Shown: piece after piece, positions 1 to 64,000 of the stretch | How positions within the stretch are numbered: position 1 is the first letter of the stretch | Layout of the letters: the number at the start of each line of letters is the position of its first letter | DNA from: Clostridia bacterium | GTDB lineage: Bacteria; Bacillota; Clostridia; RGIG6154 | Length of the DNA stretch: 64,000 bases | Direction: 5' to 3' | NCBI GenBank assembly: GCA_045589295.1 | Contig: JAZNOU010000012.1 | Coordinates: forward strand, 32,001 to 96,000 | Notes under the pieces: model-generated | Database searches by the model: none | What the model saw: the letters and a program-made list of their open reading frames with translations, nothing else | What the model was told of the DNA's origin: nothing | Made by a program: the position numbers and the translations under genes

Positions 1-3
1 ATG

Positions 4-80
4 AAGTAGTTAGGAAACATCTTCCTAACTACTTTTTAACATCTTTTATAATACTTTCAAACAACTATTTAACAACTTTT
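4..80. repeat. Array of six 11-bp-period AACATCTT-like units plus a palindrome at 4-34
   Basis: Units at 16, 27, 38, 49, 60, 71 (AACATCTT, AACTACTT, AACATCTT, TAATACTT, AACAACTA, AACAACTT); AAGTAGTTAGGAA-N5-TTCCTAACTACTT. Confidence 0.8.
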
Positions 81-83
81 TGG

Positions 84-1211
84 TTACTTTATAGCATATT
101 CTTCACTCAGAAGATTAGGAATATCATGTCTTTTGGATAAGCTGAATTCGGTGGTTGCCTTTGCAAGTACTTCTTCTGGTGACAATTTGAAAAATGGTAA
201 GTTTTTTAAATTAATTTCTGCAGTAACATCTCCACTTAACCCACAAGCAGTAATAAAATGTTTATTGTTTCTAAGTTCTTTTTGTAACGTAGGATTTATA
301 AAAACATTTTCAATGTATGAAAAAATAATATAGTTAATAGCAGAAAGTTTATCTTCAGGAGATAGCTTCTGAAATTGTTTATAGAATCGTTTGTATCTGT
401 TTTCATTATCCTTTGCAAATAATATAACAACACTTGTTTTTTCTAATGGAAAAACTGCTACGTGAATATCTTTTGTCTTATATTCCGAAGATAATGAATA
501 TATATCATTTACTACATTGCCTTCAAAATCTCCTATGAGTGTTATTGCAGATTGAGCGGCATAAGGAACAACATAATCAAGTGTTTTGTAATAGTATACG
601 TGGTAGTATTTGTCTCTTGCTTTTTTGATAGCTTTTTGTGCATATTCAAATTCTGAAAGATATCCGGCTAAATCCAGATTTTCGATAAGTATTTGTTCAT
701 CGGTATAGTCCTTATGATAAGGAAATTGTTTTTCAAGTATTTTGTACGTTTCTATTCCTTCAAGTTTTTTATAAATCATTAACAAATAGTTTTTTAATGC
801 AATTTGTGCAAGCATTTTATTAGTAGGGAAATTGGAATAAGATTGTGGATTTTCATAGTCCTGAAAACTTTCGTTATCACAATTATTGCAAATTATATGG
901 AATGTGCCGGTTTTGTTAATTCCTATGCATTTTACATTGAAAGGTTCTTTGTTTTGTAATGCTGATGAAACCATACCGTTTTCTGCAATTCGTAGAAGTG
1001 CAAATTTGGGTACAGAATGAGAATTGCAAAAACTGGAGCATTCTTTTTTGCATAATAAACAATGAGAAGGCTTGGCATTACGATGTGCTTCAGAAAAAAT
1101 TCTATTTGTATTTTTATTAAATTCAATTTGTTCTGAGGTTAATTTTTCGTTATAAGTTGTTTCAAAATCTGCCAGTTTTACCATCTCGAAATTGTGCTTG
1201 AATTTATTCAT
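84..1211 (-). CDS. Hypothetical protein with CxxC...NSHSVP...CxxCD Zn/HNH-like N-terminus
   Basis: ORF track 84..1253; likely start MNKFK at 1211; motifs CLLC, NSHSVP, CNNCD. Confidence 0.6.
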   Translation of the reverse strand: MNKFKHNFEMVKLADFETTYNEKLTSEQIEFNKNTNRIFSEAHRNAKPSHCLLCKKECSSFCNSHSVPKFALLRIAENGMVSSALQNKEPFNVKCIGINKTGTFHIICNNCDNESFQDYENPQSYSNFPTNKMLAQIALKNYLLMIYKKLEGIETYKILEKQFPYHKDYTDEQILIENLDLAGYLSEFEYAQKAIKKARDKYYHVYYYKTLDYVVPYAAQSAITLIGDFEGNVVNDIYSLSSEYKTKDIHVAVFPLEKTSVVILFAKDNENRYKRFYKQFQKLSPEDKLSAINYIIFSYIENVFINPTLQKELRNNKHFITACGLSGDVTAEINLKNLPFFKLSPEEVLAKATTEFSLSKRHDIPNLLSEEYAIK

Positions 1212-1227
1212 ATTGTATCCTCGTATT

Positions 1228-2352
1228 TTAATACATCTTTCTGATGTTATCAATGTATTCGGTGAACTTGTCTTTTACACTTTGTGGTTCAAGAATTTTC
1301 ACTTGTTTGCCGAACCCCAATAGCCAACCGAAGAACTGATTACTAACTTCAAGTTTTGTAATAACTGTAAAATGTCTGTCATCATTCTTGGAATAAGAAA
1401 CATCTTTTGTGCCGAAGCGGTCAATGGCAGTATCTAACAGATTGTTTGTAAATTGTAGTGTCAACATTTTTTCTTCACCACTAAACATTGAAAAAACTTT
1501 TTTGGTATAGTTCTTTATGTCAATTTTTAAAAATTCTTCTTCGCCTTCTCTTTTTTCGCCAAAAAGTTCAACATTTTTCATTCGGTCAATTCTATAATTT
1601 ATGAATTTCTTCTTTTTATCATCAAAGGCAAGCACATAATAATATCCATCATTTATAAGTAAGGCAAACGGACTTGCAATATATGAATCACCATGTCTGC
1701 GCTCTACTTGTTTTTTTGTATCGTTAAGTGTGTATTTCAAATAATTAAAACGAATTTTTTCAGGAATATGTTTTTCACCTTCAATTTCTTTACTCATGGC
1801 TTGGTTTATTGTTAAAATGCTATTTAAACCCTCGACATTGTTCGTTCTGACTCTGTCTACCAGAAGAACATCGTGTTTGATTTTCTCGGCTTGTCTTTTA
1901 TTTAGATTTCTACAAACTATATCAATAAGAAAATCTGTCTGTCCTTTATCAAGAAATTTGGCTGAATAAACGCACTCTGCCAAAAGTCGAATATCATTTT
2001 CTTCGTAATTGCGAGGTCGTGCATAGAAACCTTTTTTGCTTTTGTTGTATAAGAGCAATTTATCATTGTCGTATTTATCATTTTCAAGGATGTCTGCCGA
2101 TTCCGTTATGTTGCACCCTTGCTCCAGCATTATAATCGCTTTATTGATTTCTTCTATATCACGATAAATAGAACGGCGTTCGGCATATATGCCTTTTTTA
2201 TCTAATTCTGCTACTATATCATCTGCTTTTTTGGGATGTTGTTCATCAGAATTTTCAAGTAAATATTGCATAACGAGATAAGGCTTCATCTTCTGATGAT
2301 GTTGCCTACCGTGATTTAATTCCGGATGTTTCTTTTCTTTTTTGTCTTTCAT
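1228..2352 (-). CDS. WYL-domain transcriptional regulator (HTH-WYL-WCX)
   Basis: N-terminal ERRSIYRDIEEI helix; SPFALLINDGYYYVLA and YRIDRM; C-terminal FFGWLLGFG..VKILEP. Confidence 0.9.
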   Translation of the reverse strand: MKDKKEKKHPELNHGRQHHQKMKPYLVMQYLLENSDEQHPKKADDIVAELDKKGIYAERRSIYRDIEEINKAIIMLEQGCNITESADILENDKYDNDKLLLYNKSKKGFYARPRNYEENDIRLLAECVYSAKFLDKGQTDFLIDIVCRNLNKRQAEKIKHDVLLVDRVRTNNVEGLNSILTINQAMSKEIEGEKHIPEKIRFNYLKYTLNDTKKQVERRHGDSYIASPFALLINDGYYYVLAFDDKKKKFINYRIDRMKNVELFGEKREGEEEFLKIDIKNYTKKVFSMFSGEEKMLTLQFTNNLLDTAIDRFGTKDVSYSKNDDRHFTVITKLEVSNQFFGWLLGFGKQVKILEPQSVKDKFTEYIDNIRKMY

Positions 2353-2369
2353 AATGTCTGTCCTTCCCG

Positions 2370-2699
2370 CTATTTCAACGATTCTAAATAAACAGAAAGT
2401 AATTTTAATGCAGTTTCCTTATCTTTTGAAGAACACAAATTTAATCGTTCCCATAATTCTTGTTGTTTTGCATAAATTGAAGAATCATCTGTTGTCAAAA
2501 TTTCATCTGGTGTAATATGCAAAACATTACAAATCTTTAAAACGGTTTCAATGCGCATATTAACACTTCCACGTTCTATGTCTGCGTATGTCCTTGTAGA
2601 TAATTCTGCCGCCTCTGCAACCTCTGCTTGTGTTAACCCCATTCTTTTACGAATAGAAAACAGTCTATCTCCAATAGTAGAAAAATTAAAAATAAGCAC
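2370..2699 (-). CDS. XRE-family HTH regulator
   Basis: IRKRMGLTQAEVAEAAELSTRTYADIERG. Confidence 0.9.
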   Translation of the reverse strand: MLIFNFSTIGDRLFSIRKRMGLTQAEVAEAAELSTRTYADIERGSVNMRIETVLKICNVLHITPDEILTTDDSSIYAKQQELWERLNLCSSKDKETALKLLSVYLESLK

Positions 2700-2817
2700 T
2701 TTAACTCCTCCTTTTACCTTATAATATGAATTATATCTCCTGTTTTTATTGACTTAAAGGAAGAAAAGGTGTATAATTGTAAGAAGAATAGTTCCTAACA
2801 AGTGATGGGGTGATAAA

Positions 2818-3033
2818 ATGTTAAAATTGAAGTATGCAACTAATGGTGCACAATTTCAGAAAGAGGCAAAAAAGTATGTGATAAATATGCTTGGGAATAA
2901 GCAAAAATTACATAAAAAGAACTGTTGTCAATATTCGAAATGTTATGATAAATATTATGATTTTGACACTTTGGAAGAAGTAAATAAATGTGGAATCGAA
3001 TTCACAAAATGCAAATTATGTTTTAAGGAGTGA
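2818..3033 (+). CDS. Small Cys-rich hypothetical protein (Ada metal-binding-like)
   Basis: KLHKKNCC...CKLC; consensus-like promoter TTGACT..TATAAT upstream. Confidence 0.55.
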   Translation: MLKLKYATNGAQFQKEAKKYVINMLGNKQKLHKKNCCQYSKCYDKYYDFDTLEEVNKCGIEFTKCKLCFKE

Positions 3034-3040
3034 ACACATT

Positions 3041-6000
3041 ATGAAAAAGAAAATTTTGTTAACAGTTATAGTGATTATGTTAAGTTTAATCGTCTTTGGT
3101 GCAATTAGTGCATCAGCGGCAACAACGGTGAATGTTTCAACAGTTTCTGAATTGCAGTCTGCACATCCGTATTCAAGTAATATGGATACAACTTGGGTAT
3201 ATACTTATCCAACAGAGGCAGATAGTTTGGAAATTACATTTTCAAGTGATACTGCAACGGAGAGTAATTATGACTGGATTTATATACTTGACGGCGATGG
3301 GAATCAAATTGAAAAACAATCAGGAACAACTCTTGCAGGAAAAACTGTGACAGTACCGGGAAATATTGTTAAAATTCGTTTGACATCGGATGGAAGTGTT
3401 ACGAAAAACGGTTTTACAGTAACGAATATTGAGGCTATTTCCAGCATATCCGGTACTGTTTACGTGTCATCTGTTGACCAATTTCAGTCTGCTCACAGTT
3501 ATGCAAATAATATGGATAAGACATGGGTGTATACTCATCCTACTACAGCAGAGAACCTTTCTGTAACATTTTCAAGCGATACGGAAACCGAAAATAATTA
3601 TGACTATATTTACATACTTGACGGCAATGACAATCAAATAGGAAAATACAGCGGGACTTCTCTTACAGGTAAAACTGTAACAGTACCGGGAAATGTTGTA
3701 AAAATTCGTTTAACCTCAGATAGTAGTCAAACAAGATATGGTTTTCGGATAACAAATATTGTTACAACTGGTTCTTCATCATCTTCAAATGAAGAAACTT
3801 ATCAAGCTGCAACCTACAGAAATGGATATTACGAAATAGCTAATGCAAGTCAATTGTATTGGTTTGCGCAGCAGGTTAATTCAGGTAGAACTTCAATAAA
3901 CGGAAAATTAGTTGCTAATATTGTAGTTAATGAGGGTAATGTATACGGAAGTTCCCGAGATTACGAGGTAACATCATACAAAAAATGGAAATCAATAGGC
4001 AGTTCAGACAAACCATATTCGGGAATTTTTAACGGCAATAACTATACCATCAGCGGGCTATATTTTTACTGTGCAAATACTACTGCAGCAAGCGAATACG
4101 GAAGATGCGGAAGTATGTTCTATAAAATTACAGGAACAATTTATGATTTGAACATCGAAAATTCATATTTCTATCATTACAACGATGGTGCTGCAATTTG
4201 TGCATTTAATTCAGGCATAATTAAAAACTGCTATGTAAAAGCACGTGTTCAAGCTCATAACAGATTAGGAATAGTCTATCAGAATGACGAAAAAATTATA
4301 GATTGTGATTTCGATGGAGATTTATTAGGTGTAGGGGCTACCGGTGGTGCAGTCGGAGGAATTTGCAATAACAATAACGGAGAAATAATAAATTGTACAA
4401 ATACCGGAGATATTTTGGATGGTGGCGGTATCTGTCGATATAACGAAGGAACCGTTCAGAATTGTTATAATTATGGTGATATAATAAATGGTTCAGGTTC
4501 TTATTTGGGTGGTATTTGTGCTCATAATTATGGGACAATAACAGGATGCACTAACGAAGGAAAAATCAGCACGTCTCAGTTAACCTCTTACAGTTATGCC
4601 GGAGGCATTTGCGGAGAAAACTCAGGAGCAATTGAACGTTGCGCAAACCTTGCTGATATTTCTTATTATAAAGGATATGTTGGTGGTATTTGCGGGCAGA
4701 ATAAAGGAGACGGGCTTGGAGCAAATGTGATAAAAGACTGTTATAATATTGGTCGTGTAGAGGCTTCCTCACCATACGGTTGTGGTGGTATCGTTGGTAG
4801 AAACTATGCAAATGTTATCGGATGTTATCATAGGACAGGAAATATTTATATTACAAGCCAAAGTAATACAGGCACTATCTGTGGTGTCAATGGTTATAAT
4901 ACAAACGCAGATGGTTACAAAGGTGTTATCAGAAACTGTATTGATTTTTGGTACTATAGCGGCTATCAGATTGGAACTTCCGAATCGGGTTCTGTTTCTA
5001 AATACGTATACCCATCAAATCAATTATATGGTACAAACGCAGCATATTTCTTGAACGAGTTTTCTTCGCTGGGTGTAGTTAATTGGCGTCAAAATATAGA
5101 TAACGGACAGACTGTTGATTCATATCCGGTTCTCGATTCTTCTCATGGAATAGTATACAGCAATAATAGCAACACTCAGTCAGCAAGCGCTTTGCCTGAC
5201 AATTTAATTGCTCGAGGAGGTAATGCATATATTTCTTGGTCTTTGGATAAAAACGGATTATTAACTGTTACATTATCTCAAACAAGTACATCAGGATATT
5301 ATGCTTATGAAGCTCCGTGGTATCCTTATCGTGATCAAATCTTAACTGTTAAAGTTAAAGGTGACAACACTAGAGTGTGGGATTACGCATTCTTCAACTG
5401 TACTAACCTAAAAAGTGTGCAGCTTTCAAGCAATATACAAATAGTCGGTGAAAGAGCTTTTGCAAATTGTACCAGTTTAAAATCAATCTATATCAGCAAT
5501 GGTACCTATCAATGTTTCATTGAGGACTATGCTTTTTATAATTGTACATCATTAAAAGAAGCTTCGTTTTCCATTTATACTAAAGTAGGTAAACATGCTT
5601 TTGATGGCTGTACCGATTTGGATGCCATTTATATTAACTCTATTGGTTCTAATGGTGATATTATAGAGGAAGATTACGCTTTTGATGACGTAGTTGCTAC
5701 AGTATATTATCCACGCTCAACCTATATGTACGCACTACCCGATGATTTTTCAGGTGATCTTACTTTACAAAGTGCTGATAACGGAATGTGTGGAAGTGAC
5801 GTTAAGTGGCGATTTGATTCAGCTACAGGAACACTAACTCTTTCAGGAAGCGGAAGCACTACAGTTTATTCATCCGGAACGAATGTCCCTTGGGGAAGGT
5901 TCAATGGATCTGTTTCAAAAATTGTTGTAGAAGAAGGCATAACTGAACTGCCAAGTTATATTTTTGAGTACTGCTCTTCAGCAGAAGAAATCATTTTGCC

Positions 6001-8539
6001 CAATACCTTGAAAAACTTAGCATTTAATGCGTTTAACGACTGTGAAAAACTTAAAAATCTTTTGATTCCATCATCGTTAGAAAACTTTACTGATGGCATA
6101 TACGGATTTAACAGATGTGGTAGCCTTACAGATGTTTATTATGTTGGAACAAAAGAAGAATTTAAACAAATTCCAAATTACTACTATGCAACATACAACA
6201 GACAAACGCTCCATTTCCTTGTATGGAATGAACCGTCTGCGACTTGCACAGAAGCAGGCGTTGAGGGATATTATTCCTTTGATGATATTTCTGTATACAA
6301 TACCAAGTATGATATAAACAAAAATGTGAAGACTTATTTAAATTCTGTTCCCGCAACAGGTCATAATATTGTGTGGATGGAAGAAATCCCTGCAAACTGT
6401 CATGAAACAGGAAAAAAAGAACGTTGGGAATGTGAGAACTGCGGAACGATTTATACGGATAAATCCAGCGCAACCGAAAGAACAGACGCAATTATAGAAA
6501 TCAATCCGAATAATCATCACGGAGAAACAGAATTAAGAGATGCAACTGACGGATTTACCGGAAATACGTATTGCCTTGGATGTGAACAAATAATCAGCAG
6601 CGGCGAAAACATCTATAAAATCAAGGTATCAGGAACGGAATTAGCAGTTGTTGGTTCAACCGAAATCTTAAAAACTGTAGAAGTAGGAACTGATAAGAAT
6701 GTAAATGCTTTATATTGCCTCATCAAATATCCTGATGCTTTAACATTAAAATCTATAACAGCAAAGGATTTTGCTTATGCAGAATTAGAAGATGAATACA
6801 CAGAAGATGGATTTACAACTGCAGTTATTTTAGCACAGTATTCTGATACAGAATTGATTCCTAAAAATGTTGTTCATACTCCTTTGGAATTAACATTTGA
6901 TGTTTCCAAATCAGCAGTTCCAGGAATTGTTCAAATTGAAGTAACCGAAGAATCTTGTTTGATCGGAAATGATACATATTTCTTTGGGGAGAGAATTCCG
7001 GGAACACTTGAAATTCTACCAAAGCTTGCAGAGAGTATCGAAATATCAGGTGAAGATGTTATTTCTTCCGAGGCAACATATAATGCGATTGTAAGTCCTG
7101 ATTACACAACAGATAAATCAATTGAATGGTCTGTAAATGACGAAACAATCGCAACAGTTTCAGAAGATGGTGTTGTAACACCTGTTACAAGTGGTACATT
7201 TACTTTAACAGCGACTGCAAAAGACGGAAGCGGTGTTTCTGCATCGAAAATAATTACTGTAACCAGAGGTGTTACAAGTATTGAAATTGTAGGAGCTGAC
7301 AGTATTACAGAAGCGACTACATATTCTGCAAATATTACACCTGACTATGCTACCAACAAAGAAGTGGAATGGTCAATCAGTAATACAGAAATTGCAATTG
7401 TTTATGATAACGGTGTGGTAACACCTATAACAAGTGGTTTAGTAACGATAACTGTTACGGCAAAGGATGGAAGTGGAGTTTCTGCATCAAAAGAGATTAA
7501 TATTATCAAGCTTGCGGAAAGTATTGAGATTACGGGTGAAGATAGTATTTCATCACCTGCACAGTACACAGCAATTGTATCACCTGATTATACATCTGAC
7601 AAAGAAGTTAGTTGGTCGGTTGATAATGAAGCAATTGCAACAGTTGACGAACTTGGTATTGTAACACCTTTAACAAGTGGTAATATAATCCTTACTGCAA
7701 TAGCAAAAGACGGTAGCGGTGTATATGCAACCAAAACAATTGAAATTGTAAAATTTGCAGAAAGTATTGAAATTGTCGGCAATGAAGAAATTACCGAACC
7801 ATCACAATACAGTGTAGTAATTCTTCCTGAATATACTACAAACAAAAATGCAGAGTGGTCTGTAAGTGATGAATCAATAGCAACTGTTGATGAAAACGGA
7901 CTTGTAACACCTCTTAAAAACGGCAAAATAGTTCTGACTGCAAAAGCAGAGGATGCAAGCGGAATTGAAACCACAAAGTCAATTGTTATTACCGTTAGTG
8001 TAAGAGCAAATTCCATTACCTCGGATGTTGGCGTATGGGACAAAAATTTTGATTCAGATATAACAGAGTATACAATTTCTGTACCTTCAGAAACATCTGC
8101 TATTTATCTGACTTCAAGCTTTACAAATGCGACTGCAAAGGTAAACGGAAGTGTTGCGGTAAATGGCGTTCGCAAAAAGGTTTCTTTAACAGGAACAGAA
8201 ACAGAAATTGAAATTGTATTATCACCAACATCAGGAAACAACTTAAATTCAAACACATACAAAATTACTGTAGCTTGTGGTTCGTATACAAAGACAATAG
8301 TTTCAGAAGATGGTAAATCATTCATTATTACACCTGTTAATATTGAAAATGGTAAAACTGTAATTCTTGCTTTGTATGACGGACAGAAACTTGTAGAAAT
8401 AAAACAAGCAATTTATCAAGGTGAAGAAATTCACTTTGCAACATCAAAGACCTATGACAAAGCAAAAATCTTTGTATGGGAAGATTTGAAAACAATGATT
8501 CCGCTGTGCGAAGAAAAAGAAATTTTGTTGAATAATTAA
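3041..8539 (+). CDS. Large secreted/surface protein: 2x CUB, GLUG repeats, BspA-type leucine-rich repeats, cohesin-like, 4x Big_2 Ig, cadherin-like
   Basis: Signal peptide MKKKILL..ASA; duplicated SxHxYxNNMDxTWVYT/IRLTSD; GGICGxN repeats; AFxNCTSLKSI; PDYTTDKSIEWSVNDETIATV x4. Confidence 0.9.
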   Translation: MKKKILLTVIVIMLSLIVFGAISASAATTVNVSTVSELQSAHPYSSNMDTTWVYTYPTEADSLEITFSSDTATESNYDWIYILDGDGNQIEKQSGTTLAGKTVTVPGNIVKIRLTSDGSVTKNGFTVTNIEAISSISGTVYVSSVDQFQSAHSYANNMDKTWVYTHPTTAENLSVTFSSDTETENNYDYIYILDGNDNQIGKYSGTSLTGKTVTVPGNVVKIRLTSDSSQTRYGFRITNIVTTGSSSSSNEETYQAATYRNGYYEIANASQLYWFAQQVNSGRTSINGKLVANIVVNEGNVYGSSRDYEVTSYKKWKSIGSSDKPYSGIFNGNNYTISGLYFYCANTTAASEYGRCGSMFYKITGTIYDLNIENSYFYHYNDGAAICAFNSGIIKNCYVKARVQAHNRLGIVYQNDEKIIDCDFDGDLLGVGATGGAVGGICNNNNGEIINCTNTGDILDGGGICRYNEGTVQNCYNYGDIINGSGSYLGGICAHNYGTITGCTNEGKISTSQLTSYSYAGGICGENSGAIERCANLADISYYKGYVGGICGQNKGDGLGANVIKDCYNIGRVEASSPYGCGGIVGRNYANVIGCYHRTGNIYITSQSNTGTICGVNGYNTNADGYKGVIRNCIDFWYYSGYQIGTSESGSVSKYVYPSNQLYGTNAAYFLNEFSSLGVVNWRQNIDNGQTVDSYPVLDSSHGIVYSNNSNTQSASALPDNLIARGGNAYISWSLDKNGLLTVTLSQTSTSGYYAYEAPWYPYRDQILTVKVKGDNTRVWDYAFFNCTNLKSVQLSSNIQIVGERAFANCTSLKSIYISNGTYQCFIEDYAFYNCTSLKEASFSIYTKVGKHAFDGCTDLDAIYINSIGSNGDIIEEDYAFDDVVATVYYPRSTYMYALPDDFSGDLTLQSADNGMCGSDVKWRFDSATGTLTLSGSGSTTVYSSGTNVPWGRFNGSVSKIVVEEGITELPSYIFEYCSSAEEIILPNTLKNLAFNAFNDCEKLKNLLIPSSLENFTDGIYGFNRCGSLTDVYYVGTKEEFKQIPNYYYATYNRQTLHFLVWNEPSATCTEAGVEGYYSFDDISVYNTKYDINKNVKTYLNSVPATGHNIVWMEEIPANCHETGKKERWECENCGTIYTDKSSATERTDAIIEINPNNHHGETELRDATDGFTGNTYCLGCEQIISSGENIYKIKVSGTELAVVGSTEILKTVEVGTDKNVNALYCLIKYPDALTLKSITAKDFAYAELEDEYTEDGFTTAVILAQYSDTELIPKNVVHTPLELTFDVSKSAVPGIVQIEVTEESCLIGNDTYFFGERIPGTLEILPKLAESIEISGEDVISSEATYNAIVSPDYTTDKSIEWSVNDETIATVSEDGVVTPVTSGTFTLTATAKDGSGVSASKIITVTRGVTSIEIVGADSITEATTYSANITPDYATNKEVEWSISNTEIAIVYDNGVVTPITSGLVTITVTAKDGSGVSASKEINIIKLAESIEITGEDSISSPAQYTAIVSPDYTSDKEVSWSVDNEAIATVDELGIVTPLTSGNIILTAIAKDGSGVYATKTIEIVKFAESIEIVGNEEITEPSQYSVVILPEYTTNKNAEWSVSDESIATVDENGLVTPLKNGKIVLTAKAEDASGIETTKSIVITVSVRANSITSDVGVWDKNFDSDITEYTISVPSETSAIYLTSSFTNATAKVNGSVAVNGVRKKVSLTGTETEIEIVLSPTSGNNLNSNTYKITVACGSYTKTIVSEDGKSFIITPVNIENGKTVILALYDGQKLVEIKQAIYQGEEIHFATSKTYDKAKIFVWEDLKTMIPLCEEKEILLNN
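7030..7995 (+). repeat. Four tandem ~81-aa Big_2 domain repeats within the surface protein
   Basis: Repeated ESIEIxGED..YxAxVSPDYT.KxxEWS...GxVTP.TSG...AKDGSGV. Confidence 0.85.
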
Positions 8540-8550
8540 AAAACAAAATA

Positions 8551-8605
8551 AAGTCAGATTATTAACAGAAATTATTATAAAATATCAATGTTAATAGTCT
8601 GACTT
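8551..8605. terminator. Bidirectional terminator-like inverted repeat
   Basis: AAGTCAGATTATTAACA ... TGTTAATAGTCTGACTT between convergent genes. Confidence 0.6.
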
Positions 8606-8614
8606 AAATTTTAT

Positions 8615-9202
8615 CTATTTTTCCAAAAGAGAAACATATTTATAAACTGTGGTTCGGCTCATATCACATACGCGAGCAAGTTCTGAAACATTCAGTTTTC
8701 CAGATTTCAAAGACGGGTAATGCCGTAAAAAGATAGACGGTATATCTTCTTTAGTTGATTGCGGTCGCCCGATAATCGCTCCTTTTGCTCTGGCATTTGC
8801 CATACCGGAACGGACTCTGGCTCTTATCATTGCTAGTTCTAATTGGCTGAATACTCCTGCCATTTGTAGAAATGCTTCACTCATAGGATCGCATTTACCG
8901 AAGCGACAATCAAGAGTTATACTGCCAACAATCATAAGTCTTAATTTTTTATCGCGAATAATATCGATGATTTCACAAAGTTGCTTTGTACTTCTGGCAA
9001 GTCTGGGAACTTCAAGAGTGATAATTGTATCGCCCTCTTTTGCCACTTCGAACATTGCTTTCTGTTGGTCTTTAATTTTACTGTCGCCGTGTTCGTATTC
9101 AAGATATATTTCTTCTGCCCCTGCCCCTTTCAGTTCTCTGACTTGTCGGTTAATATCCTGCTTTGATTCGTTTGTGCTACATCTGGCATATCCGTAATTC
9201 AT
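8615..9202 (-). CDS. Small serine recombinase (resolvase/invertase)
   Basis: YGYARCST catalytic motif, RLARS, C-terminal HTH SELARVCDMSRTTVYKY. Confidence 0.95.
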   Translation of the reverse strand: MNYGYARCSTNESKQDINRQVRELKGAGAEEIYLEYEHGDSKIKDQQKAMFEVAKEGDTIITLEVPRLARSTKQLCEIIDIIRDKKLRLMIVGSITLDCRFGKCDPMSEAFLQMAGVFSQLELAMIRARVRSGMANARAKGAIIGRPQSTKEDIPSIFLRHYPSLKSGKLNVSELARVCDMSRTTVYKYVSLLEK

Positions 9203-9256
9203 AATTTATCCTTTCTACCGCTTCGCAAGGTTTCCCTCACGAAGCGGCTTTTATAT

Positions 9257-9535
9257 TTAACAAGAGATTGAAAATCTTCTGCTCGCACTCTGTTTTGTGA
9301 ATGCCTTGTAAAGTTCGCCGTACATTTTCTTAAAGTTTGTTGTGTCAAAACGATTACTTAATACGGAAGTCCAACGGATGATGTAACTGCCTGCAATAAG
9401 TTCTTCGGTTTCTCTTTCGAGCATTTCTTCTTTAATGCTATCGCGGATTGCTTCGGCTTCTGCCTTTGCTTGTTCCATAAGTTCTTCCCATTCGTTAAGT
9501 GCTTCGATTTTTGTGATAAGTTCTGATTTAGTCAT
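9257..9535 (-). CDS. Hypothetical protein (mobile-element associated)
   Basis: 92-aa ORF with RBS AAGGAG; FDTTNFKK motif. Confidence 0.7.
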   Translation of the reverse strand: MTKSELITKIEALNEWEELMEQAKAEAEAIRDSIKEEMLERETEELIAGSYIIRWTSVLSNRFDTTNFKKMYGELYKAFTKQSASRRFSISC

Positions 9536-9601
9536 TTTTAATTTCTCCTTTGGTTTGTTATTTATTTTAGGGTGTTTCCCTTGACTACATCTATATTATA
9601 A

Positions 9602-9700
9602 TACGAAAATCGTAATTTGTCAATACCTTTTTCGTAATTTATATTACTTTTTTAGAAATATTTTTTCGATTTATGTATTGATTTATTACGAAAGTCGTGA
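9602..9700. promoter_or_regulatory. Divergent promoters with TACGA-N3-TCGTA operators
   Basis: TACGAAAATCGTA (9602-9614), TTACGAAAGTCGTGA (9686-9700) overlapping both promoters. Confidence 0.6.
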
Positions 9701-9729
9701 TATAATACCAAAAGGAAGGATGTGTTATT

Positions 9730-9939
9730 ATGATTAAATTTAAAGTTAAAGTTATGCTTGCCATTCGCGAGATGAATCAAAAAGAACTTGCGAAAGAAAC
9801 CGGCATCAGACCTCCGACAATTTCGGCAATTTGTAATAATTCTGTTAAGCATTTGCCAGTAGATGGATTAAATAAGATTTGTAAGGCTCTTGACTGCCAG
9901 CCGGCAGACTTAATGGAATACATTCCGGACGAAGAATAG
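9730..9939 (+). CDS. Cro/C1-type HTH regulator
   Basis: MNQKELAKETGIRPPTISAI...ICKALDCQPADLMEY. Confidence 0.9.
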   Translation: MIKFKVKVMLAIREMNQKELAKETGIRPPTISAICNNSVKHLPVDGLNKICKALDCQPADLMEYIPDEE

Positions 9940-10247
9940 GGTGTATAATAAAACATCTGTTTTCGTGAACGGTTTTCCGCACATACCAAATGCCAAAAGT
10001 GAGACGAAAAACGGCGTGTTTTTGTTCAGGTAATTGCCGTCACCCTTTCGCGAACATAGGGGGGTAGTCTTTCGTGAAGAAAATTTTTTCAAAGGTGCTT
10101 GAGGTTTTTGGGTGGCTCATTTAATTATGGAATGATATTTTGATTTGGAATTACGATTATTATGTTCGTTTGCGTTAGAATATTTTTGCGACTCTGACGG
10201 CAATAAACGACAAAAACGGCAAGCAGTTATCAAAAACTACTTGCCGT

Positions 10248-10385
10248 TTATTTGAAATCTTTTAAAATTTCATCGAGTGCCATATCAAGTGCCGTTTTCA
10301 GGCTCTTTTGCATAATGCTGAACAACTCCTACTCTAATACTGATTTTTTCTTTTTCTTCTGGTCTTTCTTTTTATTATATCTCAT
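10248..10385 (-). pseudogene. Small gene with in-frame amber stop at codon 19
   Basis: MRYNKKKDQKKKKKSVLE*ELFSIMQKSLKTALDMALDEILKDFK*; ATGA overlap with upstream ORF. Confidence 0.5.
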
Positions 10386-10555
10386 TTTGTTTTTTCCTTT
10401 GTTGTAATTATAATTTCGGTGGAGTCGTCATCATCTTCTGTGTGTTGCTCTATCATTTTTTTATGTAAAGCATTAAGTATTTCTTCTGGTGTGTATCCAT
10501 CCAGATACATTTCTGGATAATATTCCGGGAATTTTTCGTATTTATCTTTTAACAT
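10382..10555 (-). CDS. 57-aa hypothetical protein (not in ORF track)
   Basis: RBS GAAAGGAG; MLKDKYEKFPEYYPEMYLDGYTPEEILNALH... Confidence 0.6.
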   Translation of the reverse strand: MLKDKYEKFPEYYPEMYLDGYTPEEILNALHKKMIEQHTEDDDDSTEIIITTKEKTK

Positions 10556-10582
10556 TGTAATTCTCCTTTCTTATGGATGTGT

Positions 10583-10698
10583 AGGTTTTTGTCGCTTGCG
10601 ACAAAAACCTTAAGAATTGAGTGCTTGCACTCAATTCTTTTAGAGTAGTTTGCGCGCGATAGCGCAATAATTTTGTTTCTTTTGTTAGCAAAAGAAAA
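10583..10698. other. Cluster of consecutive perfect/near-perfect hairpins (possible origin)
   Basis: 13-bp stems AGGTTTTTGTCGC-TT-GCGACAAAAACCT and AAGAATTGAGTGC-TT-GCACTCAATTCTT; TTGCGC-GCGATA-GCGCAA; TTTCTTTTG-TTAG-CAAAAGAAA. Confidence 0.75.
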
Positions 10699-10784
10699 TA
10701 CTATGCCCTAATTTTCTATTATATATGAAATTTGTTGTATATCTATTTTTTTACTTTGTCCAAAAAATTTTTGATTCATAGATG

Positions 10785-11165
10785 CTATGCACTCAAGCCA
10801 AATTCTACTATTTCTGGATATTTTTTTAAGAACCATTTCTTGATTGTTGGATAACGTAAGCCTTGTCTGTGGCATTTGGAAATAGTGCGTAATTCGTTGA
10901 ACTCCTTAATAGTTGCGAGTGCAGTTTTTTCTTCTTCGTGTCTTAAAATATAATCTTCCATATATTCATAAGTTAATCCTTTGTATGATTCTCTGCTTGT
11001 GTTATAATTTATCGAACGTTTTACAACTTTGTATTCCGGATAATCTCGACGGACTTCTTGTAAATGTGCATACTCGGTGCTGCTGGTATTTTCTGATTTT
11101 ATTGCGAAGGTTCTGTCCATCACAATTAATTTTTTTTCGTGGTTTACTTTTAATAAATTTTTCAT
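10785..11165 (-). CDS. Hypothetical protein, paralog of 11199-11600
   Basis: Shared KGLTxxYMxxYI and IKxWFLKKYP motifs. Confidence 0.75.
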   Translation of the reverse strand: MKNLLKVNHEKKLIVMDRTFAIKSENTSSTEYAHLQEVRRDYPEYKVVKRSINYNTSRESYKGLTYEYMEDYILRHEEEKTALATIKEFNELRTISKCHRQGLRYPTIKKWFLKKYPEIVEFGLSA

Positions 11166-11198
11166 AGTTATGATTCCTTTCTTTATATATTTTCTTTA

Positions 11199-11600
11199 TT
11201 AGGCACTTTTTAAAATCTTTTCTACTTTTCGTGTATATTCATTAAAAATCGGATATTTCTTCAAAAACCAAGCTTTGATTTCACCATAAGTTGCAGTTGC
11301 GGCAAGTTCAGTAATCTCCCATTCTTCGTTACGACCACAAAGAATGCAGAAGTCTTTCATAATCTCTTTTTCTTCGTTGTCATGGTTTTCAATGTATTTT
11401 TTCATATAGTCAATTGTTAAGCCTTTGAATGAATTATTTTTCTTTCCTGAATTTATTGCAACGACCTTGAAATTAGGGAAGTCGGCACGCGCCGCTTTTA
11501 ACATATTGTATTCGTCTGATCCAAAAATACTTGCTTTGTTTGAAAATGATTTTGCTACCTCAATTGTTCTGTTTTTTTCATTGATTTTGATATTGTTCAT
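11199..11600 (-). CDS. Hypothetical protein, paralog of 10785-11165
   Basis: KGLTIDYMKKYI, IKAWFLKKYP. Confidence 0.75.
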   Translation of the reverse strand: MNNIKINEKNRTIEVAKSFSNKASIFGSDEYNMLKAARADFPNFKVVAINSGKKNNSFKGLTIDYMKKYIENHDNEEKEIMKDFCILCGRNEEWEITELAATATYGEIKAWFLKKYPIFNEYTRKVEKILKSA

Positions 11601-11675
11601 AATTATTTACCTCATTTCTAAAATTTTTAAATTAAATTTGAAATTTTTCCTTTCTTTGTTAATAAATTTTTTGTT

Positions 11676-11912
11676 TTAATTATTATTTTCTTGTTGATTC
11701 ATGAATTCAATGTAATCGAATTTGATTTTCTTCTGCATAAGTAAGTATTCTGTTTTGCCTTGCGGCACATCGTTGATTACTTTATGCATTGCGGCAATCC
11801 ATTTGCATTTTTCAATATCTTCTTCTGTTGGATTGCTTAATGATATTTCCTCAATGTCATAAGACATTTTAAGGATTTTATCATAAAGACGTTGGTAATC
11901 TTTTAACTGCAT
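11676..11912 (-). CDS. Hypothetical protein
   Basis: 78-aa ORF coupled to upstream gene, RBS GAAAGGAGG. Confidence 0.6.
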   Translation of the reverse strand: MQLKDYQRLYDKILKMSYDIEEISLSNPTEEDIEKCKWIAAMHKVINDVPQGKTEYLLMQKKIKFDYIEFMNQQENNN

Positions 11913-12157
11913 ATTCTTATCCTCCTTTCTATTAAAAATATATTGTTTAAGGGAAGCGGCTTTACATCGGAAACTATCACTTCTTTATAGTCTGGGTATT
12001 TCTTTTTATACTGAAAATACATTTTGGTTGAATACATTCCCAGATCGTTGAGATTTTTGACTGTTTCTTCTGGTAATCGTAATTGCTTCTTTCTTAAATC
12101 GGCAGTTACCGGACAAACCAGAAATAATTGATTTGTTTCTTTTTTGTTGTTCTTCAT
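11903..12157 (-). CDS. Hypothetical protein, distant homolog of the N-terminal half of the two paralogs
   Basis: KKKYPDYKEVIV vs RRDYPEYKVV / RADFPNFKVV. Confidence 0.55.
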   Translation of the reverse strand: MKNNKKETNQLFLVCPVTADLRKKQLRLPEETVKNLNDLGMYSTKMYFQYKKKYPDYKEVIVSDVKPLPLNNIFLIERRIRICS

Positions 12158-12344
12158 TTTAATACCTGCTTTCTAGTATGTTTTTTATTAAGAGGGTTTT
12201 GCTTTCTTCCCCTCTCTGTGATTTTATTATAGCATTTTGACAAAAAGGATGTGTCGTTATAATGGTAATTTTTAAACAATTTTAAAAAAGTTTTTAGAAT
12301 ATTTTTTAAGGGAAGCGGCAAGTACATATTTGCCGAATAGAAAG

Positions 12345-12418
12345 AAGGTTTTAAAATGATGTTTAAAAGATGTTAAATTGATGTTTGCATCTGGAATAAA
12401 AGTTATTTAAAAGATGAA
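12345..12418. repeat. 11-bp-period AAGATGTT-like array, inverted relative to 16-78
   Basis: Units at 12345, 12356, 12367, 12378, 12400, 12411. Confidence 0.7.
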
Positions 12419-12440
12419 TGAATCTGTATAGAAATATGTT

Positions 12441-12470
12441 TTGACAGAAGATATAACTTTGTGTTATAAT
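12441..12470 (+). promoter_or_regulatory. Outward-facing sigma-A promoter at the island end
   Basis: TTGACA-N18-TATAAT with TG extension. Confidence 0.65.
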
Positions 12471-12588
12471 GTGGGTAATGAATCACACTATTGATGGTGA
12501 TAACTATAAATTATTAATTGAAAAAGACTGTAATATCAAGGGTTGAATGTTCCGGCTTCCTTTCATCAAGACCACGAAGTGGGCTTGA

Positions 12589-12684
12589 TATGTTGAAATG
12601 ATGGGTCTCATTGGCGCTGGTAACAACCCAATGGTTGGTATGACTGTTGCAGTTGCAGTTGCTGTAGAAGAGGCTTCAAAATAA
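12589..12684 (+). pseudogene. Displaced 3' fragment of a GGGtGRT-family gene (island junction)
   Basis: Translates YVEMMGLIGAGNNPMVGMTVAVAVAVEEASK*, matching the recalled GGGtGRT C-terminus (..PAHVEMMGLIGAGNNPMVG..); in-frame stop directly upstream. Confidence 0.85.
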
Positions 12685-12710
12685 TTTAAGAATTATATTA
12701 TGATGATTTT

Positions 12711-12752
12711 ACGGGGGAAAACCGCATCGACAAAGAAAGCGGTTTCCCCCGT
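12711..12752 (+). terminator. Rho-independent terminator of the GGGtGRT gene
   Basis: CGGGGGAAAACCGC...GCGGTTTCCCCCG followed by T-run. Confidence 0.7.
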
Positions 12753-12776
12753 ACTCTTTTTTTAAATAATTTTGTA

Positions 12777-12807
12777 AAAAAAAGGCTGTTTTTTAGACAG
12801 CCTTTTT
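12777..12807 (-). terminator. Terminator of the barnase-barstar operon
   Basis: AAAAAGGCTGT-TTTTAG-ACAGCCTTTTT. Confidence 0.7.
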
Positions 12808-12821
12808 GATTTAAATTAAAC

Positions 12822-13106
12822 TCACTTATATACAATTATAACTTGTTTATTTAAATCTTGATACCATTCAATAGTATCATCGAAGGTTTCCTTGATATAA
12901 GGAAATTCATATGCAGGAATTCTTGGTAGATTATTACTTCCAATAACCGTAATATGAGCAGGTGCTTCCATATGTCCTGTAAGCATATCCCAGATGGCAT
13001 CGGGATTTTCTCCGCACCATTCGGGAAAGTCAAGCCCCTTGATAATTCTTTGATAAAAGGCTGATAAATCTGTCACATTTGTAAAGTCGATAGTGTAATA
13101 ATTCAT
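12822..13106 (-). CDS. Barstar-family RNase inhibitor (immunity protein)
   Basis: LDFPEWCGENPDAIWDMLTG aligns to barstar [20 protein letters not shown]. Confidence 0.92.
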   Translation of the reverse strand: MNYYTIDFTNVTDLSAFYQRIIKGLDFPEWCGENPDAIWDMLTGHMEAPAHITVIGSNNLPRIPAYEFPYIKETFDDTIEWYQDLNKQVIIVYK

Positions 13107-13115
13107 ATTTCCCTC

Positions 13116-13646
13116 CTAAATGATTTCATAAAAAGTGTTATAATGGTCATAGGTTACAAATAAGAGTCCGTCATTTGAATACAAAAGTCTGTGAGTATTT
13201 CTGAACCCACCTATATAATTTATATCCGCTTCATACCACACTCTTCCTGGTTTTTCGGGAAGTTTGTGCTTTCTGTCTCGAAATATGTCTCCGCCCATTG
13301 TTGCCCACGGAAGAACCGATCTTAAATTTCCTTTACGCTTGTCCCAACCGTGTTTTTCCGCATATTTTTTATCCACATAGTTTTTCGGTAATTCTCCATA
13401 CATTTTCAGCGACATATCTGCTCCTGAAAGTCCGTTTATTGTAGCAGTACCGCTATATATAGCGCCAAGAGGTGCTAAAGTGCAGCGACAATTAGGGTGC
13501 AAAGGGGGAGTAAATAAATCGTAAACTGCAAAAATTCTTAAATTAAGTTTAAGACATCTTTCGCATGTGGTAGGTGAAATTTTTACATACCAACAGTTCC
13601 AATTTTCACTTTTGGTTATTGCAGGATTTAGATTGTTATCACCCAA
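13116..13646 (-). CDS. Barnase-family RNase toxin fused to a short MuF (phage head morphogenesis) C-terminal motif
   Basis: TCERC and PPLHPNCRC (MuF signature), then GGDIF..KLPEKPGRVWYEADINY..GFRN.HRLLYSNDG....DHY with barnase catalytic Glu/Arg/Arg/His; no signal peptide; TTG start with AAAGGA RBS. Confidence 0.9.
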   Translation of the reverse strand: MGDNNLNPAITKSENWNCWYVKISPTTCERCLKLNLRIFAVYDLFTPPLHPNCRCTLAPLGAIYSGTATINGLSGADMSLKMYGELPKNYVDKKYAEKHGWDKRKGNLRSVLPWATMGGDIFRDRKHKLPEKPGRVWYEADINYIGGFRNTHRLLYSNDGLLFVTYDHYNTFYEII

Positions 13647-13697
13647 AATAGTATCGTTCCTTTCTTTTTTAAAGTAAATAACGTTATTTTAGGTGTG

Positions 13698-13732
13698 ATT
13701 ATAACATATAGGTAATGTGACATTCAAGGACA
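13698..13732 (-). promoter_or_regulatory. Phage late-type promoter: 20-bp activator box plus extended -10
   Basis: Minus strand TGTCCTTGAATGTCACATTA-CCTATA-TG-T-TATAAT; box identical to 47818-47837. Confidence 0.85.
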
Positions 13733-13874
13733 AGATTTATTTTATACTAATTACAGGTTTGCGTCAAGTAAAGAAAAAAGATTTGCAAGGTTACATGAAT
13801 TGAGCTATAATGTGTGGCAAATGACACGCAGATGATGTGGACAATGTCGGAGCAAACAGGGCTTTGGCTATGAG

Positions 13875-13902
13875 AAATACCCACTCGCAAGAGTGGGTAT
13901 TT
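13875..13902 (-). terminator. Hairpin, probably the original terminator downstream of ssrA
   Basis: AAATACCCACTC-GCAA-GAGTGGGTATTT just outside the att repeat. Confidence 0.6.
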
Positions 13903-13928
13903 TGAATGCAGCGTAGTTTGCTGCGACG

Positions 13929-13940
13929 TGGTGGAGATGA
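13929..13940. repeat. att direct repeat (displaced tmRNA 3' end)
   Basis: TGGTGGAGATGA identical to 25747-25758. Confidence 0.85.
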
Positions 13941-14257
13941 AATGTACTTTCACAGTTTCACTAACAAAACCCGTAAAGCCTATGAAACTCTATGGTGTCG
14001 GACAATTTCTACATACCATTTCACAACAGATTTTGACATCTGTTTCATCCTTCTCTCGACCGCCATTTGGTGTGTGCAAATTTTTTGGATTTTCTGTTGG
14101 TGGAAACCATCGAACACAGAGAGTTTCAAAACTGCATTTTCTTCATCACGAAAGCCATCTCTCTTTTTGCGATGGCTTTGTTTTATTAGTAATGTATATT
14201 AAACCTTTTTAAGATTACACTTAACAAAATAACCTAAAGTAAATCAGTAAATTTGAC

Positions 14258-14301
14258 TTTACATCATGATTTAAATATGATATAATTATAATTAAATCAT
14301 G
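14258..14301 (+). promoter_or_regulatory. Promoter with inverted-repeat operator flanking the -10
   Basis: TTTACA-N17-TATAAT; CATGATTTAA (14265-14274) ... TTAAATCATG (14292-14301). Confidence 0.6.
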
Positions 14302-14325
14302 GAATAAATTAAAAGGAGGATATTT

Positions 14326-14517
14326 ATGAATAAAACTCCATCTCTTTGTGGTCGCCCATCTGGAAGAAAAAAGACTGCTAAAATTGAAGTTGTTATTGAA
14401 CCAGAAATAAAAGAAAAATTTATGAAAATTATTTCAAACGAAGGAAAGACAGCATCGGCTGAAATAGGATGTTGGATTAGAAAATATATCAAAGAAATGA
14501 ATACAGATAATATATGA
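14326..14517 (+). CDS. Small ribbon-helix-helix-like regulator upstream of the MTase
   Basis: KIEVVIEPEIKEKFMKII..EGKTASAEIGCWIRKYI; RBS AAGGAGG. Confidence 0.65.
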   Translation: MNKTPSLCGRPSGRKKTAKIEVVIEPEIKEKFMKIISNEGKTASAEIGCWIRKYIKEMNTDNI

Positions 14518-14558
14518 TATTTAAATTATGTATTTTGTGAAAGAAAAGGAGTTTAGAT

Positions 14559-16151
14559 ATGGATAAAAACCGTTTAACAGGTTCCTATTATACATCACAA
14601 AAGATTGCTCAGTATATGGTTAATTGGGCAATAAGAAGTGCAGATGATTTATTTCTGGAGCCTTCATTTGGCGATGGTGTTTTCATAGATGCTGCATTAA
14701 CTAGATATTCGAATTTGGGAAATAATTCACCGAGTATTATAGGCGTTGAATTGCAACCAACTATTTATTCAAAATATATGGATTTATCTGCTGATGGCAT
14801 TGAAGGATACTGCCAAGATTTTCTGACTTTTACTCCAAACTCAGAAATCACGGCGGCTGTTGGAAACCCTCCGTACGTAAGGCTAAGAAATCTCGATGAA
14901 AATTCTAAAACTATTGCAATAGATTGCACAGCAAAAAATAAAGTAAAGATGCTTACTAGTGGCAGTTTATGGATGCCTTTTACAATTCACAGCACTTCAA
15001 TGTTGGCAAATGGTGGTCGACTCGCTTTTGTTTTACCTTTTGAGCTTACCTATGTTAAATATGCACACTCATTGTGGAGTTTTCTAGGGGAGAACTATGG
15101 GGAACTGAAAATCATACGCATACATGAAGACTTCTTCCCTGATGTAGATGTTGAAACAATCATCTTGCTGGCAGATAATAAGGGTGGCAGTACTTCAACA
15201 ATTGATTTTTTAGTATATGAAAATGTTGATAATATGTTTGCTCAAAATACATCTTTGCAATCACAAATTAATATTTCAGATATAATACATGGTAAAAAAC
15301 CATTTGTATTGTCATTATTGAACACAGAACAACGTGCGATGCTAGAAAATATACGTAATAAGCAAATTGTTACGCCTCTTGTTGATGTTTGCAAATTTAA
15401 TATTGGTTATGTGTGCGCTGATAAGGAGTTTTTTCATCCAACTTCAGCAACACAAATAAGTTTTAATATTCCAAAGGACAATATGATTCCTTGCATTAGC
15501 AATGCTAAAGAAATTAATGGTGGCACAAATATTGGTGCAGTTGTGGAAACAGACAAATGCAAGAGCCGTCTATATTTGCCAAAAGAAATAACCAAATCAG
15601 ATAAAAAGTATATTAAACATGGCGTTGATAAAGGCGTTAATTTACGATACAAATGCCAGCAACGTAGTCCTTGGTATATAACCCCGAATGTTGAAATTCC
15701 AGAACTGATACTAACGGTATTTGGTGATGCCCCAAAATTAATTGCCAATAAGGGCAAATATGCAGTATCTAACAGTTTACTTGCTGGGCGCATTGTTTCT
15801 GAGATTACGGCTGAACAAATCATATGTATGTGGTATAATAGTCTTACTTTGTTATCCATTGAGTTGAATATTCATTCATTGGGCGGAGGTGTATTAGTAC
15901 TTATTCCTGGTGAGACGGACAAATTAGAAATAATAAATAAAATTCCTGATAAATATACCGAAAAAGTATTAAGGCAAATTGACGAATGTATTAAAACGCA
16001 AGGTGTTCAAGCTGCATATGAACTAGGGGATACATTAGTGCTTAAAAATATTCTTGGATTTTCAAATGAGCAAATTAATCAAATTAAAGATGCGGTTTCG
16101 TTGTTGCAATTTTGGAGAAAGCCTGAAATACGGCGTAATAAAAACAGGTGA
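14559..16151 (+). CDS. Type II N6-adenine DNA methyltransferase (gamma class, PaeR7I/XhoI-like size)
   Basis: GSYYT, LEPSFGDGVF (motif I), VGNPPYVR (motif IV). Confidence 0.92.
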   Translation: MDKNRLTGSYYTSQKIAQYMVNWAIRSADDLFLEPSFGDGVFIDAALTRYSNLGNNSPSIIGVELQPTIYSKYMDLSADGIEGYCQDFLTFTPNSEITAAVGNPPYVRLRNLDENSKTIAIDCTAKNKVKMLTSGSLWMPFTIHSTSMLANGGRLAFVLPFELTYVKYAHSLWSFLGENYGELKIIRIHEDFFPDVDVETIILLADNKGGSTSTIDFLVYENVDNMFAQNTSLQSQINISDIIHGKKPFVLSLLNTEQRAMLENIRNKQIVTPLVDVCKFNIGYVCADKEFFHPTSATQISFNIPKDNMIPCISNAKEINGGTNIGAVVETDKCKSRLYLPKEITKSDKKYIKHGVDKGVNLRYKCQQRSPWYITPNVEIPELILTVFGDAPKLIANKGKYAVSNSLLAGRIVSEITAEQIICMWYNSLTLLSIELNIHSLGGGVLVLIPGETDKLEIINKIPDKYTEKVLRQIDECIKTQGVQAAYELGDTLVLKNILGFSNEQINQIKDAVSLLQFWRKPEIRRNKNR

Positions 16152-16171
16152 GTTTACTCACCTGTTTTTAT
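16138..16171. terminator. Bidirectional terminator between MTase and REase
   Basis: ATAAAAACAGGTGAG-TTTA-CTCACCTGTTTTTAT. Confidence 0.8.
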
Positions 16172-16172
16172 A

Positions 16173-16901
16173 TTATCTTTTTTTAATTGGATTGAAAATA
16201 TTTCGATTATTATGGGTATCAATTAACTTATCAAAGAAATTTTGAATCTGCAGAATTTCTTTTGTTGGCAACAATACTGGTGGATTTTGTGTAAAATCAA
16301 CTTTTAAAAATGCAAAATGTTCATATTTATCGTGTGCATCTCTCCAATCAGAACGCCCAGTAATTTTCTCAAAAAGATTTTCTGCTTTATCAAGCTTTAC
16401 CTCTTCAGTTAAACCTGGCTTAATTGGTGCTGTAGGTAACAGGTACACATAACCGATGGTAGCCATTGGAAAACGGTCATGAAGAGAAATACATTCACCA
16501 ATTATACCTTCATAATAGTTTTCAAGATTTTTCGCAACCGAAGACATTTGACTGCGAACGCCTATAATGATTTGAGGACCATTCGCATAATGTGAAAGCA
16601 CAATATCAGCATCTTTATTCTTGTGAGAACCAAACAATGTAGCTTCTTGCATTATTTGAAGACCATTCGTTGCTATATTCACCCTTGGATAATGTGGTAT
16701 GTCCTTTGAGCGAACCATGTCACTTAAAGGGATGTATTGGATATTCACGCTTGGGTCAATAATGTTTTTTAACTGTTCTATGCAGTATTGATGTAATGGA
16801 AAGATAAAATTAGAGCCACGGACTGAAGCTACAGGGTCGTTTAAATAAATCTCCTTCATATTTGTCAAACAATTTATAAGTTCTGTCATGTTAGCGGGCA
16901 T
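16173..16901 (-). CDS. Putative type II restriction endonuclease (PD-(D/E)xK fold, PaeR7I/XhoI-like)
   Basis: Convergent with MTase; KDADIV...IGVRSQMSSVAKNLENYYE..IGE. Confidence 0.7.
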   Translation of the reverse strand: MPANMTELINCLTNMKEIYLNDPVASVRGSNFIFPLHQYCIEQLKNIIDPSVNIQYIPLSDMVRSKDIPHYPRVNIATNGLQIMQEATLFGSHKNKDADIVLSHYANGPQIIIGVRSQMSSVAKNLENYYEGIIGECISLHDRFPMATIGYVYLLPTAPIKPGLTEEVKLDKAENLFEKITGRSDWRDAHDKYEHFAFLKVDFTQNPPVLLPTKEILQIQNFFDKLIDTHNNRNIFNPIKKR

Positions 16902-17051
16902 AATAACACCATCCTTTTTTATTAATTATACCACACATTTACAATTTTTTCTACATTTTGTTGAAATATATATGCTAACACGCTGTTACTAATATAGACA
17001 ATTCTATAAATGAGGATGATATTTACAAAAAATGTTTGACCTATTTGTACA

Positions 17052-18605
17052 TTATGCAGATTTTTTATGTTCCTTTTTATGTTCCGAAGATGTTTTGAGT
17101 GTGATTTCAACTCTGTCATGGTGCACAACAATTTCATCAACAAAGCTACGGATTAGCTTTCTGCACACAAGCAGGTCTTTCTTCAAAAGATATTTTTTAA
17201 ATAACTTCTTAACCTTATCTATCTCATCGGAAGTTACGGTATCAGCTTTATAGTTATTATAGTATTCATATTTATTATTAAGAGCTATCTTCTTATTTTC
17301 AAGCTCTTTGAGTTTATCGGTTAATGACTCTAAATTATCAGATTGTATCAATGCATCAGTTAACTTATTTATAGCAATATCAAGCTGTGTGAGTTCATTT
17401 TTTATAGATTTTTTCTTGTTGATTGACAGAACATTTCTCTTTTCAATTTTCTCATTCAGAGCCTTCAATATCCGTCTGTAATTTTTTTCATCAAATATTA
17501 TATCGAGAAGTAAATCAAGAACAAAATCGTTTAAATACTTAATATTTACCGCTTTATTCTTGCATCCGTCTCTGTACGCACCACATCTGTATGTTGCGTA
17601 TTCTGTCTTGTTTCTTCCTGAAAAACTTGTGTTGCCTGTGTAGGCTTTGCCACACTCTCCGCAGACAATCAAGCCGTTAAGCAGATAGTATCTTTTACTG
17701 TGATATGTACCTGCAATTTCTCTATTGGCTTCTTTCTTAGCTAAAAATTTATTATATGTTTCATCATCAATTATCCTTGGCATACCATCAGGAATTCTAA
17801 TTATCTCGCTATCGTCCTTGTATCTGTGAGAGTTGCGAGTTCCATCATTATATTTTGAAGCGGCTCTGTTATAGATGTATACTCCTGTGTATCTCTCTGC
17901 GTTTTCAAGAATTGAGCTAAAGGAATTTTTATTAAATGGTAATTCCTTCTTGGTGGTATATCCATTTTTATTAAGATAATCCGCTATTTGTTTATATGAG
18001 TAATCATTTATATACATCTGAAAAATGAGTTTAACAACTCTGCTTTCTTTATCATTATTAATATACTTTCTATCCTCGCCTACATCGTAACCATATGGTG
18101 GCAATCCACCAACATGCCAACAGTTGTATGCCGCTTCTTTCTTTCCTTTTTGTACCTCTGTTGCGAGATTTCTGCTAAAGTAATCACTCAGAGAAAACAT
18201 CATGTTTCTTGTAAATACACTTGCAGGCGAAGCATCATTAGGCTCTGTAACACTAATTAACTTAACCCCGAGTTTCTCTAACATACATTCATAAGTATGT
18301 GCATTATTCATGTTTCGTGAAAACCTGTCGAACTTGTGTACTACAACAGCATATATGCCTGCCTTTTTTGCTTCTTTCATCATCTGCTGAAAGGCTTCTC
18401 GGTCATCGGTGGTCGCAGATTTTGCCTCGTCAACAAATTCCTTTTCAATTATGTAGCCTTGCTTTTTGCAAAATTCACGGATGGCTCTGCGTTGGGCATC
18501 AATTGACATTGGATTTTGCATGTTAGACGAGTATCTCATATATATGAAAACTCTTTTTAAAAACCTTCTGTCTGTCGGTCTGTTTTTCTTCTTTTTCTTA
18601 GTCAT
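17052..18605 (-). CDS. Large serine recombinase (Ccr-like) 1
   Basis: YMRYSS..Q, DRFSR, GGLPPYGY, LNGLIVCGECG Zn ribbon, coiled coil. Confidence 0.95.
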   Translation of the reverse strand: MTKKKKKNRPTDRRFLKRVFIYMRYSSNMQNPMSIDAQRRAIREFCKKQGYIIEKEFVDEAKSATTDDREAFQQMMKEAKKAGIYAVVVHKFDRFSRNMNNAHTYECMLEKLGVKLISVTEPNDASPASVFTRNMMFSLSDYFSRNLATEVQKGKKEAAYNCWHVGGLPPYGYDVGEDRKYINNDKESRVVKLIFQMYINDYSYKQIADYLNKNGYTTKKELPFNKNSFSSILENAERYTGVYIYNRAASKYNDGTRNSHRYKDDSEIIRIPDGMPRIIDDETYNKFLAKKEANREIAGTYHSKRYYLLNGLIVCGECGKAYTGNTSFSGRNKTEYATYRCGAYRDGCKNKAVNIKYLNDFVLDLLLDIIFDEKNYRRILKALNEKIEKRNVLSINKKKSIKNELTQLDIAINKLTDALIQSDNLESLTDKLKELENKKIALNNKYEYYNNYKADTVTSDEIDKVKKLFKKYLLKKDLLVCRKLIRSFVDEIVVHHDRVEITLKTSSEHKKEHKKSA

Positions 18606-18780
18606 TTTTTAGTGCCTTCTTTCTGATATGTTTTAATATTCTGTAAATTACGGGAACAGGTGTTTTGAGTTTTAACTTTTCGTCAAAACTGCCTTTAATG
18701 ATTTTGATTTTAACATTTGAATATTCTTCGTTGTATAGACTTTCTCTGTCGATGATATATCTGGCAATCAAGTTTATCAC
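18598..18780 (-). CDS. Small hypothetical protein (possible directionality factor)
   Basis: 60-aa ORF overlapping the recombinase start. Confidence 0.45.
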   Translation of the reverse strand: MINLIARYIIDRESLYNEEYSNVKIKIIKGSFDEKLKLKTPVPVIYRILKHIRKKALKND

Positions 18781-18805
18781 CCCCTTTCTTTGCCTTTTAT
18801 TGATA

Positions 18806-19204
18806 CTATTTAATCTTCACAAACGCTGTCACAATTCCATTGATGCTTTTTACCTTTACATTATCAAACGACATAGATGTTCGTTCGCTAAAATCGAGGC
18901 CGAAAATTACTGTTATGTATTTTACCAAAGCGGCATTATATACAATTCCTTTTCCTTTATTTGATACAGAATACTTGTTGCCTGCTTCATCTATGTCCGC
19001 AGCAATTATCAGGAATCCATTACCGACATCTGCTGCAAGCTTTATAAATTCAGGCTTTCCCAATGCTTCAAACAGGCTCTTGGATAAGGTGAGTCGCTTG
19101 CCATTATCACAGAATACCAATGATACGGATTTTGTTGATTTACCCCCTTTCTCGCTTGATACGTTAATAGCTTTTGCGTTAGCTAAAATTTCTTGTGCTT
19201 TCAT
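18806..19204 (-). CDS. Hypothetical protein
   Basis: 132-aa ORF with RBS GAAAGGAAG, in operon between helicase and recombinase. Confidence 0.65.
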   Translation of the reverse strand: MKAQEILANAKAINVSSEKGGKSTKSVSLVFCDNGKRLTLSKSLFEALGKPEFIKLAADVGNGFLIIAADIDEAGNKYSVSNKGKGIVYNAALVKYITVIFGLDFSERTSMSFDNVKVKSINGIVTAFVKIK

Positions 19205-19252
19205 AGCACAACACTTCCTTTCATTTTATATTTTAAATAATAATGATATTAT

Positions 19253-20677
19253 TTAATTAACAAATACATCATTGCCATCGTCTGTGTATGGTAAATTTAA
19301 TTTGCAATAGGTTGTGCAACCTAAAGGTCTGTATTTCTTTAAAGAAATATTCATCGTTCGTCTGTTTCCATTAGACTTTTTTGTAATCATACCCTGTCCT
19401 GTCTTTTTTATAAAAATCAGATTGAACTCCATCCAAAATTTAGTGGTTGAAATATGAGCATATTTAATATGATTATTAGCTTTACACCAATTTATAAATG
19501 CCTGATAAACTGCACTCCTTGTTTCCCATATGGATTTATCTTCCGACACCTTGAAATAAATACACTCATTCCAAAATGCTTCAAATGGATTGGACATAGT
19601 TATATACTGATTTTTCAGTTTCTCTATCTTTTCCGAGTCAGTAAATCTGAAATCATTGGAATTAAGCCTGTTAAAACCTTTTATCGCCAAATTAAAAATT
19701 CCTGGCAACTCTTTCTTTAACTTTTCTTCCAGATGAATATCAGCTGTTCCGTCTTTAATAGAGAATTGTTTTTCAAAAGGAACGATGATAATTCGGCGGA
19801 AAAATCCGTCAGAAATATCTTTAAACTGCGGTAGTGTATTGGTGCTGAATATCAGCTTACAGAATGGTTTGAATGAAAAAACATCTTTACCTTTAAACTC
19901 TGCCGATATAGCATCACCGCCTGTGATAGCCTTTATATATTGTGTATCAGTAACCTGTCCGTTGTAGCTTTCGTTTTCAGTAGATATATTAACTAATTTA
20001 TCCAATAAAACCGATTTATTAAATCTCTTTGCAAAATCCCTTATTGGTACAGTAGAACAATTATCTTCGCCGACTAATGCCATAATCAAATTGCACAGTA
20101 CAGATTTTCCGTTTGCTCCCGTTCCGAAAAACAAGAAGAAGCATTGTGCTGAATTATTCCTTGTCATTATATATCCCATCAACTCCTGAATGACTTTCAT
20201 TATCTCTCTGTCATCATCAAATATGCTTTTTAAAAATTTGATAAATTGAGGACATTTTGCCTTTTTATCATATTTAATCGGGAGCTGTACAGTGCAATAA
20301 TATTCAGGGCTATGCGGAATAAGCTTGTTAGTCTCCAAATCATACATTCCATTTTTCAGGCAAATCAAGTTTTGGTATTTGTTGAATTCACCGCCATAAA
20401 ATGCAATTCTTTTCAGTGCAGTAAAATAGTACTCCTCTGCTCTTTTGTTAAATGAATTCGGATATGATGTGGAAAGAATCAGTTTCGCCATAATCGCTTT
20501 TAAGCGTTCTTCTGAAATCGGCTTATATGCTCCGTGACGATACATATAATATTTACCGTTATCTGCATAAATAATATTGTACTTCCTATGTACATACAAT
20601 GCGAATAAATTACTGTCAAGATAAACCCCATCATCACCTGTTTCTCTGAAGCCCATTTCTTGTTCATTGTTCTTCAT
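19253..20677 (-). CDS. P4/D5-family SF3 helicase (D5_N plus ATPase; no evident primase domain)
   Basis: LICLKNGMYDL, CPQFIKFL, Walker A GTGANGKS, IKAITGGD, GFFRRIIIVPF. Confidence 0.9.
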   Translation of the reverse strand: MKNNEQEMGFRETGDDGVYLDSNLFALYVHRKYNIIYADNGKYYMYRHGAYKPISEERLKAIMAKLILSTSYPNSFNKRAEEYYFTALKRIAFYGGEFNKYQNLICLKNGMYDLETNKLIPHSPEYYCTVQLPIKYDKKAKCPQFIKFLKSIFDDDREIMKVIQELMGYIMTRNNSAQCFFLFFGTGANGKSVLCNLIMALVGEDNCSTVPIRDFAKRFNKSVLLDKLVNISTENESYNGQVTDTQYIKAITGGDAISAEFKGKDVFSFKPFCKLIFSTNTLPQFKDISDGFFRRIIIVPFEKQFSIKDGTADIHLEEKLKKELPGIFNLAIKGFNRLNSNDFRFTDSEKIEKLKNQYITMSNPFEAFWNECIYFKVSEDKSIWETRSAVYQAFINWCKANNHIKYAHISTTKFWMEFNLIFIKKTGQGMITKKSNGNRRTMNISLKKYRPLGCTTYCKLNLPYTDDGNDVFVN

Positions 20678-20687
20678 AATAACCTCC

Positions 20688-20833
20688 TAAAATAATATTT
20701 TGAATTCGAATTCTGAAGTTATTATATCAAATATTATTTTAAAAAACCAATTGGAATATTCTTATATTATCAGAGAATATAAATATTTTTTGCAAGAAAT
20801 ATTCTTGAAAAAATTCTCAGCAAGTGATATAAT
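20688..20833. promoter_or_regulatory. Divergent control region with ARG-box-like palindromes
   Basis: TTTGAATTCGAATTCTGA (20699-20716), IR 20688-20741, CAAGAAATATTCTTG (20793-20807), TTGAAA-N17-TATAAT (20805-20833). Confidence 0.5.
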
Positions 20834-20895
20834 AGTAAAGGGTATTGAAAAAAACTATACTTCTGTTTGAGCATAAAAAAGTTGAGGTGAATTAA

Positions 20896-21438
20896 ATGGC
20901 GTATATGAGACGCAAGAAAAAAATGAGTCCCGAACTAGAAAAAGACTATTATCAGCAGTTGATGTCCTTGGTTAATAAAAATCTTCCGGGGCTCACACAA
21001 AATCAGCTATTAATAGAGATTAATAAGTATGCAAGAGATAAAGGATATCAAATAACCCAACCTGAATTATCAAAAGATTTATCAAAGATTAATATAGTTA
21101 AAGTAAAGGAAACTATAAAAAGCATTGTTAATGGTGAAGAAATACTAGAAACACAAAATGTATTCAGATACAAAGAACCCATCCCCACAGCAACTCTTCC
21201 GCCGATATTTAGCGAATATATAAGAGGCAAATCGACCTTATTTAAAAAACCTAAGTGTTTAAAAATACCAGTAAAAGAAGGAACTGAACAAATAGTGTGT
21301 AAGGAACTTTGTGAACATTACGGGCATGCAAATTTAATATATATTCCAGCATACAAAGCAGTTTGTATCATTGTTCTGAATTCTGAAAGTGCTATAACGA
21401 AGATAGAAACCATACAAGAACAAATTAACAAATTATAG
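20896..21438 (+). CDS. ArgR-like winged-helix regulator (divergent)
   Basis: TQNQLL...KGYQITQPELSKDLSKINIVK resembles ArgR TQEEL...GFxVTQATVSRDIKELGLVK; ArgR-like C-terminal fold without GDDT. Confidence 0.65.
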   Translation: MAYMRRKKKMSPELEKDYYQQLMSLVNKNLPGLTQNQLLIEINKYARDKGYQITQPELSKDLSKINIVKVKETIKSIVNGEEILETQNVFRYKEPIPTATLPPIFSEYIRGKSTLFKKPKCLKIPVKEGTEQIVCKELCEHYGHANLIYIPAYKAVCIIVLNSESAITKIETIQEQINKL

Positions 21439-21481
21439 ATTTTTGAAATTAGTAATCATTCAAATATATATCATATTATTG

Positions 21482-21516
21482 AAAGCCAATAGGAAATCAA
21501 ATTCCTATTGGCTTTT
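21482..21516 (+). terminator. Hairpin between ArgR-like gene and recombinase 2
   Basis: AAAGCCAATAGGAA-N6-TTCCTATTGGCTTT. Confidence 0.65.
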
Positions 21517-21541
21517 AATATTTTATGAAAGGATTGTTAAA

Positions 21542-23116
21542 ATGAATGAAAAGCAAGGATTAAAGGTTGTTTTATATGCTCGTTTTTCATCTGACCTACA
21601 ACGCTCCGAGAGCATTGATGCACAGGTCAGGGCGATGAAGAAATATTGCGAGCAAAACCACATGCAGATTATTGACACCTATGTGGACGAGGCAAAGTCT
21701 GCCACCACAGACAAGCGACCTTCGTTTCAAAGAATGATTGAAGACAGCAAAAAGCACATCTTTGAGGGCATTGTCGTTCACAAGCTTGACCGCTTTGCAA
21801 GAAACCGCTATGATTCAGCAATGTACAAGAGAACTCTAAGGCTCAACGGCGTTCGGGTTTTCAGCGTTCTTGAAAATCTTGATGACTCCCCTGAGTCAAT
21901 TATGCTTGAATCACTGCTTGAAGGTATGAATGAATACTATTCCAAAAACCTTGCAAGAGAGGTTATGAAAGGATTAAAGGAAAATGCTCTCCAATGCAAA
22001 CATACAGGTGGAAGTCCACCTTTGGGTTACTATGTTGATGAAAATAAGCATCTTGCCATTGATGAAAAGGAAGCTGAAGCTGTGAGGATAATTTTTGATA
22101 TGTTTTCCAACGGACATTCCTATGATGAAATAATATCAACTCTTAACCAAAGAAAGTTTTACACCAAGAAGGGTAATATGTTTGGAAGAAACTCTATTCA
22201 CAGCATACTGACGAATGAAAAATATGTCGGTACTTATGTGTTTAACAAAAGCTCTTCTAAAGACATGTATAACAGAAGAAATTCTCACAAGTACAAAGAT
22301 GATAATCTGATTATTAAAGTACCTGACGGTTGCCCTCAGCTTGTAGATAGAGAAACCTTTGAAAAAGTTCAGCAAAGATTGCTTGAAAACAAGCATCAGG
22401 GAGGAATGTACAACGCAAAGCACAGATACCTTTTAAGCGGATTTTTATATTGTGGTTACTGCGGTAAAAGATTAACTGGCAACCGAAGATACAGCGGAAG
22501 AAACAAGTCACTTTCTGTTACTTACCGATGTCTAACACACAAAGACAGTTGTATTAGCAAGGAATATAACAGATACTTTTTAGAGGATTTTGTATTTAAT
22601 CAAATTAAAGAACATTTTGGGTATAAAGCAAGGCTTGCATCTATGTATAACAAGGTTAACCGATATGCAGAAAAAAGCCTTAAAACTCTGCAAACTGATT
22701 TAGATGCACTTACCAACAGACTTATATCTGTTAATGAAGCAATTTTAAATATTACTATGGCTATTGAGAAAGGAGTATGCACAGATGATATACTCGAAAG
22801 ATTGGAAGCACTTAAACACGAAAAAGCGACTATCCAAACGGAAATGTCAAAAAAGTCACAGATACAAAAGATTAGATATACTGATGCTGATGTAAGCAAA
22901 ACTTTAAATGAGTGCAAAGAGCTCATGAAACAACCTACACATCCTAAAAACAGATGGTTTCTTAAAAAGGTGATTTCAAGGATTGTTTTATATCGTGAAG
23001 AAATTCTTATAGTCCTCAATACAGGTCTATCTGTAAATGATGATTTTAATACTGAAATAAGAGCATCAAGAAAAGAAATATACGATTACGGAAGGAGCAT
23101 AAAAAATGCTAGTTGA
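21542..23116 (+). CDS. Large serine recombinase (Ccr-like) 2
   Basis: YARFSS..Q, DRFAR, GGSPPLGY, LSGFLYCGYCG; start MNEKQ with GAAAGGA RBS. Confidence 0.95.
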   Translation: MNEKQGLKVVLYARFSSDLQRSESIDAQVRAMKKYCEQNHMQIIDTYVDEAKSATTDKRPSFQRMIEDSKKHIFEGIVVHKLDRFARNRYDSAMYKRTLRLNGVRVFSVLENLDDSPESIMLESLLEGMNEYYSKNLAREVMKGLKENALQCKHTGGSPPLGYYVDENKHLAIDEKEAEAVRIIFDMFSNGHSYDEIISTLNQRKFYTKKGNMFGRNSIHSILTNEKYVGTYVFNKSSSKDMYNRRNSHKYKDDNLIIKVPDGCPQLVDRETFEKVQQRLLENKHQGGMYNAKHRYLLSGFLYCGYCGKRLTGNRRYSGRNKSLSVTYRCLTHKDSCISKEYNRYFLEDFVFNQIKEHFGYKARLASMYNKVNRYAEKSLKTLQTDLDALTNRLISVNEAILNITMAIEKGVCTDDILERLEALKHEKATIQTEMSKKSQIQKIRYTDADVSKTLNECKELMKQPTHPKNRWFLKKVISRIVLYREEILIVLNTGLSVNDDFNTEIRASRKEIYDYGRSIKNAS

Positions 23117-23639
23117 AAAGAATATTTTAAAAACAGATTTATCATACAGTGATGATAAATCAAGAAGATACTTACTTAACATTGAATGGGATAAAACGAA
23201 AAAGAAGGCTTGTATTATCATGCTGTCGGCAGGGCGAGCCAATGGCTTGTTTTTTGACCGAACAACAAACAATGTGATTGAAAATCTGGTTGAGACAGAC
23301 TACGGAAGTGTGGATGTGCTCAACCTTTTTTCTTGCCTTGATGAGAAGGTCGAGGACGTTGGCGATTCTGAGAATTTGCAGATGATTGAACAATCAGCCA
23401 AAAATGCGGACATTATCATTTTTGCTGCGGGCACGGGCAAAAAAGCTGACAAGAGAGTACAGACAAGACAGAAAGATGTGCTTGCAACACTTAAAAAGTA
23501 CGATAAAAAGCTATTCTGTATCGCTGATGATGACGGAAAGAAATTCTATCACCCTTTATGTCCTAAGGTGAAAAAGTGGAATTTAGTTAAATTTGATGTC
23601 GAAGAACTTACAAAGAAGGGATACGATTATGAGTATTAA
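23106..23639 (+). CDS. DUF1643-family protein
   Basis: YSDDKSRRYLLNIEWD..KKKACIIML, NLFS, HPL. Confidence 0.8.
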   Translation: MLVEKNILKTDLSYSDDKSRRYLLNIEWDKTKKKACIIMLSAGRANGLFFDRTTNNVIENLVETDYGSVDVLNLFSCLDEKVEDVGDSENLQMIEQSAKNADIIIFAAGTGKKADKRVQTRQKDVLATLKKYDKKLFCIADDDGKKFYHPLCPKVKKWNLVKFDVEELTKKGYDYEY

Positions 23640-23931
23640 ATTAGGAACTAAAAAAGAGCTTTACAAGGTAAATCACTTACCCAAAAGAGTTAGAGAATAT
23701 ATTGAGGGTGATGTTGCTGCTTTAGATTGCTTTTATGGTGATGACAGGAATATAGATGCTGATTTTGGCGGTTTTGTTGTAGTATGCGAAGCGGATGAAG
23801 TGCTTGACATTGAAAATTTTGTAGAAGATTTGGAACAAGCGGAGTACATACAAGACATTTGTCCCTATCGAAAAGCACTTTATATTGCGGGAACTGAGCG
23901 AAATATCATTATCTACAGAAAGAGGAACTAA
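23629..23931 (+). CDS. Hypothetical protein
   Basis: MSIKLGT..LDCFYGDDRNIDADFGGFVV; overlaps upstream stop. Confidence 0.65.
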   Translation: MSIKLGTKKELYKVNHLPKRVREYIEGDVAALDCFYGDDRNIDADFGGFVVVCEADEVLDIENFVEDLEQAEYIQDICPYRKALYIAGTERNIIIYRKRN

Positions 23932-24006
23932 ATGGACAAACGCAAGGACAATGGGATTTTACTTGGGAAATCAGATTTGGTAAAATATTCCTCAGAGGTG
24001 ATTTTA

Positions 24007-24264
24007 ATGGGAGGTGAAACACAAAAAGAGTTATTAAACTCTGTGTATAAAGACATAGCCGAAGCTTTTGGAATAGATGTTGCCATACAGTTTTACCAAA
24101 TGTATAAGGGTATGCAGATGACTTTTCCAACAAGATTGTTTAATCCTGAATATGTGAAAAAGCAGATACCTGTTGAGTATGACGGAAAGAATATCAAACA
24201 ATTGGCTAAAAAATATGGTTATAGTGAAAAAACCGTAAGAAGAATGATAAAGGAAAGCGTGTAA
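24007..24264 (+). CDS. Mor transcription activator family protein
   Basis: YKGMQMTFP..EYDGKNIKQLAKKYGYSEKTVRRMI; start uncertain (23932 or 24007). Confidence 0.85.
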   Translation: MGGETQKELLNSVYKDIAEAFGIDVAIQFYQMYKGMQMTFPTRLFNPEYVKKQIPVEYDGKNIKQLAKKYGYSEKTVRRMIKESV

Positions 24265-24277
24265 AGGAGAACAGTAT

Positions 24278-25333
24278 ATGCAATATTTGTTAATTTCCAT
24301 AATATTAATCTTGATTGCACAACGAAAAAAAGGAACAAATTTAAGTAAATTTTTAAACATTGTTGCTACAATAATTTTATGTGTATTTATATCTACTAAT
24401 ACTAAAGGCTGTATGAAATTAGATAACACTAATATAAATTCATCACATGTAGATACCTCAAATATTAAAGTGGAATTGAATGGTTACAATAAAACAAGTG
24501 TTCCAATAGGTGTTGGAGAATACTCGTTTGAAAAAGATAAATATAGTGATGGAATGTATTTTTGTCTTGATGTAAGTAAAAATTCAAATTCTCCTTGGTG
24601 TGGTGCTATTACTGCTGAAATAGAGTTTTTTGATGAACAGGACAATTCTATCGGCAAGGATATTGCCAAAAGCGGTAGTTTGCGTATGGATATGGGTGAT
24701 AGGTTGAAATTCGGTTTTTCCACTAATGACGGAAAAATTGTTTACAATCAAAAGGAAATTGTCAAGATTGTTTTAAGCTCGATTTATGAAGAAAATGATT
24801 TGCATCGTTTCTTGAAATCAAACTTCATCAACAAAAAACATGAGCTTCAAAAATGTATTGATGAAAAAAATTATGATATGTTTTATTCTAAACTTGAAAG
24901 CGTGAGGAAAGAATATCCCAGAGAGGAATTCCCTGATGAAAATATGGTTTTAGATGATATGGAAAACAGTGTTAGTGGAGTGAAAAGCCAAGAAAAACAA
25001 ACAGAAAACCAAACTCAAAAGACAATTCAGCAAACTCAGCAAAACACTAATGGTTATATGGATTGTTGGATATATGACATACAGGTTGATGATAGCTTGC
25101 TATCAAGGGATTTGGGCTTTGGTACAGGTTATAATATAATTTGCTTTTTCACTACATATGATTCACAAGCAACTAAAACAGCAAATGATTTTGAAGGTGT
25201 CTTTTTTACAACCGAAGAAAAAGGGAAACTTGCTAATATTGGAACGGGGTGGCATAAAGTTAACCTTAAAAGAATTGGCGACAGAAAAATTAATGTTTTA
25301 GGAATGGACGCATATGTATTTATACATCAGTAA
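24278..25333 (+). CDS. Hypothetical membrane-anchored/exported protein
   Basis: Hydrophobic N-terminus, Q/T-rich linker. Confidence 0.65.
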   Translation: MQYLLISIILILIAQRKKGTNLSKFLNIVATIILCVFISTNTKGCMKLDNTNINSSHVDTSNIKVELNGYNKTSVPIGVGEYSFEKDKYSDGMYFCLDVSKNSNSPWCGAITAEIEFFDEQDNSIGKDIAKSGSLRMDMGDRLKFGFSTNDGKIVYNQKEIVKIVLSSIYEENDLHRFLKSNFINKKHELQKCIDEKNYDMFYSKLESVRKEYPREEFPDENMVLDDMENSVSGVKSQEKQTENQTQKTIQQTQQNTNGYMDCWIYDIQVDDSLLSRDLGFGTGYNIICFFTTYDSQATKTANDFEGVFFTTEEKGKLANIGTGWHKVNLKRIGDRKINVLGMDAYVFIHQ

Positions 25334-25342
25334 AGTGCAAAC

Positions 25343-25371
25343 GGCTATGAGGGAAATCAAACCTCATAGCC
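25343..25371 (+). terminator. Terminator hairpin
   Basis: GGCTATGAGG-N9-CCTCATAGCC then TTATTTT. Confidence 0.65.
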
Positions 25372-25399
25372 TTATTTTCTATGCAAAGGAGTTGATAAA

Positions 25400-25477
25400 A
25401 TGCAATATACATTATTGGGATTCGGTTTAACACTTACAGTATTATTAGGTATTGAAGCATTAAGAGAAAGGGCGTGA
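25400..25477 (+). CDS. 25-aa hydrophobic peptide
   Basis: RBS AAGGAG; MQYTLLGFGLTLTVLLGIEALRERA. Confidence 0.45.
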   Translation: MQYTLLGFGLTLTVLLGIEALRERA

Positions 25478-25481
25478 TAGG

Positions 25482-25595
25482 ATGATGTTTTTAGTCGGTG
25501 CAAGCACAACTGCATTTCTGACAGCCTTCGGCGAGGGTGCAATGCTTGCCGCATCTGTTTATCTTGCAAGCAGAGGGGTCAGAAGAAGACGATGA
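25482..25595 (+). CDS. 37-aa hydrophobic peptide with basic tail
   Basis: MMFLVGASTTAFLTAFGEGAMLAASVYLASRGVRRRR. Confidence 0.45.
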   Translation: MMFLVGASTTAFLTAFGEGAMLAASVYLASRGVRRRR

Positions 25596-25707
25596 GGGCA
25601 GGTCGAGGACAGCTTTTGGGGCACTTCCAAAACCTCAAATGCCAGTACCGAACTGCCTTTGGGCAAGAGGGCAAGTCAGTGGTCGCAAAGTCTCCACAAA
25701 AAGAAAA

Positions 25708-25739
25708 TCACATACACGGACTTAGCTCCGTGTATGTGA
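25708..25739 (-). terminator. Island-supplied terminator downstream of ssrA
   Basis: TCACATACACGGA-CTTAGC-TCCGTGTATGTGA followed on minus strand by T-rich tract. Confidence 0.75.
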
Positions 25740-25746
25740 AAGTCGA

Positions 25747-26095
25747 TGGTGGAGATGAGGAGAATTGAACTCCTGTCCGAAAATTTGTCCTTCGATACGT
25801 CTACAGGTTTAGTTTACGGATTTGTTTTCTTTCCCTCGGGGCACCGTAAACGAAGCCCTTTGGGACATAGCTTTTTATACCTGACTTGCTAAAAGCATCA
25901 CAAGTTCACGTTCACTGCGAAACTTTTCGCCTTGGGCTCTGCCGCAGTATCAGAGAACAAGACGGCAGCCGTTAATTAGGCAGCGTAAGCTAAATTTTTG
26001 TTAGCGTTTAAAATTTAATTGCACATTTTTAAGATGCTGTGCGCATCTACCTGCAATACCGAGCTCTTAATCCCCGTCGAAACCATTGCACCCCC
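25747..26095 (-). ncRNA. ssrA: tmRNA; tag peptide ANKNLAYAA* at 26005-25976
   Basis: 5' GGGGGTGCAATGGTTTCGACGGGG, 3' GGACAGGAGTTCAATTCTCCTCATCTCCACCA, Ala acceptor stem, adjacent to smpB. Confidence 0.97.
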
Positions 26096-26187
26096 ATATT
26101 TGAATTAATAGAGTGAAGTGTGGAGTTAAAATCCAGAATTCACTAAACTATTTTAATATAATATCATTTTATTGTCAACAGGAAATT

Positions 26188-26646
26188 TTATCTGTTTTTC
26201 ATAGCTCTTTCCATGTCTCGTTTTGCCGATTTTTTTGCTTCTGTTTCACGCTTATCATAAAGCTTTTTACCTTTTGCCAGAGCAACCTCAACTTTTACAT
26301 GTGAGCCTTTTAAGTACACAGAGGTGGGAATTAAAGAATATCCATCTTGCTTTACAAGGCCATAAAGTTTGGCAATTTCTCTTTTATGCAACAAAAGTTT
26401 TCTTACTCTTAAGGGGTCTTTATTAAAAATATTCCCCTTTTCGTACGGACTTATGTGCATTCCCATAACAAAAGCCTCACCTGATTTGATATTTACCCAG
26501 CTGTCTTTTAAATTAACACTTCCCTGTCTTACAGATTTTACTTCTGTTCCTAAAAGCTCAATTCCTGCTTCATATTTATCTTCAATAAAATAATCATGGT
26601 ATGCTTTTTTATTATTTGCAATTACCTTGATATTATCTTGTGACAT
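26188..26646 (-). CDS. smpB: SsrA-binding protein
   Basis: [36 protein letters not shown]. Confidence 0.98.
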
Positions 26647-27316
26647 TTTTTTCTCCCTTTTCAATTATTCGGTTATGGACATAAAGCCCTATTAAGCTTA
26701 CCGTACCTATTACCAGATATACTATTAATGTGCTTAAAAAGTTCCCGTCTGCAAAAGTTGCGCCTGCATAGGTAGATGACACAACTGACGGTATTCTTGC
26801 AATACATGATAAAACTAAAAACTTTCTTACGGAAATTTTTGTAAGCGGAACAAAATACGTAAGCATATCCTTTGGCGTTCCTGGTATAAAAAATAACAAA
26901 AATATTACATACTCTAATTTCTTTTCGTTATTCAAAAATTTTGCGTTTTTTAGTTTTTCGGGGACTTTTACCCTTTCGGGATGATGGCAGCTTAAAACTT
27001 CTACAAATTTAAAAATTAAAAATTCGCCGATTACAATACCAATCAGACAGATAACTGCTCCCAGTGTAGTTTTATAAAGCACGCCTGCTGTAAATTCAAC
27101 AAGTTCGCCAGGTATAAAGGCTACAATAATCTGAAAAATCTGTATTAATAGCAAAACAAGTGCGCCCCATACACCAAAGCTTTCGATGTATGTAAGAAGT
27201 CTTTCAGAGTTGCTATATGATGCAAAAACAGGTGCAAGCATCCAAATCAGAGTGATGCAGACTGCGATTGCAGCCAGTATTGATGAAATTTTCAAAAAGT
27301 TTACTTTTTCTTTCAT
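26633..27316 (-). CDS. TVP38/TMEM64 (DedA/VTT) membrane protein
   Basis: [25 protein letters not shown]. Confidence 0.85.
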
Positions 27317-27458
27317 ATAAAGTCCCATATAAATATATGTTTTTTAAAATAATACCATAAAAAATTCCCTTTGTCAAAAAATAATAGTCATTTTTTGTTG
27401 AAAACGACCCTACTTTATGATAAAATAATTTAACAAAAGAAACTTAAGGAGAGATAAA

Positions 27459-29324
27459 ATGAGCGACGCACCAAGAATACAAGAAAAAGCGTTGAAACAA
27501 AAGGCTAAAATTGACTTTTTTGGCTTTTTTCTTGCTCCGCTTTTTGTTTTAATAATGCTTGAAATTATGCATTTATCACATTTAACGGGTTATCCGCAGT
27601 TTTTCGGCAACCCTTATTTTTTGGTAAAATGGCTTATTTCTTATGTTTTTTTACTCCTTTTTCAGAGTGTTTTGCTTGTTATTATTCCAAATATTGCGGT
27701 TTGCCATACTGTACAGACTGTGATTTTTTTCTGTCTTGGCTTTGTTACCGAGGTGCTTCTTAAAGTTACTGGCGACCCTCTTTTGCCATCTGACTTTTTT
27801 TTGATTGACAATATGGGTGAAATTGCCGGCTTTGTTGAGATACCTCTTTTGGTACAATGCATAGTATCTTTGATATTTGCGGTATTTTCAATAATATTTT
27901 TTATACGAAGAAGAAAATCAAAAAAATCATTGCTTAACACAAAACAAAAAGTAGCGTTTGGTCTTGCGGCTGTAATGCTCTTTTCAGGGTTTTGTTATGG
28001 GATGTGCTTTAACAGAAATATAAAGTACAGAGTTTTTCCTAAAATTAAGGTGGAAATTGCGGCATTTAATCCGCAGGCAGACTATTTTGCAAATGGATTT
28101 GTGCTTACATTTTTCCCGAGAATCGGTGAGCTTGTGGTACAAAAACCCGAAGGGTATACACAAGAAAAAATTAACGCACTTAAAGTTCAGGGAACAAAAA
28201 GCGAAAGTGCTGAAACACTAAAACCTAACATTATTGCAATTCAAAGCGAGGCGTTTTGGGATGTGACAAGACTTCCTGAAACTACTTTTTCAGCAGACCC
28301 GATGCAAAATATAAGAAAAATCGGAGCGGAGAAAAATGCCAAGCTGGGAACTATGATTTCGCCTGTTTTTGCAGGTGGCACGTGTTTACCTGAGTTTGAG
28401 TTTTTAACAGGGCTTTCTGTCAACTTTCTGCCTGCAAGTGTTTATCCTTATATTCAATCAGTTAACAAGCCTACGGCATCCATTGTTTCAAGCTTTAAAA
28501 GCAACGGTTACGAGACCTATGCACTTCACACCTACAAGAAGAATTTTTACGCAAGAAACAAGGCATATCCGCTTTTGGGTTTTGAAACCTTTTTGGGTGA
28601 CAGTGACTTAGACCAGCCTGAAATTAAGGGATGGTATATTTCTGACATGGAGGTTACACGTCAGCTTATAAAGGCATTTGAAAACAAGCAAAAGGAAAGA
28701 ATTTTTGAATTTGCAGTTACTATGCAAAATCACGGCGGTTATGGTTACCAAAGGTATGCGAATTATGATATTTTAGCAGAAAACGAAAAACTAAATGAAA
28801 AGGATTTACTTGGCGTTAAAGAATTTACCCAGGGCGTTTATGATGCTGATGTAGCTTTTGCTGCTTTGGTAGATTATTTCAGAAATGTTGATGAGCCGAC
28901 AGTTATTGTTATGTATGGCGACCATTTGCCGCTTTTAGGTGATGAGGGCAGCACATATATTGACGCAGGGCTGATACCAAAACCTGAGGATAAATTTGTT
29001 GCAAAGGACAACCCTGTTCTGTTTGAAACACCTTACATTGTATGGGCGAATTATGATGTTGATTTAAACGGTTTTGCTGACCCTATAAGTCCTGCTAATT
29101 TAGGGCTTTCGGTGTATAGCCTTGCAAATCTTAATGATGTGCCGTGGTATTACAACTGGATTTACAATTTCTATTCGGAATACCCTGTTTACAGCCCTTA
29201 CACAATTGAAAACAAAAACCATGTTACAATAGAGCAGACTGAGGAAAAACATCATGGTATGGCGGTTGAATACAAATACATTCAGTATGATATTCTTCAC
29301 GGCAAGAAATATGCAGAGCAATGA
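27459..29324 (+). CDS. LTA synthase family sulfatase
   Basis: N-terminal TMs; PNIIAIQSEAF, GGTCLPEFEFLTG, TMQNHG, YGDHLP. Confidence 0.9.
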   Translation: MSDAPRIQEKALKQKAKIDFFGFFLAPLFVLIMLEIMHLSHLTGYPQFFGNPYFLVKWLISYVFLLLFQSVLLVIIPNIAVCHTVQTVIFFCLGFVTEVLLKVTGDPLLPSDFFLIDNMGEIAGFVEIPLLVQCIVSLIFAVFSIIFFIRRRKSKKSLLNTKQKVAFGLAAVMLFSGFCYGMCFNRNIKYRVFPKIKVEIAAFNPQADYFANGFVLTFFPRIGELVVQKPEGYTQEKINALKVQGTKSESAETLKPNIIAIQSEAFWDVTRLPETTFSADPMQNIRKIGAEKNAKLGTMISPVFAGGTCLPEFEFLTGLSVNFLPASVYPYIQSVNKPTASIVSSFKSNGYETYALHTYKKNFYARNKAYPLLGFETFLGDSDLDQPEIKGWYISDMEVTRQLIKAFENKQKERIFEFAVTMQNHGGYGYQRYANYDILAENEKLNEKDLLGVKEFTQGVYDADVAFAALVDYFRNVDEPTVIVMYGDHLPLLGDEGSTYIDAGLIPKPEDKFVAKDNPVLFETPYIVWANYDVDLNGFADPISPANLGLSVYSLANLNDVPWYYNWIYNFYSEYPVYSPYTIENKNHVTIEQTEEKHHGMAVEYKYIQYDILHGKKYAEQ

Positions 29325-30094
29325 CAAAAAGAGAAATTATAGATAAAACGGCCATAGAAAAAGAAGATAAAATTTTACTTTCCCATCTTTTCGACCTTGA
29401 TGAAAAAGCAAATTCCAGAGGGTTTGTGACATCAAGCGGTTTTTTGGACTTAAATCGCTTAAGCATGGCAGAGGGAATTGAAAAGCATTTTAAATGCCAA
29501 AATGTAACCTTTGGCGGATATGAAGATGCTGAAAGAAAGGTTATTTATTTTCTGCCGCAGGGAGATATGCAACCAGATTTTTCTGACATCAGAGTTTTAT
29601 GTTCTAAAATAAGCACCCCGTTAAATCACAGAGAGGTTCTGGGCTCTTTAATGGGACTTGGCATTGACAGAAGTCTTGTTGGTGATATTCTCATATCTGA
29701 AAAAAGTGTACAGATTATTGTAAAAAAAGAGATTGCTCAGTTTATTGTGCAAAATTTTTTGCGAGCTTCAAAAACAAGGCTTTCGTTTGAAGTTGGCGGT
29801 ATAGAAAATATCGAAATTCCTGAAAAAACCACAAAGGAAATAACAGGAACAATAAAATCTTTGAGGCTTGACAGCGTTATTTCGCTTGCTTTTTCTGTTT
29901 CAAGAACGCTTTGTAAAGATTTGATTGCGGCATCTAAAGTTTTTGTAAATGACAGATGTGTGACAAAGCCGGATTTTATAGTTTCTGAAGGTGACAAGCT
30001 TACACTTCGTGGTAAGGGTAAGGCGTTTTTAGTCGAAATCGGCAGTTTAAGCCGCAAAGAAAGAATATTTGTAAAAATTCAAAGGTATATTTAG
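29321..30094 (+). CDS. ylmH: YlmH-family S4 RNA-binding protein
   Basis: GGYEDAERK, HREVLGSLMGLGIDR, SLRLD, LRGKGK. Confidence 0.9.
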   Translation: MTKREIIDKTAIEKEDKILLSHLFDLDEKANSRGFVTSSGFLDLNRLSMAEGIEKHFKCQNVTFGGYEDAERKVIYFLPQGDMQPDFSDIRVLCSKISTPLNHREVLGSLMGLGIDRSLVGDILISEKSVQIIVKKEIAQFIVQNFLRASKTRLSFEVGGIENIEIPEKTTKEITGTIKSLRLDSVISLAFSVSRTLCKDLIAASKVFVNDRCVTKPDFIVSEGDKLTLRGKGKAFLVEIGSLSRKERIFVKIQRYI

Positions 30095-30105
30095 GGAGTG
30101 GTCAA

Positions 30106-30351
30106 ATGAGATACTTTACAAAAGGAGTTTGTTCGGCGGCTATTGATTTTGAAGTCGAAGACGGCAAGCTTGCAAATGTTAAATTTACAGGCGGTTGCTC
30201 TGGTAATACCCAGGGAGTTGCATCTTTGGTAGAGGGAATGGATGTGGACGAAGTTATAAGACGTTGCGAAAACATTAAATGCGGTTTTAAAAATACATCT
30301 TGTCCTGACCAACTTGCTAAGGCATTAAAAGAGTACAAAGAAAATAATTAA
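30106..30351 (+). CDS. TSCPD-domain protein (TIGR03905-like)
   Basis: KGVCS, GGCSGN, TSCPDQLAKAL. Confidence 0.92.
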   Translation: MRYFTKGVCSAAIDFEVEDGKLANVKFTGGCSGNTQGVASLVEGMDVDEVIRRCENIKCGFKNTSCPDQLAKALKEYKENN

Positions 30352-30369
30352 AAAGGTAGAGAAAGTAAT

Positions 30370-31116
30370 ATGAAAAAATTTTCAAGTTTGATTTTGGTAT
30401 TGGCGTTTTGCTTTGGGTTGGTTTCGTGCGGGCAAAAGAATGCAGAAAATTCTGCCGGCGATGATATTAAGGGCAAAACACCAATAAGTGCAACAGCAAA
30501 AGATGAATATGGCATGACATATACCATTAAATTTGATGAAAATGGAAACAAGATATATTCTGAAAATAAAGTAGGTGACTGGGAAAAGTGGGAATATGAT
30601 GAAAACGGGAACCAGACATTCTACGAAACCTCACTTGGTGACTGGGAAAAGTATGAATATGATGAAAACGGCAATAAGATATATGCTGAAGATGTAAGCG
30701 GTGACTGGAAGAAGTACGAATATGACGAAAACGGGAACCAGACATATTTTGAAAACGCATCCGGCGAATGGAATAAGGCAGAATATGATGAAAACGGCAG
30801 AGAGATATATTACGAAAACTCAAAGGGTGAACGTTACGATACATATAAATATGACGAAAAAGGAAACGTTTTGAGTAAAGAAAATGCCGATGGTGCCATG
30901 ATAAAGTACGAATATGACGAAAATGGAAACCAGACATATTACGAAGATTCATCTAAATACTGGCGCAAGTGGGAATATGATGAAAACGGCAACTGCACAT
31001 ATTACGTAGACGCATACAAATACTGGCGTATGTGGAAATACGATGAAAACGGCAGAGAGATATATTACGGGACCTCACATGGTGATGGAACAAGCACAAC
31101 TTACGTATACGAATAA
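30370..31116 (+). CDS. Lipoprotein with ~22-aa YD-like tandem repeats
   Basis: Lipobox LVSC; repeated WEKYEYDENGN.xYxE. Confidence 0.85.
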   Translation: MKKFSSLILVLAFCFGLVSCGQKNAENSAGDDIKGKTPISATAKDEYGMTYTIKFDENGNKIYSENKVGDWEKWEYDENGNQTFYETSLGDWEKYEYDENGNKIYAEDVSGDWKKYEYDENGNQTYFENASGEWNKAEYDENGREIYYENSKGERYDTYKYDEKGNVLSKENADGAMIKYEYDENGNQTYYEDSSKYWRKWEYDENGNCTYYVDAYKYWRMWKYDENGREIYYGTSHGDGTSTTYVYE

Positions 31117-31120
31117 AAAA

Positions 31121-31801
31121 CTATTTGCATTCCAGCACAGATTCGAGTTCTGTTACTGATTTAATTTCAAATGTAACAGGAAGTGTGGCAGGCTTTCCTT
31201 TTGGGTTTACCCAGGCGGTGTCGATACCGGCATTTATTCCGCCCTGAATGTCAGATGAAAGGGAATCACCGATAATTAAAATTTTTGATTTGTCTTTCTC
31301 TCGGATTTCAGAAAATACAACATCAAAAAATTCTTTGTTGGGTTTGTTTGCACCTATCTCGTCAGAATTGAATACTTTTAAAAACAGAGGGTAAAATCCG
31401 CTTCCTTTTAAACGTGCGGTTGAAACCTTTAAAAGTGCATTTGTTACGGCATAAACATCATATTTTTCTTTAAGTTTTATAACGGTATCTTTTGCACCCT
31501 CAATTTCAAAAAATCCTTTTGAGGTGTTTTTTATAAAACATTCGTTTGCGTGTTGTGAATCATAATTAAATCCATAGATTTGTTTTAAATCTTCAAATCT
31601 TTTAACAATAAGACTTTGCTTTGTTATTTCTTTTCTCTGATACATTTCCCAGAGCTTTATGTTGATTTGGTTATAGGTTTTAACTACTTCTTCATTACAA
31701 AAACACCCCAGCTCTTTTAAAGCAAGGTTGAGTGCAAAATGTTCAGTTTTGCCAAAGTCTAATAATGTGTCGTCAATATCAAAAAGTAATGTTGTATACA
31801 T
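31121..31801 (-). CDS. YjjG-like HAD nucleotidase
   Basis: FDIDDTLLDF, KP, IGDSLSSDIQGG. Confidence 0.9.
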   Translation of the reverse strand: MYTTLLFDIDDTLLDFGKTEHFALNLALKELGCFCNEEVVKTYNQINIKLWEMYQRKEITKQSLIVKRFEDLKQIYGFNYDSQHANECFIKNTSKGFFEIEGAKDTVIKLKEKYDVYAVTNALLKVSTARLKGSGFYPLFLKVFNSDEIGANKPNKEFFDVVFSEIREKDKSKILIIGDSLSSDIQGGINAGIDTAWVNPKGKPATLPVTFEIKSVTELESVLECK

Positions 31802-31866
31802 AATAATCCTTATATTCAAAAGCGGAAGGTATAAAACCTTCCGCTTATGTAGTTTTTTAACTTAAA

Positions 31867-32301
31867 TTATTTGCTTGTGAGGGTAGCTGTCTGTGTTTCT
31901 CCATCCCAGCCAACGTCAACTCCCATAGCGTCTGAAATAGCACGAAGCGGAACAAGTGTTCTCCAGTTAACTTCTCTTGCAGGAACATCTAATTTAACGG
32001 GGTCGCTGTTAACAAACATAACGTCGTTGTTAATCTGCATAACAATGATTAAATCACCTTTTCTGGAAATTACTGTTTCTGTTGCCTCGTCATAATCAAC
32101 TGTAGCACCCAATGATTCAAAAATCTTTCTTACAGGAACCAAAGTTCTGCCTGCTTCTACAACCGGCTTTTGGTCAAACTCAAGCTCTGTACCGTCAAGA
32201 ACAACCTTAACATTCATGCTTTCGTCAAACTGAGGTGCTGCAAATGCCAGAGTGCTCAGACAAAGAACAAGTACCATAGTTAATGCTAAAATCTTTTGCA
32301 T
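31867..32301 (-). CDS. Copper amine oxidase N-terminal domain protein
   Basis: GRTLVPVRKIFESLGATV, RTLVPLRAIS. Confidence 0.9.
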   Translation of the reverse strand: MQKILALTMVLVLCLSTLAFAAPQFDESMNVKVVLDGTELEFDQKPVVEAGRTLVPVRKIFESLGATVDYDEATETVISRKGDLIIVMQINNDVMFVNSDPVKLDVPAREVNWRTLVPLRAISDAMGVDVGWDGETQTATLTSK

Positions 32302-32358
32302 ATATTCCAACTCCTTTTTTAGTTCATACTTTCATAATACATTATTTTGCGGATTTTG

Positions 32359-33024
32359 TCAATTATTTTGAAACTTTTTTAATGCAATTTCAGTAATTTC
32401 CGACGGCACTTTTACGATATAATCTGCACCTGCGTCTTCAAGTTCTTTTCGGTCACGAAAACCCCACAAAACGCCGATTGATTTAACTCCTGCATTCTTG
32501 GCGGTAAAAATATCCACATCTGTGTCCCCTATATATAAAACCTCGTCTTTTTTTGCGTTAAGCCTGTCTATCATTTCCAAAAGAGTGGCAGGATTAGGTT
32601 TTAATGGTGCAGTTTCGGTGTCGCCCTTGCAGTCGTCTATTAAGTCACCAAAGACTTTTTTATTTATCTTCTGAACTGTAGCGTCTGTTTTATTTGACAA
32701 AATCCCAAGCTTTATTCCTGCATTTTTTAATTCAGCAAGCATCTGGTCAATACCGTCATAGCTATGTGATAAATGACACGGGTTATTATTATAAGCTGTT
32801 TTATAATTTAAAAAAATTTCCTCAAAATTTGAAAAGTTTGCGCCTACTTCTTTCAAAGCACGTTCAATAAGATTTTTTGCGCCGTTTCCTACCATATTGT
32901 AAAATCGGTCAAGTGCTATGGTTTTGTAGCCGAACTTTGTTAAAGTTTCGTTTGTATAATGTGCAATTGATTTTATGGAATCAACAGTTGTTCCGTCCAT
33001 ATCAAAGATACATGCTTTAATCAT
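32359..33024 (-). CDS. HAD hydrolase (phosphoglycolate phosphatase-like)
   Basis: FDMDGT, SNK, KPNP, IGDTDVD, WGFR. Confidence 0.9.
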   Translation of the reverse strand: MIKACIFDMDGTTVDSIKSIAHYTNETLTKFGYKTIALDRFYNMVGNGAKNLIERALKEVGANFSNFEEIFLNYKTAYNNNPCHLSHSYDGIDQMLAELKNAGIKLGILSNKTDATVQKINKKVFGDLIDDCKGDTETAPLKPNPATLLEMIDRLNAKKDEVLYIGDTDVDIFTAKNAGVKSIGVLWGFRDRKELEDAGADYIVKVPSEITEIALKKFQNN

Positions 33025-33719
33025 TTGTCTTCTCCTAAAACCTGAGTAATAATATTTTTTGATGCAATATTTTCAAAGTTGTCTGAAATGGGTTTTAAAA
33101 TGTTGTCACCGCCGTATTTTTTGTCAAGCGCTTTTTTAATTATATAATCGCAAAGGACTGGGTTTTTTGGAAGCAATGGTCCGTGAAGGTTGCTTGCAAA
33201 AACATTTTTATAAATTGCGCCCTCAAACCCCATACCATTGTTGCCATATCCCACCAAAACATTACCAAGCGGTGTTAAATCATGGATATCCGTTTCATAT
33301 TCGTGGTTTTCAAACCCTGAAACTAAAATTTTCTTGCCATCTAAAATGAGTTCAAAAACTACGTTGCCTGAAGCTCTTTTTTTAGCTTTTTTATGCGTAA
33401 CGTCAATTAGCCCAAGCTCGCCTGCCATTTGAAAACCCCCACAAACAAAAAGTGCAGTGCCCGAGCTTTCTATATATTCTTTCAAATCTGCTTTAACTTT
33501 ATCAAGTTTTTCTAACACCATTTCCTGTTCGCAGCCACCACCGCCACCTAAGAATAGGATATCGCAGTCCGAAAGGCAGAGCGCATCATCACCTTTTATT
33601 TCGGTAACTTTTGCATCAATCCCGCGCCATAGACACCTTTTTTCAAGAGCGGATATATTACCCTTGTCACCATAAAGGTTTAAAAGGTCGGGGTATAAAT
33701 GAACAATTTTAATTTCCAT
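33021..33719 (-). CDS. gatD: Lipid II isoglutaminyl synthase, glutaminase subunit
   Basis: HLYPDLLNLYGDKGN, CGG, GFENH, HGPLLPKNP; downstream of murT. Confidence 0.9.
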   Translation of the reverse strand: MEIKIVHLYPDLLNLYGDKGNISALEKRCLWRGIDAKVTEIKGDDALCLSDCDILFLGGGGGCEQEMVLEKLDKVKADLKEYIESSGTALFVCGGFQMAGELGLIDVTHKKAKKRASGNVVFELILDGKKILVSGFENHEYETDIHDLTPLGNVLVGYGNNGMGFEGAIYKNVFASNLHGPLLPKNPVLCDYIIKKALDKKYGGDNILKPISDNFENIASKNIITQVLGEDK

Positions 33720-35055
33720 TATCTTTGTCCTCCAGCTCTTTTAAAATTGCCTGTGTAGGAAACAGCGCGGTGTAGTTTACGAGAACGTAAATCACATTTC
33801 CGCTTCCTGAAAGTGCGAGTTCTTTTAGTCTTGCTTTAATATCGGGAGAGAGCACAATATCACTTTCTTGTGCACCTGCGTATTTAAATCTTAATCCTAA
33901 ATCGGCATAACGAGTGCCCGAAACCGAACATGTAAAGGTGTTTTGATTTAACAAATCCTCGAAGTCAACATCCCACAGCCACGAAACGTCTTTGCCATCG
34001 CCTATTCCGTCATTGATTGCGATTATTATATCTTTGTTTTCGGGGTCTTCTTTAACTGTTTCTACCGACTGGTTAAAGCCTGCGGGGTTTTTGGCAAGAA
34101 GAAGATAAACATTTTTGCCGTTTAATTTAAATCTCTCAAGTCTGCCTGCCTGAGGAGTGTAGCAAAGGGCGGTTTCTTTTAAGGCATCAAAGCTGCCTTT
34201 TATTTCACTTGTTGCACCTGCTACTGCCAAAATGTTATAGACGTTATATTTTCCTCTGCCATTTAGCTCGATTTTGCCAAAAGGCTCAATATCAAAGCAA
34301 AGTGCAGGGAAAAGTGAAATGTTTTTAGCATAAATGTCCAAGTTTGGTCTTGCAAATCCGCACCAACATGAATAGTCGCCAAGCTGACTGAAGTGGCGGA
34401 AGTTATATTTAAGCTCTTTTCCGCAAAAATGACAGAACTTACCCTCGGCGGTTTCTTTATCTGTTTTAAATTCGTTATCTTTTATTCCGTAATAAACCTT
34501 TTTGTTTTCAAAATCGGATGCAAGTGTTACGGTTAAAGGGTCATCCGCATTTAAAATGAGAGTGGCATCAGGTGCTAAGGCGATTGCTCTTTTTAAAAAG
34601 CTCATTGTTGTGTTAATTTCGCCGTAGCGATCAAGCTGGTCGCGGAAAAGGTTGGTAATTACAATTTTATGAGGAGTGAGCATTTTGAAAATATATTCCG
34701 CCCAACCCTCGTCCATTTCAAGACAAGCATAATCAACGTCGATTTTTCCAAAAAGGTTTGCCTTTTCTAAAAATGCACCTACTGCACCTTCGTCCATATT
34801 AGCGCCAAGTCGGTTGCAGGCAACACTATAACCCGCATTAGTTAAAGTGTCTGCTAAAATGTTGTTTGTTGTGGTTTTGCCGTTTGTTCCCATTACGGCA
34901 ATTATTTCTTTTTTTACTTTCTTTTCAAACACTCTCAAAATATCAGGATAAAGCTTAAATGCAAGCTTGCCCGGGGCGCTTGTTGCTTTTTTACCCATTA
35001 ATTTAAGTAAAAATATAAAAACTTTGCAAACAAAAACTGTTAAAAAATATTTCAT
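33709..35055 (-). CDS. murT: Lipid II isoglutaminyl synthase, Mur ligase subunit
   Basis: GTNGKTTT, NLFRDQLDRYGE, KNPAG, DVSWLWD. Confidence 0.93.
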   Translation of the reverse strand: MKYFLTVFVCKVFIFLLKLMGKKATSAPGKLAFKLYPDILRVFEKKVKKEIIAVMGTNGKTTTNNILADTLTNAGYSVACNRLGANMDEGAVGAFLEKANLFGKIDVDYACLEMDEGWAEYIFKMLTPHKIVITNLFRDQLDRYGEINTTMSFLKRAIALAPDATLILNADDPLTVTLASDFENKKVYYGIKDNEFKTDKETAEGKFCHFCGKELKYNFRHFSQLGDYSCWCGFARPNLDIYAKNISLFPALCFDIEPFGKIELNGRGKYNVYNILAVAGATSEIKGSFDALKETALCYTPQAGRLERFKLNGKNVYLLLAKNPAGFNQSVETVKEDPENKDIIIAINDGIGDGKDVSWLWDVDFEDLLNQNTFTCSVSGTRYADLGLRFKYAGAQESDIVLSPDIKARLKELALSGSGNVIYVLVNYTALFPTQAILKELEDKDNGN

Positions 35056-35158
35056 AAAAAAGTCCTTTTGTTTTGTATAAATTTTATTATTGGGGTAATA
35101 ATATGAGTGACCTCACAAAACACATACCCCCTTTTAAAGCGGTAAAACCGCTTTTCGT

Positions 35159-35184
35159 AAAAAGCACCTTGACGGGTGCTTTTT
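35159..35184 (-). terminator. Terminator after the immA-like gene
   Basis: AAAAGCACC-TTGAC-GGGTGCTTTT. Confidence 0.6.
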
Positions 35185-35387
35185 TACATATCTTCGGCAT
35201 CTTTTACCGAATCTTTGTCCCAGTCGCCTCTTTTTATATGCGCCATTTCGTGAAGATAGGTAAGGCGCTGTTGCTCGGAAGATAAGTTCTCATTTAAATA
35301 TATATTGTAGTTGCCGTCGTTATCAATTGCGGTATAGCCTTTTATTCTGGTTGGCAGTTTTATCAGTCTTGTAAAAATTTCGTCCAT
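35184..35387 (-). CDS. Short ImmA/IrrE-like metallopeptidase (anti-repressor)
   Basis: IYLNENLS..QRLTYLHEMAHI (HExxH), downstream of XRE repressor. Confidence 0.85.
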   Translation of the reverse strand: MDEIFTRLIKLPTRIKGYTAIDNDGNYNIYLNENLSSEQQRLTYLHEMAHIKRGDWDKDSVKDAEDM

Positions 35388-35397
35388 TTTGTTCTCC

Positions 35398-35757
35398 TTA
35401 AAAATCAGTATTTGTAGCTTTCATTGCATTATGTATTGCAATCATTTGTTTTATTTCGGTTGGTGTGGCATTTTTTGCAATGTCAAAAAGAACCTTAAAT
35501 TCAGGGTTTGATTTTAACATTTCTTTCATTTCGTCCACATCATCATTCATATCGTAGTGCTCAACTCCGTACAAATAATCTGTTGAAACCGAGAAAAATT
35601 TTGCAAGTCTGGTAATTGCGTCGGGAGTTGGCACTGCTGCACCTGACTCATATTTACATACAGAAGAAACGTGCACACCTAAAAAGTCTGCAAGCTCTTT
35701 TTGTGTCATATTACTTTGTTTTCGTAAGTTTTTAATATTTTCCGACAAAAGCGGCAT
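35398..35757 (-). CDS. ImmR/CI-like XRE repressor
   Basis: LRKQSNMTQKELADFLGVHVSSVCKYESG; C-terminal PEFKVLFD. Confidence 0.92.
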   Translation of the reverse strand: MPLLSENIKNLRKQSNMTQKELADFLGVHVSSVCKYESGAAVPTPDAITRLAKFFSVSTDYLYGVEHYDMNDDVDEMKEMLKSNPEFKVLFDIAKNATPTEIKQMIAIHNAMKATNTDF

Positions 35758-35808
35758 AATTTCTATTCCGTCCTTTCATAAAATAAAAGTGCATACGTAC
35801 TTGATATT

Positions 35809-35929
35809 ATTATATGAACTTTATTCAAATTTGTCAATCATTTTTTGAATTATTTTCAACTTTTATCTTGACATTTGAATTAAATTCAATTATAATAGTG
35901 CTTGTAAAAGAGATTTGAATTAAATTCAA
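35809..35929. promoter_or_regulatory. Phage-type divergent switch: two consensus sigma-A promoters and four TTGAAT-N3-ATTCAA-type operators
   Basis: Leftward TTGACA-N17-TATAAT (35837-35809), rightward TTGACA-N17-TATAAT (35868-35896); operators at 35814, 35845, 35875, 35915. Confidence 0.85.
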
Positions 35930-35942
35930 GTCAGGAGAAAAT

Positions 35943-36104
35943 ATGATAATTTGCAATTCTTGTGAAAGGATTTCAAGAGAGGCGCTTATTTTAAAAGAAG
36001 TGCATTTTGAGTGTGACGAATGGCCGTATGAGATAATCCCCGTGTGCCCGTACTGCCAGGACACTGACATTGTGAGTTTTGAAGGGAATGATTGTGATGA
36101 CTAA
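35943..36104 (+). CDS. 53-aa zinc-ribbon protein (not in ORF track)
   Basis: RBS AGGAG; MIICNSC...CPYCQDTD. Confidence 0.7.
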   Translation: MIICNSCERISREALILKEVHFECDEWPYEIIPVCPYCQDTDIVSFEGNDCDD

Positions 36105-36384
36105 AACCTGCGGAATATGCGGTAAAGAATTTGACGGCAGACAGCAAAAATATTGCAGTTTTCAGTGCAGATGGAAAGCAAAGCAAATCCAGAGTGCAAG
36201 AAAACCTAAAAAAAGAAAGGAAACACTTTGCTGGACCTGCAAAAATGCGTGCGGCGGATGTTCATGGTCGCAAAGCTTTACTCCCGTTGAAGGATGGGAT
36301 GCTAAAGAAACCGTGTTAAAATCATCAGAAGGTGAGGTGCAGAGCTTTTTTGTCAACAGTTGCCCATTATTTACAATAGGATAA
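36097..36384 (+). CDS. Cys-rich zinc-finger protein, phage-like
   Basis: CGICGKEF..QKYCSFQC; TLCWTCKNACGGCSWS..PVEGW..CP. Confidence 0.75.
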   Translation: MTKTCGICGKEFDGRQQKYCSFQCRWKAKQIQSARKPKKRKETLCWTCKNACGGCSWSQSFTPVEGWDAKETVLKSSEGEVQSFFVNSCPLFTIG

Positions 36385-36394
36385 AGGAGTAAAA

Positions 36395-36805
36395 ATGAAG
36401 GCCAGAGAGTTTTTGAATATGCCTGCCGTGATAAACATGGAAATCATGTGTGCCCGAATTGAACTTGAGCATTACAAAAGGCTTGCCGGGCAAATGCAAA
36501 ATACTTTGGTGGACAATGACAGAACAAGGCTTTTGCTTTTGGATGCAAAGGAGAAAATAAAAGAGCAGGAAAAGCTTTTGGAAGAAAAATATATAAGTCT
36601 TACAAATGCAGAAAGAAAGATTTGTGAGGCTGTTAACCGCCTTGATGATGAGCATGTTAAAGCGGCGCTTAAGTACAGGTACATATGTCTTATGAAATTT
36701 GAGGAAATTTCTGAAAAGATGCAGTATTGCGTGCGTCAGGTCAGAAGATTTTGTGAAAAAGGTATGGCTGAACTTGACGAAATATGGGAAGAAAAAACGG
36801 GCTGA
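36395..36805 (+). CDS. ArpU/RinA (DUF1492)-like phage late transcriptional activator
   Basis: MKAREFL N-terminus; LKYRYI..MKFEEISEKMQYCVRQVRR sigma-4-like HTH. Confidence 0.85.
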   Translation: MKAREFLNMPAVINMEIMCARIELEHYKRLAGQMQNTLVDNDRTRLLLLDAKEKIKEQEKLLEEKYISLTNAERKICEAVNRLDDEHVKAALKYRYICLMKFEEISEKMQYCVRQVRRFCEKGMAELDEIWEEKTG

Positions 36806-36819
36806 CGCCCGTTTTTTTT
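36792..36819. terminator. Bidirectional terminator
   Basis: AAAAAACGGGC-TGAC-GCCCGTTTTTT. Confidence 0.8.
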
Positions 36820-36835
36820 ATTGTAAAATATATTT

Positions 36836-38014
36836 CTATTTAAATACTTTTGTCGCACGGGAAAGTATTCCGTTAACCTTTGAAATTACCATTCCGTAGT
36901 TGGTTATTGGCACGTTTTCGTCTGATGCAAGTGCCATTCTTGCCTGCATTTCTTTTTTGTTCAGCATGCATCCGCCGCAATGGATAATTAAATCGTAATC
37001 GGTTAAATTTTCCGGAAATTCCATTCCCGAGGTAAATGAAAATTCAATCTTTTTTCCTGTGTAGCCATTTATCCATGCGGGCAATTTAACTGTGCCTATG
37101 TCACCGCACTGTCTGTGGTGGGTACAACCCTCTGAAATCAATACTTTTGAGCCGTCTGTTAAGTTGTCTAAGGTATCTGCGCCATTTAAAAGTGTGTCAA
37201 GCTCGCCTTTGTATCTTGCAAAAAGTATTGAAAAAGATGTCAGAAAAATACTTTCTGGCAAGATTTTTGCTACTCTTCCAAACGCCTGCGAGTCTGTTAT
37301 TACAAGGTCAGGCGGATTTTTTAGTTTTTCTAAAGTTTTTAAAAGCTCGCTGTCTTTACAGCATACCGCTGTTGCGCCAAGGTCCAAAAGCTCGCGCAGA
37401 ACCTGCTGTTGAGGAAGTATTATTCTTCCCTTTGGTGCGGCTTCATCTATCGGGATAACCAAGACAACTGTGTCGTTTTCTTTTACAATTCCGTCTAAAA
37501 TTTTTCTGTTCTCTTCTTCTGGAAGTGCGTTTGCAAGCATTTGTTTAAGTTTTTCTATATTTTCACCTGTTTTTGCACTTACATAGAGTGAATTTTCAGG
37601 AATTTGCGAAAATTCCTTTAACAAATCGCTTTTAGTATAAGCAATAACAAACGGAATATTTTTCTTTTCAAAAAGTTTTATGAGGGCTTTGTCTTCGTCA
37701 TTTAAGCCGAGTGAGGCATCAACTGCTAAAACGGCAATATCTGTGTAGCTTAGTGCTCTTTTTGCCTTTTTCATACGCAGGTAGCCTATTTCGGTGGTAT
37801 CGCCAAAGCCGGGACAGTCGATAATTGTAACTGTGCCCAATGGCAAAAGCTCCATATTTTTTTGGACCAAATCGGTGGTAGTGCCTTTTTGGGAAGAAAC
37901 AACAGAAAGTTCCTGGTTGGTAACTGCGTTAACCAGGCTTGATTTTCCTGCATTTACGCATCCAAAAAAGCCAATGTGTACTCTTTCGCCTGAAGGCGCT
38001 TGATTTAAGCTCAT
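36836..38014 (-). CDS. hydF: [FeFe]-hydrogenase maturation GTPase
   Basis: GCVNAGKSS, APKGRIILPQQQ, EGCTHHRQCGDIG, HCGGCM. Confidence 0.95.
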   Translation of the reverse strand: MSLNQAPSGERVHIGFFGCVNAGKSSLVNAVTNQELSVVSSQKGTTTDLVQKNMELLPLGTVTIIDCPGFGDTTEIGYLRMKKAKRALSYTDIAVLAVDASLGLNDEDKALIKLFEKKNIPFVIAYTKSDLLKEFSQIPENSLYVSAKTGENIEKLKQMLANALPEEENRKILDGIVKENDTVVLVIPIDEAAPKGRIILPQQQVLRELLDLGATAVCCKDSELLKTLEKLKNPPDLVITDSQAFGRVAKILPESIFLTSFSILFARYKGELDTLLNGADTLDNLTDGSKVLISEGCTHHRQCGDIGTVKLPAWINGYTGKKIEFSFTSGMEFPENLTDYDLIIHCGGCMLNKKEMQARMALASDENVPITNYGMVISKVNGILSRATKVFK

Positions 38015-38118
38015 TTTACCACTCCTTTGCTATATTGATTATATAGCAGGCGGGATGTTTTGTCAAACAGATGAAGGGGCAAACACAAAAAAGAGGATGT
38101 TTTTGCATCCTCCTTTTT

Positions 38119-38691
38119 TTAAATTTTTTTCAATCTTTTTGGCTTGTGTTTTTTGTTTTGGTAGAGCATATCGTCTGCCCTCTTGAACACTGCATCAAAT
38201 GGCTCACCCTCTACTGATATTGCATAGCCTTTTGCTGTGGTGAATGAAAGGCGGTTAAGTTCGGTGCGGGTTAGTTCGGTCAAAAGCTCGTGAGTTTTTG
38301 TTTCGTTTGCATTTATTGCGATTATCGCAAACTCATCCCCGCCTATTCTGTAAATATTGTATAGCGGCGATGAAAACAAGTTCTTTAAAATATCTGCAAA
38401 CGATTTTAAAACTTTGTCCCCCTCTAAATGTCCGCAGGTGTCGTTAATGGATTTAAAGTCATTTATATCAAAAACAATAATCATCCACCCGCCCATACCT
38501 ATTCTTTCAAGCTCGCTTATCTTTCTTGAGTAGGCTGCCTGATTTTTAAGACCGGTAAGAGCATCCGAAAATGCTATATCATACCATTTGCTTAAATTCT
38601 TAATTAATTTCCCTTTTTCTCTAAGCTGTCGTTGCTGGTATATGATAATCCAGATAAAGCTTAAAAAAACCAGCACATAAATTATTTGCAT
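38119..38691 (-). CDS. Membrane-anchored diguanylate cyclase
   Basis: DALTGL, DINDFKSIND, RIGGDEF, ADDMLY. Confidence 0.92.
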   Translation of the reverse strand: MQIIYVLVFLSFIWIIIYQQRQLREKGKLIKNLSKWYDIAFSDALTGLKNQAAYSRKISELERIGMGGWMIIVFDINDFKSINDTCGHLEGDKVLKSFADILKNLFSSPLYNIYRIGGDEFAIIAINANETKTHELLTELTRTELNRLSFTTAKGYAISVEGEPFDAVFKRADDMLYQNKKHKPKRLKKI

Positions 38692-38754
38692 TTTTATCTC
38701 CTTATGTAACGAAAAACAAAATTAAATAGTAAAAAAACTTTTTTTGTGTACCCT

Positions 38755-38800
38755 ATTATAGACGTTTTCTGTCTAAAAGTCAATAGAAAGTTTCTGTCTA
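38755..38800. promoter_or_regulatory. Two 17-bp operators over divergent promoters
   Basis: TAGACGTTTTCTGTCTA (38759) and TAGAAAGTTTCTGTCTA (38784); leftward TTGACT-N17-TATAAT. Confidence 0.65.
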
Positions 38801-38827
38801 TGGTAAATTATATAGGGTGAATGTATA

Positions 38828-39037
38828 ATGGAGTATACAGTTGGTGAAAGAATAAGGAGCTTACGGGAGGACAATAATCTTACACAATCACAACTTGCAC
38901 AAAAGCTTAATACTACACAAAGGAAAATATCCTACATTGAGTGCGGAAAGTATGAGCCGTGCATTGGGGATATTGTTGAAATATGCAAATTTTTTAAAGT
39001 TTCGACAGATTTTTTGCTTGGAATAAAAAAAGACTGA
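38828..39037 (+). CDS. XRE-family HTH regulator
   Basis: LREDNNLTQSQLAQKLNTTQRKISYIECG. Confidence 0.9.
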   Translation: MEYTVGERIRSLREDNNLTQSQLAQKLNTTQRKISYIECGKYEPCIGDIVEICKFFKVSTDFLLGIKKD

Positions 39038-39041
39038 GTTC

Positions 39042-39620
39042 TCAGTCTTTTTTATTTAAGATTTTTAGAAATTCTTCTTTGCCTAAGAAGGTGTTTACGG
39101 CATCTAAAAAGGCGTTGGTTGAAAGCTTTGAAGGAAACCCTGCTTTTTTCATAAATTCCTGTCTTAAGCCCTCAGAAGATTTTCCCCCTGAAAGACCAAA
39201 AGCGAACAGGTCGGCTTTTGTAACGGGGGTTAAGGGGGGTGTTTCTTCTAACCCGCATCCTGCTTTTTTAAGGCAGTCTAAAATTACTTCTTTTGTCATT
39301 CCCTCGACACCTAAGAGTCCTTCTTTGCCTGCTTTTTCTTTTCGTTTTTCTTTTCCTTTAATTTCGGGGATATACGCATTTTTGATATACTCTTTACCAA
39401 CCCAGCCTTTTAAGTGGTTTCTTATTAAAAAACCTGCAGAGTCTGAGTCGGTTAAGATTACTATTCCTCGCTTTTTAGCGTACATTTTTATAAGCTCTTT
39501 TTTTTTCTGGTCTTTAAAAATCCGAAAGCCATCCAAAGAGATTACTGTCGCGTCTAAAAGTGAGGTAAGTTTTATTTTATCGTATTTTCCTTCAACAATT
39601 ATTACTTCTTTTATTCTCAT
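39042..39620 (-). CDS. rnmV: Ribonuclease M5 (TOPRIM plus DUF4093)
   Basis: IIVEGKYD, LTDSDSAG, GVEG. Confidence 0.85.
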   Translation of the reverse strand: MRIKEVIIVEGKYDKIKLTSLLDATVISLDGFRIFKDQKKKELIKMYAKKRGIVILTDSDSAGFLIRNHLKGWVGKEYIKNAYIPEIKGKEKRKEKAGKEGLLGVEGMTKEVILDCLKKAGCGLEETPPLTPVTKADLFAFGLSGGKSSEGLRQEFMKKAGFPSKLSTNAFLDAVNTFLGKEEFLKILNKKD

Positions 39621-39624
39621 TTTT

Positions 39625-41496
39625 TTAAATAAGGTCAAGCATGGTATTTGCAAAGTCTACGGGACTTTCCAAGGTTAATCCTTCTATTAAAACTGCTCCG
39701 CCGTACAATACCTCGGCAAGCTTTTTAAGTTTTTGGTTATCGGTATTAAAAAGTGATTTCATCTTTTCAAAAACAGGGTGGTTTAGGTTGATTTCTAAAA
39801 CCTTTTGTGCTTTTATGCCGTTGCTATCGGGCATTTTGCTTAAAACTTTTTCCATTTCAACCGACAGTTCTCCCTCGTTTGTGATGCAGACAGGGTGAGA
39901 TTTTAATTTATTTGTAAGTCTTACGTCTGCAACTTTTTCTTTTAGGGTTTCTTTTATAAATTCAATTAAATCTTTGTTTTCCTGGGATGTTTTTTCTTCC
40001 TGTTCTTTTTCGTCTTGTGTTCTGATATCCAAATCGCTTGAAGAAATTGACTTGAATTCTTTTTCTTGGTAATTGAACATCATTTTTAAGGCGAATTCGT
40101 CTACGTCGTCTGTTAAATAAAGAATTTCGTAGCCTTTTTCCAAAATGGCTTCTGCCTGCGGAAGTCTTGAAATTTTGTCAGCGTTTTCGCCCGAAGCGTA
40201 GTAAATTACACTTTGGTCTTCTTTCATACGCTCTACGTATTCTTTCAATGTGGTAAATTTGTTTTCATAAGATGAAACAAACATAACAAGGTCAGACAGC
40301 ACATCTTTATGCTGACCGAAATTATTGTAAATACCAAACTTTAGCTGACGAGCAAAAGCTTTATAAAATTCTTCGTATTTTTCTCTTTCATTTTTCTGCA
40401 TCAACAAAAGTTCGTCTTTGATTTTCTTTTCCAGGCGTGATGCGATAACTTTAAGCTGGCGGTCGTGCTGAAGAAGTTCTCTTGAAATGTTAAGGCTAAG
40501 GTCGGCTGAGTCAACCAAACCTTTTACAAAGCTGAAATAATCAGGGAGCAAATCGGCACATTTTTCCATAATCATAACGCCGTTTGAATAAAGAGCAAGT
40601 CCTTTTTCAAAATCCTTTGTATAATAGTCAAAAGGTGCTCTTTTTGGAATAAACAATAAAGCTGTGTAGCTTGTAAGTCCTTCTGCTGTGGTTTTAATGG
40701 TTTTAACAGGCGCATCAAAATCGTGGAATTTTGATTTGTAAAACTCTGCGTATTCTTCTTCAGTTACTTCAGATTTGCCTTTTCTCCAGATGGGTATCAT
40801 TGAGTTTAGGGTTTCGTCTTCGTAAGTTGTATCAAATTCACCTTGGCTGCCCTCTTTTGGTGTTTTGTGAGAAACGAGCATTTTGATTGGGTATTTAATA
40901 TAGTCGGAATACTTTTTGATTAATGATTTGATTGTGTATTCTTCTAAAAATTCGTCGTAGTTTTCATCATCTGTGTTTGGCTTGATATGAAGTGTTATAA
41001 CTGTGCCTGTTTCCTTTTTATCGCAAGGGGTGATGGTATAACCTTTTGAACCTTCAGATTCCCACATAAATGCGCTGCCATCTGAAAAACTTTTACTTTC
41101 CACAGTGATTTTGTCAGCTACCATAAATGCAGAATAAAAACCTACGCCAAACTGACCGATAATATCAACGTCGTCTGCTTTTTCATTTTCGTTTTTAAAC
41201 GCAAATGAGCCACTCTTTGCAATTGTACCTAAGTTGTTTTCAAGTTCAGATTCTGTCATACCGATACCTGTGTCGGTGATGATTATTTTTCTTGCAAACT
41301 TGTCAAGTGCTATTCTTATATAAAAATTTTCTCTGTCAAACTTAATGTTTTCATCTGAAAGTGAGAGGTAATAAAGCTTGTCTATGGCATCAGATGCGTT
41401 TGAGATAAGCTCACGAAGAAAAATTTCTTTATTTGTGTAGATTGAGTTAATCATAAGGTCTAAGAGCCTTTTTGATTCTGATTTAAATTGTTTCAT
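39625..41496 (-). CDS. htpG: Molecular chaperone Hsp90
   Basis: [33 protein letters not shown]. Confidence 0.98.
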
Positions 41497-41529
41497 AATA
41501 TCGCTCCTTTTAGTAGCTTGCATTGCACT

Positions 41530-41556
41530 TTAGCACTCTGATGTTAAGAGTGCTAA
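41530..41556. promoter_or_regulatory. CIRCE element (HrcA operator) upstream of htpG
   Basis: Perfect TTAGCACTC-N9-GAGTGCTAA. Confidence 0.95.
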
Positions 41557-41662
41557 CTGTATTGTACCATATTTTTGCCTGTTGTCAAGTTTTTACTTGT
41601 AAAAATTTAATTTGTGTGGTAAAATGTAATTTAGGTAAATATGTGCGAAAGGACTTTTTGAT

Positions 41663-42829
41663 ATGTATACATTTTCCACCAAAATAAGAGACTTAGAGGG
41701 TTCTGCTATCCGTGCGGTTTTGAAGATGGCACAGGGTAAAGACCTTATTACTTTTGCAGGCGGTCTTCCTGCTTTGGAAACACTTCCTGTTGACTTTATC
41801 AATAAGACTATTGATAAGGTTTTAAATGAAAATCCTTCTCTTGCGCTTCAGTATGGTGTTACTGACGGTTACGGCGTTTTGATTGAACGCTTACAGCAAA
41901 AGGTTAAAAATATGGGTATGAGTCTTAAGGAAAACGGTGTTATGGTAACCTCGGGCGGTCAGCAGGTTATTGACCTGGTTGCAAGGAGCCTTTTAAATGA
42001 GGGAGATGTTGTTTTGTGCGAACTTCCTACATTTATCGGCGGTCTTAACGTGTTTAAATCATACAACGCAAATGTTATTGGCGTTCCGTTGGAAAAAGAC
42101 GGCATAAATTTAGAGGCTCTTGAAAAACAGCTTAAAGAAAATAACGTTAAAATTTTATATACAATTCCTACATTCCACAATCCGATGGGAACTACTATGT
42201 CTGAGCTTAAGAGAAAGGCAATTCTTGCGCTTGCTCACAAGTATGACTTCTTAATTATTGAAGATAATCCGTACGGGGAACTCAGGTTTAAGGGCGAAGA
42301 GGTTCCTACAATGAAATCTTTGGATGCTGAGGGCAGAGTTATTTATGCAGGCTCATTTTCTAAAATTTTATCACCCGGTCTTCGTGTGGGTTTTGCTGTT
42401 GCACCAAAGCCGGTTTTGGAAAAAATGGTTGTTGCAAAGCAGGTTATTGACGTTCACACAACAATGCTTTCACAAATTGTTGCGGCTGAGTTTTTAGCTT
42501 GGGACGGATATGATGCTCACATTAAAAACTGTTGTGAAAATTACGGGAAAAAAGCAGCTTTAATGAGCGAGTGCATTGACAAGTATCTGCCTGAATACAT
42601 TACTCACACAAATCCTGACGGAGGTATTTTTATGTGGTGTGACATTGACAAAGATGTTGACACCAAAGAGCTTTTGGCTAAGGCTGTTGAGAAAAAGGTT
42701 GCGTATATTCCTGGTTACACATTTATGATTGATACCGAAAAGCCGTGCAACTCATTCAGACTTAACTACTCAATGCCGACAGAGGAAGATATTATAAAAG
42801 GTATTGAACTTTTGTCAGATGTATTTTAA
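41663..42829 (+). CDS. PLP-dependent aminotransferase class I (LysN/MocR-type)
   Basis: FAGGLP, PTFHNPMG, EDNPY, SFSKILSPGLRVG. Confidence 0.92.
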   Translation: MYTFSTKIRDLEGSAIRAVLKMAQGKDLITFAGGLPALETLPVDFINKTIDKVLNENPSLALQYGVTDGYGVLIERLQQKVKNMGMSLKENGVMVTSGGQQVIDLVARSLLNEGDVVLCELPTFIGGLNVFKSYNANVIGVPLEKDGINLEALEKQLKENNVKILYTIPTFHNPMGTTMSELKRKAILALAHKYDFLIIEDNPYGELRFKGEEVPTMKSLDAEGRVIYAGSFSKILSPGLRVGFAVAPKPVLEKMVVAKQVIDVHTTMLSQIVAAEFLAWDGYDAHIKNCCENYGKKAALMSECIDKYLPEYITHTNPDGGIFMWCDIDKDVDTKELLAKAVEKKVAYIPGYTFMIDTEKPCNSFRLNYSMPTEEDIIKGIELLSDVF

Positions 42830-42839
42830 AAATTAAATC

Positions 42840-42962
42840 ATCAAAAGTCAGGACATGCGCCTGACTTTTGATACCACTAAATTTGCTTGTGCCTCGTATG
42901 CGAGGCACAAGGCGCGAGCGAACAAATTTGCAAAACCAAAGTGCAATGTGTATTGCACTTTG
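42840..42962. other. Three consecutive strong hairpins upstream of trpS
   Basis: ATCAAAAGTCAGG/CCTGACTTTTGAT; CTTGTGCCTCG/CGAGGCACAAG; CAAAGTGCAAT/ATTGCACTTTG. Confidence 0.7.
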
Positions 42963-42985
42963 AGAGCGACGTTAGGAGCGATTTT

Positions 42986-43966
42986 ATGAAAAAAACAATA
43001 TTCAGCGGTGTTCAGCCATCAGGACAGATTACTCTTGGTAACTATCTTGGTGCGCTTAAAAACTGGACTAAGCTGTTAGATGAATACAATTGCATTTTTG
43101 CGGTAATGGATTTACATTCCATTACTGTTAGACAAAACCCTGAGGAACTAAGAGAAAGAAGTTTGAAACTTTTAGCTCAGTACATTGCGTGTGGCTTATC
43201 ACCAGAGAAGTGCACGCACTTTATTCAGTCACATGTGCCTGCTCACGCTCAGCTTTCTTGGGTTTTGGGTTGCTATACTTATATGGGTGAGCTTAACAGA
43301 ATGACACAATTTAAAGAAAAATCTCAGCGCCATGCTGACAACATTAATGCAGGGCTTTACACCTATCCTGTTTTGATGGCAGCAGACATTTTGCTTTACA
43401 ATGCAGATCTTGTACCTGTTGGTCACGACCAGAAGCAACACTTGGAAATGGCACGTGATATTGCAGAGCGTTTCAATGGAATTTATGGTGATACTTTTAC
43501 AGTGCCAGATCCGTTTATTGCAAAAATGGGTGCAAGAATTATGGACCTGTCCGACCCAACCAAAAAAATGTCAAAATCTGAACCTGCAGGCAGCATTTCA
43601 CTTTTAGAAGACGAAAATGTTATTCTTAAAAAAATCAAAAGAGCGGTTACAGATTCACTGGGGATTGTAAAATATGAAGAGGGCAGACACGGTATTAACA
43701 ATCTCTTGTCAATTTACTGTGCGGTTACAGGAAAAACTGTAGAAACGGCTGAAAAAGAATTTGATGGTAAGGGCTACGGCGATTTTAAAAAGGCGGTGGC
43801 AGAAGTTGTTATTGATGAGCTTCGTCCTGTTCAGCAACGGTACAATGAGCTTATTGAAAACAAGGATTATCTTGACGGAATTATTAAAGACGGCGCTGCA
43901 AAGGCAAATGAAATTGCACAAAAAACTATAAAAGACGTTTATGAAAAGGTTGGCTTTATTGTATGA
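42986..43966 (+). CDS. trpS: Tryptophan-tRNA ligase
   Basis: FSGVQPSG, TLGNYLGA, YPVLMAADI, KMSKS. Confidence 0.98.
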   Translation: MKKTIFSGVQPSGQITLGNYLGALKNWTKLLDEYNCIFAVMDLHSITVRQNPEELRERSLKLLAQYIACGLSPEKCTHFIQSHVPAHAQLSWVLGCYTYMGELNRMTQFKEKSQRHADNINAGLYTYPVLMAADILLYNADLVPVGHDQKQHLEMARDIAERFNGIYGDTFTVPDPFIAKMGARIMDLSDPTKKMSKSEPAGSISLLEDENVILKKIKRAVTDSLGIVKYEEGRHGINNLLSIYCAVTGKTVETAEKEFDGKGYGDFKKAVAEVVIDELRPVQQRYNELIENKDYLDGIIKDGAAKANEIAQKTIKDVYEKVGFIV

Positions 43967-46137
43967 GTGTAAGTTTACTGGTTATTTTAGCTTTTGTGGT
44001 TGCATTTTTAGCGTCCTTTGCGTCAACTCCGTTTGCACGCGAGCTTGCTTATAAAATAGGCGCCATTGATGTACCTAAAGATGCAAGAAGAATGCACAAA
44101 ATCCCAACTCCAAGACTTGGAGGCATTGCTATATTTTTAGGTTTTATAATTGCGCTTGTTTGTTTTGTGATTTTAACTCCTGAAATTATAGGCATTGTAA
44201 TTGCTTCGTTAATTATTGTTTTGATGGGAATGATTGACGATAAAAAACCTATAAAAGCATGGCAAAAGCTTTTGGTACAAATTGTGTGTGCTTTGATTGT
44301 TGCGGTTTCGGGCGTGAAAATTGAAGTTTTTACAAACCCAAACCTCTTTTCTTCAAGTGATTATTTGTTATTGGGTAAGCTTTCAATTCCTGTTACGGTT
44401 ATATGGATTGTTATAATTACAAATGCCGTTAATTTAATTGATGGTTTGGACGGCTTGGCTGCAGGCGTTGCATCTATTTCGTCTGTATGCCTGTTGGTAA
44501 TTTCTTTAATGGTTTCTGAAAGCAATATTGCTGTTTTAACTGCATGTCTTGCCGGAGCGTGTTTTGGATTTTTACCTTACAATTTTAACCCTGCATCAAT
44601 TTTTATGGGAGATTCAGGCTCAAACTTTTTAGGATTTATGCTTGCCTGCATATCGATTGAGGGGTTGTTTAAGGGATACGCGGTTATTTCGTTTGCAGTT
44701 CCGCTCTTGCTTTTAGCGCTTCCGATTTTTGATACTTCGGTTGCAATTTTAAGAAGAATTAAAAACAAAAAACCTGTTATGGCACCGGACAGAGGGCATC
44801 TTCATCACAAACTTGTGGATATGGGCTTTTCTCAAAAGCAGGCTGTGTTAATTCTTTACACAATTTCTGCTGTTTTGGGGCTTGCGGCTATTGTATTTAC
44901 AGGGTTTGGTGCACTTCGTGCAATTATGCTTTTGTGTGCTGCGCTTGCAGGTATGCTTATAAGTATTTACTTTTTTAAAGAAAGGACAAGTAGTATGATT
45001 AAGGTTATGACAATTTTCGGGACACGTCCTGAGGCCATTAAAATGGCACCATTGATTAAAGAACTCGAATCCAGAAAAGAAATTAATTCTGTTGTTGCAG
45101 TTACTGCTCAGCACCGCCAGATGCTTGATCAGGTTCTTAAAATTTTTGATATTTTGCCAAACTACGATCTTAACATTATGAAAGACCGTCAAACTCTTGT
45201 TGGCATTGTAACAGGGGCTTTGGCGGGTCTTGACGAAATTATGAAAAAAGAAAATCCTGACATTGTGCTTGTTCATGGTGATACATCTACTACTTTTGTA
45301 GGAGCGCTTGCTGCTTTTTACAATCAAATTGCTGTGGGGCACGTTGAGGCTGGTCTTCGCACTTATGACAAGTATTCACCATTCCCTGAAGAAATGAACA
45401 GAAAGCTTACAGGGCAGATGACAGATATGCATTTTGCACCTACAGTTAAAAACAAGAACAATCTTTTAAGAGAAGATATGAACGAAGATGATATTTACAT
45501 TACGGGTAACACTGTAATTGATGCGCTTAAAACTACTGTTCGTGATGATTACGAATTTGTTGACAAAACACTAAAAAGTCTTGATTTTGAAGGCAAAAGA
45601 GTTATTTTGGTTACTGCTCACAGACGTGAAAATTTAGGAAGACCTCTTGAAAATATTTGTGAGGCCATAAAGGAAATTGCGCTTTCTTACGATGCTGTTG
45701 AAATAGTTTATCCTATTCATATGAATCCTGCTGTTCGTGAGGTTGCACATAAGATTTTAGACGGACTTGAAAATGTTCACATTATTGAGCCGTTAGATGT
45801 TGAAGAACTTCACAATGCTATGAACAGATGCTATATGGTTATGACAGATTCGGGCGGAATTCAGGAGGAAGCACCGAGTCTTAAAAAGCCTGTATTGGTA
45901 CTTCGTACAGAAACAGAGCGTCCTGAAGCGGTAGAAGCGGGAACTGTTAAAATTGCAGGCGTTGAAAAAGATGTTATTTTAAAAATGGCAAAAGAATTGT
46001 TAGACGATGAAACAGCTTATGCAAAAATGGCTAAGGCGGCAAACCCTTACGGCGATGGCCTTGCATCTAAAAGAATTGTCGATGCGATTATTGCAAAATT
46101 TAACAATCTTCCAAAACCTGAGGACTTTATTTCGTAA
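43963..46137 (+). CDS. Fusion of TagO/WecA (MraY-family GlcNAc-1-P transferase) and UDP-GlcNAc 2-epimerase (MnaA/WecB)
   Basis: PRLGG, NLIDGLDGL, FMGDSG, HLHH followed in frame by GTRPEAIKMAP, HVEAGLR, DSGGIQEEAP. Confidence 0.9.
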   Translation: MSVSLLVILAFVVAFLASFASTPFARELAYKIGAIDVPKDARRMHKIPTPRLGGIAIFLGFIIALVCFVILTPEIIGIVIASLIIVLMGMIDDKKPIKAWQKLLVQIVCALIVAVSGVKIEVFTNPNLFSSSDYLLLGKLSIPVTVIWIVIITNAVNLIDGLDGLAAGVASISSVCLLVISLMVSESNIAVLTACLAGACFGFLPYNFNPASIFMGDSGSNFLGFMLACISIEGLFKGYAVISFAVPLLLLALPIFDTSVAILRRIKNKKPVMAPDRGHLHHKLVDMGFSQKQAVLILYTISAVLGLAAIVFTGFGALRAIMLLCAALAGMLISIYFFKERTSSMIKVMTIFGTRPEAIKMAPLIKELESRKEINSVVAVTAQHRQMLDQVLKIFDILPNYDLNIMKDRQTLVGIVTGALAGLDEIMKKENPDIVLVHGDTSTTFVGALAAFYNQIAVGHVEAGLRTYDKYSPFPEEMNRKLTGQMTDMHFAPTVKNKNNLLREDMNEDDIYITGNTVIDALKTTVRDDYEFVDKTLKSLDFEGKRVILVTAHRRENLGRPLENICEAIKEIALSYDAVEIVYPIHMNPAVREVAHKILDGLENVHIIEPLDVEELHNAMNRCYMVMTDSGGIQEEAPSLKKPVLVLRTETERPEAVEAGTVKIAGVEKDVILKMAKELLDDETAYAKMAKAANPYGDGLASKRIVDAIIAKFNNLPKPEDFIS

Positions 46138-47117
46138 TGGAAACTATCAAAAAAGCTTTTAAAGACAAAAAATTTGATAATTTATATTTTTTCTATGGTG
46201 AAGAGGTTTATCTCTCAAACTTTTATGTTAATGCTTTGAAAAAAGAGCTGGTTGAAAATGAGGAGTTTAATTTTACAAGGCTTTTTTGTGACGAGCTTGA
46301 CAGGTTTCAGGAATCGGTTGAGGCTATGCCTGTTTTTGAAGAAAATCGCATGGTTTTGGTATCAGCGAGGGATTTTTCTTCCGAAATAAAAGAGGATTCT
46401 TACCGTCTTTTAGAAGAAATGCTTGAGGATATGCCCCCATTTACCTATGTGGTGTTTGTTTGCTCGACTATTAAAAAGACAAGCAAAATCTACAAGCTTT
46501 TATCTTCAAAATGCACCACCTGTGTGTTTGAAAAGCAAAAAGCACCCAGTCTTATTTCGTGGATAACGAATGTTTTTAAGAAAAAAGGCTATGAAATTGA
46601 AAAAGACACAGCTGCATATCTTTTGGAGTTTGCGGGCAGCGATATGACCAAGCTTCAAAGTGAGGCGGACAAGCTTGCCTCTTATGAATTCAAAACAAAA
46701 AAGATTACTGAAAAAAGCATTGAGGCGGTTGTTACAAGAACCATAGAGTCTAAGGTTTTTGACCTTTTAGATGCCGCAATGTATAAAAAAAGCGATACTG
46801 CTTTTGAAATTTTGAACAACTTAATGCGTGAAAAGGAAGAGCCTGTTTACATTAACGGCGCTTTGATGAGAAACATAACATCTCTTTTGAATTACAAGAT
46901 TTTAAAAGCAGAGGGCAAGCCGATTTCTGCAATTTCAGAAAAGCTTGGGCTTAGACCTTTTGTTCAGAAAAAATATGCTGAGTTTGACAAAAAGTTTTCC
47001 GAAAGCTTTTTACAACAAATGATAAATGAGTGCGCTAGGTGCGACATTGGTTTTAAAACGGGCGAGATGGAAGGGTATACCGGACTTTCGCTGTTAATAG
47101 GACAATTGTGTAAATGA
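46137..47117 (+). CDS. holA: DNA polymerase III delta subunit
   Basis: LYFFYGEEVYL, EAMPVF, EADKL, VFDLLDA. Confidence 0.9.
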   Translation: METIKKAFKDKKFDNLYFFYGEEVYLSNFYVNALKKELVENEEFNFTRLFCDELDRFQESVEAMPVFEENRMVLVSARDFSSEIKEDSYRLLEEMLEDMPPFTYVVFVCSTIKKTSKIYKLLSSKCTTCVFEKQKAPSLISWITNVFKKKGYEIEKDTAAYLLEFAGSDMTKLQSEADKLASYEFKTKKITEKSIEAVVTRTIESKVFDLLDAAMYKKSDTAFEILNNLMREKEEPVYINGALMRNITSLLNYKILKAEGKPISAISEKLGLRPFVQKKYAEFDKKFSESFLQQMINECARCDIGFKTGEMEGYTGLSLLIGQLCK

Positions 47118-47147
47118 AAAGATGTGATGAAAATCACATCTTTTTTT
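47117..47147 (+). terminator. Terminator after holA
   Basis: AAAAGATGTGAT-GAAA-ATCACATCTTTT. Confidence 0.8.
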
Positions 47148-47162
47148 ATGAATAATGAAGGA

Positions 47163-47186
47163 GCAAACGCTTTGGCGTTTGCTTTT
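47163..47186. repeat. 24-bp hairpin-containing direct repeat, copy 1
   Basis: GCAAACGCTTTGGCGTTTGCTTTT. Confidence 0.85.
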
Positions 47187-47400
47187 ATTTTATGGGGGTT
47201 GGGTTGTTGGTTATGCCTAAGATGTAGTCAGAAGATACGTTATAAAGTTTTGTTAGTTTGATTACCATTGAAACCGGAATTTCTCTCAAACCACGTTCAT
47301 ATCTTGCATACACTTGACGGTTACAGGTAAGGTACTCGGCTACCTGTTCTTGTGTTAAGTCGTTATCCATTCGTAAATCATACAAACGTTTAAAAAACAT
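47185..47400 (-). CDS. XRE-family HTH regulator
   Basis: LRMDNDLTQEQVAEYL..NRQVYARYERG. Confidence 0.9.
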   Translation of the reverse strand: MFFKRLYDLRMDNDLTQEQVAEYLTCNRQVYARYERGLREIPVSMVIKLTKLYNVSSDYILGITNNPTPIK

Positions 47401-47491
47401 TAAAACCACCTCTTGACTTTAATGTTACCATATGGTATCATTTATGTTATTAATATGGTACCAAACGGCACCTTGGAGAAAGGATATAATT

Positions 47492-47722
47492 ATGAATATT
47501 AAAGTTGAATTATTAAAAGAGTGGGTGGCGGACCGAATTATAAACAATATGAATGATTTTGAAATTGACGCTAATGAAATTGCAGACAGCACTGCCATTA
47601 GGGCACTTTCGGAAATTCAGAAAATTTTGATAAGCGATGATTATGATGAAGAAATTGTGGAGCAGATTGTGTCGGTTTTTTCAAAATATCATTTGGATTT
47701 TGGTTCTTGTCACAATTATTAA
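47492..47722 (+). CDS. Small acidic hypothetical protein
   Basis: RBS GAAAGGA; MNIKVELLKEW...GSCHNY. Confidence 0.7.
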   Translation: MNIKVELLKEWVADRIINNMNDFEIDANEIADSTAIRALSEIQKILISDDYDEEIVEQIVSVFSKYHLDFGSCHNY

Positions 47723-47740
47723 AAGTTTTTATAATATGGT

Positions 47741-47764
47741 GCAAACGCTTTGGCGTTTGCTTTT
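47741..47764. repeat. 24-bp hairpin-containing direct repeat, copy 2 (terminator)
   Basis: GCAAACGCTTTGGCGTTTGCTTTT followed by longer T run. Confidence 0.85.
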
Positions 47765-47817
47765 TTTTTCGCTTTGCGACAAGGTTTTACAAAATAAGTG
47801 CAGTCTACTTTGAAACA

Positions 47818-47852
47818 TGTCCTTGAATGTCACATTATAGTAGTGGTATAAT
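47818..47852 (+). promoter_or_regulatory. Phage late-type promoter: 20-bp activator box plus extended -10
   Basis: TGTCCTTGAATGTCACATTA-TAGTAG-TG-G-TATAAT; box identical to 13713-13732 (minus). Confidence 0.88.
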
Positions 47853-47877
47853 GCGCCCAGTCGAAAGGAGAGGCGAT

Positions 47878-48057
47878 ATGCAAAATAAAGTTTTGAATAA
47901 GACCGAGATACTTTTTAACTTAAGCTTAATTGCAAAAGATGACGCAGTTGCACCTAATTACAGAATAAAAGCTTTGGAGCTTTTGGGTAAGGCAAAGGGG
48001 ATTTTTGAGAGCGACGAAAAGGTTTTGGGTACTGTTAAGATAGTGGATGATATTTAA
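47878..48057 (+). CDS. Terminase small subunit, truncated (oligomerisation part only)
   Basis: 59 aa; RIKALELLGK..GIF motif; RBS AAGGAG; N-terminal HTH absent. Confidence 0.75.
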   Translation: MQNKVLNKTEILFNLSLIAKDDAVAPNYRIKALELLGKAKGIFESDEKVLGTVKIVDDI

Positions 48058-49251
48058 GTGAATTTAAAAGATGCTGTAGCACCAAGCTTTTTTAGTGTTC
48101 ACGAAGCAATCAAAAAAGAAAAGTATACCCATTACTTTTTAAAAGGCGGAAGGGGTTCTGCCAAATCATCTTTTGTTTCTGTTGAAATTATTTTAGGTAT
48201 TATGAAAAACAAAAACGCTAATGCGGTGGTTTTAAGATGCGTTGCGTCTTCGCTCCGTGACAGCGTAATAGAACAGCTCAGCTGGGCGGCCGACCTGTTG
48301 GGCGTTTCGCATCTCTTTAAGACGACTTTTGCTCCTGCTGAAATGATTTTTTTACCGACGGGTCAGAAAATTATTTTCAAAGGGGCAGACGATGTTAAGA
48401 AAATCAAATCCACAAAGGTTAAAAACGGATACATAAGATATGTTTGGTTTGAAGAATGTGATGAATTTAAAAGCTACGACGATATTTTATCTGTTAACCA
48501 ATCTCTTTTACGAGGCGGTGAAAAGTTTGAAGTTTTTTACACTTTTAATCCGCCAAAAAATAAATCACATTGGATTAATTCGGTTAAGGGAAACAAAGAC
48601 ACGCTTTTTCATCACTCCACATACTTAAGCGTTCCATTTAAATGGCTTGGAAAACAGTTTTTTGAGGAAGCCGAAAGACTTAAAAATACTGATGAAGAAA
48701 GGTACCGGCATCAGTATTTAGGTGAATGTATTACTCCCAAGGAGCAGATTATTAAAAATTTTGAGGTTTTAGATGAATTACCTGAAACTGACATTAAGTT
48801 TTTAGGTCAGGATTTTGGGTTTAACCATGCAAATGCTATTTTGGAAGTGGGATTTACTGAAAACACTATTTACATTTACAAAGAGCATTATGTAAAGGGT
48901 ATGGACACTTCAGAGGTTATAAAAGATGCCGAAGGCATATTCAATAAAGACCTCATTATGTGGTGCGACAGTGCTGAGCCTGACAGGATTAAAATGTGGA
49001 AAAAGGCTGGATACAGAGCAGTACCTGTTTCAAAGGAGCGCGCATCTGTAAAAGCTCAGATTGATTTTCTTCTTTCCCATAAAATTGTTATTCATTCGTC
49101 CTGCGTTAACACTGTTAACGAAATAAACGGCTGGTGCTGGATGAAGGACAAGGCTACGGGTGAGTGCAGCGATGTGCCAAACCCAATAAATGACGATTTA
49201 ATGGCGGCGCTTCGCTACAGCATTGAATATTTAAGAAAGGCAGGATTTTGA
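48058..49251 (+). CDS. Terminase large subunit, PBSX family
   Basis: KGGRGSAKS, YVWFEE, TFNPP, GQDFGF, CDSAEP, DDLMAALRY. Confidence 0.95.
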   Translation: MNLKDAVAPSFFSVHEAIKKEKYTHYFLKGGRGSAKSSFVSVEIILGIMKNKNANAVVLRCVASSLRDSVIEQLSWAADLLGVSHLFKTTFAPAEMIFLPTGQKIIFKGADDVKKIKSTKVKNGYIRYVWFEECDEFKSYDDILSVNQSLLRGGEKFEVFYTFNPPKNKSHWINSVKGNKDTLFHHSTYLSVPFKWLGKQFFEEAERLKNTDEERYRHQYLGECITPKEQIIKNFEVLDELPETDIKFLGQDFGFNHANAILEVGFTENTIYIYKEHYVKGMDTSEVIKDAEGIFNKDLIMWCDSAEPDRIKMWKKAGYRAVPVSKERASVKAQIDFLLSHKIVIHSSCVNTVNEINGWCWMKDKATGECSDVPNPINDDLMAALRYSIEYLRKAGF

Positions 49252-49254
49252 TTT

Positions 49255-50532
49255 TTGAATATTTACTCAGTTTGCGATTATTTAGGCAAGAAGCTTGGAA
49301 TAAACATTCCTTGCGATTTTTATCAGAACGTAAAGCTCTGGCGTGACTGGTACAAGGGGTATTCAAAAGAGTTTCATCACTATACCGATTTTAACGGCAA
49401 AGAAACGGTGGAACTTGACAGGTACTCGCTTAAAATGGCAAAAAAAGTGTGCGAAGACTGGGCAAATCTGTTGTTTAACGAAAAGACTGTTGTTGCATCT
49501 GATAATGAAAAGGCGGACAAGCTTTTAAAAAGCATATTTTCTGCAAGCTCATTCCGCCAGGGAATGAACAATTTGGTTGAAAAGGCGTTTGCGCTTGGTA
49601 CAGGGGCGGCAGTTTTAAGGTTAAAGGGCAGTGAGATTTCGTTTGATTTCATAGGCGCAGAGTCAATTATTCCAATTTCGTACAAAGATGGCAATATTGA
49701 GGAAGTAGCCTTTGCAAGTGATTTTTATCATAGAGGCAAAAGGTACACTTACTTAGAGTGCCATTTAAAAGACAGTAACGGAAACTACGTTATTACAAAC
49801 GAGTATTTAGACGATTTGTTTGGTGTGGCTGAATTAGACACGGGGGTAATTAAAAGCTACAACACAAACTCTTGTATGCCGTGGTTCTCCATTATAAAGC
49901 CTAATATTGTAAACAATATTAACGATGTAACACCTCTCGGCATCTCGGTTTTTGCTAACGCGATTGACGTTTTAAAGGGACTTGACCTTGCGTATGACAA
50001 TCTTTGCACAGACTTTTTCTTAGGCGGGAAAATGATTATGATGAACGAAACGGTGATTGCAAAAGAAGAGGGCGGAAGAAGAATTCCTCCGCAGTTTTCA
50101 AGAAAGCGCCTTTTTATGTCAATGGGAGATTCTATTATTGACGGGAAAATGTATGAAGAATATAATCCTGCGCTCCGCGTTGACGAAAACACAAAGGGTA
50201 TTTTTACCCAGCTTTCGATTTTGGCCTCCATTTGCGGACTTGGTGAAAAGTTTTACTCTTTTTCAAACAATGAGGTTAAAACTGCAACTGAGGTTATGAG
50301 TGAAAACTCATCTCTTTTCAGATGTGTGAAAAAACACGAAATTATCATCGAAAATGCGCTTATTGCACTTGCAAAGGCGGTGCTTGATATTTTCAAAATT
50401 GATGCAAATGTTACAGTTATGTTTGATGACAGCATTATTGAAGACAAAAAGTCTGAAAGAGAGCAGGATTTTAAAGATGTAGAGGCAGGTCTTATGGAAA
50501 AGGAAAGTTACATCAGAAAGTATCACGCATAA
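49255..50532 (+). CDS. Phage portal protein (SPP1/A118-like)
   Basis: MAKKVCEDWANLLFNEK, PLGISVFANA, KTATEV, FDDSIIED. Confidence 0.92.
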   Translation: MNIYSVCDYLGKKLGINIPCDFYQNVKLWRDWYKGYSKEFHHYTDFNGKETVELDRYSLKMAKKVCEDWANLLFNEKTVVASDNEKADKLLKSIFSASSFRQGMNNLVEKAFALGTGAAVLRLKGSEISFDFIGAESIIPISYKDGNIEEVAFASDFYHRGKRYTYLECHLKDSNGNYVITNEYLDDLFGVAELDTGVIKSYNTNSCMPWFSIIKPNIVNNINDVTPLGISVFANAIDVLKGLDLAYDNLCTDFFLGGKMIMMNETVIAKEEGGRRIPPQFSRKRLFMSMGDSIIDGKMYEEYNPALRVDENTKGIFTQLSILASICGLGEKFYSFSNNEVKTATEVMSENSSLFRCVKKHEIIIENALIALAKAVLDIFKIDANVTVMFDDSIIEDKKSEREQDFKDVEAGLMEKESYIRKYHA

Positions 50533-50541
50533 GGAGAAAAA

Positions 50542-50970
50542 ATGGATTTTTTAAAAGAATTTTTAAGTGCTGAGCTTTTTGACTCTGTTAAAAAAGAGCT
50601 TGAGGGCAAAAATGTTAGCCTTATTAACAATTTCAGCGGTGAATATGCTCTAAAAAGCGAGCTTGAAGAACAAAGCAATAAAAAAATCAACGAAATTATG
50701 TTTGAAAATGCGCTCTCTAGCGCGCTTGAAAAAAGTGGAGTTAAAAGCGTTAAAGCGCTCAAAGGGTTTTTAGAGCCTGAAAAAATGAGTTTTGAAGACG
50801 GAGTTTTAAAGGGCTTTAATGAACAGATTACAAAAATAAAAAAAGAAAACGGATTTTTATTTAACGATTTTGGTATAACAGGGCATTCTCACAAAAGCGG
50901 GATGACTGATTTTAACTCAATGAGTGATGATGAATATTACCAGAGCGTTTTAAGAAAGGATGAATTTTAA
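50542..50970 (+). CDS. Capsid scaffolding protein (GP20-like)
   Basis: ALEKSGVKSVKALK, EQITKIKKENGFLF; position before capsid. Confidence 0.85.
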   Translation: MDFLKEFLSAELFDSVKKELEGKNVSLINNFSGEYALKSELEEQSNKKINEIMFENALSSALEKSGVKSVKALKGFLEPEKMSFEDGVLKGFNEQITKIKKENGFLFNDFGITGHSHKSGMTDFNSMSDDEYYQSVLRKDEF

Positions 50971-50972
50971 TT

Positions 50973-52082
50973 ATGGCAAATCAGCTTATTACTATTAAAG
51001 AAATTGCAAGGGCGGCTCTTCCGAGACTTATTGAAAATCTCGCGTTCCCGAACCTTGTTCACAAAGATTTTTCTAACGAGTTTGTTTCAGGTAAAGGTGA
51101 CAGAATTCAGGTAAGAAAGCCTGTTGTGTTATCTGCAGAAGAATTTGATGAAGCAAAAGGCACTTCTGTGCAGGATATTAACGAATCTTCTGTTGAAGTG
51201 GCACTCGACAAGCTTGCAACAGTTGATACAGAATTTTCTGCAATTGCTGCGGCAACTTCTATTGACGATATCAACAGAATTTTCATTGAGCCTGCGGCTG
51301 CGGCTCTTGCACAGAAAATCAACTCTGATGGTTTAGAACTTTATAAAGATATTCCTTATATTACAGGTGAAGCAGGCAAAACTCCGTCTTCCCTGGAAGA
51401 CATTGCGGCTGTAAGAAAGGCTTTAAATGACAAAAATGTTCCGATTACTCCGAGAGTTGCGGTATGGGACACTGAAGCAGACACCAAGTTTACAACTGTT
51501 GACGCTATTGTTCACGCTGACAAGTCAGGCAGAGTAAAAGCACTTCGCGATGGTTCAATCGGTAAGATTTTCGGACTTGAAAACTATATGTCTCAGGCCG
51601 TTAAAAAGCACAAGAGTGAATTGTCAGGCACTGCCCTTAAGATAAATGGTGCGACAGAAGAGGGGGCTACGACACTTTCTGTTACAGGAACAACTCTTAC
51701 AGGCAAGTTTGTAAAAGGCGACGTGCTTAAAATTGACGGCAAAACTTACACAGTTACTAAAGATTCAGATGAAGCGGCAAACAACACAATCGCTGAAGTT
51801 TGTGTTTACCCTGCTCTTGGCGCAGTGAAAGACAAAACAGAAATTACGTTAGTTGGAGACCACACAGCAAATCTTGCGTTTAATCCTATGGCGTTTGCTT
51901 TTGTAACACGTCCGCTTTCTGCTCCGTCAGGCGTTGAAAGCTATGTTACAAGCTACAACGGCATTACACTTCGTGTTGTTAAGGGATACGATATGAAGCA
52001 CAAAAAGGAAATGCTTTCTATGGACGTGCTTTACGGCTACAAAACTATGTATCCTGAGCTTGCAACAAGAGTTTTGGGCTAA
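50973..52082 (+). CDS. Major capsid protein (P22 coat-like)
   Basis: KGDRIQVRKP, ALAQKINSD, NLAFNPMAFAFVTRPL, SMDVLYGYK. Confidence 0.9.
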   Translation: MANQLITIKEIARAALPRLIENLAFPNLVHKDFSNEFVSGKGDRIQVRKPVVLSAEEFDEAKGTSVQDINESSVEVALDKLATVDTEFSAIAAATSIDDINRIFIEPAAAALAQKINSDGLELYKDIPYITGEAGKTPSSLEDIAAVRKALNDKNVPITPRVAVWDTEADTKFTTVDAIVHADKSGRVKALRDGSIGKIFGLENYMSQAVKKHKSELSGTALKINGATEEGATTLSVTGTTLTGKFVKGDVLKIDGKTYTVTKDSDEAANNTIAEVCVYPALGAVKDKTEITLVGDHTANLAFNPMAFAFVTRPLSAPSGVESYVTSYNGITLRVVKGYDMKHKKEMLSMDVLYGYKTMYPELATRVLG

Positions 52083-52103
52083 TCCTTTAAAGGAGGAGCT
52101 TGT

Positions 52104-52436
52104 ATGGATAAAGTAGGATTTGATTATTATCAGAACGTCTTTTTAGGCAGTGAGATTACTTCCAAAAAGGTGTTTGAAAAATTAGAGCGCTACGCACTTT
52201 CGTACGTTGATAAAATCACTTTCGGCAGAATTACTTATATGACCGAAAGCATTAAATGTGCGGTTTGCAGTGTGTGTGAGGCGCTTTTTAAAAGTAGTGA
52301 GCGAAGCGGCATTAAACACGAGGTAAATGACGGATATTCTGTGACTTATACCGATAAGGCAGAAAGCGAATTTTCTGATATTTATATGGCGGCGGCTGTG
52401 TTTTTGCCCGCGGAACTTCTTTACAAAGGTATTTAG
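52104..52436 (+). CDS. Head-tail connector (adaptor)
   Basis: FDYY..F.G, VDKITFGR, KCAVC, NDGYSVTY, LLYKG. Confidence 0.75.
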   Translation: MDKVGFDYYQNVFLGSEITSKKVFEKLERYALSYVDKITFGRITYMTESIKCAVCSVCEALFKSSERSGIKHEVNDGYSVTYTDKAESEFSDIYMAAAVFLPAELLYKGI

Positions 52437-52492
52437 CGGAAGGGGGCAATCCCTTTCATGCACAGATTATGAGTAAGGGGTGGATTTTTTAA

Positions 52493-52795
52493 ATGATATG
52501 CTGCGATAAATGTATTACGGTGTTTTCGTTTAACGGGAGGGCGTATGACAGTTTTGTTTTTGATGGTGTGAGTATTTTTGGTTCTGACGGGATTAAAGAA
52601 AATAATTCGGGGTTTGAAGAAAACAACAGCTTTAAAATAAGAATCCCGACAACTCAAAAGATTAGTGTTGCACCAGGTGACAGGGTTGTTTTCGGCATAA
52701 AAGATGCTTTTGATGCAGAAAATGCTTACACCGTTATGAGTGTTAAAGACAACACCAGGGGTGTAAATAAGCACTTTTTAATTGAAATTAAATAA
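52493..52795 (+). CDS. Head-closure-like protein (DUF6751-like)
   Basis: ITVF, IRIP, GDRVVFG, VKDNTRG..H; position. Confidence 0.65.
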   Translation: MICCDKCITVFSFNGRAYDSFVFDGVSIFGSDGIKENNSGFEENNSFKIRIPTTQKISVAPGDRVVFGIKDAFDAENAYTVMSVKDNTRGVNKHFLIEIK

Positions 52796-52880
52796 TTTTT
52801 TGTGGGTTGGAGTATCGAAAAGGCAAGTTGTGTTTTAAGGTGGGAGAAAACACAGAATTTAAAAAGAAAGAGGGATTGAT

Positions 52881-53270
52881 TTGATAGATAAAATTCAGGA
52901 ATTTTTGCTCGGTTTCGGGCATTTCAATATAGATTATTTATCGGGAAAGATTAACGGAATGAGTGTGTATCAGGATAATTTTAATCCCGTCAAAAAGCCG
53001 TATTCCGGCGGCGGCGGACTTTACAGGTATTCCTTTTTTGTTGAAATCACAAGCCCTTATGCTGCCGATTTAAATGCAGGCAACCATATGGTGGTTGACG
53101 AGCTTATTGATTTCATAGAAAGAAAAAATTTAAAAAGGCAGCTTCCTGAACTTAAACAGGGGTTAAAGGCGCAGTCTATAAAGGTAATACAAAATTTCGG
53201 GCGTGTGAATACTGCAGTAAACAAGGCAAATTTCAGGCTAAAGCTTGAACTTTTGTACACAAAGGGGTGA
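52881..53270 (+). CDS. Tail-terminator-like protein
   Basis: IDYL, KKPYSGGG, LPEL, RLKLELLY; precedes tail tube. Confidence 0.65.
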   Translation: MIDKIQEFLLGFGHFNIDYLSGKINGMSVYQDNFNPVKKPYSGGGGLYRYSFFVEITSPYAADLNAGNHMVVDELIDFIERKNLKRQLPELKQGLKAQSIKVIQNFGRVNTAVNKANFRLKLELLYTKG

Positions 53271-53287
53271 TATCTTTGGATTTAATT

Positions 53288-53770
53288 ATGCTATCTGAAA
53301 ATCTAGCGGCATTTATGGAAATTGATGGTAAGTTTTATAAAATGCAAGGTTTTTCAAAGCTGGATATTCTTTCTGTGCCTGAGGTTTATGCAAGAAAATA
53401 CATAAACAACGACTTTAAAAGTGTAACAGTTACTGGCGGTGACACAAAAATTTCATACGCTTTTGACAGAATGAAAAATTTTAAGGTTCATGACGTTTTA
53501 TCACGTATTGCAGACCTTAATTTGAGCGGTGACGAGGCGACAGTAAAAATTGTTTTGGTCGATTTTGACAATGAACAAGACGGAAAGTTTTATGCTATTA
53601 AGCAAAGCTTTGCAGTTGTGTGCAAAGATGTTCGGCCTGAGGATGGTTTTTTAGATTATTTTGGTATGTTTATTTCTTCGGGTAAGGCATCAGAGGGGGC
53701 TGTTACCTCCTGTGATGGTTTTGAAACTGCTGATTTTACAGAGAAAAGGAGGGGAATATTATGCGATTGA
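53288..53770 (+). CDS. Major tail tube protein-like
   Basis: AAFME..FYKMQGFSKL..PEVYARKYI..ISYAFD; start uncertain (53267 or 53288). Confidence 0.65.
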   Translation: MLSENLAAFMEIDGKFYKMQGFSKLDILSVPEVYARKYINNDFKSVTVTGGDTKISYAFDRMKNFKVHDVLSRIADLNLSGDEATVKIVLVDFDNEQDGKFYAIKQSFAVVCKDVRPEDGFLDYFGMFISSGKASEGAVTSCDGFETADFTEKRRGILCD

Positions 53771-54600
53771 TTTTTGAAAGCGACGGCAAAAAACTTGAAA
53801 TGGGTGACGATTGCGACGCCTCTGTTATTGAAATCTCGGGGCTTGGTACGCCTGAAAGGCAATACAACACCAAAAGGTATGTAAATATTCCAGGACAGGT
53901 TACTGTTTCTTCGCACGTGCTTGCAAGAAATATTGTAATTAAGGGTGATATATGTTTAAACGGAGGGTTGCCGACAGAAAAATATCACACTTTTTTCTGT
54001 CAAAGCGGAATGCTTACCATAACAGGAAAAGATAAAAAGAACATTAATTACAATCCTGTTTCTTTTAAGACGGGCAATAGAAATGGCGAGTTTGTTTCTT
54101 TTGAGCTTAAATTAGTTTGCGATTTTCCTTACTTTTCTGACGGCAATGACATTCCGTATGAGATATACAAAAGATTAGATATGGTAACAGGTAAGTTTAG
54201 TTTACCTAAAGTTTTTACCAAAAGAGTTACTGAGGTGGATATCTACAATTCGGGACAGGCAGACTCTGAACCTGTTATAACCATTGGATGTACAAATCAG
54301 GGTATTTACTCAGGCGGCATTGTGATTTACAATGCGCTTACAAAAAAAGAACTTAAGCTGGATACCAATCTTTCTTTAGGTGAAACGATTACAATTGATA
54401 TAAAAAACAGAAAAATCTCGAGTAATAAGAGAGCAAACTGCTACGGAATTTTAAATGAGAATTGTGTTTTGTCTGATTTTGTGATTGCAAGGGGAATAAA
54501 TCATATTTTACTTACAAACTTAAACGACGGAGAAACAGTTACAGCATCAATTTTGTTTAATAATTTATATGCGGAGGCGGAGATTGTTGAAAGAAATTAA
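53761..54600 (+). CDS. Distal tail protein (Dit)
   Basis: ISGLG, ARNIVIKG, LVCDFPYF, IYNSG, GINHI. Confidence 0.85.
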   Translation: MRLIFESDGKKLEMGDDCDASVIEISGLGTPERQYNTKRYVNIPGQVTVSSHVLARNIVIKGDICLNGGLPTEKYHTFFCQSGMLTITGKDKKNINYNPVSFKTGNRNGEFVSFELKLVCDFPYFSDGNDIPYEIYKRLDMVTGKFSLPKVFTKRVTEVDIYNSGQADSEPVITIGCTNQGIYSGGIVIYNALTKKELKLDTNLSLGETITIDIKNRKISSNKRANCYGILNENCVLSDFVIARGINHILLTNLNDGETVTASILFNNLYAEAEIVERN

Positions 54601-55726
54601 AATTTATGATTTTGACTTTAACCTGATTGCTTCCGAGTTTAAGTGCGTTTCATTTAAGTGGGATGTAAGATTTAATTCAATTGGCGGCTTCGAGGGGGTA
54701 TTTACCCTTGATTCTGACATTTATTCTACGTGTGCAAACAAGGATTTTTTGGTTTGCGTTCAAGGCGAAAATCAGGGAATTGTAACCTCTGTGAGAATTG
54801 AAAACGACCAGATTATAATTAGCGGGAAGTCTTTAAACTTTTTGCTTGAAAAAAGGGTTTGTCTACCTTTTTCAACTAAAGATAGCGGTATTTTAAAATC
54901 TGCTCCCGAGCTTGTGTGCGAGTTGGTTTTAAAGTATTGCGGTGATTTTATGGAGGTTTTAAGTGCACCACAAGGATACGATAAATCGCATTTTACCAGG
55001 ATTGAAGCAAAGCCTCTTTGCGAGATTGTAACAGATTTGCTAAGCGGTGTTAATCTTGGACATTTTGTTAAGTTTGACATAAAAAACAAAAAGTGGATAT
55101 TTGGCATAATAGAGCCTGAAGTAAAAAACATTGTGCTTTCAGAACCTGACAAAACCCTTTCTGATTGCGATTATGTAAGATATTTGTCAGACTATGCTGC
55201 GTCAGGCGTTTATCAGCAAAAAGTATATTATCAGGGCTTGTGGAATGCTGAGACAAACACTCCTTTTTTGTGGGACAATGAAAAACCCAATTTTGCAAAA
55301 GCTTACAAGGTGGAAGAGGCCGGTCAGATGTTTGGCATAAGTTTTGACAAGGGTGATTACATTATTTGCAAGGATGAAAGCGGTAAGTGGCAAAAAAGTG
55401 CAGATTGCTTACCTTTTTGGTACAAGGTTACACCTAAAAACGCAAATGGAGCTAAACTTTGGGAGTGCGCTTTATCCTGCGATGATATTTCAGAGGCTTA
55501 CGAATTGACACTTTTAAGAGAAATAAGCGAAAATGTGGTAGCACTTACCGAGGGTGAGGTTAAAAACGAGTTTAAAGTGGGCGATATAATAAAAATTCAG
55601 CTTGGCAGAGGCGATGCTCTAAAGGTTTTTACAAAGCAGGTTAAAAGAATGGTGCATCACAGCGACGCTGAGGAAAGTTTTGTAAGACCTACATTCTATA
55701 AGTTAAAGGAGAGGGAAGATGAGTAA
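54587..55726 (+). CDS. Baseplate hub / Gp37-like tail protein
   Basis: IKIYDFDFN, FNSIGGFE, ISGKSLNFLLEKRV, FKVGDII; after Dit. Confidence 0.75.
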   Translation: MKEIKIYDFDFNLIASEFKCVSFKWDVRFNSIGGFEGVFTLDSDIYSTCANKDFLVCVQGENQGIVTSVRIENDQIIISGKSLNFLLEKRVCLPFSTKDSGILKSAPELVCELVLKYCGDFMEVLSAPQGYDKSHFTRIEAKPLCEIVTDLLSGVNLGHFVKFDIKNKKWIFGIIEPEVKNIVLSEPDKTLSDCDYVRYLSDYAASGVYQQKVYYQGLWNAETNTPFLWDNEKPNFAKAYKVEEAGQMFGISFDKGDYIICKDESGKWQKSADCLPFWYKVTPKNANGAKLWECALSCDDISEAYELTLLREISENVVALTEGEVKNEFKVGDIIKIQLGRGDALKVFTKQVKRMVHHSDAEESFVRPTFYKLKEREDE

Positions 55727-56573
55727 TTATAAATATACTTTTTTTGATAATCAGACGGTTGGCGTTGACCATTTGAACGAAATTACAAAGAGGCTTGTGT
55801 CAGGGGGGATTTCTGCAGTTTACAGCGGAGTAGATTTTAATGTTGCAGACATTAATGATAACAATAAGGCGATTTTAACAGGCGGTGTTGTACCTGGAAA
55901 TGATTTGAATTTAAAGGTAACGGCGGTAGGAAGCGGAAAGTACCTTATAAATCAGGGACTTTGCTTTTTTAACAACGGCACTACTATGGAGATTTTATCG
56001 GGCGGAGAAGAAATTGTTGTACCGCAAGGGGTAACAAGCTACATTTATTTGGTGTCCGACAGCAATAAAATGGCGTGTTATGTCGAAGTTTTGCAAAGTG
56101 AAAAGCAGACGGGTGAATTTATTCTTCTGGCTGTTATAAATGTTGACGGGACAGTTGTCGATAAACGCACCTATGCGAAAGGTAAAGTTCCCGGGTTTTA
56201 TGCGTCTTCCGAGAGCATGCAGGTAAATATTACCCAAAAATATGAGGGAGAAAAAAATATAGAAATTTCGGTTGGTATGGGCAATTTTAAGCATCTTTGT
56301 ATCAGGGCAGAGTCAGGCGCTTTTCATAATGGTTCTGGGTATAACATTAATTACGGGGGACTTTTTTATTGTGATTTTGAAAACTCAGTTGCGGTAAATC
56401 CTTCTATGTGTTCCGTGCTTGCAGGCGATAGTTATATTTATTATGACAGAAACATTGGCTCCTGCCGTCTTGGGTCTAATATTAGATTGGAAAACGGAAA
56501 GCTCATTATACCTGTGATAGAGGGTAATGTAAATAAGGGGTATGAAGTACGGTTTTCATATCATTTATGGTAA
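55719..56573 (+). CDS. Baseplate structural protein
   Basis: FFDNQ, GV, LKVTA..G, G.CFFNNG; position. Confidence 0.65.
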   Translation: MSNYKYTFFDNQTVGVDHLNEITKRLVSGGISAVYSGVDFNVADINDNNKAILTGGVVPGNDLNLKVTAVGSGKYLINQGLCFFNNGTTMEILSGGEEIVVPQGVTSYIYLVSDSNKMACYVEVLQSEKQTGEFILLAVINVDGTVVDKRTYAKGKVPGFYASSESMQVNITQKYEGEKNIEISVGMGNFKHLCIRAESGAFHNGSGYNINYGGLFYCDFENSVAVNPSMCSVLAGDSYIYYDRNIGSCRLGSNIRLENGKLIIPVIEGNVNKGYEVRFSYHLW

Positions 56574-56585
56574 GGAGGAGTTTAG

Positions 56586-59411
56586 ATGAAGAGAAAAATT
56601 ATTCCAAAACAAAAATATACAACCTATGCTTCGTTTCCGCTTGTGTCTGGCGACGTAAGGGCATACGAGATAGAGCTTGATTTAGGTGAAAATGTTTCGG
56701 GGGCGGAGTTTAAGGTAGTTGCAATCCGCGCTGACGGCAAGGCTATTGAGGATTTGGGAACAGTTGAAAACGGAATCGCAAGATATACTTTATCAAACAG
56801 TATGTACGCCGTACAGGGTGAGCTTACTGTAAGATTGCAGATACTTCATAATTCAAGTGTTTTAACTGATAGGGAAATTATTTTTGAGGTTAAAAAAGGT
56901 GCGACTGATACTACAGCGGCACAAACTGTTATGCCTCTTAACGACAGTGTGATTTTAAGAGTTTCTGCATTTGAAGATAAGCTTTTAAGCAAGGTTGACA
57001 AACAAGCGGGCATGGGACTTTCGACAAATGATTTTTCGGACCAGTACAAGCAAAAACTTGATAACTTAGATGAAACTATGGGAGCAGAAATAGAGCAAAT
57101 ATCAGAAACGATTGATAATTTGTCAGATAGTTTTGATGAACACACAAAAGACAAAGCAAACCCCCACAATGTTACGGCGCAGCAGGTTGGTGCATATTCA
57201 AAATCTGAAACAGATAACAAGCTTTATAAAAAAGCGGATAAATCAGATATTTCTAATATATACTCATATCAAGGCTCAGTTGATACTTTTGAGGATATTG
57301 AGTGTATCAGCATAACGCTTGTCCCCAATGGCGAGCCTACTTGCAAAGGACAAGTATGCGGGTCGTTTAATGAAGATGATGGGTGTGTGACTATCGATGA
57401 GATAGCAGAAGAAGATTTTGATACAATTATTATTCCAATAAAAGAGGTAACGCTTAAAAAGGGGTATTATGCTATATCAAGCGAGCTGAGAGATGGTATG
57501 TATAAGTCAGGAATTGCAATTGATATTTACCAAATGGATGAATTTAATGTGCAGGAAGGATATGTTTTCAAAGTCGAAAATGACACGGTTATAAATCTGG
57601 CTCATATATTCAGACATAGTGATTCACTATTTGGTGGTTGCACAGGAGATGTTGTATGCACACTTACCAAAATGCCAAATATACTTGTAGATGAATCCAG
57701 CTATAACGAACAATATGGAACTTGTGAAGCGTATGGCATTTCTCCGTCAAACGGCTCAGTATACAACGTCTTAGACACGGGTATAAACTATGCTTGGAAT
57801 GGTACTGAATGGGACGCTTTAGGCGGTGAGCATAAGGATTTAGAGGCTAGAGAAGAAATTAAAAAACTGTCTGATAGTTTGGACTGTATTGATATTAGTG
57901 ATAATAACATTTCGTTTAACAGAGATAAAAACACAGTCGGCATAATAAAAGAGATTGGTAGTTTCACCTGTACTGCGATTGATGAAAGTACAAACAAATA
58001 CACCTTTGATGTTGCTGACACGTCAGTTTTTGTTTCATACACCGAGTACAAGGTTACGGTAGATGATACTGACTATCTTATAAGGTCAACAACAATAAAC
58101 GAAGATAACGTTGTGTTTGAAGCGGTTGATGATGCAGTTCCTTTTGAGGTTGGAAATACATACAACATAAGATTTGAGACAAAAAATGCAACCTCTTTTG
58201 GTGTGGATAATACAGTTTTGGCAAATGAGGGCTTTGCAACAGGTATGGCTAATTTCATTGATGAAACTGGCGACCAAGGTGTTGCTCACGGATACGGCAA
58301 TAAGCTCTCAGGAAAGGCACATTTTGTTGCAGGTTCATCAAATGATGTTTCAGAAGGCAGTACTGATACAATATTTGGCAGTAACAACATTGTCAAAGGC
58401 AGTAACAAACTTGTTGCAGGTCTAAACCTGCTTGCGGAATTAACTGCTTCGGGAAGTGCTGTATTAGGAAAATACAACATTGATGTAAAAGATGCTTTGC
58501 TTATAGTTGGTATCGGATATGATAAAAACCACAGACAAAATGCTTTGGTTATGGACAAAAACGGCAATATTGTAGCTTATGGTACTCTTACTGTGGATAA
58601 TAATGTAAGTATTAACGGAGAGCTAAATGTTTGCAATAAAGCTGTTATGTCTAAGGGGTTAGAGGTTAACGGTGAAACTACGATTGATGGCAGTACAAAT
58701 ATTAAAGGAGCAATGGCATATAAAGAGTCTGAGGTTGTGAACCTAGAAATGTTATCCAAACATACAGGTATCGATATTGGCAGAAAAGGTGCAGGTTATA
58801 TGTCTGTCGTGTTTAATCACGACGGTAATGAAGGAAGCGGGTATGCTTCGTTTACTGCAGGCACAAGTAACAAAACAACTGCAGGACAGGCAGCAACCTT
58901 TGGGCACGCAAATGAAAATAGCGGTTTTTCTGCTTTTACTGCAGGCTCGGGCAATATAACTACAAAAGACCAAGGTGCTACGTTTGGCTATTCAAATGAA
59001 AATCACGGATGGGCTTCTTTCATAGCCGGTGCTTTTAACAAAATAAAAGGAGCTTTTAACGCCTGTATTGCTTTAGGTAGGGATATATTAATAAATGCAG
59101 ATAACGCTATTGGTATTGGAAGAGGACTTAATGTTGATAAGGCTAACCAAGTAGTTGTTGGTGCATATAACAAGTCTGATAATGAATCTGTGTTTATAGC
59201 AGGCTGTGGTACGGATGATAAAAACCGCAAGAACGCAATAACTGTAAGAGAATCTGACGGACGTACCAAAATCCATAATGGGCTTGATGTAGAAGGTTTA
59301 ATAAACGGTGTGGATTTACAAGAACTTAAAACGCAAATGGGTGACATTAACACTGCACTTGAAGCCATTATCGAAATTGACAATAAACTGATTGGCGGTG
59401 ATGGTGAATGA
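56586..59411 (+). CDS. BppU-like N-terminus plus tail fibre/receptor-binding protein with YadA-like head repeats
   Basis: KVDKQAGMGLSTNDF, NPHNVTAQQVG, WDALGG, repeated SFTAG.N/ATFG.N, V.GxYN...GxG..RxNA. Confidence 0.8.
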   Translation: MKRKIIPKQKYTTYASFPLVSGDVRAYEIELDLGENVSGAEFKVVAIRADGKAIEDLGTVENGIARYTLSNSMYAVQGELTVRLQILHNSSVLTDREIIFEVKKGATDTTAAQTVMPLNDSVILRVSAFEDKLLSKVDKQAGMGLSTNDFSDQYKQKLDNLDETMGAEIEQISETIDNLSDSFDEHTKDKANPHNVTAQQVGAYSKSETDNKLYKKADKSDISNIYSYQGSVDTFEDIECISITLVPNGEPTCKGQVCGSFNEDDGCVTIDEIAEEDFDTIIIPIKEVTLKKGYYAISSELRDGMYKSGIAIDIYQMDEFNVQEGYVFKVENDTVINLAHIFRHSDSLFGGCTGDVVCTLTKMPNILVDESSYNEQYGTCEAYGISPSNGSVYNVLDTGINYAWNGTEWDALGGEHKDLEAREEIKKLSDSLDCIDISDNNISFNRDKNTVGIIKEIGSFTCTAIDESTNKYTFDVADTSVFVSYTEYKVTVDDTDYLIRSTTINEDNVVFEAVDDAVPFEVGNTYNIRFETKNATSFGVDNTVLANEGFATGMANFIDETGDQGVAHGYGNKLSGKAHFVAGSSNDVSEGSTDTIFGSNNIVKGSNKLVAGLNLLAELTASGSAVLGKYNIDVKDALLIVGIGYDKNHRQNALVMDKNGNIVAYGTLTVDNNVSINGELNVCNKAVMSKGLEVNGETTIDGSTNIKGAMAYKESEVVNLEMLSKHTGIDIGRKGAGYMSVVFNHDGNEGSGYASFTAGTSNKTTAGQAATFGHANENSGFSAFTAGSGNITTKDQGATFGYSNENHGWASFIAGAFNKIKGAFNACIALGRDILINADNAIGIGRGLNVDKANQVVVGAYNKSDNESVFIAGCGTDDKNRKNAITVRESDGRTKIHNGLDVEGLINGVDLQELKTQMGDINTALEAIIEIDNKLIGGDGE

Positions 59412-60571
59412 GTAACAGTATAGAGCAAAACCTTGTGACTATTGCTGAAAACCGACAAAAGATTTATGATGCAGGGAGAAATGCCGTTATAAACGAACTG
59501 AAGGAACTGCAAAAAGGCACTGCAAATGGTGAAGTTGTTGCCATTTCTGATATATCACCTATCCCACATAATATTGATGTTAAAGTATCAAGCAAAAATA
59601 TAGTTAATGCTGATGTTTTATGTGGCAAACAATTTACTAAAAATGATGATGGAAGTTATACCTTTACTATGGGTAGTGGCGGTAATAGATTTACTGCAAT
59701 GGCTAATATATTTATTCCAAAAGGCTCAAAAGTTGTGTTTTCTATAACTGGTTTTGAGAGTGATAATATTGCTTTGGTTGGTATTCAAACACTTTATGCT
59801 AATGGCACTTATTTAAGTAGTTATGATGTAAAGCCTGGATATTTATCAAACAAAGCAATTAAAACAGAAGATGATATAGTAGGCTTGCGCTTATATCTTA
59901 ATCAAGGCACTGCTGAAGGAGCAACAGTAAAACTAACTGGTATTCAATTGGAATATGGCACAGTAGCAACCGCTTATACACCTTATGTAGATGTAAGCAC
60001 AGTTAAGTTAGATGCTCTTGGGAAAAATCTGTGGGATGCAGACTTAAATAAAATAGCACCAGTGCAATATACATCTGCGACAAGCGGTGGAATGGCAAAA
60101 AGAAATGGTTGGGAAATGGAATTGGTTGCAGGTGTTACATACACAGTAAAAGCAACACCAAAAGAAAGCAGTTTTACAGAAAGTTATTTGTACGGATGTG
60201 TAACTGATAAGGATGATAAAGTTAAAAAGACTACACCTTTAGTAGCAAATCAACAGTTACAAACTCACACATTTACAGCAGAAGATGGTTGGAAATTAAA
60301 GCTGTATGACGGGATTGCGCAAAACGGACTTACAGATACTAAGACAATGGTGTCAAAATTTAATATTCAGCTTGAAATCGGTGAAAAAGCAACACCTTAT
60401 GAACCACATATCCAGCCTGTAACATATATACCGAATGCAGACGGAGCTATAGAGGGGGTAAAGAGTGTTTGCCCTAATATGACTCTTTTAACTAATACTG
60501 AAGGAGTAATGATTGAGTGCAACTATAAGAAAGACATAAACCCGATTTTTGATAAATATGTGAGAGATTAG
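59408..60571 (+). CDS. Tail-associated protein with duplicated carbohydrate-binding-like modules
   Basis: Two KNL/KNI...QLExG.xAT.Y.P modules. Confidence 0.7.
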   Translation: MSNSIEQNLVTIAENRQKIYDAGRNAVINELKELQKGTANGEVVAISDISPIPHNIDVKVSSKNIVNADVLCGKQFTKNDDGSYTFTMGSGGNRFTAMANIFIPKGSKVVFSITGFESDNIALVGIQTLYANGTYLSSYDVKPGYLSNKAIKTEDDIVGLRLYLNQGTAEGATVKLTGIQLEYGTVATAYTPYVDVSTVKLDALGKNLWDADLNKIAPVQYTSATSGGMAKRNGWEMELVAGVTYTVKATPKESSFTESYLYGCVTDKDDKVKKTTPLVANQQLQTHTFTAEDGWKLKLYDGIAQNGLTDTKTMVSKFNIQLEIGEKATPYEPHIQPVTYIPNADGAIEGVKSVCPNMTLLTNTEGVMIECNYKKDINPIFDKYVRD

Positions 60572-60581
60572 GAGTGATTTT

Positions 60582-61283
60582 ATGAGAATCTGTGTAGATG
60601 CAGGGCATAATTATGATGGGTTTGACACAGGAGCAATTGGCAACGGCTTAAAAGAACAGAATGTTACATTTGAAATTGCAGACAAACTTAAAACCCTTTT
60701 AACCAAAGAAGGTATCGGCGTTACAATGACAAGAGCAAAACTTACTGACAATGTTGGGGTTAATGCAAAAGACAGCATAAATCAAAGGGTGAGAATTGCC
60801 AATACTACAAGATGCGACTATTTTATATCAATTCACTGTAATTCAAGCACAAACAAAGGTGCAAACGGAACCGAAACGCTTATCTACGGGTTTGGTGGAC
60901 AAGCTGAGAGAATAGCAAAAGCGGTAAATGCGAGTATTGTATCAGAGTTAGGTACTTATGACAGAGGTGTTAAAGTAAGAACTGATTTGGGCGTTTTAAG
61001 GGATACTTCAATGCCTGCAATTTTGGTTGAAACGGCTTTTATTTCAAATGAGAAAGATGCTAAACTTTTAAAAGAAAAAACAGATGATTTTGCACAAGCA
61101 ATTTTTGAGGGGATTTTAGAGCATTTGGACAAGAAAGAAGAAGTTGATATCATTGAAAGACTTTCAGAAATTATTGAAATTAATGATAAAACAACTGCAA
61201 AGGCTCAGCTTTTGAAAGAAAAAGAAAAAAATTCAAGTCTGTATTGGATTTTATACAAAATTGCAAACAAGGAGGGGACATAA
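60582..61283 (+). CDS. N-acetylmuramoyl-L-alanine amidase (Amidase_3 endolysin)
   Basis: DAGH, LKE, ISIHCN, ILVETAFISN. Confidence 0.93.
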   Translation: MRICVDAGHNYDGFDTGAIGNGLKEQNVTFEIADKLKTLLTKEGIGVTMTRAKLTDNVGVNAKDSINQRVRIANTTRCDYFISIHCNSSTNKGANGTETLIYGFGGQAERIAKAVNASIVSELGTYDRGVKVRTDLGVLRDTSMPAILVETAFISNEKDAKLLKEKTDDFAQAIFEGILEHLDKKEEVDIIERLSEIIEINDKTTAKAQLLKEKEKNSSLYWILYKIANKEGT

Positions 61284-61483
61284 TGGATGTTGGTCAGATT
61301 ACTGATATGATAATGAATCAGGGGATATGGTGTGCACTTTTCTGCTATCTTTTTTATAGCGTGCGAAAAGAATCAAAAGATGACAAAGCACAGCTTATGG
61401 AACTTTTAAGTCTGCAGAGCGAAAAGCTTTCGGAGATAACCGCGGCACTTGAAAATCTTTCTAATAAAATAAAATCAAATTAA
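61283..61483 (+). CDS. BhlA/UviB-family holin
   Basis: QGIWCALFCYLFYSVRKES; RBS AAGGAGG. Confidence 0.85.
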   Translation: MDVGQITDMIMNQGIWCALFCYLFYSVRKESKDDKAQLMELLSLQSEKLSEITAALENLSNKIKSN

Positions 61484-61535
61484 AAATTTAAAAAAACTCT
61501 TTACATTTTGATAATAATATGTTATTATACCTTGT

Positions 61536-61595
61536 AAACCTTTTGCTATGGTTCGGGAATCTCCGACCCGAATCGTTGTGAAATGGCGATTTTAT
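61536..61595 (+). promoter_or_regulatory. Putative S15 autoregulatory leader
   Basis: Structured TTCGGG..CCCGAA stem in the rpsO 5' region. Confidence 0.45.
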
Positions 61596-61619
61596 ATTAT
61601 TTTTTGGAGGTATTTCAAA

Positions 61620-61883
61620 ATGGAAAAAGAAGTAAAACAGCAGATTATCGCGGATAACAAAATCCACGACACAGACACAGGTTCACCTGAAGTTCAGATT
61701 GCAATTTTAACAAACAGAATCAATCACTTAAACGAACACCTTAAAGTGAACAAAAAAGACTTCCACTCAAGAAGAGGTCTTTTGAAAATGGTAGGTAAAA
61801 GAAGAGGTCTTCTCTTATACTTGCAGAAAAAGGACATCGAAAGATACAGAGCTATCATTGCTAAGCTCGGTCTTAGAAAGTAG
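61620..61883 (+). CDS. rpsO: 30S ribosomal protein S15
   Basis: [31 protein letters not shown]. Confidence 0.98.
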
Positions 61884-61885
61884 TA

Positions 61886-61920
61886 AAAAACGGAGGGAGA
61901 ATTTTTGCTCCCTCTTTTTT
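61886..61920 (+). terminator. Terminator after rpsO
   Basis: GAGGGAG..CTCCCTC followed by T run. Confidence 0.65.
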
Positions 61921-62065
61921 GCGTTAAAAGCCCCGAAAAATTTTGGAGGTTTAACGGAGAAAAGAGTTAGTTTTTTATCCTTGTTTACAATTTAAAAATT
62001 ATTATAAATGCACCTGTGAGTGCAAAGCGCATGGACAAGTGTCCGTGCAGAAAGGTTGGTATTTT

Positions 62066-64000
62066 ATGTTCAAGGTTTTTGAAACCACATTAGCAGGCAG
62101 ACCATTAGTTGTTGAAACCGGCAAGATGGCTCAGCTCGCTAACGGCTCATGCCTCGTAAGATACGGTGATACAGTTGTTATGGCAGCAGCCACTGCATCT
62201 GCAAAACCGAGAGAAGGCGTGGACTTTTTCCCTTTAAGCGTAGACTACGAAGAAAAGCTTTATTCAGTAGGTAAAATCCCTGGTAGCTTTATTAAAAGAG
62301 AAGGAAAACCGACTGAGGCGGCAATACTTGCTTCACGTTGTATTGACCGTCCTATGAGACCGCTTTTCCCTAAAGATTTAAGAAACGACGTTTCAATCGT
62401 TACAACTGTAATGAGCGTTGAACAGGATAATTCTCCTGAAATCGCTGCTATGGTTGGTGCTGCAACAGCAGTTGCAATTTCAGATATTCCGTTTAACGGA
62501 CCTGTTGCAAGTGTGTTTGTTGGCTTAATTGACGGCGAACCTGTTATTAATCCTACAGTTGAGCAGAGAGAAAAAAGCACAGTAGAGCTTACACTTTCAG
62601 CTACAATGGACAAGGTTGTTATGATTGAAGCAGGTGCTAAAGAAGTTCCTGAAGATCAGATGCTTAAAGCAATCTTTGCGGGTCATGAAGCTTGTAAAGA
62701 ACTTTGCAAGTTCATTCAGTCAATTGCTGATGAAATCGGCAAAAAAGAAAAAATTCAGTATACACCTGTTGTTGTTGCAGAAGATGTGTATGAAGCAACA
62801 AAAGAAGCAGTTATTGATAGAATTAAATGGGCACTCGACACAGACGATAAAAATGTTCGTGACGAACAGCTCGCTGTTGTTATTGAAGAAGCTCACGCAA
62901 AGCTTGATGAACAGTTTCCTGAAAGAGAGTCAGAAATTGACGATGCTATCTACAAGCTCCAGAAATATGTTGTTCGCCGTTGGATTTTAGACGAAGGCAA
63001 ACGTGTTGATGGAAGAAACTTAAATCAGATAAGACCGCTCGCTGCTGAAGTTGGCATACTGCCAAGAGCACACGGCTCAGGTATGTTCACAAGAGGTCAG
63101 ACACAGGTGTTGACTGTTGCAACACTTGGCTCAATCAGCGAAAATCAGATTTTAGACGGTATTGATGAAGAAGAAACAAAGAGATATATGCATCACTACA
63201 ACTTCCCATCATACTCAGTTGGTGAAACAAGGCCTTCAAGAGGTCCTGGAAGACGTGAAATCGGTCACGGAGCGCTCGCTGAACGTGCACTCGTTCCTGT
63301 TATTCCTTCAGTTGAAGAATTCCCTTATGCTATAAGACTTGTTTCAGAAGTTTTGTCATCAAACGGCTCAACTTCACAGGGAAGTATCTGTGGTTCAACT
63401 CTTGCACTTATGGATGCAGGTGTTCCGATTAAAGAACCTGTTGCTGGTATTTCAGTTGGTCTTGTTACAGAAGAAGACAGATTTGTTACAATGCTTGACA
63501 TTCAGGGATTAGAAGACTTCTTCGGTGATATGGACTTTAAAGTTGGCGGTACTAAAAATGGTATCACAGCTATCCAGGTAGATATTAAGATTGACGGTTT
63601 AACACCTGAAATCATTAAAGAAGCTTTTGAAAAAACAAAGCAGGCAAGACATTATATCTTAGACGAAGTAATGCTCAAAGCTATTCCTGAAACAAGACCT
63701 AGCGTTTCAAAATATGCTCCTAAAATCATTCAGTTTAAGATTGATGTTGAAAAAATCCGTGAAGTTATTGGACCGGGCGGAAAAGTTATTCAGAAAATCA
63801 TCGCAGATACAGGCGTTAAAATTGATATTGAAGAAGACGGAAGTGTGTTTATTTCAACACCTGATGATGAAGCAGGCAACAAAGCACTCGAAATTATCAA
63901 AGGCATCGTAGCTGAACCTGAAGTAGGTACAATCTACAAAGGTAAAGTTACAAAGATTATGGACTTTGGTGCTTTTGTTGAATTCTTGCCAGGCAGAGAA
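62066..64000 (+). CDS. pnp: Polyribonucleotide nucleotidyltransferase (3' end outside window)
   Basis: MFKVFETTLAGRPLVVETGKMAQLANGS, DFFPLSVDY, RREIGHG, GDMDFKV; open to window end. Confidence 0.97.
   Translation, partial: MFKVFETTLAGRPLVVETGKMAQLANGSCLVRYGDTVVMAAATASAKPREGVDFFPLSVDYEEKLYSVGKIPGSFIKREGKPTEAAILASRCIDRPMRPLFPKDLRNDVSIVTTVMSVEQDNSPEIAAMVGAATAVAISDIPFNGPVASVFVGLIDGEPVINPTVEQREKSTVELTLSATMDKVVMIEAGAKEVPEDQMLKAIFAGHEACKELCKFIQSIADEIGKKEKIQYTPVVVAEDVYEATKEAVIDRIKWALDTDDKNVRDEQLAVVIEEAHAKLDEQFPERESEIDDAIYKLQKYVVRRWILDEGKRVDGRNLNQIRPLAAEVGILPRAHGSGMFTRGQTQVLTVATLGSISENQILDGIDEEETKRYMHHYNFPSYSVGETRPSRGPGRREIGHGALAERALVPVIPSVEEFPYAIRLVSEVLSSNGSTSQGSICGSTLALMDAGVPIKEPVAGISVGLVTEEDRFVTMLDIQGLEDFFGDMDFKVGGTKNGITAIQVDIKIDGLTPEIIKEAFEKTKQARHYILDEVMLKAIPETRPSVSKYAPKIIQFKIDVEKIREVIGPGGKVIQKIIADTGVKIDIEEDGSVFISTPDDEAGNKALEIIKGIVAEPEVGTIYKGKVTKIMDFGAFVEFLPGRE

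Follow-up and report, generated by a model that had tools for sequence, protein, structure and literature searches.

This study analyzed a window of 64,000 nucleotides (the whole stretch of DNA examined) from a Clostridia bacterium, in which three phage-derived loci lie apart from one another. The arrangement raises the question of whether the loci are unrelated phage remains or parts of one system kept by the host. An initial annotation had proposed a toxin cassette, a regulatory switch, and a head-tail-lysis operon linked by one promoter box, and all three loci were located where it had placed them (Table 1). The genome of the window (G000) was compared within 18 genomes of its order, which equals one family and comprises six genera; the organisms are known as MAGs only, and no RNA run was found to contain the stretch.

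Table 1. Predicted features of the three loci, with positions in the window
Feature	Position	Strand	Evidence or remark
Palindromic terminator-like hairpin behind barstar	12779..12807	.	
Barstar-family immunity gene, 94 aa	12822..13106	-	Pfam Barstar 5e-16
MuF-motif barnase, 176 aa	13116..13646	-	N-terminal CxxC...HPNCxC; C-terminal barnase-type RNase, Pfam Ribonuclease 2.9e-10
Late-type promoter of toxin cassette	13698..13732	-	box 13713-13732, 9 nt, TATAAT 13698-13703
Mini ImmA-like metalloprotease, 67 aa	35184..35387	-	HEMAH motif; Peptidase_M78 1.3e-6; phrog_20936 1.1e-9
Xre/RstR-type repressor, 119 aa	35398..35757	-	HTH_3 2.8e-15; NF041951 RstR 1.1e-21
Switch promoter TTGACA-17-TATAAT	35868..35929	+	two identical 17-bp palindromic operators (35873-35889, 35913-35929)
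Zn-ribbon ORF, 53 aa	35943..36104	+	first gene of activator operon
Cys-rich Zn-finger protein, about 95-101 aa	36079..36384	+	22 columns invariant in 13 orthologues, including 8 Cys
Ltr-type late activator, 136 aa	36395..36805	+	sigma-70 region-4-like C-terminus; phrog_36 9.6e-9
Terminator hairpin insulating operon promoter	47741..47760	+	
Late-type promoter of operon	47818..47852	+	box 47818-47837, 9 nt, TATAAT 47847-47852; conserved in relatives
Mini-TerS, 59 aa	47878..48057	+	C-terminal third of Terminase_2 small subunit
Large terminase (TerL)	48058..49251	+	Terminase_3 1.6e-40 and Terminase_3C
Portal	49255..50532	+	phrog_533 1.3e-91; SPP1_portal 3e-14
Scaffold, 142 aa	50542..50970	+	Phage_scaffold 5.2e-16
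Major capsid protein (MCP), P22-coat type	50973..52082	+	PF11651 5.7e-46
Head-tail adaptor	52104..52436	+	phrog_541 1.2e-16
DUF6751 connector-region protein	52493..52795	+	
Tail completion protein	52881..53270	+	phrog_3266 1.7e-12
Tail tube protein	53267..53770	+	family profile vs PDB 11ok_A "Phage tail tube protein", E 9e-15
Distal tail protein (Dit)	53761..54600	+	phrog_33 1.1e-11
Tal-like minor tail protein	54569..55726	+	Sipho_Gp37 4.2e-14
Conserved tail-module protein, no family	55719..56573	+	orthologues in all genera
Tail fiber, 941 aa	56586..59411	+	tail-fiber PHROGs; strain-variable, with cassettes replaced in other strains
Second fiber-like protein	59408..60571	+	phrog_4492 5.1e-5; segments replaced in strains
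Amidase_3 endolysin	60582..61283	+	2.5e-47
BhlA-type holin	61244..61483	+	6.5e-7

A promoter box shared by dispersed loci

The toxin cassette and the operon carry the same 20-bp box, TGTCCTTGAATGTCACATTA, and the same -10 geometry, exactly as had been claimed. Both copies are followed after 9 nt by TATAAT and are readable as TTGAAT-18-TATAAT with TG, and none of 100 shuffles gave a match to the box. The whole genome contains exactly three sites with the box and a -10; the third (G000:C12:2793-2812), which lies outside the window and has 2 mismatches, precedes a second, frameshifted barnase gene with barstar.

The link through one promoter box proved stronger than originally stated. The box was present upstream of terS in all 14 operon-bearing genomes, and a scan of the family yielded 21 sites in 13 of the 18 genomes, with 0 in the reversed control. 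Sites away from the operon precede barnase/barstar genes in G000 (two), G002 (two), and G007, a separate amidase and holin cassette in both genomes of genus g5, and, at a single site in G015, a gene for an LRR protein. This distribution corresponds to the dispersed loci under common control expected of a gene transfer agent (GTA), with the switch residing at its own locus.

The box 15-mer was also found in 116 viral contigs, of which 9 have a correctly spaced -10. Six of these 9 have an ORF for an Ltr homologue that stops at the box, with packaging genes after it. This adjacency suggests that an Ltr-type protein may bind the box. The boxed promoters are decent sigma-A promoters by themselves (TTGAAT-18-TG-TATAAT), and the box could equally be a repressor operator.

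Composition and reduction of the three loci

The switch lies between the genes for MurT (33709-35055) and HydF (36836-38014). The ImmA, Xre, Zn-finger, and regulator genes were found as described, and a 53-aa Zn-ribbon ORF, for which a PHROG match was not found, additionally belongs to the switch operon. The mini ImmA-like protein scored 28.7 bits against Peptidase_M78 (cut-off 22), with coverage limited to positions 21-58 of 123, and is kept at 67-89 aa in all five genera. Pfam and PDB gave no assignment for the Cys-rich Zn-finger protein, and a TAA lies inside its match in G013, a possible defect. The cassette is present in all five operon-bearing genera with a conserved operator-in-promoter geometry; among the 10 genomes in which the region was captured, 9 have TGAAT-N5/6-ATTCA within a promoter of the TTGACA/TATAAT type.

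The regulator had been assigned to ArpU. Among NCBIfam hits with E-values up to 0.1, the only models listed for it were weak sigma-70 ones, without the ArpU family model (TIGR01637), and the regulator is of the Ltr type (DUF1492/sigma-70 region 4). None of DUF1492, Sigma70_r4, and Sigma70_r4_2 matched the window's own copy in Pfam; among 13 orthologues, DUF1492 matched 7 (best 7.8e-6), Sigma70_r4_2 matched 7, and Sigma70_r4 matched 6 (2.1e-6). By its orthologues, the regulator belongs in the Ltr super-family, as defined by a match to either DUF1492 or sigma-70 region 4 at a protein length of about 100-150 aa. In the PDB, the activator matched SigF region 4 (E 0.0064).

The toxin cassette encodes Ribonuclease and Barstar domains as expected, whereas the match of the proposed MuF motif does not exceed the family threshold. 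Residues 19 to about 57-60 of the barnase match the last ~40 positions of Phage_Mu_F (PF04233; E 8.6e-4, 20.5 bits, below the cut-off of 29.6), and the match to TIGR01641 SPP1 gp7 (1.8e-6, 28.3 bits) is also below its cut-off (39.65); the E-value for the phrog_115 minor head protein was 1.1e-7. Residues W18, C27, C30, P47, H49, C52, and C54 are invariant in 7 homologues, and the C-terminal toxin with a small immunity gene directly downstream is the arrangement of a polymorphic toxin. Full-length barnase occurs in 4 of the 18 genomes and fragments in 2 (G001 and G003); in G008, barnase/barstar lie inside the operon, between endolysin and holin, and the cassettes always occur with a late box or within the lysis module. 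Barnase may be loaded into particles, and the cassette is patchy across the order. Next to the barnase cassette lies a satellite-like island that encodes a serine recombinase and a D5-type primase.

The operon (47878-61483) lies between holA and rpsO, and all 16 ORFs are open in G000; its order is TerL, portal, scaffold, P22-type coat, adaptor, tail completion, tube, Dit, Tal-like, fibers, amidase, and holin. The terL gene of G006 has an in-frame TGA near its 5' end, a possible defect. A siphophage in another family, whose TerL and portal are 60% and 55% identical to the operon homologues, has a Terminase_2 TerS of 175 aa, a tape measure of 1544 aa, and, following the portal, a minor capsid protein of 518 aa. 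The mini-TerS aligns to residues 112-168 of this phage TerS (E 2e-6) and is 59-61 aa long in 12 orthologues. Its family comprises about 47 strong clusters, all of 57-100 aa, with a sharp drop thereafter; judged from this search, the mini-TerS is confined to this host lineage.

The operon has no minor capsid gene, and its portal and scaffold genes are directly adjacent. Four genera have a tape measure of 350-499 aa; it and the Gp15 chaperone are present in the 9 genomes examined from these other genera and absent in all 4 genomes of this genus, in which the siphophage tail module (tube, chaperone, tape measure, Dit, Tal) is thus incomplete. In the window, the Dit gene overlaps the tube gene and therefore leaves no room for either. 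Because the tape measure and chaperone are missing and TerS is cut to a 59-aa C-terminal piece, the operon cannot be called intact, as it had been. A strain-specific island with a 1691-aa tape measure on contig C5 of the genome is other phage debris.

The tube gene is fast-evolving in this genus (54% and 41% identity; dN/dS 0.31 and 0.25), whereas it is 85-90% identical (dN/dS 0.06) where the tape measure is kept. Together with the loss of the tape measure and chaperone, this finding suggests that the tail of this genus may be impaired or remodelled. Siphophages need the tape measure for DNA delivery, and its absence here argues for caution about any delivery to recipient cells.

Descent within the order and possible roles

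The operon was found in 14 of the 18 genomes (five of the six genera), with TerL, portal, and MCP each giving a strong single match, and is single-copy per genome. The proposed co-occurrence held, operon and switch being together in 14/14 operon-bearing genomes; in the sixth genus, none of the 4 genomes yielded either of them as such. The genes follow a collinear order at each of the 12 loci examined. The flanks of 8 mapped loci hold orthologues of G000 genes located elsewhere in its genome, which were taken as chromosomal core genes, and no integrase, excisionase, or replication gene was noticed in them, the ORFs being judged without a family scan. On these 8 loci, the operon appears to be a phage-derived cluster unable to replicate or excise alone, as is typical of GTAs. 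A reliable empty-site contig was not found. The position is conserved within genera (at holA in g1, and between shared neighbors in the two g5 genomes and likewise among the g4 genomes), in agreement with the predicted synteny, and differs between genera.

The dN/dS of operon and switch genes was 0.04-0.31 for G000 against G002 and G003 and 0.04-0.44 in the g4 and g5 pairs, resembling the values of the flanking core genes holA (0.078), comEC (0.092), and hydF (0.089); all values are rough because dS is mostly saturated (0.5 to above 2). The dS of the head genes is like that of neighboring core genes, and no GC anomaly was found. Every genus is monophyletic in the TerL and portal tree (SH-aLRT 100). 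The element tree joins g4 with g6 (support 98), whereas the single-gene PNPase tree joins g5 with g6 (support 89). These results support vertical inheritance and purifying selection in the host clade, with deep nodes incongruent or without resolution. The coat protein is 68% identical to proteins that NCBI names from several Clostridium species, and its conservation is weak evidence. Co-occurrence, synteny, and purifying selection thus support the host-maintained part of the initial annotation's reading, which was right in part, "ArpU" and "intact" being imprecise wording.

On the basis of these findings, we consider it likely that the loci form a dispersed regulon with a vertically inherited, phage-derived particle system of the GTA or PBSX type in a small order of uncultured gut Clostridia. 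The stripped-down head-tail set, the separate switch, and the boxed toxin and lysis cassettes look GTA-like rather than like a dying prophage. The Xre repressor would occupy the palindromic operators in the promoter of the three-gene operon (Zn-ribbon, Zn-finger, and Ltr activator), and the conserved mini ImmA-like protease probably serves as the anti-repressor. After its synthesis, the Ltr protein would act through its sigma-70 region-4-like DNA-binding end at promoters in which TGTC-N6-TGTCA stands 14 nt upstream of a TG-TATAAT -10. The boxed promoters would drive the head-tail-lysis operon and the MuF-motif barnase/barstar cassettes and, in other genera, a separate lysis cassette and a putative fiber locus. 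DNA would enter the capsid through a terminase that retains only the C-terminal part of its small subunit; packaging would therefore probably not be element-specific, with host DNA as the likely content, although the truncated TerS is only a hint of this. Holin and amidase would release the particles.

A more elaborate form of this proposal is a kin-restricted GTA, in which barnase is held at the portal by the truncated MuF motif, so that a small number of RNase molecules leave the head together with packaged host DNA; barstar would let recipients from the same lineage keep the DNA, non-kin would be killed, and the long-tailed particle of this genus would be on its way to becoming podovirus-like and free of a tape measure. 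We regard this scenario as doubtful. If it were true, gene sharing, self-lysis, and kin discrimination would all be tied together by one Ltr box in a single regulon.

The domesticated particle might instead be a weapon, a PBSX-like killer or toxin-delivery device in which DNA only pressurizes the head, variable fibers target competitors, and barnase, set free by lysis or packed into the head, kills barstar-free cells. The constant association of barnase/barstar with late boxes or the lysis module, the replacement of fiber genes between strains, and the loss of the tape measure in this genus are consistent with this role, and the same alternative is raised by the FpGTA authors in the available text of PMC12946183. 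We nevertheless consider it unlikely as a whole: full-length barnase in only 4 of the 18 genomes means that barnase killing cannot explain retention of the operon in the other ten, selection on terminase and portal is as strong as on core genes, and the operon is without a sheath or other contractile killing apparatus.

Unrelated persisting fragments of ordinary prophages, with a box inherited from the late promoters of one phage and lacking present function, would fit the missing tape measure and chaperone, the frameshifted second barnase copy, the fragments in G001 and G003, and the debris on contig C5. This explanation is very improbable given that all 16 ORFs are open in G000, that the operon is collinear in the 12 loci examined, that dN/dS is far below 1 in three genera, that operon and switch co-occur in all 14 operon-bearing genomes, and that nucleotide conservation of box and operators extends across genera. 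Least credible is a mobile satellite or minimal temperate phage still moving between hosts, with the genus pattern reflecting host-specific lineages: the position varying between genera, the deep nodes disagreeing with PNPase, the close kinship of TerL and portal to those of a phage from another family, and the recombinase/primase island beside barnase are outweighed by the single copy per genome, the core-like dS of head genes, the lineage-confined mini-TerS, and flanks in which, judged without a family scan, no mobility or replication gene was noticed and for which no reliable empty-site contig was found.

Comparison with known systems

In ImmR/ImmA of ICEBs1 and phage Xre/M78 pairs, an HTH repressor gene lies beside an HExxH metalloprotease gene, with operators in the divergent promoter region. 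The switch has a similar layout, an HTH repressor gene beside a putative metalloprotease gene with operators in the promoter region, but its ImmA-like protein, at 67-89 aa, is about half of the 123-position Pfam domain, a size kept across five genera.

MuF polymorphic toxins of temperate Firmicute phages combine a MuF-derived N-terminus with a C-terminal toxin, followed by a small immunity gene, and MuF/gp7 binds the portal and sits in the capsid, according to the available text of PMC5576092, whose main text has 0 occurrences of barnase. The cassette resembles them in its C-terminal toxin, its small immunity gene, and a MuF-like N-terminus; it differs in retaining only the last ~40 MuF residues, below threshold, and in not lying between portal and scaffold. 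Ltr proteins (Sigma70_r4 = LtrA, DUF1492 = LtrB) activate terS promoters in Gram-positive siphophages, and the late operons under such control include those of RinA, ArpU, LtrA/Sigma70_r4, and LtrB/DUF1492, as described in the available text of PMC3753634. The LtrA/LtrB-type regulator and the promoter upstream of terS are alike here, and the association of Ltr homologues with the box in 6 of 9 phage contigs is consistent with activation of that promoter by the Ltr protein. In contrast, the ltr gene lies 11 kb from terS in a separate conserved cassette, and toxin and lysis cassettes at unlinked sites carry the box as well.

RcGTA and other alphaproteobacterial GTAs consist of a head-tail cluster of ~14 kb that lacks replication genes, with additional loci at other sites and a non-specific terminase; they are inherited vertically, use one activator for dispersed promoters, and are wired into host two-component and quorum systems. 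The present system, compared from its genes alone, shares the head-tail cluster without replication genes, the extra loci, and the vertical inheritance, as well as a probably non-specific terminase and a putative single activator of scattered promoters, whereas its proteins and phylum are unrelated and it has retained a phage-type Xre/ImmA/Ltr switch. PBSX of Bacillus subtilis is a host-kept defective prophage with an Xre repressor and a sigma-like late factor; its small heads carry random host DNA and are released by lysis, and it is one contiguous ~28-kb element with a contractile tail. A host-kept phage remnant under an Xre repressor and a late factor is also what the genes here indicate, but its components are scattered, the tail derives from a siphophage, and the activator, at about 125-136 aa, resembles region 4 only.

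Both PBSX and the general features of GTAs such as RcGTA (the latter in the introduction) appear in the 2026 report of FpGTA, a two-locus GTA-like element of Faecalibacterium prausnitzii that makes particles (PMC12946183). In the available text, FpGTA has a ~10.5-kb operon with a TerS lacking the DNA-binding domain, TerL, portal, scaffold, and MCP, and a second locus with tail, fiber, and lysis genes; nearly all members of its genus carry it, and the tail of FpGTA is short or absent. That text has no mention of an FpGTA promoter, regulator gene, or toxin cassette, and no named Faecalibacterium protein was among the matches of the mini-TerS profile search. Compared by description, with genes alone on our side, the two systems share a gut Clostridia host, a reduced TerS, and split loci; the host order differs, and four genera here retain tube, chaperone, and a short tape measure. 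Any claim of novelty must be set against FpGTA, and the system described here is, on the published description, a variant of an already known kind.

Three phage-derived loci and a common promoter box

The genome that carries the window (G000) is 1.54 Mb and 97%-complete, and its relatives are MAGs of uncultured Clostridia sampled from the guts of goats, deer, and humans. The initial annotation had proposed a three-locus domesticated phage/GTA system joined by one promoter box, and the toxin cassette, the switch, and the operon were all present as described. The N-terminus of the RNase carries the terminal CxxC...HPNCxC motif of MuF/SPP1-gp7 proteins, with sub-threshold matches, and the tube gene was identified by its match to PDB 11ok_A (E 9e-15).

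Features of the window (G000:C12:32001-96000), in window coordinates
Feature	Position	Content
Surface-type protein gene	2990-8539	1849 aa; CUB, BspA-type LRR, Big_2, and cadherin-like domains
Second island	8615-12700	Small resolvase (8615-9202); series of short minus-strand ORFs
Gene piece	12607-12690	27 codons of the GGGtGRT gene of the initial annotation; convergent with barstar
Locus (c), toxin cassette	12822-13646	176-aa barnase-type RNase; barstar directly after
Island adjoining the barnase cassette	13750-20700	Eco57I-type methylase (14559-16151); large serine recombinase (17052-18605); D5_N/DUF5906 primase-like gene (19253-20677)
Locus (a), switch	35184-36805	Between murT and hydF; minus strand: 67-aa ImmA-like protein, Xre repressor; plus strand: 53-aa Zn-ribbon ORF, Cys-rich protein (36079-36384), 136-aa regulator
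Late activator (Ltr) gene of the switch	36395-36805	
Module upstream of the operon	47186-47763	576 bp, flanked by two copies of one terminator hairpin; 74-aa RstR-like HTH gene (minus strand), 96-aa ORF (plus strand)
Locus (b), operon	47878-61483	Between holA and rpsO; TerL, portal, scaffold, P22-type coat, adaptor, tail completion, tube, Dit, Tal-like protein, fibres, amidase, holin
Mini-TerS gene of the operon	47878-48057	59 aa
Fibre-gene segments	56153-56581; 59529-60094	Unrelated sequence of similar length in other samples' contigs
Holin to first terminator-like site	61483-61915	First such site after rpsO (61892-61915)

The box common to the operon and the toxin cassette was likewise borne out: it is exact at both loci with the same spacing to TATAAT, and none of 100 shuffles matched. 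Its core, TGTC-N6-TGTCA, lies 14 nt before TG-TATAAT. The whole G000 genome contains exactly three box sites, the third of which lies 29 kb upstream of the window, before a second, frameshifted barnase gene and its barstar. Across the family, each of the 14 genomes with the operon has the box upstream of terS, and a scan returned 21 sites in 13 of the 18 genomes and none for the reversed pattern. Each free-standing barnase cassette is boxed (two in G000, two in G002, and one in G007), and both genomes of genus g5 carry the box before an Amidase_2-SLH and holin cassette at a separate locus. Single genomes had it before an LRR protein gene adjoining pheT (G015) and before a Lin1244_N (replisome-organiser-like) gene at each end of contig C27 (G008; L145); the two halves of this 17.5-kb contig are perfect inverted copies of each other, probably through an assembly artefact. 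A relaxed scan of five genomes yielded several sites that look like chance, and only that on G015:C56 repeats the operon box of its own genome.

The module upstream of the operon is an insertion that varies between strains and lies immediately before the operon promoter: it is missing in G002, and contigs from two other metagenomes join across it (joint 47186>47763). With no terminator-like site between holin and rpsO, late transcripts may extend into rpsO.

The switch, the toxin cassette, and the predicted circuit

All five genera with the operon also have the switch cassette, which was not found as such in the sixth genus. Its plus-strand promoter, TTGACA-17-TATAAT, has a 17-bp palindromic operator (35873-35889) within the spacer, with an identical copy (35913-35929) 23 bp downstream, and the design of TGAAT-N5/6-ATTCA within the promoter was seen in 9 of the 10 genomes in which this region was captured. 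The initial annotation had taken the regulator for an ArpU protein, a model that was not among its NCBIfam matches; its orthologues instead match DUF1492 and sigma-70 region 4. These correspond to the LtrB and LtrA families, respectively, and activation of terS promoters has been shown for both (PMC3753634). Apart from generic zinc ribbons, the Cys-rich Zn-finger protein had no Pfam match, and it matched no PDB entry. Its C-terminal half is present in 182 viral stretches; among the 80 loci kept, one had an Ltr-profile match downstream and none had the box. One viral contig (L300, 4929-5855) encodes a full-length homologue (49% identity) followed directly by a 186-aa ORF which, judged by eye, resembles sigma-70 region 2 and serves as a lead only.

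The regulator was linked to the box by association in viral sequences. The 15-mer occurred in 116 viral contigs, 9 of which also had a correctly spaced -10. Six of these 9 have an ORF homologous to Ltr that terminates at the box and is followed by HNH, TerS, or TerL genes. In the present family, the Ltr gene and the terS box lie apart, with 11 kb between them in the window. Because the boxed promoters are reasonable sigma-A promoters by themselves, the box could instead bind a repressor.

The barnase cassette is accessory, being full length in 4 of the 18 genomes and fragmentary in 2. Its position also varies: in G008, barnase and barstar form part of the operon, with endolysin on one side and holin on the other, and in G002 they lie immediately beside hydF and the switch, so that loci (a) and (c) may have been neighbours at some earlier time. 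In G007, two barstar paralogues of 112 and 108 aa come after the boxed barnase gene (L151, G007:C70:33519-37022). A 311-aa metagenomic protein (P0121) joins a short-form MuF-motif barnase and barstar in one frame, through either a fusion or a missed stop. Another protein (P0122, 313 aa) was considered as a full-length MuF-barnase and rejected; it aligns only over residues 143-313, and because its first 140 residues appear to come from spurious extension of the ORF, it is not evidence for a longer ancestor. The island adjoining the cassette looks, from its gene content, like a small integrative element or satellite.

Everything past the conserved anatomy in the mechanism that we propose is inferred. 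Xre would keep the activator operon off, and the mini-ImmA protein would relieve this repression. Ltr would then switch on all boxed promoters, the capsids would be filled without sequence preference, and holin and amidase would release the particles. The main rival to this GTA reading is a weapon-type particle of the PBSX kind, or toxin delivery; this rival and a GTA are not separable by sequence.

Conservation and reduction of the particle operon

The GTDB order consists of one family with 18 species genomes. TerL, portal, and MCP each gave single strong matches in 14 of them, covering five of the six genera, and no match in the four genomes of the sixth genus (72-96% completeness). Synteny and selection had been proposed as checks on host maintenance, and the results agreed with it on both counts. 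One gene order was found in all 12 mapped loci. The dN/dS of operon and switch genes against two congeners was 0.04-0.31, indicating purifying selection, that of the flanks (holA, comEC, and hydF) was 0.08-0.09, and pairs within two other genera gave 0.04-0.44, all of these values being rough because dS is near saturation. The MCP has a mean column identity of 84%, which alone means little because proteins that NCBI names from distant Clostridium species show 68% identity. A decaying remnant is an unlikely explanation in view of this selection and of the nucleotide-level conservation of the box and the operators.

The operon position is common within genera and differs between genera, with one shared neighbour tying the genus of the window to g6. 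The flanks of the eight loci mapped are orthologues of G000 genes sited elsewhere in G000, and the G+C content is unremarkable. The TerL and portal tree agrees with the PNPase tree at genus level only: it recovered every genus as monophyletic with support of 100, and its relations between genera have low resolution and differ in part from those in the PNPase tree. A still-mobile element is also unlikely, since no integrase, excision, or replication gene was noticed when the ORFs flanking these eight loci were inspected without a family scan. Contigs from four other metagenomes provided no reliable empty site; two large skips over the operon (16395 and 13542 bases) had sides of 21-22 letters and were dismissed as repeats or other organisms, and they are hence no evidence of an empty site. 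At least part of the operon was detected in ten studies, and no RNA dataset was listed with it. Variation in the fibre genes is cassette-like and falls in presumed receptor-binding parts.

We compared the family element with a siphophage in a genome of another family, to which its TerL and portal are 60% and 55% identical, respectively. The siphophage encodes a 175-aa Terminase_2 TerS, a tape measure of 1544 aa, and, following the portal, a minor capsid protein of 518 aa. The TerS of the family element is 59-61 aa long and matches residues 112-168 of its siphophage counterpart in the alignment, and the scaffold directly abuts the portal, the minor capsid gene having been lost. Four genera keep a tape measure of 350-499 aa with a Gp15-type chaperone. 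Both genes are absent in all four genomes of the genus of the window, where tube and Dit overlap; a search for the family chaperone and tape measure elsewhere in G000 returned no match (best E 0.086). The tube gene has evolved much faster in this genus than in the genera that keep the tape measure. The scaffolds are 131-151 aa long; four phages with the homologous coat protein have an ORF of 180-233 aa immediately before the coat gene, and in two of them it matches the scaffold. Mini-TerS proteins form a closed family of about 47 clusters (57-100 aa). The operon had been described as intact; its frames are open, but with TerS cut, the minor capsid gene lost, and tape measure and chaperone missing here, it is open-framed rather than intact. 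The series, in which TerS is reduced to a third, the minor capsid protein is lost, and the tape measure is shortened and then lost, traces a path from siphophage to host tool.

A 1691-aa PF10145 tape-measure ORF on contig C5 was rejected as a part of the system, having no box and not being found in five relatives. It belongs to a strain-specific phage remnant (G000:C5:152000-175000; L290 and L291) that also encodes an HNH endonuclease, DNA-binding proteins, and a tyrosine integrase and in which no capsid or terminase was found. Searches of G000 for further types of capsid and terminase (PF03354 and PF05065) found no match.

Relation to known systems

To our knowledge, few GTA-like systems are known, and most of their gene sets outside Alphaproteobacteria have yet to be identified. 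Literature searches on GTAs in Clostridia or Bacillota and on MuF toxins found neither this element nor its box, nor any MuF toxin linked to a GTA; as far as these searches show, the link to a MuF-derived RNase toxin has not been described for any GTA. The system offers a predicted circuit in gut Clostridia that is complete and testable, comprising repressor operators, a candidate anti-repressor, an Ltr activator, the box, and its regulon, and the box and mini-TerS are simple handles for finding more such elements in metagenomes. In a second Clostridia family (f10; L146 and L147), a TerL of 34-37% identity was present in 10 of the 12 sampled genomes; a portal gene lies beside it in both loci fetched, and the pair abuts core genes in G127. 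It is possibly another domesticated element.

Homology to FpGTA, the Faecalibacterium GTA-like element, was sought by sequence search: the mini-TerS profile search matched no named organism, and Atlas returned P22-coat phage clusters only. The matches listed in the MCP search were all relatives of at least 63% identity. The available part of the FpGTA description (PMC12946183) contained no regulator gene, promoter, or toxin cassette. It does report GTA-like packaging from other gut Clostridia without named gene clusters, and the box and mini-TerS could be used to look for the gene sets behind it. FpGTA is a system of the same kind in another order of Clostridia, and TerS proteins without the DNA-binding part are reported for GTAs (PMC12946183), the same pattern of loss as in the family element.

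Follow-up and report, generated by a model that had tools for sequence, protein, structure and literature searches.

Organization of the locus

The 64,000-nt stretch of Clostridia DNA analysed here (hereafter the window) carries a toxin gene and a barstar immunity gene on its minus strand (Table 1). The toxin gene comes first, and a spacer of 9 nt (13107-13115) separates its stop codon from the barstar gene. An AGGA sequence is located ~9 nt 5′ of the toxin start codon, the promoter-like site upstream falls within a block conserved with the closest relative of the pair (locus L001), and the hairpin is probably a bidirectional terminator. The open reading frames, read from the ORF list, agreed with a preliminary description of this DNA (a 176-aa toxin with barstar 9 bp downstream), as did the motifs reported in the translation: C28-x2-C31, PPLHPNCRC (47-55), WYEAD (137-141), GFRN (147-150), HRL (152-154) and DHY (167-169). 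That description had also stated that the toxin has no signal peptide and that the pair lies outside any prophage. Residues 1-30, inspected by eye, contain no hydrophobic stretch, and in the window the pair is located in a recombinase and restriction-modification island, adjoining a type II restriction-modification pair and 34 kb from the portal gene of a head-tail cluster. No PADLOC model matched toxin or barstar, and no Rfam match near the gathering score was detected within 12200-14600. Twenty DNA sequencing runs contain part of the stretch; no RNA run was among those listed.

Table 1. Features of the toxin-barstar locus and of its candidate partner element
Feature	Position in window	Strand	Description and evidence
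Toxin gene	13116..13646	-	Mini-MuF putative Zn domain + barnase, 176 aa, TTG start; ORF
N-domain, residues 1-67	13446..13646	-	C28 C31 H50 C53 C55; homologous to C-terminal end of MuF domain by profile matches
Barnase domain, residues 68-176	13119..13445	-	Catalytic E139 R149 R153 H168; PF00545, phmmer
Barstar immunity gene	12822..13106	-	94 aa; PF01337, 58.9 bits
Promoter-like site	13698..13727	-	TTGAAT-18-TATAAT with TG, ~50 nt 5′ of start codon; consensus match only
Hairpin	12779..12807	.	13-bp stem, T/A runs on both sides, directly 3′ of barstar stop; terminator scan
~960-bp unit of putative promoter, toxin and barstar	12824..13779	-	blastn block with L001
Head-tail-lysis cluster, holA to rpsO	47827..61283	+	MuF-less, integrase-less candidate partner (putative link); Pfam, PHROGs

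The barnase domain and barstar

The toxin matched the Ribonuclease family PF00545 with 41 bits (cut-off, 24; E=2.9e-10), and phmmer aligned its residues 68-175 with residues 2-109 of the 110 of mature barnase in PDB (E=3e-31). All members of the family analysed (83/83) matched PF00545. Eleven residues were invariant in the alignment of these 83 sequences (S13, W19, C28, C31, H50, C53, C55, E139, R149, R153 and H168), far beyond chance. Among them, E139, H168, R149 and R153 align with barnase residues in the printed alignment; based on established knowledge of barnase, we take E139 and H168 to be the catalytic Glu and His, and R149 and R153 the phosphate-binding Arg residues. The earlier claim of a barnase domain with its catalytic Glu, Arg and His retained was borne out, the domain is complete, and the sequence predicts that the toxin is an active RNase.

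The barstar gene scored well above the PF01337 cut-off of 23.4 bits (E=5e-16) and matched this family only; no DNA-binding domain was seen. Barstar was the only conserved neighbour, present for 70 of the 83 sources with a toxin ORF, and it is the fixed partner of the toxin. Barstar is a very tight and stable inhibitor. The suggestion that the toxin shuts down the producer cell at lysis fits poorly with a barstar that is always co-encoded. Antitoxins of type II toxin-antitoxin systems carry a DNA-binding domain and are usually encoded first; here, the toxin precedes an inhibitor that consists of PF01337 alone.

The N-terminal Cys/His domain

The N-terminus had been described as MuF, which proved correct for the end of this domain and not for its full length. 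The Phage_Mu_F profile (PF04233) aligned its positions 69-111 of 112 with residues 19-57 at 20.5 bits, below the cut-off of 29.6, and TIGR01641 (NCBIfam, SPP1 gp7 domain) aligned its positions 63-108 of 109 at 28.3 bits (cut-off, 39.65). Of the two Pfam matches expected for the toxin, that to Ribonuclease was clear and that to Phage_Mu_F sub-threshold, and neither PF04233 nor TIGR01641 detected a whole MuF domain above its curated cut-off. Five PHROG minor-head or head-morphogenesis families matched residues ~13-60 (one alignment extended to 103), the best being phrog_115 (E=1.1e-7). PF04233 was matched by 32/83 family members (best, 4.3e-7), and several relatives of the N-domain scored above its cut-off (e.g., 40.2 bits; 30.8 bits in genome G012). 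In a BFVD search, at least 29 of the 50 rows listed were named MuF-type, none at E<=1e-3, and many of these 50 aligned over ~46-50 residues with an rmsd of 1.2-2.5 Å. Judged by these matches, residues 1-67 are a sub-domain homologous to the C-terminal ~45 positions of the domain found in MuF head proteins.

Other searches were less informative. Foldseek found no match of the N-domain model to solved structures at E<=1e-3, and in a wide VIA-align search of solved structures the best Z was 2.3, which is no proof of a new fold. In the ESM Atlas, only clusters of MuF fragments were found, and their scores (0.86-0.87) were too low to count. A word-based search with residues 1-66 alone recovered, besides the query protein, a single close relative. 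The Cys/His metal ligands were invariant across 76 N-domains, suggesting that the N-domain may bind zinc. In the AF2 model of the toxin (pLDDT 93.5, pTM 0.88), both domains form one rigid unit.

Partner domains were examined in the best 149 of 4,171 relatives of the N-domain. Barnase was present in 66, and in 51 the length was insufficient to tell. Pfam scans of 27 more revealed no other toxin domain (PF04233 in 24, no match in 3), and one 366-aa protein contained SAP and two MuF motifs. The other toxin domains anticipated on the same N-terminus were thus not found among these 149. Since barnase was the sole toxin in this set, the family is not polymorphic, unlike the trafficking modules of polymorphic toxins. 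An N-domain tied to barnase alone and packed with it as a rigid unit would also fit an accessory role in binding RNA or another substrate.

Distribution and mobility of the gene pair

The short architecture occurs in at least 566 species genomes (at least 566 of 599 candidate stretches encode a relative) and at least 551 protein clusters (96-308 aa), all from Clostridia. An intact copy was detected in ~20/399 genomes of a class-wide sample (~5%), and a toxin match in 6 of the 18 genomes of the order. Mean identity across relatives was ~39-48%, with metal ligands and catalytic residues invariant. Far from being a remnant or a one-off truncation, the short form is the usual one.

That the protein has no more than the end of the MuF domain, and that the second copy in the window's genome is broken, could suggest that a full-length MuF-barnase phage toxin lost its N-terminal part and left a non-functional protein behind. 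We consider this highly improbable given the same short form in so many species, its invariant residues, and a unit equipped with a putative promoter, ribosome-binding site and terminator. Moreover, longer proteins (309-2000 aa) included no MuF-barnase; the 1 match among 231 candidates was a PT-HINT-barnase, although this is a weak test. A truncated pseudogene was also considered, and rejected on the conservation of the short form.

A blastn comparison of the window with L001 (9869-10823), which lies at a different chromosomal site, revealed 82% identity over 957 nt. Homology stops at the barstar stop codon and 133 nt 5′ of the start codon, and the position of the cassette differs even between congeneric genomes. 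On this sequence evidence, the pair is a mobile, self-contained toxin-immunity cassette of ~1 kb with an apparent promoter and terminator of its own. At ~74 of 80 genome loci, no phage gene was found within 4-5 ORFs, and the pair was located among housekeeping genes or in small islands. In L001, it adjoins bSEFIR and Schlafen/AlbA_2 genes, and some copies are accompanied by HipA or recombinases (L033, L040). Among 2.9 million viral contigs, 38 candidate stretches were found and relatives were confirmed in 4.

Toxin and barstar genes did not always share the same fate. Barstars were doubled at five loci (L019, L030, L061, L066 and L073), a decayed toxin was found beside an intact barstar in three genomes (G006, G007 and, as its broken second copy, the window's own), and orphan barstars occurred in two genomes without any barnase domain (G008 and G015). 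Together with the toxin-then-immunity gene order, the decayed toxins with intact barstars and the barstars that are orphaned or doubled are signs that the toxin reaches cells other than its producer.

A cytoplasmic RNase with a cellular role (e.g., in RNA turnover during stress or sporulation), restrained by barstar and with a MuF-like zinc ribbon recruited as a nucleic-acid-binding module that sets substrate choice, could account for several of these features. Among the best 149 of 4,171 relatives, the N-domain is coupled exclusively to barnase, and the two domains co-vary as a unit; most loci lie among housekeeping genes; and SPP1 gp7 is called a DNA-binding protein in the title of a reference cited in PMC6316719. 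However, a site that varies within a genus, presence in 6/18 genomes of the order and frequent pseudogenes and duplications do not form a housekeeping pattern, and orphan barstars also speak against such a role, which appears very unlikely.

Relationship to phage genes

The cluster at the other end of the 34-kb interval encodes TerL, an SPP1-type portal, scaffold, P22-like coat, adaptor, tail completion, Dit, Gp37-like and amidase proteins, and its portal was found in 14 of the 18 genomes of the order. MuF is absent from this conserved element across the order. A full MuF gene is missing from the window's genome and from its head-tail cluster. The toxin gene lies outside a prophage head module here, as the preliminary description held. 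The elements of the window and its congener have no tape-measure-like gene of the kind seen in other genera, and therefore may not build a normal tail.

Several copies of the pair recur at the lysis end of phage-like regions. In G003/L005, a homologous element has the order endolysin, toxin (with a 4-nt overlap), barstar and holin, and in a genome of another family (G198), the endolysin gene is followed by an overlapping toxin gene and barstar at the end of a homologous element. Further copies linked to phages (L008, L082, L083/L084 and L066) are likewise found in regions of late or lysis genes. In the window, the pair is in no head module and the portal is far away; among the 80 genome loci, a portal gene (P22 type) was beside the pair only in L066.

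In the class sample, the portal type of the element was found in 8/20 genomes with an intact toxin versus 26/379 (odds ratio 9, Fisher p=7e-5, a test that ignores kinship). With the window's own family excluded, the figures were 4/16 versus 17/367 (p=0.008, again ignoring kinship). The proposed link of the toxin to the particle at 47.9-61.5 kb has circumstantial support from this co-occurrence and from the position after endolysin in G003/L005 and G198. Against it, 12/20 toxin-bearing genomes of the class sample have no such portal, and 8/14 element-bearing genomes of the order have no toxin. Complex prediction of two portal copies with the N-domain gave 0.00 in both runs (mark, 0.32), which is neutral either way.

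These arrangements bear on two further explanations. In the first, the barstar-bound toxin stays inside the cell for defence or addiction (abortive infection or similar to toxin-antitoxin systems), and its MuF-derived domain would serve, when a phage infects, to sense the portal or head proteins of that phage, to act as a decoy for them or to poison its assembly, so that the RNase is freed and infection aborted. A self-contained unit with its own putative promoter, the adjacent restriction-modification pair in the window, the bSEFIR and Schlafen/AlbA_2 neighbours in L001, the HipA or recombinase companions in L033 and L040, and a patchy distribution with frequent decay are all consistent with this idea, and a position downstream of the lysis genes is typical of prophage morons. 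Nevertheless, the toxin is encoded before an inhibitor without a DNA-binding domain, neighbours are mostly housekeeping rather than defence genes, and incoming toxins better explain orphan and doubled barstars. Because barstar binds so tightly and stably, there is no obvious release trigger, and the overlap of toxin and endolysin genes in G003 and G198 implies late co-expression rather than expression in lysogeny. We regard defence as unlikely.

In the second explanation, the toxin-barstar complex or free toxin would be released by endolysin/holin lysis, and outside the cell the RNase would degrade RNA for nutrients or act as a bacteriocin-like agent, its Zn domain stabilising the enzyme or binding RNA. 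Nuclease colicin operons consist of toxin, immunity and lysis genes, and the order of toxin, immunity and lysis genes in some relatives recalls them; shared features are a nuclease with a tight inhibitor encoded downstream and, in some relatives (G003), an adjacent lysis gene. In favour of this idea, the sequence as read has no secretion signal, the pair recurs beside endolysin or holin genes (G003/L005, G198, L008, L083/L084), and the AF2 model packs the N-domain rigidly on barnase. Unlike colicins, however, the toxin lacks domains for receptor binding or translocation with which to enter target cells, and the lysis genes are those of a phage-like element. In addition, most copies are distant from any lysis gene, an enzyme that remains outside cells would give orphan immunity genes no purpose, and it is left unexplained why the added domain should come from a phage protein of the head interior. 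Lysis release is quite unlikely in our view.

Comparison with known systems

Barnase is exported via a signal peptide and a propeptide. In the toxin described here, a folded Cys/His domain of phage origin takes the place of this export leader, and the protein is therefore not expected to leave the cell by the Sec route. The complete fold and catalytic set are otherwise those of Bacillus amyloliquefaciens barnase-barstar, in which the toxin also comes first with the inhibitor gene directly 3′, and of the "simple barnase-barstar gene pairs" of Zhang et al. 2012. SPP1 gp7 has the same Cys/His motif region towards its C-terminus (TIGR01641 positions 63-108), but it is a protein of ~300 aa, encoded directly after the portal gene and without a toxin.

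The closest parallel is with MuF polymorphic toxins (Jamet et al. 2017, PMC5576092), which are described as having a MuF-derived N-terminus, a C-terminal toxin and a downstream immunity gene, as occurring in Firmicutes hosts, and as being proposed to be loaded into heads and injected. These toxins were defined by a C-terminal extension of >=100 aa and a small downstream ORF (PMC5576092), and the 109-aa barnase and 94-aa barstar conform to this definition. However, MuF polymorphic toxins contain the whole MuF domain in proteins of several hundred residues, whereas the present protein has ~45 of 112 profile positions within 176 aa. In addition, the present pair is not beside a portal or in a head module and lies mostly outside prophages, shows no toxin variety on its N-terminus (best 149 of 4,171 relatives), and is a free 1-kb cassette; the window copy, in its recombinase and restriction-modification island, is not carried by a temperate phage or prophage. 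The word "barnase" does not occur in the main text of Jamet et al. 2017 (PMC5576092), although its supplementary tables, like those of Zhang et al. 2012, may list family members. The cassette is a variation on two kinds already known, MuF toxins and barnase-barstar.

A proposed model for toxin delivery

The reading that best accommodates these observations, unproven and favoured only tentatively, is that the toxin is loaded in trans into the heads of phage-like particles. A barnase-type RNase toxin would be made in the cytoplasm, with a MuF-derived, presumably zinc-binding sub-domain of ~65 residues in place of a secretion signal, and barstar would neutralise it inside the producer cell. During particle assembly, the MuF remnant would dock the toxin inside the heads. 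The candidate particle here is the conserved MuF-less element (47.8-61.3 kb), and elsewhere it may be any phage whose portal is compatible. Ejected along with the DNA, the toxin would then enter neighbouring cells, where recipients with barstar would survive and those without it would lose their RNA. The literature offers support for loading of this kind: SPP1 gp7 is reported to bind the portal and so to enter procapsids, and to be dispensable for assembly (PMC6316719); MuF fusions have been proposed as head-loaded toxins (PMC6316719, PMC5576092); and "MuF" is given as a trafficking mode of Tox-Barnase with Imm-Barstar by Zhang et al. 2012 (PMC3482391).

Several observations count against head loading. 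Only the last ~45 of the 112 MuF profile positions are kept, toxin and portal type often occur without each other (12/20 and 8/14 genomes, as above), relatives were confirmed in only 4 of 2.9 million viral contigs, and ~74/80 loci have no phage gene within 4-5 ORFs. More doubtful is the further proposal that the Cys/His end of MuF, ~65 residues, is by itself a portable head-loading signal. With it, a mobile chromosomal barnase-barstar cassette would hitch-hike, in trans, in any phage whose portal is compatible, and also in a GTA-like particle of gut Clostridia that has no MuF and is inherited vertically.

Regardless of the mechanism, this unnamed toxin-immunity cassette is very common among Clostridia of the gut and rumen, with at least 566 carrier species, and the label "phage head morphogenesis protein" given to its toxin by annotation pipelines is misleading. 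If the MuF remnant targets capsids, it would represent the smallest part of a MuF protein that suffices for head loading and provide a small tag for cargo loading into phage heads. Effectors could then be provided in trans from any site in the genome, and the phage-like element that an order of gut Clostridia has conserved would have a function. If the end of MuF is indeed a portable signal, these particles would be contact-independent toxin-delivery devices, and barstar a community-wide currency of immunity.

Predicted architecture of the toxin

Judged from its sequence, the 176-residue toxin consists of the tail end of a MuF domain (the phage minor head protein family whose prototype is SPP1 gp7) and a whole barnase. 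Residues 68-175 aligned end to end with residues 2-109 of the 110 of mature barnase among PDB sequences (E = 3e-31), and in Pfam the protein scored 41 bits against Ribonuclease (PF00545; cut-off 24). Its match to Phage_Mu_F (PF04233) reached 20.5 bits, under the cut-off of 29.6, with residues 19-57 covering profile positions 69-111 of 112 only; the NCBIfam SPP1-gp7 domain model was matched at positions 63-108 of 109 (28.3 bits versus 39.65). Five PHROG minor head or head-morphogenesis families matched residues ~13-60 (best E = 1.1e-7; one alignment reaches 103). Given these Pfam, NCBIfam, PDB and PHROG matches, the preliminary description of the protein as a MuF-like Cys/His N-terminus followed by barnase was correct. 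The barstar that it placed 9 bp downstream scored 58.9 bits against Pfam Barstar (cut-off 23.4), and the catalytic Glu, Arg and His that it reported as retained (E139, R149, R153 and H168) are invariant in 83 relatives, as are S13, W19, C28, C31, H50, C53 and C55 of the N-domain (residues 1-67).

Features of the toxin-barstar locus and its surroundings, in window positions
Feature	Position	Strand	Remarks
Surface protein	2990-8539	+	1849 aa; CUB, BspA-type LRR, Big_2 and cadherin-like domains
Promoter of peptide ORF	12441-12470		perfect 12/12 match
Hydrophobic-peptide ORF	12598-12684	+	28 codons, convergent on barstar; hairpin terminator behind
Strong hairpin	12779-12807		directly after barstar stop
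Barstar gene	12822-13106	minus	94 aa; 9-nt gap after toxin
Toxin gene	13116-13646	minus	176 aa; TTG start
Shine-Dalgarno-like AGGA	~9 nt upstream of toxin start	minus	
Promoter-like TTGAAT-18-TATAAT with TG	~50 nt upstream of toxin	minus	
Promoter-like site of small-RNA block	13782-13811		
Candidate small-RNA block	13798-13908	+	71-nt block 94% identical to 11166-11236 of the closest relative's locus (L001)
Terminator hairpin of small-RNA block	13883-13898		
Type II restriction-modification pair	14559-16901		M.Eco57I-like methyltransferase and convergent endonuclease
Possible integrated element(s)	17052-25333		two large serine recombinases, D5_N/DUF5906 primase, DUF1643, Mor-like activator; near tmRNA and smpB
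tmRNA	25747-26095		
ORF with RHS repeat	30370-31116	+	248 aa
hydF	36836-38014		without cassette
Head-tail-lysis cluster	47827-61283		between holA and rpsO

The N-domain is a real, folded and conserved unit. In 76 N-domains from genome loci the same seven residues and G66 were invariant at a mean column identity of 39%, and AlphaFold2 modelled the whole toxin with a pLDDT of 93.5 and a pTM of 0.88 (83-row alignment) and the N-domain alone with a pLDDT of 87.4. Among viral models, Foldseek matched chiefly proteins of MuF type: of the 50 matches listed, at least 29 bore the name minor capsid, head morphogenesis, GpF-like or MuF-like, and many aligned over ~46-50 residues at an rmsd of 1.2-2.5 Å. 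The match is too short for any of the 50 to reach E<=1e-3, and no resembling structure was found among solved structures. In addition, 32 of 83 family members matched PF04233 at E<=1e-3, and some N-domain relatives passed its Pfam cut-off, with up to 40.2 bits (30.8 bits in one compared genome, G012). On these grounds the proposed MuF match of the N-terminus holds as homology to the end of that domain, but not as membership of the whole-domain family.

A large family with fixed architecture

Of 580 candidates from a word-indexed protein search, 551 clusters, 96-308 aa long, were relatives at E<=1e-3. Nearly all of the 120 listed measured 170-205 aa and carried PF00545; among those bearing a source name, three were called 'phage head morphogenesis protein'. 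In contigs from one genome per species, at least 566 of 599 candidate stretches encoded a relative, and nearly all of the 80 stretches kept were labelled Clostridia/Bacillota (Oscillospiraceae, Acutalibacteraceae, Ruminococcus, Faecousia and others), one MAG, L072, being titled 'uncultured Holosporaceae bacterium'. Matches at E<=1e-10 occurred in 55 of the 399 scored genomes of a class-wide sample; ~20 had an intact two-domain gene (a match over both domains and an open frame of at least 170 aa, judged by reading), and the remainder were barnase domains on other N-termini or fragments.

Searched with the N-domain profile, a set of 1.84 billion representatives contained 4,171 proteins at E<=1e-3, of which 196 reached E<=1e-10. 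All but one of the best 149 new relatives measured 58-205 aa: 66 contained barnase, 51 stopped too soon past the motif to tell, 21 had longer tails without a barnase match and 11 had a damaged motif. A Pfam scan of 27 of the last 32 detected PF04233 only, save in a 366-aa protein (P0222) that has a SAP domain, two MuF end-motifs and no barnase. Another relative, P0123, has two tandem N-domains before the barnase start. The search for other toxin domains on this N-terminus, suggested previously, revealed none among these best 149 of 4,171. Longer proteins, a weak test, gave no long MuF-barnase; the one match among 231 candidates was a PT-HINT-barnase. What speaks most for an accessory domain is that the N-domain is coupled to barnase alone and that the two domains were modelled as one rigid unit. 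We regard it as very improbable that the toxin is a cellular RNase whose zinc ribbon was recruited to bind nucleic acid.

A mobile toxin-immunity cassette

Toxin and barstar form a mobile two-gene cassette with predicted autonomous transcription signals. When ORFs of 84 loci and the window were clustered by BLASTP, the toxin was found in 83 sources, and barstar was the sole other cluster travelling with it (70 of 83, a count on which the several loci reaching a contig edge bear); the rest of the surroundings varied. The 957 nt between a point 133 nt upstream of the toxin start and the stop codon of barstar are shared at 82% identity by the window and L001; in L001 this block adjoins hydF. Neighbours were mostly housekeeping genes, as judged by Pfam scans of 324 proteins (105 + 120 + 99; ORFs of at least 110 aa, from four upstream to five downstream; 11 ORFs of viral contigs L081 and L082 were covered by PHROGs instead of the last scan). 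Phage hallmark genes lay near the pair in L005, L008, L062 (Phage_Gp15) and L066, where a P22-type portal is directly 3' of toxin-barstar-barstar, and perhaps in L063 and L069. Mobile-element genes were present in L012 (relaxase, two integrases), L015, L033, L035 (TraG) and L040.

Several further observations concern the cassette surroundings. In L033 (10-5019) a small element composed of a serine recombinase, a 124-aa ORF, a HipA kinase, toxin and barstar abuts a fragment from the C-terminus of spoVAD and looks inserted into this sporulation gene; the cassette adjoins spoVAD in L025 and L032 too. The hydrophobic-peptide gene has a second copy at 30850-30933 of the contig, adjoins the cassette in L001 and flanks it on both sides in L031. 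The block at 13798-13908 may encode a small RNA of ~90 nt (fold z-score -4.9, no Rfam match); it is downstream of cassette and peptide gene in L001 and upstream of the cassette in the window, and the order looks circularly permuted. The stretch at 17052-25333 may be a single integrated element, or two of them, of the satellite or island kind.

The window cassette lies in a 17-kb island with a resolvase, two large serine recombinases, a D5-type primase and a Mor-like regulator, adjoining tmRNA and smpB. Next to it is the type II pair, whose 530-aa methyltransferase and 242-aa endonuclease matched PADLOC MTase_II (E = 2.8e-96) and REase_II (E = 2.7e-14). A defence or addiction module sensing phage head proteins is an unlikely reading of such a cassette.

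Relation to head-tail elements

The preliminary description proposed the head-tail-lysis element of the window as the toxin's particle. The element encodes a small TerS-like protein, TerL and an SPP1-type portal, directly followed by scaffold and P22-like coat, then adaptor, tail completion, Dit, a Gp37-like protein, large tail proteins and amidase; it has neither integrase nor MuF. Of the order's 18 genomes, 14 have its portal, in one copy each (78-87% identical within the genus, 57-61% in other genera). The element looks vertically inherited, since in a congener (G005) the cluster is syntenic and matches the neighbouring housekeeping genes in conservation (coat 92%, portal 87%, holA 87%). 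It looks like a GTA-like domesticated element. In the own genome (1.54 Mb, 97% complete) the toxin is the only MuF match, and full MuF matches in the order were limited to ORFs of 554 and 569 aa elsewhere in G004 and G009.

A position at the lysis end of one MuF-less type of head-tail element recurs. The homologous element of G003 (L005) ends with endolysin, toxin (4-nt overlap), barstar and holin, and that of G198, a genome of another family whose portal is only 41% identical, with endolysin, overlapping toxin, barstar and then htpG. Endolysin, one ORF and the pair follow each other in L008; endolysin, a holin-like ORF, truncated toxin and barstar in L083 and L084. The pair comes after amidase and an internal virion protein in L082, and between tail genes on the opposite strand in L081. 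An RNase released by phage-type lysis would suit the endolysin-adjacent copies, yet we consider it decidedly unlikely.

In the class sample, the portal type (counted at >=300 bits) was present in 8 of 20 intact-toxin genomes and 26 of 379 others (odds ratio 9, Fisher p = 7e-5), and in 4 of 16 versus 17 of 367 with the own family removed (p = 0.008), p-values that overstate the case because the genomes are related. However, the portal type is absent from 12 of the 20 toxin carriers of this sample, and of the 14 genomes of the order that have the element, 8 are without the toxin. From 2.9 million viral contigs came 38 candidate stretches, only 4 of which could be confirmed as relatives. In this genus the element also lacks a gene of 174-177 aa and one of 380-499 aa, the probable chaperone and tape measure, which precede Dit in other genera. 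The earlier observation is confirmed and its interpretation partly supported.

Immunity genes

Toxin genes are often broken while barstar is intact. A second copy in the own genome (contig positions 2290-2756, ~29 kb before the window start; L087, 1194-2038) has lost the HPNCRC region and the reading frame, leaving a barnase-only ORF of 95 aa beside a whole 94-aa barstar; it adjoins adh_short and DAGK genes, as does locus L002 in a relative. The window toxin keeps all catalytic residues, and that it is itself a dead remnant is extremely improbable. G006 and G007 keep barstar beside toxin remnants of 40-50 residues, two barstars occur in L019, L030, L061, L066 and L073, and orphan barstars were found in G008 (one) and G015 (three), genomes without any barnase-domain match. 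All barnase-domain matches in the order belong to the mini-MuF family. Immunity genes that stand alone or are multiplied usually indicate toxins passed from cell to cell and would not be expected with an enzyme that stays internal. These barstars, and the broken toxins beside whole ones, are signs that the toxin meets other cells.

Possible mechanism and known systems

The toxin has a conserved Cys/His domain of MuF origin where an export signal would be, and a fixed barstar partner. Whole MuF/gp7 docks in assembling heads through the portal (PMC6316719). The N-domain may bind zinc and would dock the toxin in assembling heads in like manner; ejection of the toxin into recipient cells would follow, and barstar would decide whether these survive. 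We hold this head-loading reading tentatively, as a real possibility somewhat short of an even chance; the MuF origin, late-operon copies and orphan barstars are its strongest points.

Zhang et al. (2012; PMC3482391) include 'MuF' among the trafficking modes of Tox-Barnase and describe simple barnase-barstar pairs as widely distributed. The MuF toxins of Jamet et al. (2017; PMC5576092), in whose main text barnase is unmentioned, have a full MuF domain and, at the C-terminus, an extension of at least 100 aa and are encoded in the head module of temperate phages; Iyer et al. (2017, 2022) treat MuF fusions as head-packaged effectors. Neither a minimal MuF tag nor orphan MuF-barnase cassettes turned up in a full-text literature search; supplementary tables may list them. 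The cassette is a common, mobile toxin-immunity unit so far without a name, and its N-domain is unusual and phage-derived.

Follow-up and report, generated by a model that had tools for sequence, protein, structure and literature searches.

A siphophage-derived head, tail and lysis gene cluster kept by one order of gut Clostridia is a candidate gene transfer agent

A compact block of phage-particle genes lies between holA (with comEC likewise on its left) and rpsO in the 64,000-nucleotide stretch of Clostridia DNA analysed here (the window), and it raises the question of whether such a block is a prophage remnant, a phage-derived element that still moves, or an element that its host lineage has domesticated. 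A sequence-only reading of the window had described about 15 co-oriented, tightly packed, uninterrupted ORFs from terS to the holin gene, and our count bears this out: 16 intact ORFs on the plus strand occupy 47878-61483, running from a TerS remnant (59 aa) to a holin. Neighbours overlap or stand apart by no more than ~90 nt, and no frame is broken. The ORFs are as follows.

47878..48057, plus strand: TerS-like protein, 59 aa (weak phrog_51 match; profile of 10 orthologues compared with PDB 3zqp)
48058..49251, plus strand: large terminase TerL, Terminase_3 / PBSX-SPP1 type (PF04466, 1.6e-40; PF17288)
49255..50532, plus strand: portal, SPP1 Gp6-like (phrog_533, 1.3e-91; PF05133)
50542..50970, plus strand: scaffolding protein (PF06810, 5.2e-16)
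50973..52082, plus strand: major capsid protein, P22-coat type (PF11651, 5.7e-46; phrog_283)
52104-52436, plus strand: neck gene, head-tail adaptor (phrog_541)
52493-52795, plus strand: neck gene, DUF6751 (PF20536)
52881-53270, plus strand: neck gene, tail completion protein (phrog_3266)
53267..53770, plus strand: tail tube (major tail) protein p167 (AF2 model, pLDDT 73.6, with fold matches)
53761-54600, plus strand: tail tip, Dit (basis for the tail-tip trio: phrog_33, weak PF22768, PF14594)
54569-55726, plus strand: tail tip, Tal/Gp37-like
55719-56573, plus strand: tail tip, conserved p284
56586..60571, plus strand: fibre (941 aa) and p387 (weak tail-fibre PHROG matches)
60582-61283, plus strand: lysis, Amidase_3 endolysin (PF01520, 2.5e-47)
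61244-61483, plus strand: lysis, BhlA-family holin (PF10960, 6.5e-07)
Downstream of the cluster: rpsO, S15 domain from near 61635, longest ORF from 61548

The chromosome carries the genes for a tailed-phage-like particle, from terminase, portal and scaffold through capsid, neck, tube, Dit, Tal and fibre to lysis, and the RBS AGGAGAGG precedes the terS ATG at 47878. The best phage matches to TerL reach at most 42% identity, the major capsid protein is 71-92% identical across the family, and orthologues of Dit, the Tal-like protein and p284 were found in all genera. The fibre and p387 are probable receptor-binding proteins; their N-termini are common to motif-driven genes at separate loci in other genera, and metagenome contigs show segment replacement between strains in this region (59529-60094 and 59562-59989). 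The genomes compared here are metagenome bins throughout, and the 24 runs covered all consist of gut metagenome contigs, with no virome among them. The layout does not stem from binning, since independent metagenome assemblies bridge the same joints: that of run X1 spans 47763-55206 colinearly, and those of runs X2 and X4 span the junction between the tube and Dit genes.

The AF2 model of p167 matches siphophage tube proteins (NF5, 80alpha, SaPI1, monocin, lambda gpV, SPP1 and RcGTA), and the tube protein is found in all five carrier genera. Four of these five also carry a Gp15 chaperone and a gene for a short, helical, tape-measure-like protein (350-499 aa in those genera); profile searches for both gave no match in any of the four genomes of the present genus, with the positive controls detected in G007 and G009. 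The Gp15-type chaperone and tape-measure-like genes have been cleanly deleted in this genus. Because of this deletion p167 abuts Dit, and the 3' end of p167 reads through the Dit RBS, which the junction retains. The tube protein also evolves faster here, with 41-54% identity within this genus versus 84-90% in genera keeping the tape-measure-like gene. With chaperone and tape-measure-like protein lost, the particle of this genus therefore probably carries only a stub, made up of the neck, Dit, Tal and fibres with perhaps a single ring of tube protein, and a tail of this kind may fail to deliver DNA altogether. Side by side, the genera with and without the tape-measure-like gene amount to a natural experiment in the passage from a long-tailed to a stub-tailed particle.

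The sequence-only reading had also reported no integrase, replication gene or flanking att repeat, and on these points we agree with it. There was no Phage_integrase match inside the cluster, the nearest in the same genome (G000) lying ~48 kb upstream (C12:31428-31925); PF00589, the tyrosine integrase family, gave no match on the cluster contigs of G007, G008 and G015; and no replication, integration or excision gene was found between holA and rpsO. A search for an att-like direct repeat bracketing the cluster found none, no tRNA lies beside it (the search for RNA genes in the window turned up just a tmRNA, at 25747-26095), and in the four other genomes checked (G006, G007, G008 and G015) host genes directly flank the cluster on both sides. 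No reliable empty-site joint was recovered; in the two that bypass the cluster, each side is just 21-22 letters long. The claim that no repressor is visible did not survive, as an HTH_3 gene of the XRE/Cro-CI type lies directly to the left (47185-47409, minus strand) in the following feature.

47185..47766: strain-variable cassette (578 bp) with the XRE-type HTH gene at 47185-47409 (minus strand; PF01381, 1.6e-12) and a 76-aa ORF at 47493-47722 (plus strand)

The cassette is flanked by a 32-nt direct repeat of the holA terminator (47160-47191 and 47738-47769). Since contigs of runs X1 and X4 show a cassette-less form (joint from 47186 to 47763) and the sister species G002 lacks the cassette at the same site, it is no conserved part of the element.

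The capsid gene was found in single copy in 14 of 18 species and in five of the six genera of the order, and all four misses fall in genus g3, which a host tree built on two proteins (pnp and lepA, midpoint root) splits from the 14 carriers at 100% support. The element tree recovers every genus as monophyletic (support 97-100). A comparison of TerL/capsid with host phylogeny had been proposed as a check, with patchy distribution and tree incongruence as the outcome that would speak against domestication; this was not what we saw, the misses being one clade and the genera monophyletic. At deeper levels the element data reject the best grouping of the host tree, g5 with g6 (p-AU 0.00025); the host data do not reject the groupings of the element (p 0.137 and 0.194), and there may therefore have been old between-genus transfer. 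Flanking genes are conserved within genera, and the chromosomal site differs between genera. Outside the order, a capsid match was found in only 6 of ~384 sampled class members (33-63% identity); these relatives are mosaic prophages that share only capsid, portal, scaffold and Gp15 genes with the element. Their terminases are different, their tape measures are long, and many of their phage genes have no host homologue.

The changing chromosomal site and the deep branching at odds with the best host tree would suit a functional satellite or a defective phage, still horizontally mobile, that borrows replication, integration or, in this genus, tail parts from a helper phage; contig C5 of G000 does carry another phage-like region, where integrases lie near a tape-measure gene of 1691 aa. 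We consider such a satellite very unlikely, however, given one copy per carrier, absence from a single clade only, genera that are monophyletic in the element tree, no integrase on the three cluster contigs searched, no att repeat found, and cluster-skipping joints too short (21-22-letter sides) to give a reliable empty site.

For all element genes tested dN/dS was 0.04-0.44 at dS 0.4-3, ratios that are rough because dS is saturated in many pairs, and the flanking comEC and holA gave 0.08; these values point to purifying selection on all genes tested. TerS (dN/dS 0.06-0.18), TerL and portal are among the best conserved genes of the element, and a shared set of 13-14 core genes is unbroken in five genera, the PNPases of which are only 83-89% identical to that of G000. 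An inert prophage remnant, in which decay has merely not yet begun, might be read from the missing tape-measure-like and chaperone genes of this genus, but 16 of 16 ORFs are intact, 13-14 core genes have stayed so across five genera, and dN/dS is far below 1 at saturated dS; we give this reading hardly any weight.

A profile of 10 TerS orthologues matches the small terminase of phage SF6 (PDB 3zqp, E 3.2e-11), and the alignment is limited to residues 81-104 and 122-159 of the 164 of SF6 TerS. Because it covers only the C-terminal half, the TerS of the element has no DNA-binding domain, with which a satellite would recognise its own DNA. Two further features, the first directly upstream of terS and the second far from the cluster, tie the element to other loci.

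47818..47852, plus strand: regulon promoter, with the 15-nt motif TGTCCTTGAATGTCA overlapping a TTGAAT -35 hexamer, then an 18-nt spacer and TATAAT
12822..13732, minus strand: second regulon locus in the window, with the motif at 13718-13732, a toxin gene at 13116-13646 and a Barstar immunity gene at 12822-13106

The motif is kept upstream of terS in 12 of 12 genomes with available upstream sequence, the surrounding sequence being unrelated, which argues further against an inert remnant; a promoter scan likewise recovers it there. Exactly three copies occur in the 1.54-Mb genome G000. Over all genomes there were 35 matches in 13 of the 14 carriers and none in the four non-carriers, and a reversed control pattern gave three. 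Among the 31 of these 35 matches that were examined, 14 lie upstream of terS, five at toxin/barstar loci, four at fibre loci, two at amidase and holin loci, two at replication-initiator-like genes and one at a toxin-antitoxin-chaperone locus; the other three, inside genes, are probably chance hits. Across the family the motif marks the cluster together with other loci (fibre, lysis, RNase toxin and immunity), a dispersed regulon like those of GTAs. Genes scattered in this way over several shared-promoter loci would not be packaged as a unit, another point against a satellite. A search of G000 for ArpU-type activators gave nothing above the cut-off, and no CtrA/GafA-type control was identified. 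A TerS without a DNA-binding domain and dispersed co-regulated genes are two further hallmarks of the GTA type. That the element is domesticated rather than decaying, as the sequence-only reading had proposed, is supported by its single-copy distribution (14/18), the monophyly of genera, dN/dS, the host-gene flanks, the lack of a tyrosine integrase on the three contigs searched, the TerS truncation and the dispersed regulon.

The toxin at 13116-13646 is a barnase-type RNase (PF00545 Ribonuclease, 2.9e-10) with a putative MuF fragment, the ORF directly after it matches Barstar (PF01337, 5e-16), and the motif of this locus is identical to that of the cluster and comes with a -10 element. PF04233 (MuF) is weak in the window toxin (20.5 bits versus a cut-off of 29.6) and reaches 30.4 bits in the G007 orthologue, the match covering only profile positions 64-111 of 112; PHROG minor-head-protein families match toxin residues 19-103. 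G000 has two motif-bearing toxin/barstar loci, one of the two toxin genes being split, and in G008 an orthologous pair sits inside the operon of the element with amidase and holin on either side. With this query the toxin was found in 6 of 18 genomes (all four of this genus, two of them with fragments only, one of two in g5 and one of two in g6) and in none of g2 or g4. The split copy, and the two sister species with fragments only, are what an inert remnant might also show. MuF polymorphic toxins (Jamet et al., BMC Biol 2017, PMC5576092) join an N-terminal MuF piece to a C-terminal toxin with a small immunity gene after it. The gene here likewise has a C-terminal toxin domain and an immunity gene behind it, and its putative MuF part comprises only the last ~45 residues of that domain. 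It is found at separate loci or towards the end of the operon rather than beside the portal gene, and its carrier is a domesticated element rather than a temperate phage; barnase and barstar have no occurrence in the main text of PMC5576092.

Cargo of this kind, a toxin with its immunity gene, speaks for killing no less than for gene transfer. The element could be a killer or toxin-delivery particle, in effect a PBSX-like bacteriocin with a head, which the host would maintain as a weapon against non-immune relatives and whose variable fibres adsorb and deliver the RNase, the DNA being incidental and barstar protecting kin. This would account for toxin and barstar under the exact motif of the element at two loci in G000 and for the pair in the amidase-holin interval of the G008 operon; strain-level segment replacement in p284 and p387 would fit a receptor arms race, and loss of the tape-measure-like gene would fit a particle that need not pass DNA. 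There is also a precedent in PBSX, a conserved defective phage that packages DNA yet kills and does not transduce, according to the discussion in Borodovich et al. (Nat Commun 2026, PMC12946183). Against it, the toxin query matched no more than 6 of 18 genomes whereas the particle genes are found in 14 of 14 carriers, one of the two G000 toxin genes is split, and TerS, TerL and portal are among the best conserved genes, which would be odd if DNA were irrelevant. We hold this explanation to be unlikely, though well worth keeping in view.

Our preferred reading, towards which we lean somewhat, is that the cluster forms the chief locus of a GTA-type viriform that was derived from a siphophage, has been domesticated and passed on vertically, and is kept by one order of uncultured gut Clostridia; a head-tail-lysis set without its own means of copying or moving makes it, as judged from its genes, a strong candidate gene transfer agent. 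Under such a scheme, a putative factor responding to a putative signal would act on the shared promoter, where the 15-nt box TGTCnTTGAATGTCA lies over the -35 hexamer, and would switch on both the head-tail-lysis cluster and the other motif-carrying loci. To go by the gene families, P22-type coat procapsids would be built on scaffold and portal. The Terminase_3 TerL and the 59-aa TerS, of which only the oligomerisation and TerL-facing part would be kept, would then fill heads by a headful mechanism at random, with no pac site recognised, so that heads would hold host DNA in general. A GTA is defined by heads too small to take in the genes that encode them, filled with random pieces of host DNA; for such packaging the truncated TerS and the spread of the genes over several loci give indirect support. 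The tail would comprise tube, Gp15-type chaperone and short helical tape-measure-like protein in most genera and probably be a stub in this one, and holin and amidase would lyse the producer cell. The MuF-fragment RNase and barstar, in the same regulon in some species, may ride along, the toxin perhaps as cargo in the head. A bolder version, which we find distinctly doubtful, is a gene-transfer particle with kin discrimination, in which heads would carry host DNA and MuF-anchored RNase so that only barstar-matched recipients survive, the stub particle would be a siphophage-derived "podovirus" under selection, and one host factor binding the TGTCnTTGAATGTCA box would switch the regulon.

To our knowledge, very few GTAs are known outside the Alphaproteobacteria. 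The element would be a second, structurally different candidate GTA lineage of gut Clostridia, one derived from a siphophage. New here are the promoter motif with its regulon, the TerS truncation and the clean deletion of chaperone and tape-measure-like genes with faster tube evolution. The complete multi-locus parts list and the 15-nt promoter box offer a handle for finding further members of the regulon as well as its regulator, and the co-regulated RNase toxin and immunity genes raise the question of gene transfer, rival killing, or both.

The first GTA of gut Clostridia, published in 2026, is FpGTA of Faecalibacterium prausnitzii (PMC12946183), which is also the closest known system. Like the present element it is GTA-like, lives in a gut Clostridia host and is near-universal in its host clade, and it has a structural operon (~10.5 kb) that opens on a TerS with no DNA-binding domain and continues with TerL, portal, scaffold and capsid. 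It likewise has a second locus for structural and lysis genes (FpGTA II; here the motif-driven fibre and amidase and holin loci in g4-g6), and it looks short-tailed or tail-less, as is likely for this genus. FpGTA I differs in having 10 ORFs whose proteins resemble those of short-tailed phages, versus 13-16 siphophage-derived ORFs here (tube, Gp15, tape-measure-like, Dit, Tal); the FpGTA-type podovirus-like set is without a tail tube, and here the tube protein is found in all genera. Particles and their 8.4-8.9 kb DNA have been shown for FpGTA, whereas the element here is known from its genes alone. A shared promoter motif, toxin cargo and loss of a tape-measure-like gene are not described for FpGTA in the available text of PMC12946183, which also reports GTA-like DNA packaging in other gut Clostridia, Christensenellaceae bins among them, with genes not named there.

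RcGTA of Rhodobacter capsulatus (Alphaproteobacteria) is likewise a structural cluster of ~14-15 kb that has no genes for replication or integration. It is similar, too, in its short tail and in a TerS that does not bind DNA sequence-specifically; additional loci elsewhere share its control, and it is inherited vertically throughout a large clade (in part after the introduction of PMC12946183). It belongs to an unrelated lineage; the element here has a P22-coat capsid with scaffold, Gram-positive-type hosts and a different promoter motif. In place of the HK97 Phage_capsid and prohead protease of the RcGTA type (Rhodogtaviriformidae), we found a PF11651 capsid with a scaffold gene, and the HK97 capsid family PF05065 had no match anywhere in G000. 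Capsid-forming phage-inducible chromosomal islands have an integrase, a replication module and packaging genes but no tail genes; the element differs from them in that it has neither an integrase nor replication genes, and its tail-tip and fibre genes form a full set. PBSX of Bacillus subtilis is, like it, a conserved defective phage of Bacillota with a Terminase_3 ("PBSX family") TerL. At roughly twice the size, PBSX has a contractile tail, its own repressor and a late sigma-like factor; no sheath gene is found in the element here. Since PBSX packages host DNA and kills, it serves as the functional model for a killer particle.

The window lies in a 1.54-Mb bin of 22 contigs (97% complete, G+C ~36%), and the sister species are likewise uncultured Clostridia MAGs, goat colon being named for one; a tmRNA gene with the tag peptide ANKNLAYAA lies at 25747-26095 on the reverse strand. 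Between holA (46137-47117) and rpsO we counted 16 unbroken, closely packed ORFs of one orientation, which bears out the sequence-only reading of co-oriented, intact genes running from terS to holin (47878-61483).

Genes of the cluster in order, all on the forward strand (identities from Pfam and PHROGs)
1st: TerS remnant
2nd: Terminase_3 TerL
3rd: SPP1-type portal
4th: scaffold
5th: P22-coat-type capsid protein
6th: head-tail adaptor
7th: DUF6751
8th: tail completion protein
9th: 167-aa protein (phrog_3099), here p167
10th: Dit
11th: Gp37/Tal-like protein
12th: conserved 284-aa protein, here p284
13th: 941-aa fibre
14th: 387-aa protein, here p387
15th: Amidase_3 endolysin
16th: BhlA holin

As that reading had also stated, no integrase, replication gene or att-like repeat was found associated with the cluster, nor was a tRNA. 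A megablast search with the whole cluster gave no match to phage records, and the nearest deposited phages were distant (capsid protein ≤40% identity over part of its length, TerL ≤42%). The further claim that no repressor is visible has to be corrected, since a candidate lies directly to the left, though within a strain-level insertion:

47185-47409, reverse strand: HTH_3 (XRE-type) gene (Pfam)
between holA and the cluster, divergent from the HTH gene: 76-aa ORF

These two genes make up a 578-bp cassette (47185-47766) that has a duplicated 32-nt stretch of the holA terminator at its ends. In contigs of two other studies (runs X1 and X4 of the 24 comparison runs, every one of gut metagenome contigs) position 47186 is joined to 47763 without the cassette, and the sister species G002 has no HTH gene at the corresponding site, with an 84% identical copy elsewhere in its genome. 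The cassette thus represents an insertion at strain level, not the conserved repressor of the element, and may constitute a small mobile module of a regulatory or toxin-antitoxin-like kind. Two TACCATATGGTA-like palindromes lie between its genes. Other metagenome assemblies had unrelated sequence of similar length at 56153-56581 (the C-terminus of p284) and at 59529-60094 (the middle of p387), which has the look of an exchange of probable receptor-binding parts between strains. Two apparent empty-site joints from run X2 (45966 to 62362 and 47518 to 61061) were distrusted, as their sides were only 21-22 letters long.

The terS start is the ATG at 47878, preceded by a AGGAGAGG ribosome-binding site, giving a protein of 59 aa (orthologues ~59-65 aa). 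A profile of 10 orthologues matched the small terminase of Bacillus phage SF6 (3zqp) with an E-value of 3.2e-11, the match covering only residues 81-104 and 122-159 of 164. The N-terminal part of the SF6 protein, absent from that of the element, is what we take to be its helix-turn-helix DNA-binding domain; the predicted TerS of the element thus lacks a DNA-binding domain.

The sequence-only reading had named a patchy distribution with tree incongruence as what would speak against a domesticated element, and we saw a different pattern. The GTDB order consists of one family of 18 species, and the capsid protein was single-copy in 14 of them; second "matches" in G001 and G004 were contig-end pieces of that same gene. 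It was not found in the other four species, all of genus g3, which includes a genome that is 96% complete. Among 399 scored genomes of a class sample, capsid matches outside the family numbered only six, at 33-63% identity. What the relatives fetched from outside the family have in common with the element is limited to the genes for capsid, portal, scaffold and Gp15. Their terminases are different, their tape measures are 450-873 aa long and many of their ORFs lack host homologues, so that they look like ordinary mosaic prophages.

In a host tree of two proteins (PNPase and LepA, midpoint root) a branch with 100% support parts g3 from the 14 carriers, and in a tree of TerL, portal and capsid each genus forms a clade (support 97-100). 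To this extent the proposed comparison of element and host phylogenies came out in favor of inheritance within the family. The deep order differs: the element tree gives (g1,g5),(g4,g6),g2, g1 being the genus of the window's genome, as against a weakly supported g5+g6 in the host tree. In AU tests the element data rejected g5+g6 (p-AU 0.00025), while the host data (LG+G4) did not reject the groupings of the element (p 0.137 and 0.194), so that a deep conflict is neither shown nor excluded. gyrB was left out as a third host marker, since its identities to G000, the window's genome, form two classes across the family, 67-73% and 82-83%, and a second gyrB-like gene is present in G008 (G008:C30:13269-15161), a pattern that suggests paralogy or replacement.

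Host proteins are 93-95% identical within the window's genus and, for PNPase and LepA, 80-89% between genera; the corresponding values are 87-92% and 71-78% for the capsid protein, 78-87% and 54-62% for TerL and portal, and 41-71% and 28-57% for tail proteins. Pairwise Nei-Gojobori dN/dS (three species pairs in the window's genus and three in g4 and g5) was 0.04-0.44 for each element gene versus 0.08 for comEC and holA, these ratios being rough because dS was mostly 0.6-3 and thus saturated. Conservation of amino acids at such saturated divergence speaks for constraint on the element genes.

The flanks of the cluster are alike within genera and different between genera. The window's genome and G002 share the left flank comEC-holA and the right flank rpsO-pnp, G002 having two extra ABC-transporter genes (594 and 598 aa) between holin and rpsO (L098:2430-6010, G002:C1). 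A downstream flank is common to G006 and G015, and upstream flanks are common to G007/G012 and to G011/G015. The cluster spans ~10.5-11 kb in G006, G007 and G015 and ~13 kb in G008, where it includes lysis and toxin genes; in all four, both borders are genes with homologues elsewhere in G000, and Phage_integrase had no match on the cluster contigs of G007, G008 and G015.

DNA around the terS promoter is unrelated between genera, and yet a 15-nt box, TGTCnTTGAATGTCA, lies upstream of terS in all 12 genomes with upstream sequence (small variants in g4). The box overlies a TTGAAT -35 hexamer, with a TATAAT-like -10 element ~14 nt further on. The exact 15-mer has three copies in the 1.54-Mb G000, every one with a -10 element:

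before terS: copy 1
13718-13732, reverse strand: copy 2, toxin/barstar promoter
C12:2798-2812: copy 3, toxin/barstar promoter

With a degenerate pattern of the box, 13 of the 14 carriers yielded 35 matches in total (the variant in G017, a 65% complete genome, escapes the pattern) and the four g3 genomes none, compared with three matches across the family for a reversed control pattern. Sequence stretches fetched for relatives outside the order did not contain the box.

Box matches by location (31 of the 35; the remaining four returned no locus)
14: before terS (two are contig ends of one G003 locus)
5: before toxin/barstar genes or remnants
4: before 377-447-aa proteins with N-termini like that of the window's 941-aa fibre (one then a p387 homologue)
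2: before an Amidase_2-SLH endolysin and holin (two g5 species whose main cluster is without lysis genes)
2: before a gene resembling phage replication initiators (g6)
1: before a RelE/XRE/SecB-like trio
3: inside genes (probably chance)

From these locations, parts of the element that are contiguous in the window's genus are scattered in other genera and carry the same mark, an organisation in which a virus could not package the loci as a unit. The g6 gene resembles a replication initiator or replisome organiser (Lin1244_N and Phg_2220_C; L116:556-1506 in G013:C19, and L102 in G008:C7), had no homologue found in G000 and may be a co-opted DNA-binding protein. The trio of RelE-like, XRE/MqsA-like and SecB-like genes (L112, G006:C1:75278-78292), preceded by the variant TGTCATTGTTTGTCA, has the layout of a toxin-antitoxin-chaperone system, and the box match there could be due to chance. 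A look-alike at C5:19866 was rejected, having no plausible gene downstream.

Copies 2 and 3 in G000 precede a gene for a protein of 176 aa that ends in a barnase-type ribonuclease domain (PF00545); its N-terminal piece, CxxC...HxNCxC, matches the last part of the Phage_Mu_F head-morphogenesis domain. A Barstar gene follows at both loci. At the third box site the toxin is broken into two ORFs of 88 and 95 aa. The operon of the element in G008 contains the orthologous toxin and barstar, between Amidase_2 and holin. As the toxin was found, with the query used, in only six of 18 genomes, we regard it as accessory cargo rather than a core function. A predicted fold of two portal copies with toxin residues 1-64 scored 0.00 and gave no verdict. 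Just 3' of their -10 elements the two toxin promoters (13670-13690; G000:C12:2752-2772) have a perfect 14-nt palindrome, AAATAACGTTATTT, which the terS promoter lacks; it resembles an additional operator peculiar to the toxin loci.

Our search for a regulator gave little. The LexA box GAACN4GTTC (≤1 mismatch) had 18 matches in the window versus 20.7 expected; the promoter region 47700-47880 and the neighborhood of 13700 had none, and neither had the DNA upstream of terS in 11 of 12 genomes (the exception, in G006, lies 298 nt upstream and was unconvincing). SOS control through this box is thus not supported by the sequences. A sub-threshold match to ArpU (TIGR01637) in G000 proved to be the sigma-F of a spoIIAA-spoIIAB-sigF operon, other Sigma70_r4_2 matches were by appearance an ECF sigma with its anti-sigma, SigH-like and YlxM-like proteins, and no gene family recurred across genera upstream of box sites. 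The spoIIAA-spoIIAB-sigF-like operon (G000:C3:25164-26600, outside the window) raises the possibility that this small-genome lineage may sporulate, which, if so, could bear on when the particle genes are switched on.

In the tail module, an AlphaFold model of p167 (11 orthologues, pLDDT 73.6) matched siphophage tail-tube proteins in the PDB with probability ~1 and TM ~0.5, among them those of NF5, 80alpha, SaPI1, monocin, lambda (gpV), SPP1 and RcGTA, the gene transfer agent of Rhodobacter capsulatus; on this modelled fold p167 is the predicted tail-tube protein. In g2, g4, g5 and g6 two genes separate it from Dit, the first encoding a Phage_Gp15 protein (~176 aa, PF06854) and the second a helical protein of 350-499 aa, which we call tape-measure-like solely on its position, size and composition. 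The tube gene abuts Dit in all four species of the window's genus, a junction bridged by independent assemblies, and searches of their four whole genomes with PF06854 and with a profile of seven tape-measure-like proteins gave no match, although both recovered the positive controls in G007 and G009. Outside the order, relatives carry a long gene after Gp15, which makes a deletion the simplest account of the arrangement in this genus. The tube ORF now continues through the conserved ribosome-binding site of Dit, gaining ~8 residues; this extension (KRRGILCD-like), considered as a remnant of a tape-measure C-terminus, is actually that site read in frame.

Within this genus the tube proteins are 41-54% identical (dN 0.41-0.52, dN/dS 0.24-0.32), compared with 84-90% in g4 and g5 (dN 0.05-0.11, dN/dS 0.05-0.06); capsid identity is similar in both sets (89-92% and 90-95%), with no difference between them for Dit, Tal and p284. 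Judged by these rates, the tube protein appears to have changed pace after the deletion and to be relaxed or re-purposed, not lost, and the particle of this genus probably has a stub tail only. A second phage-like region outside the window (G000:C5:139000-175000) has a PhageMin_Tail tape-measure domain in an ORF of 1691 aa (C5:155819-160894) and matches to tyrosine recombinases at C5:138987 and C5:174285; no relative of the element's capsid gene lies in it.

Several independent lines of evidence agree with the earlier proposal of a domesticated element rather than a decaying prophage. The element would belong with the GTA-like elements of gut Clostridia; it is of siphophage origin and spread over several loci, with its own promoter box, an optional toxin and, in the window's genus, the loss of a tape-measure-like gene. 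Its dispersed, co-marked genes have the organisation described for GTAs, and its TerS shares the trait that the report on FpGTA, the GTA of Faecalibacterium, gives for both FpGTA and RcGTA, namely a small terminase without a DNA-binding domain (PMC12946183).
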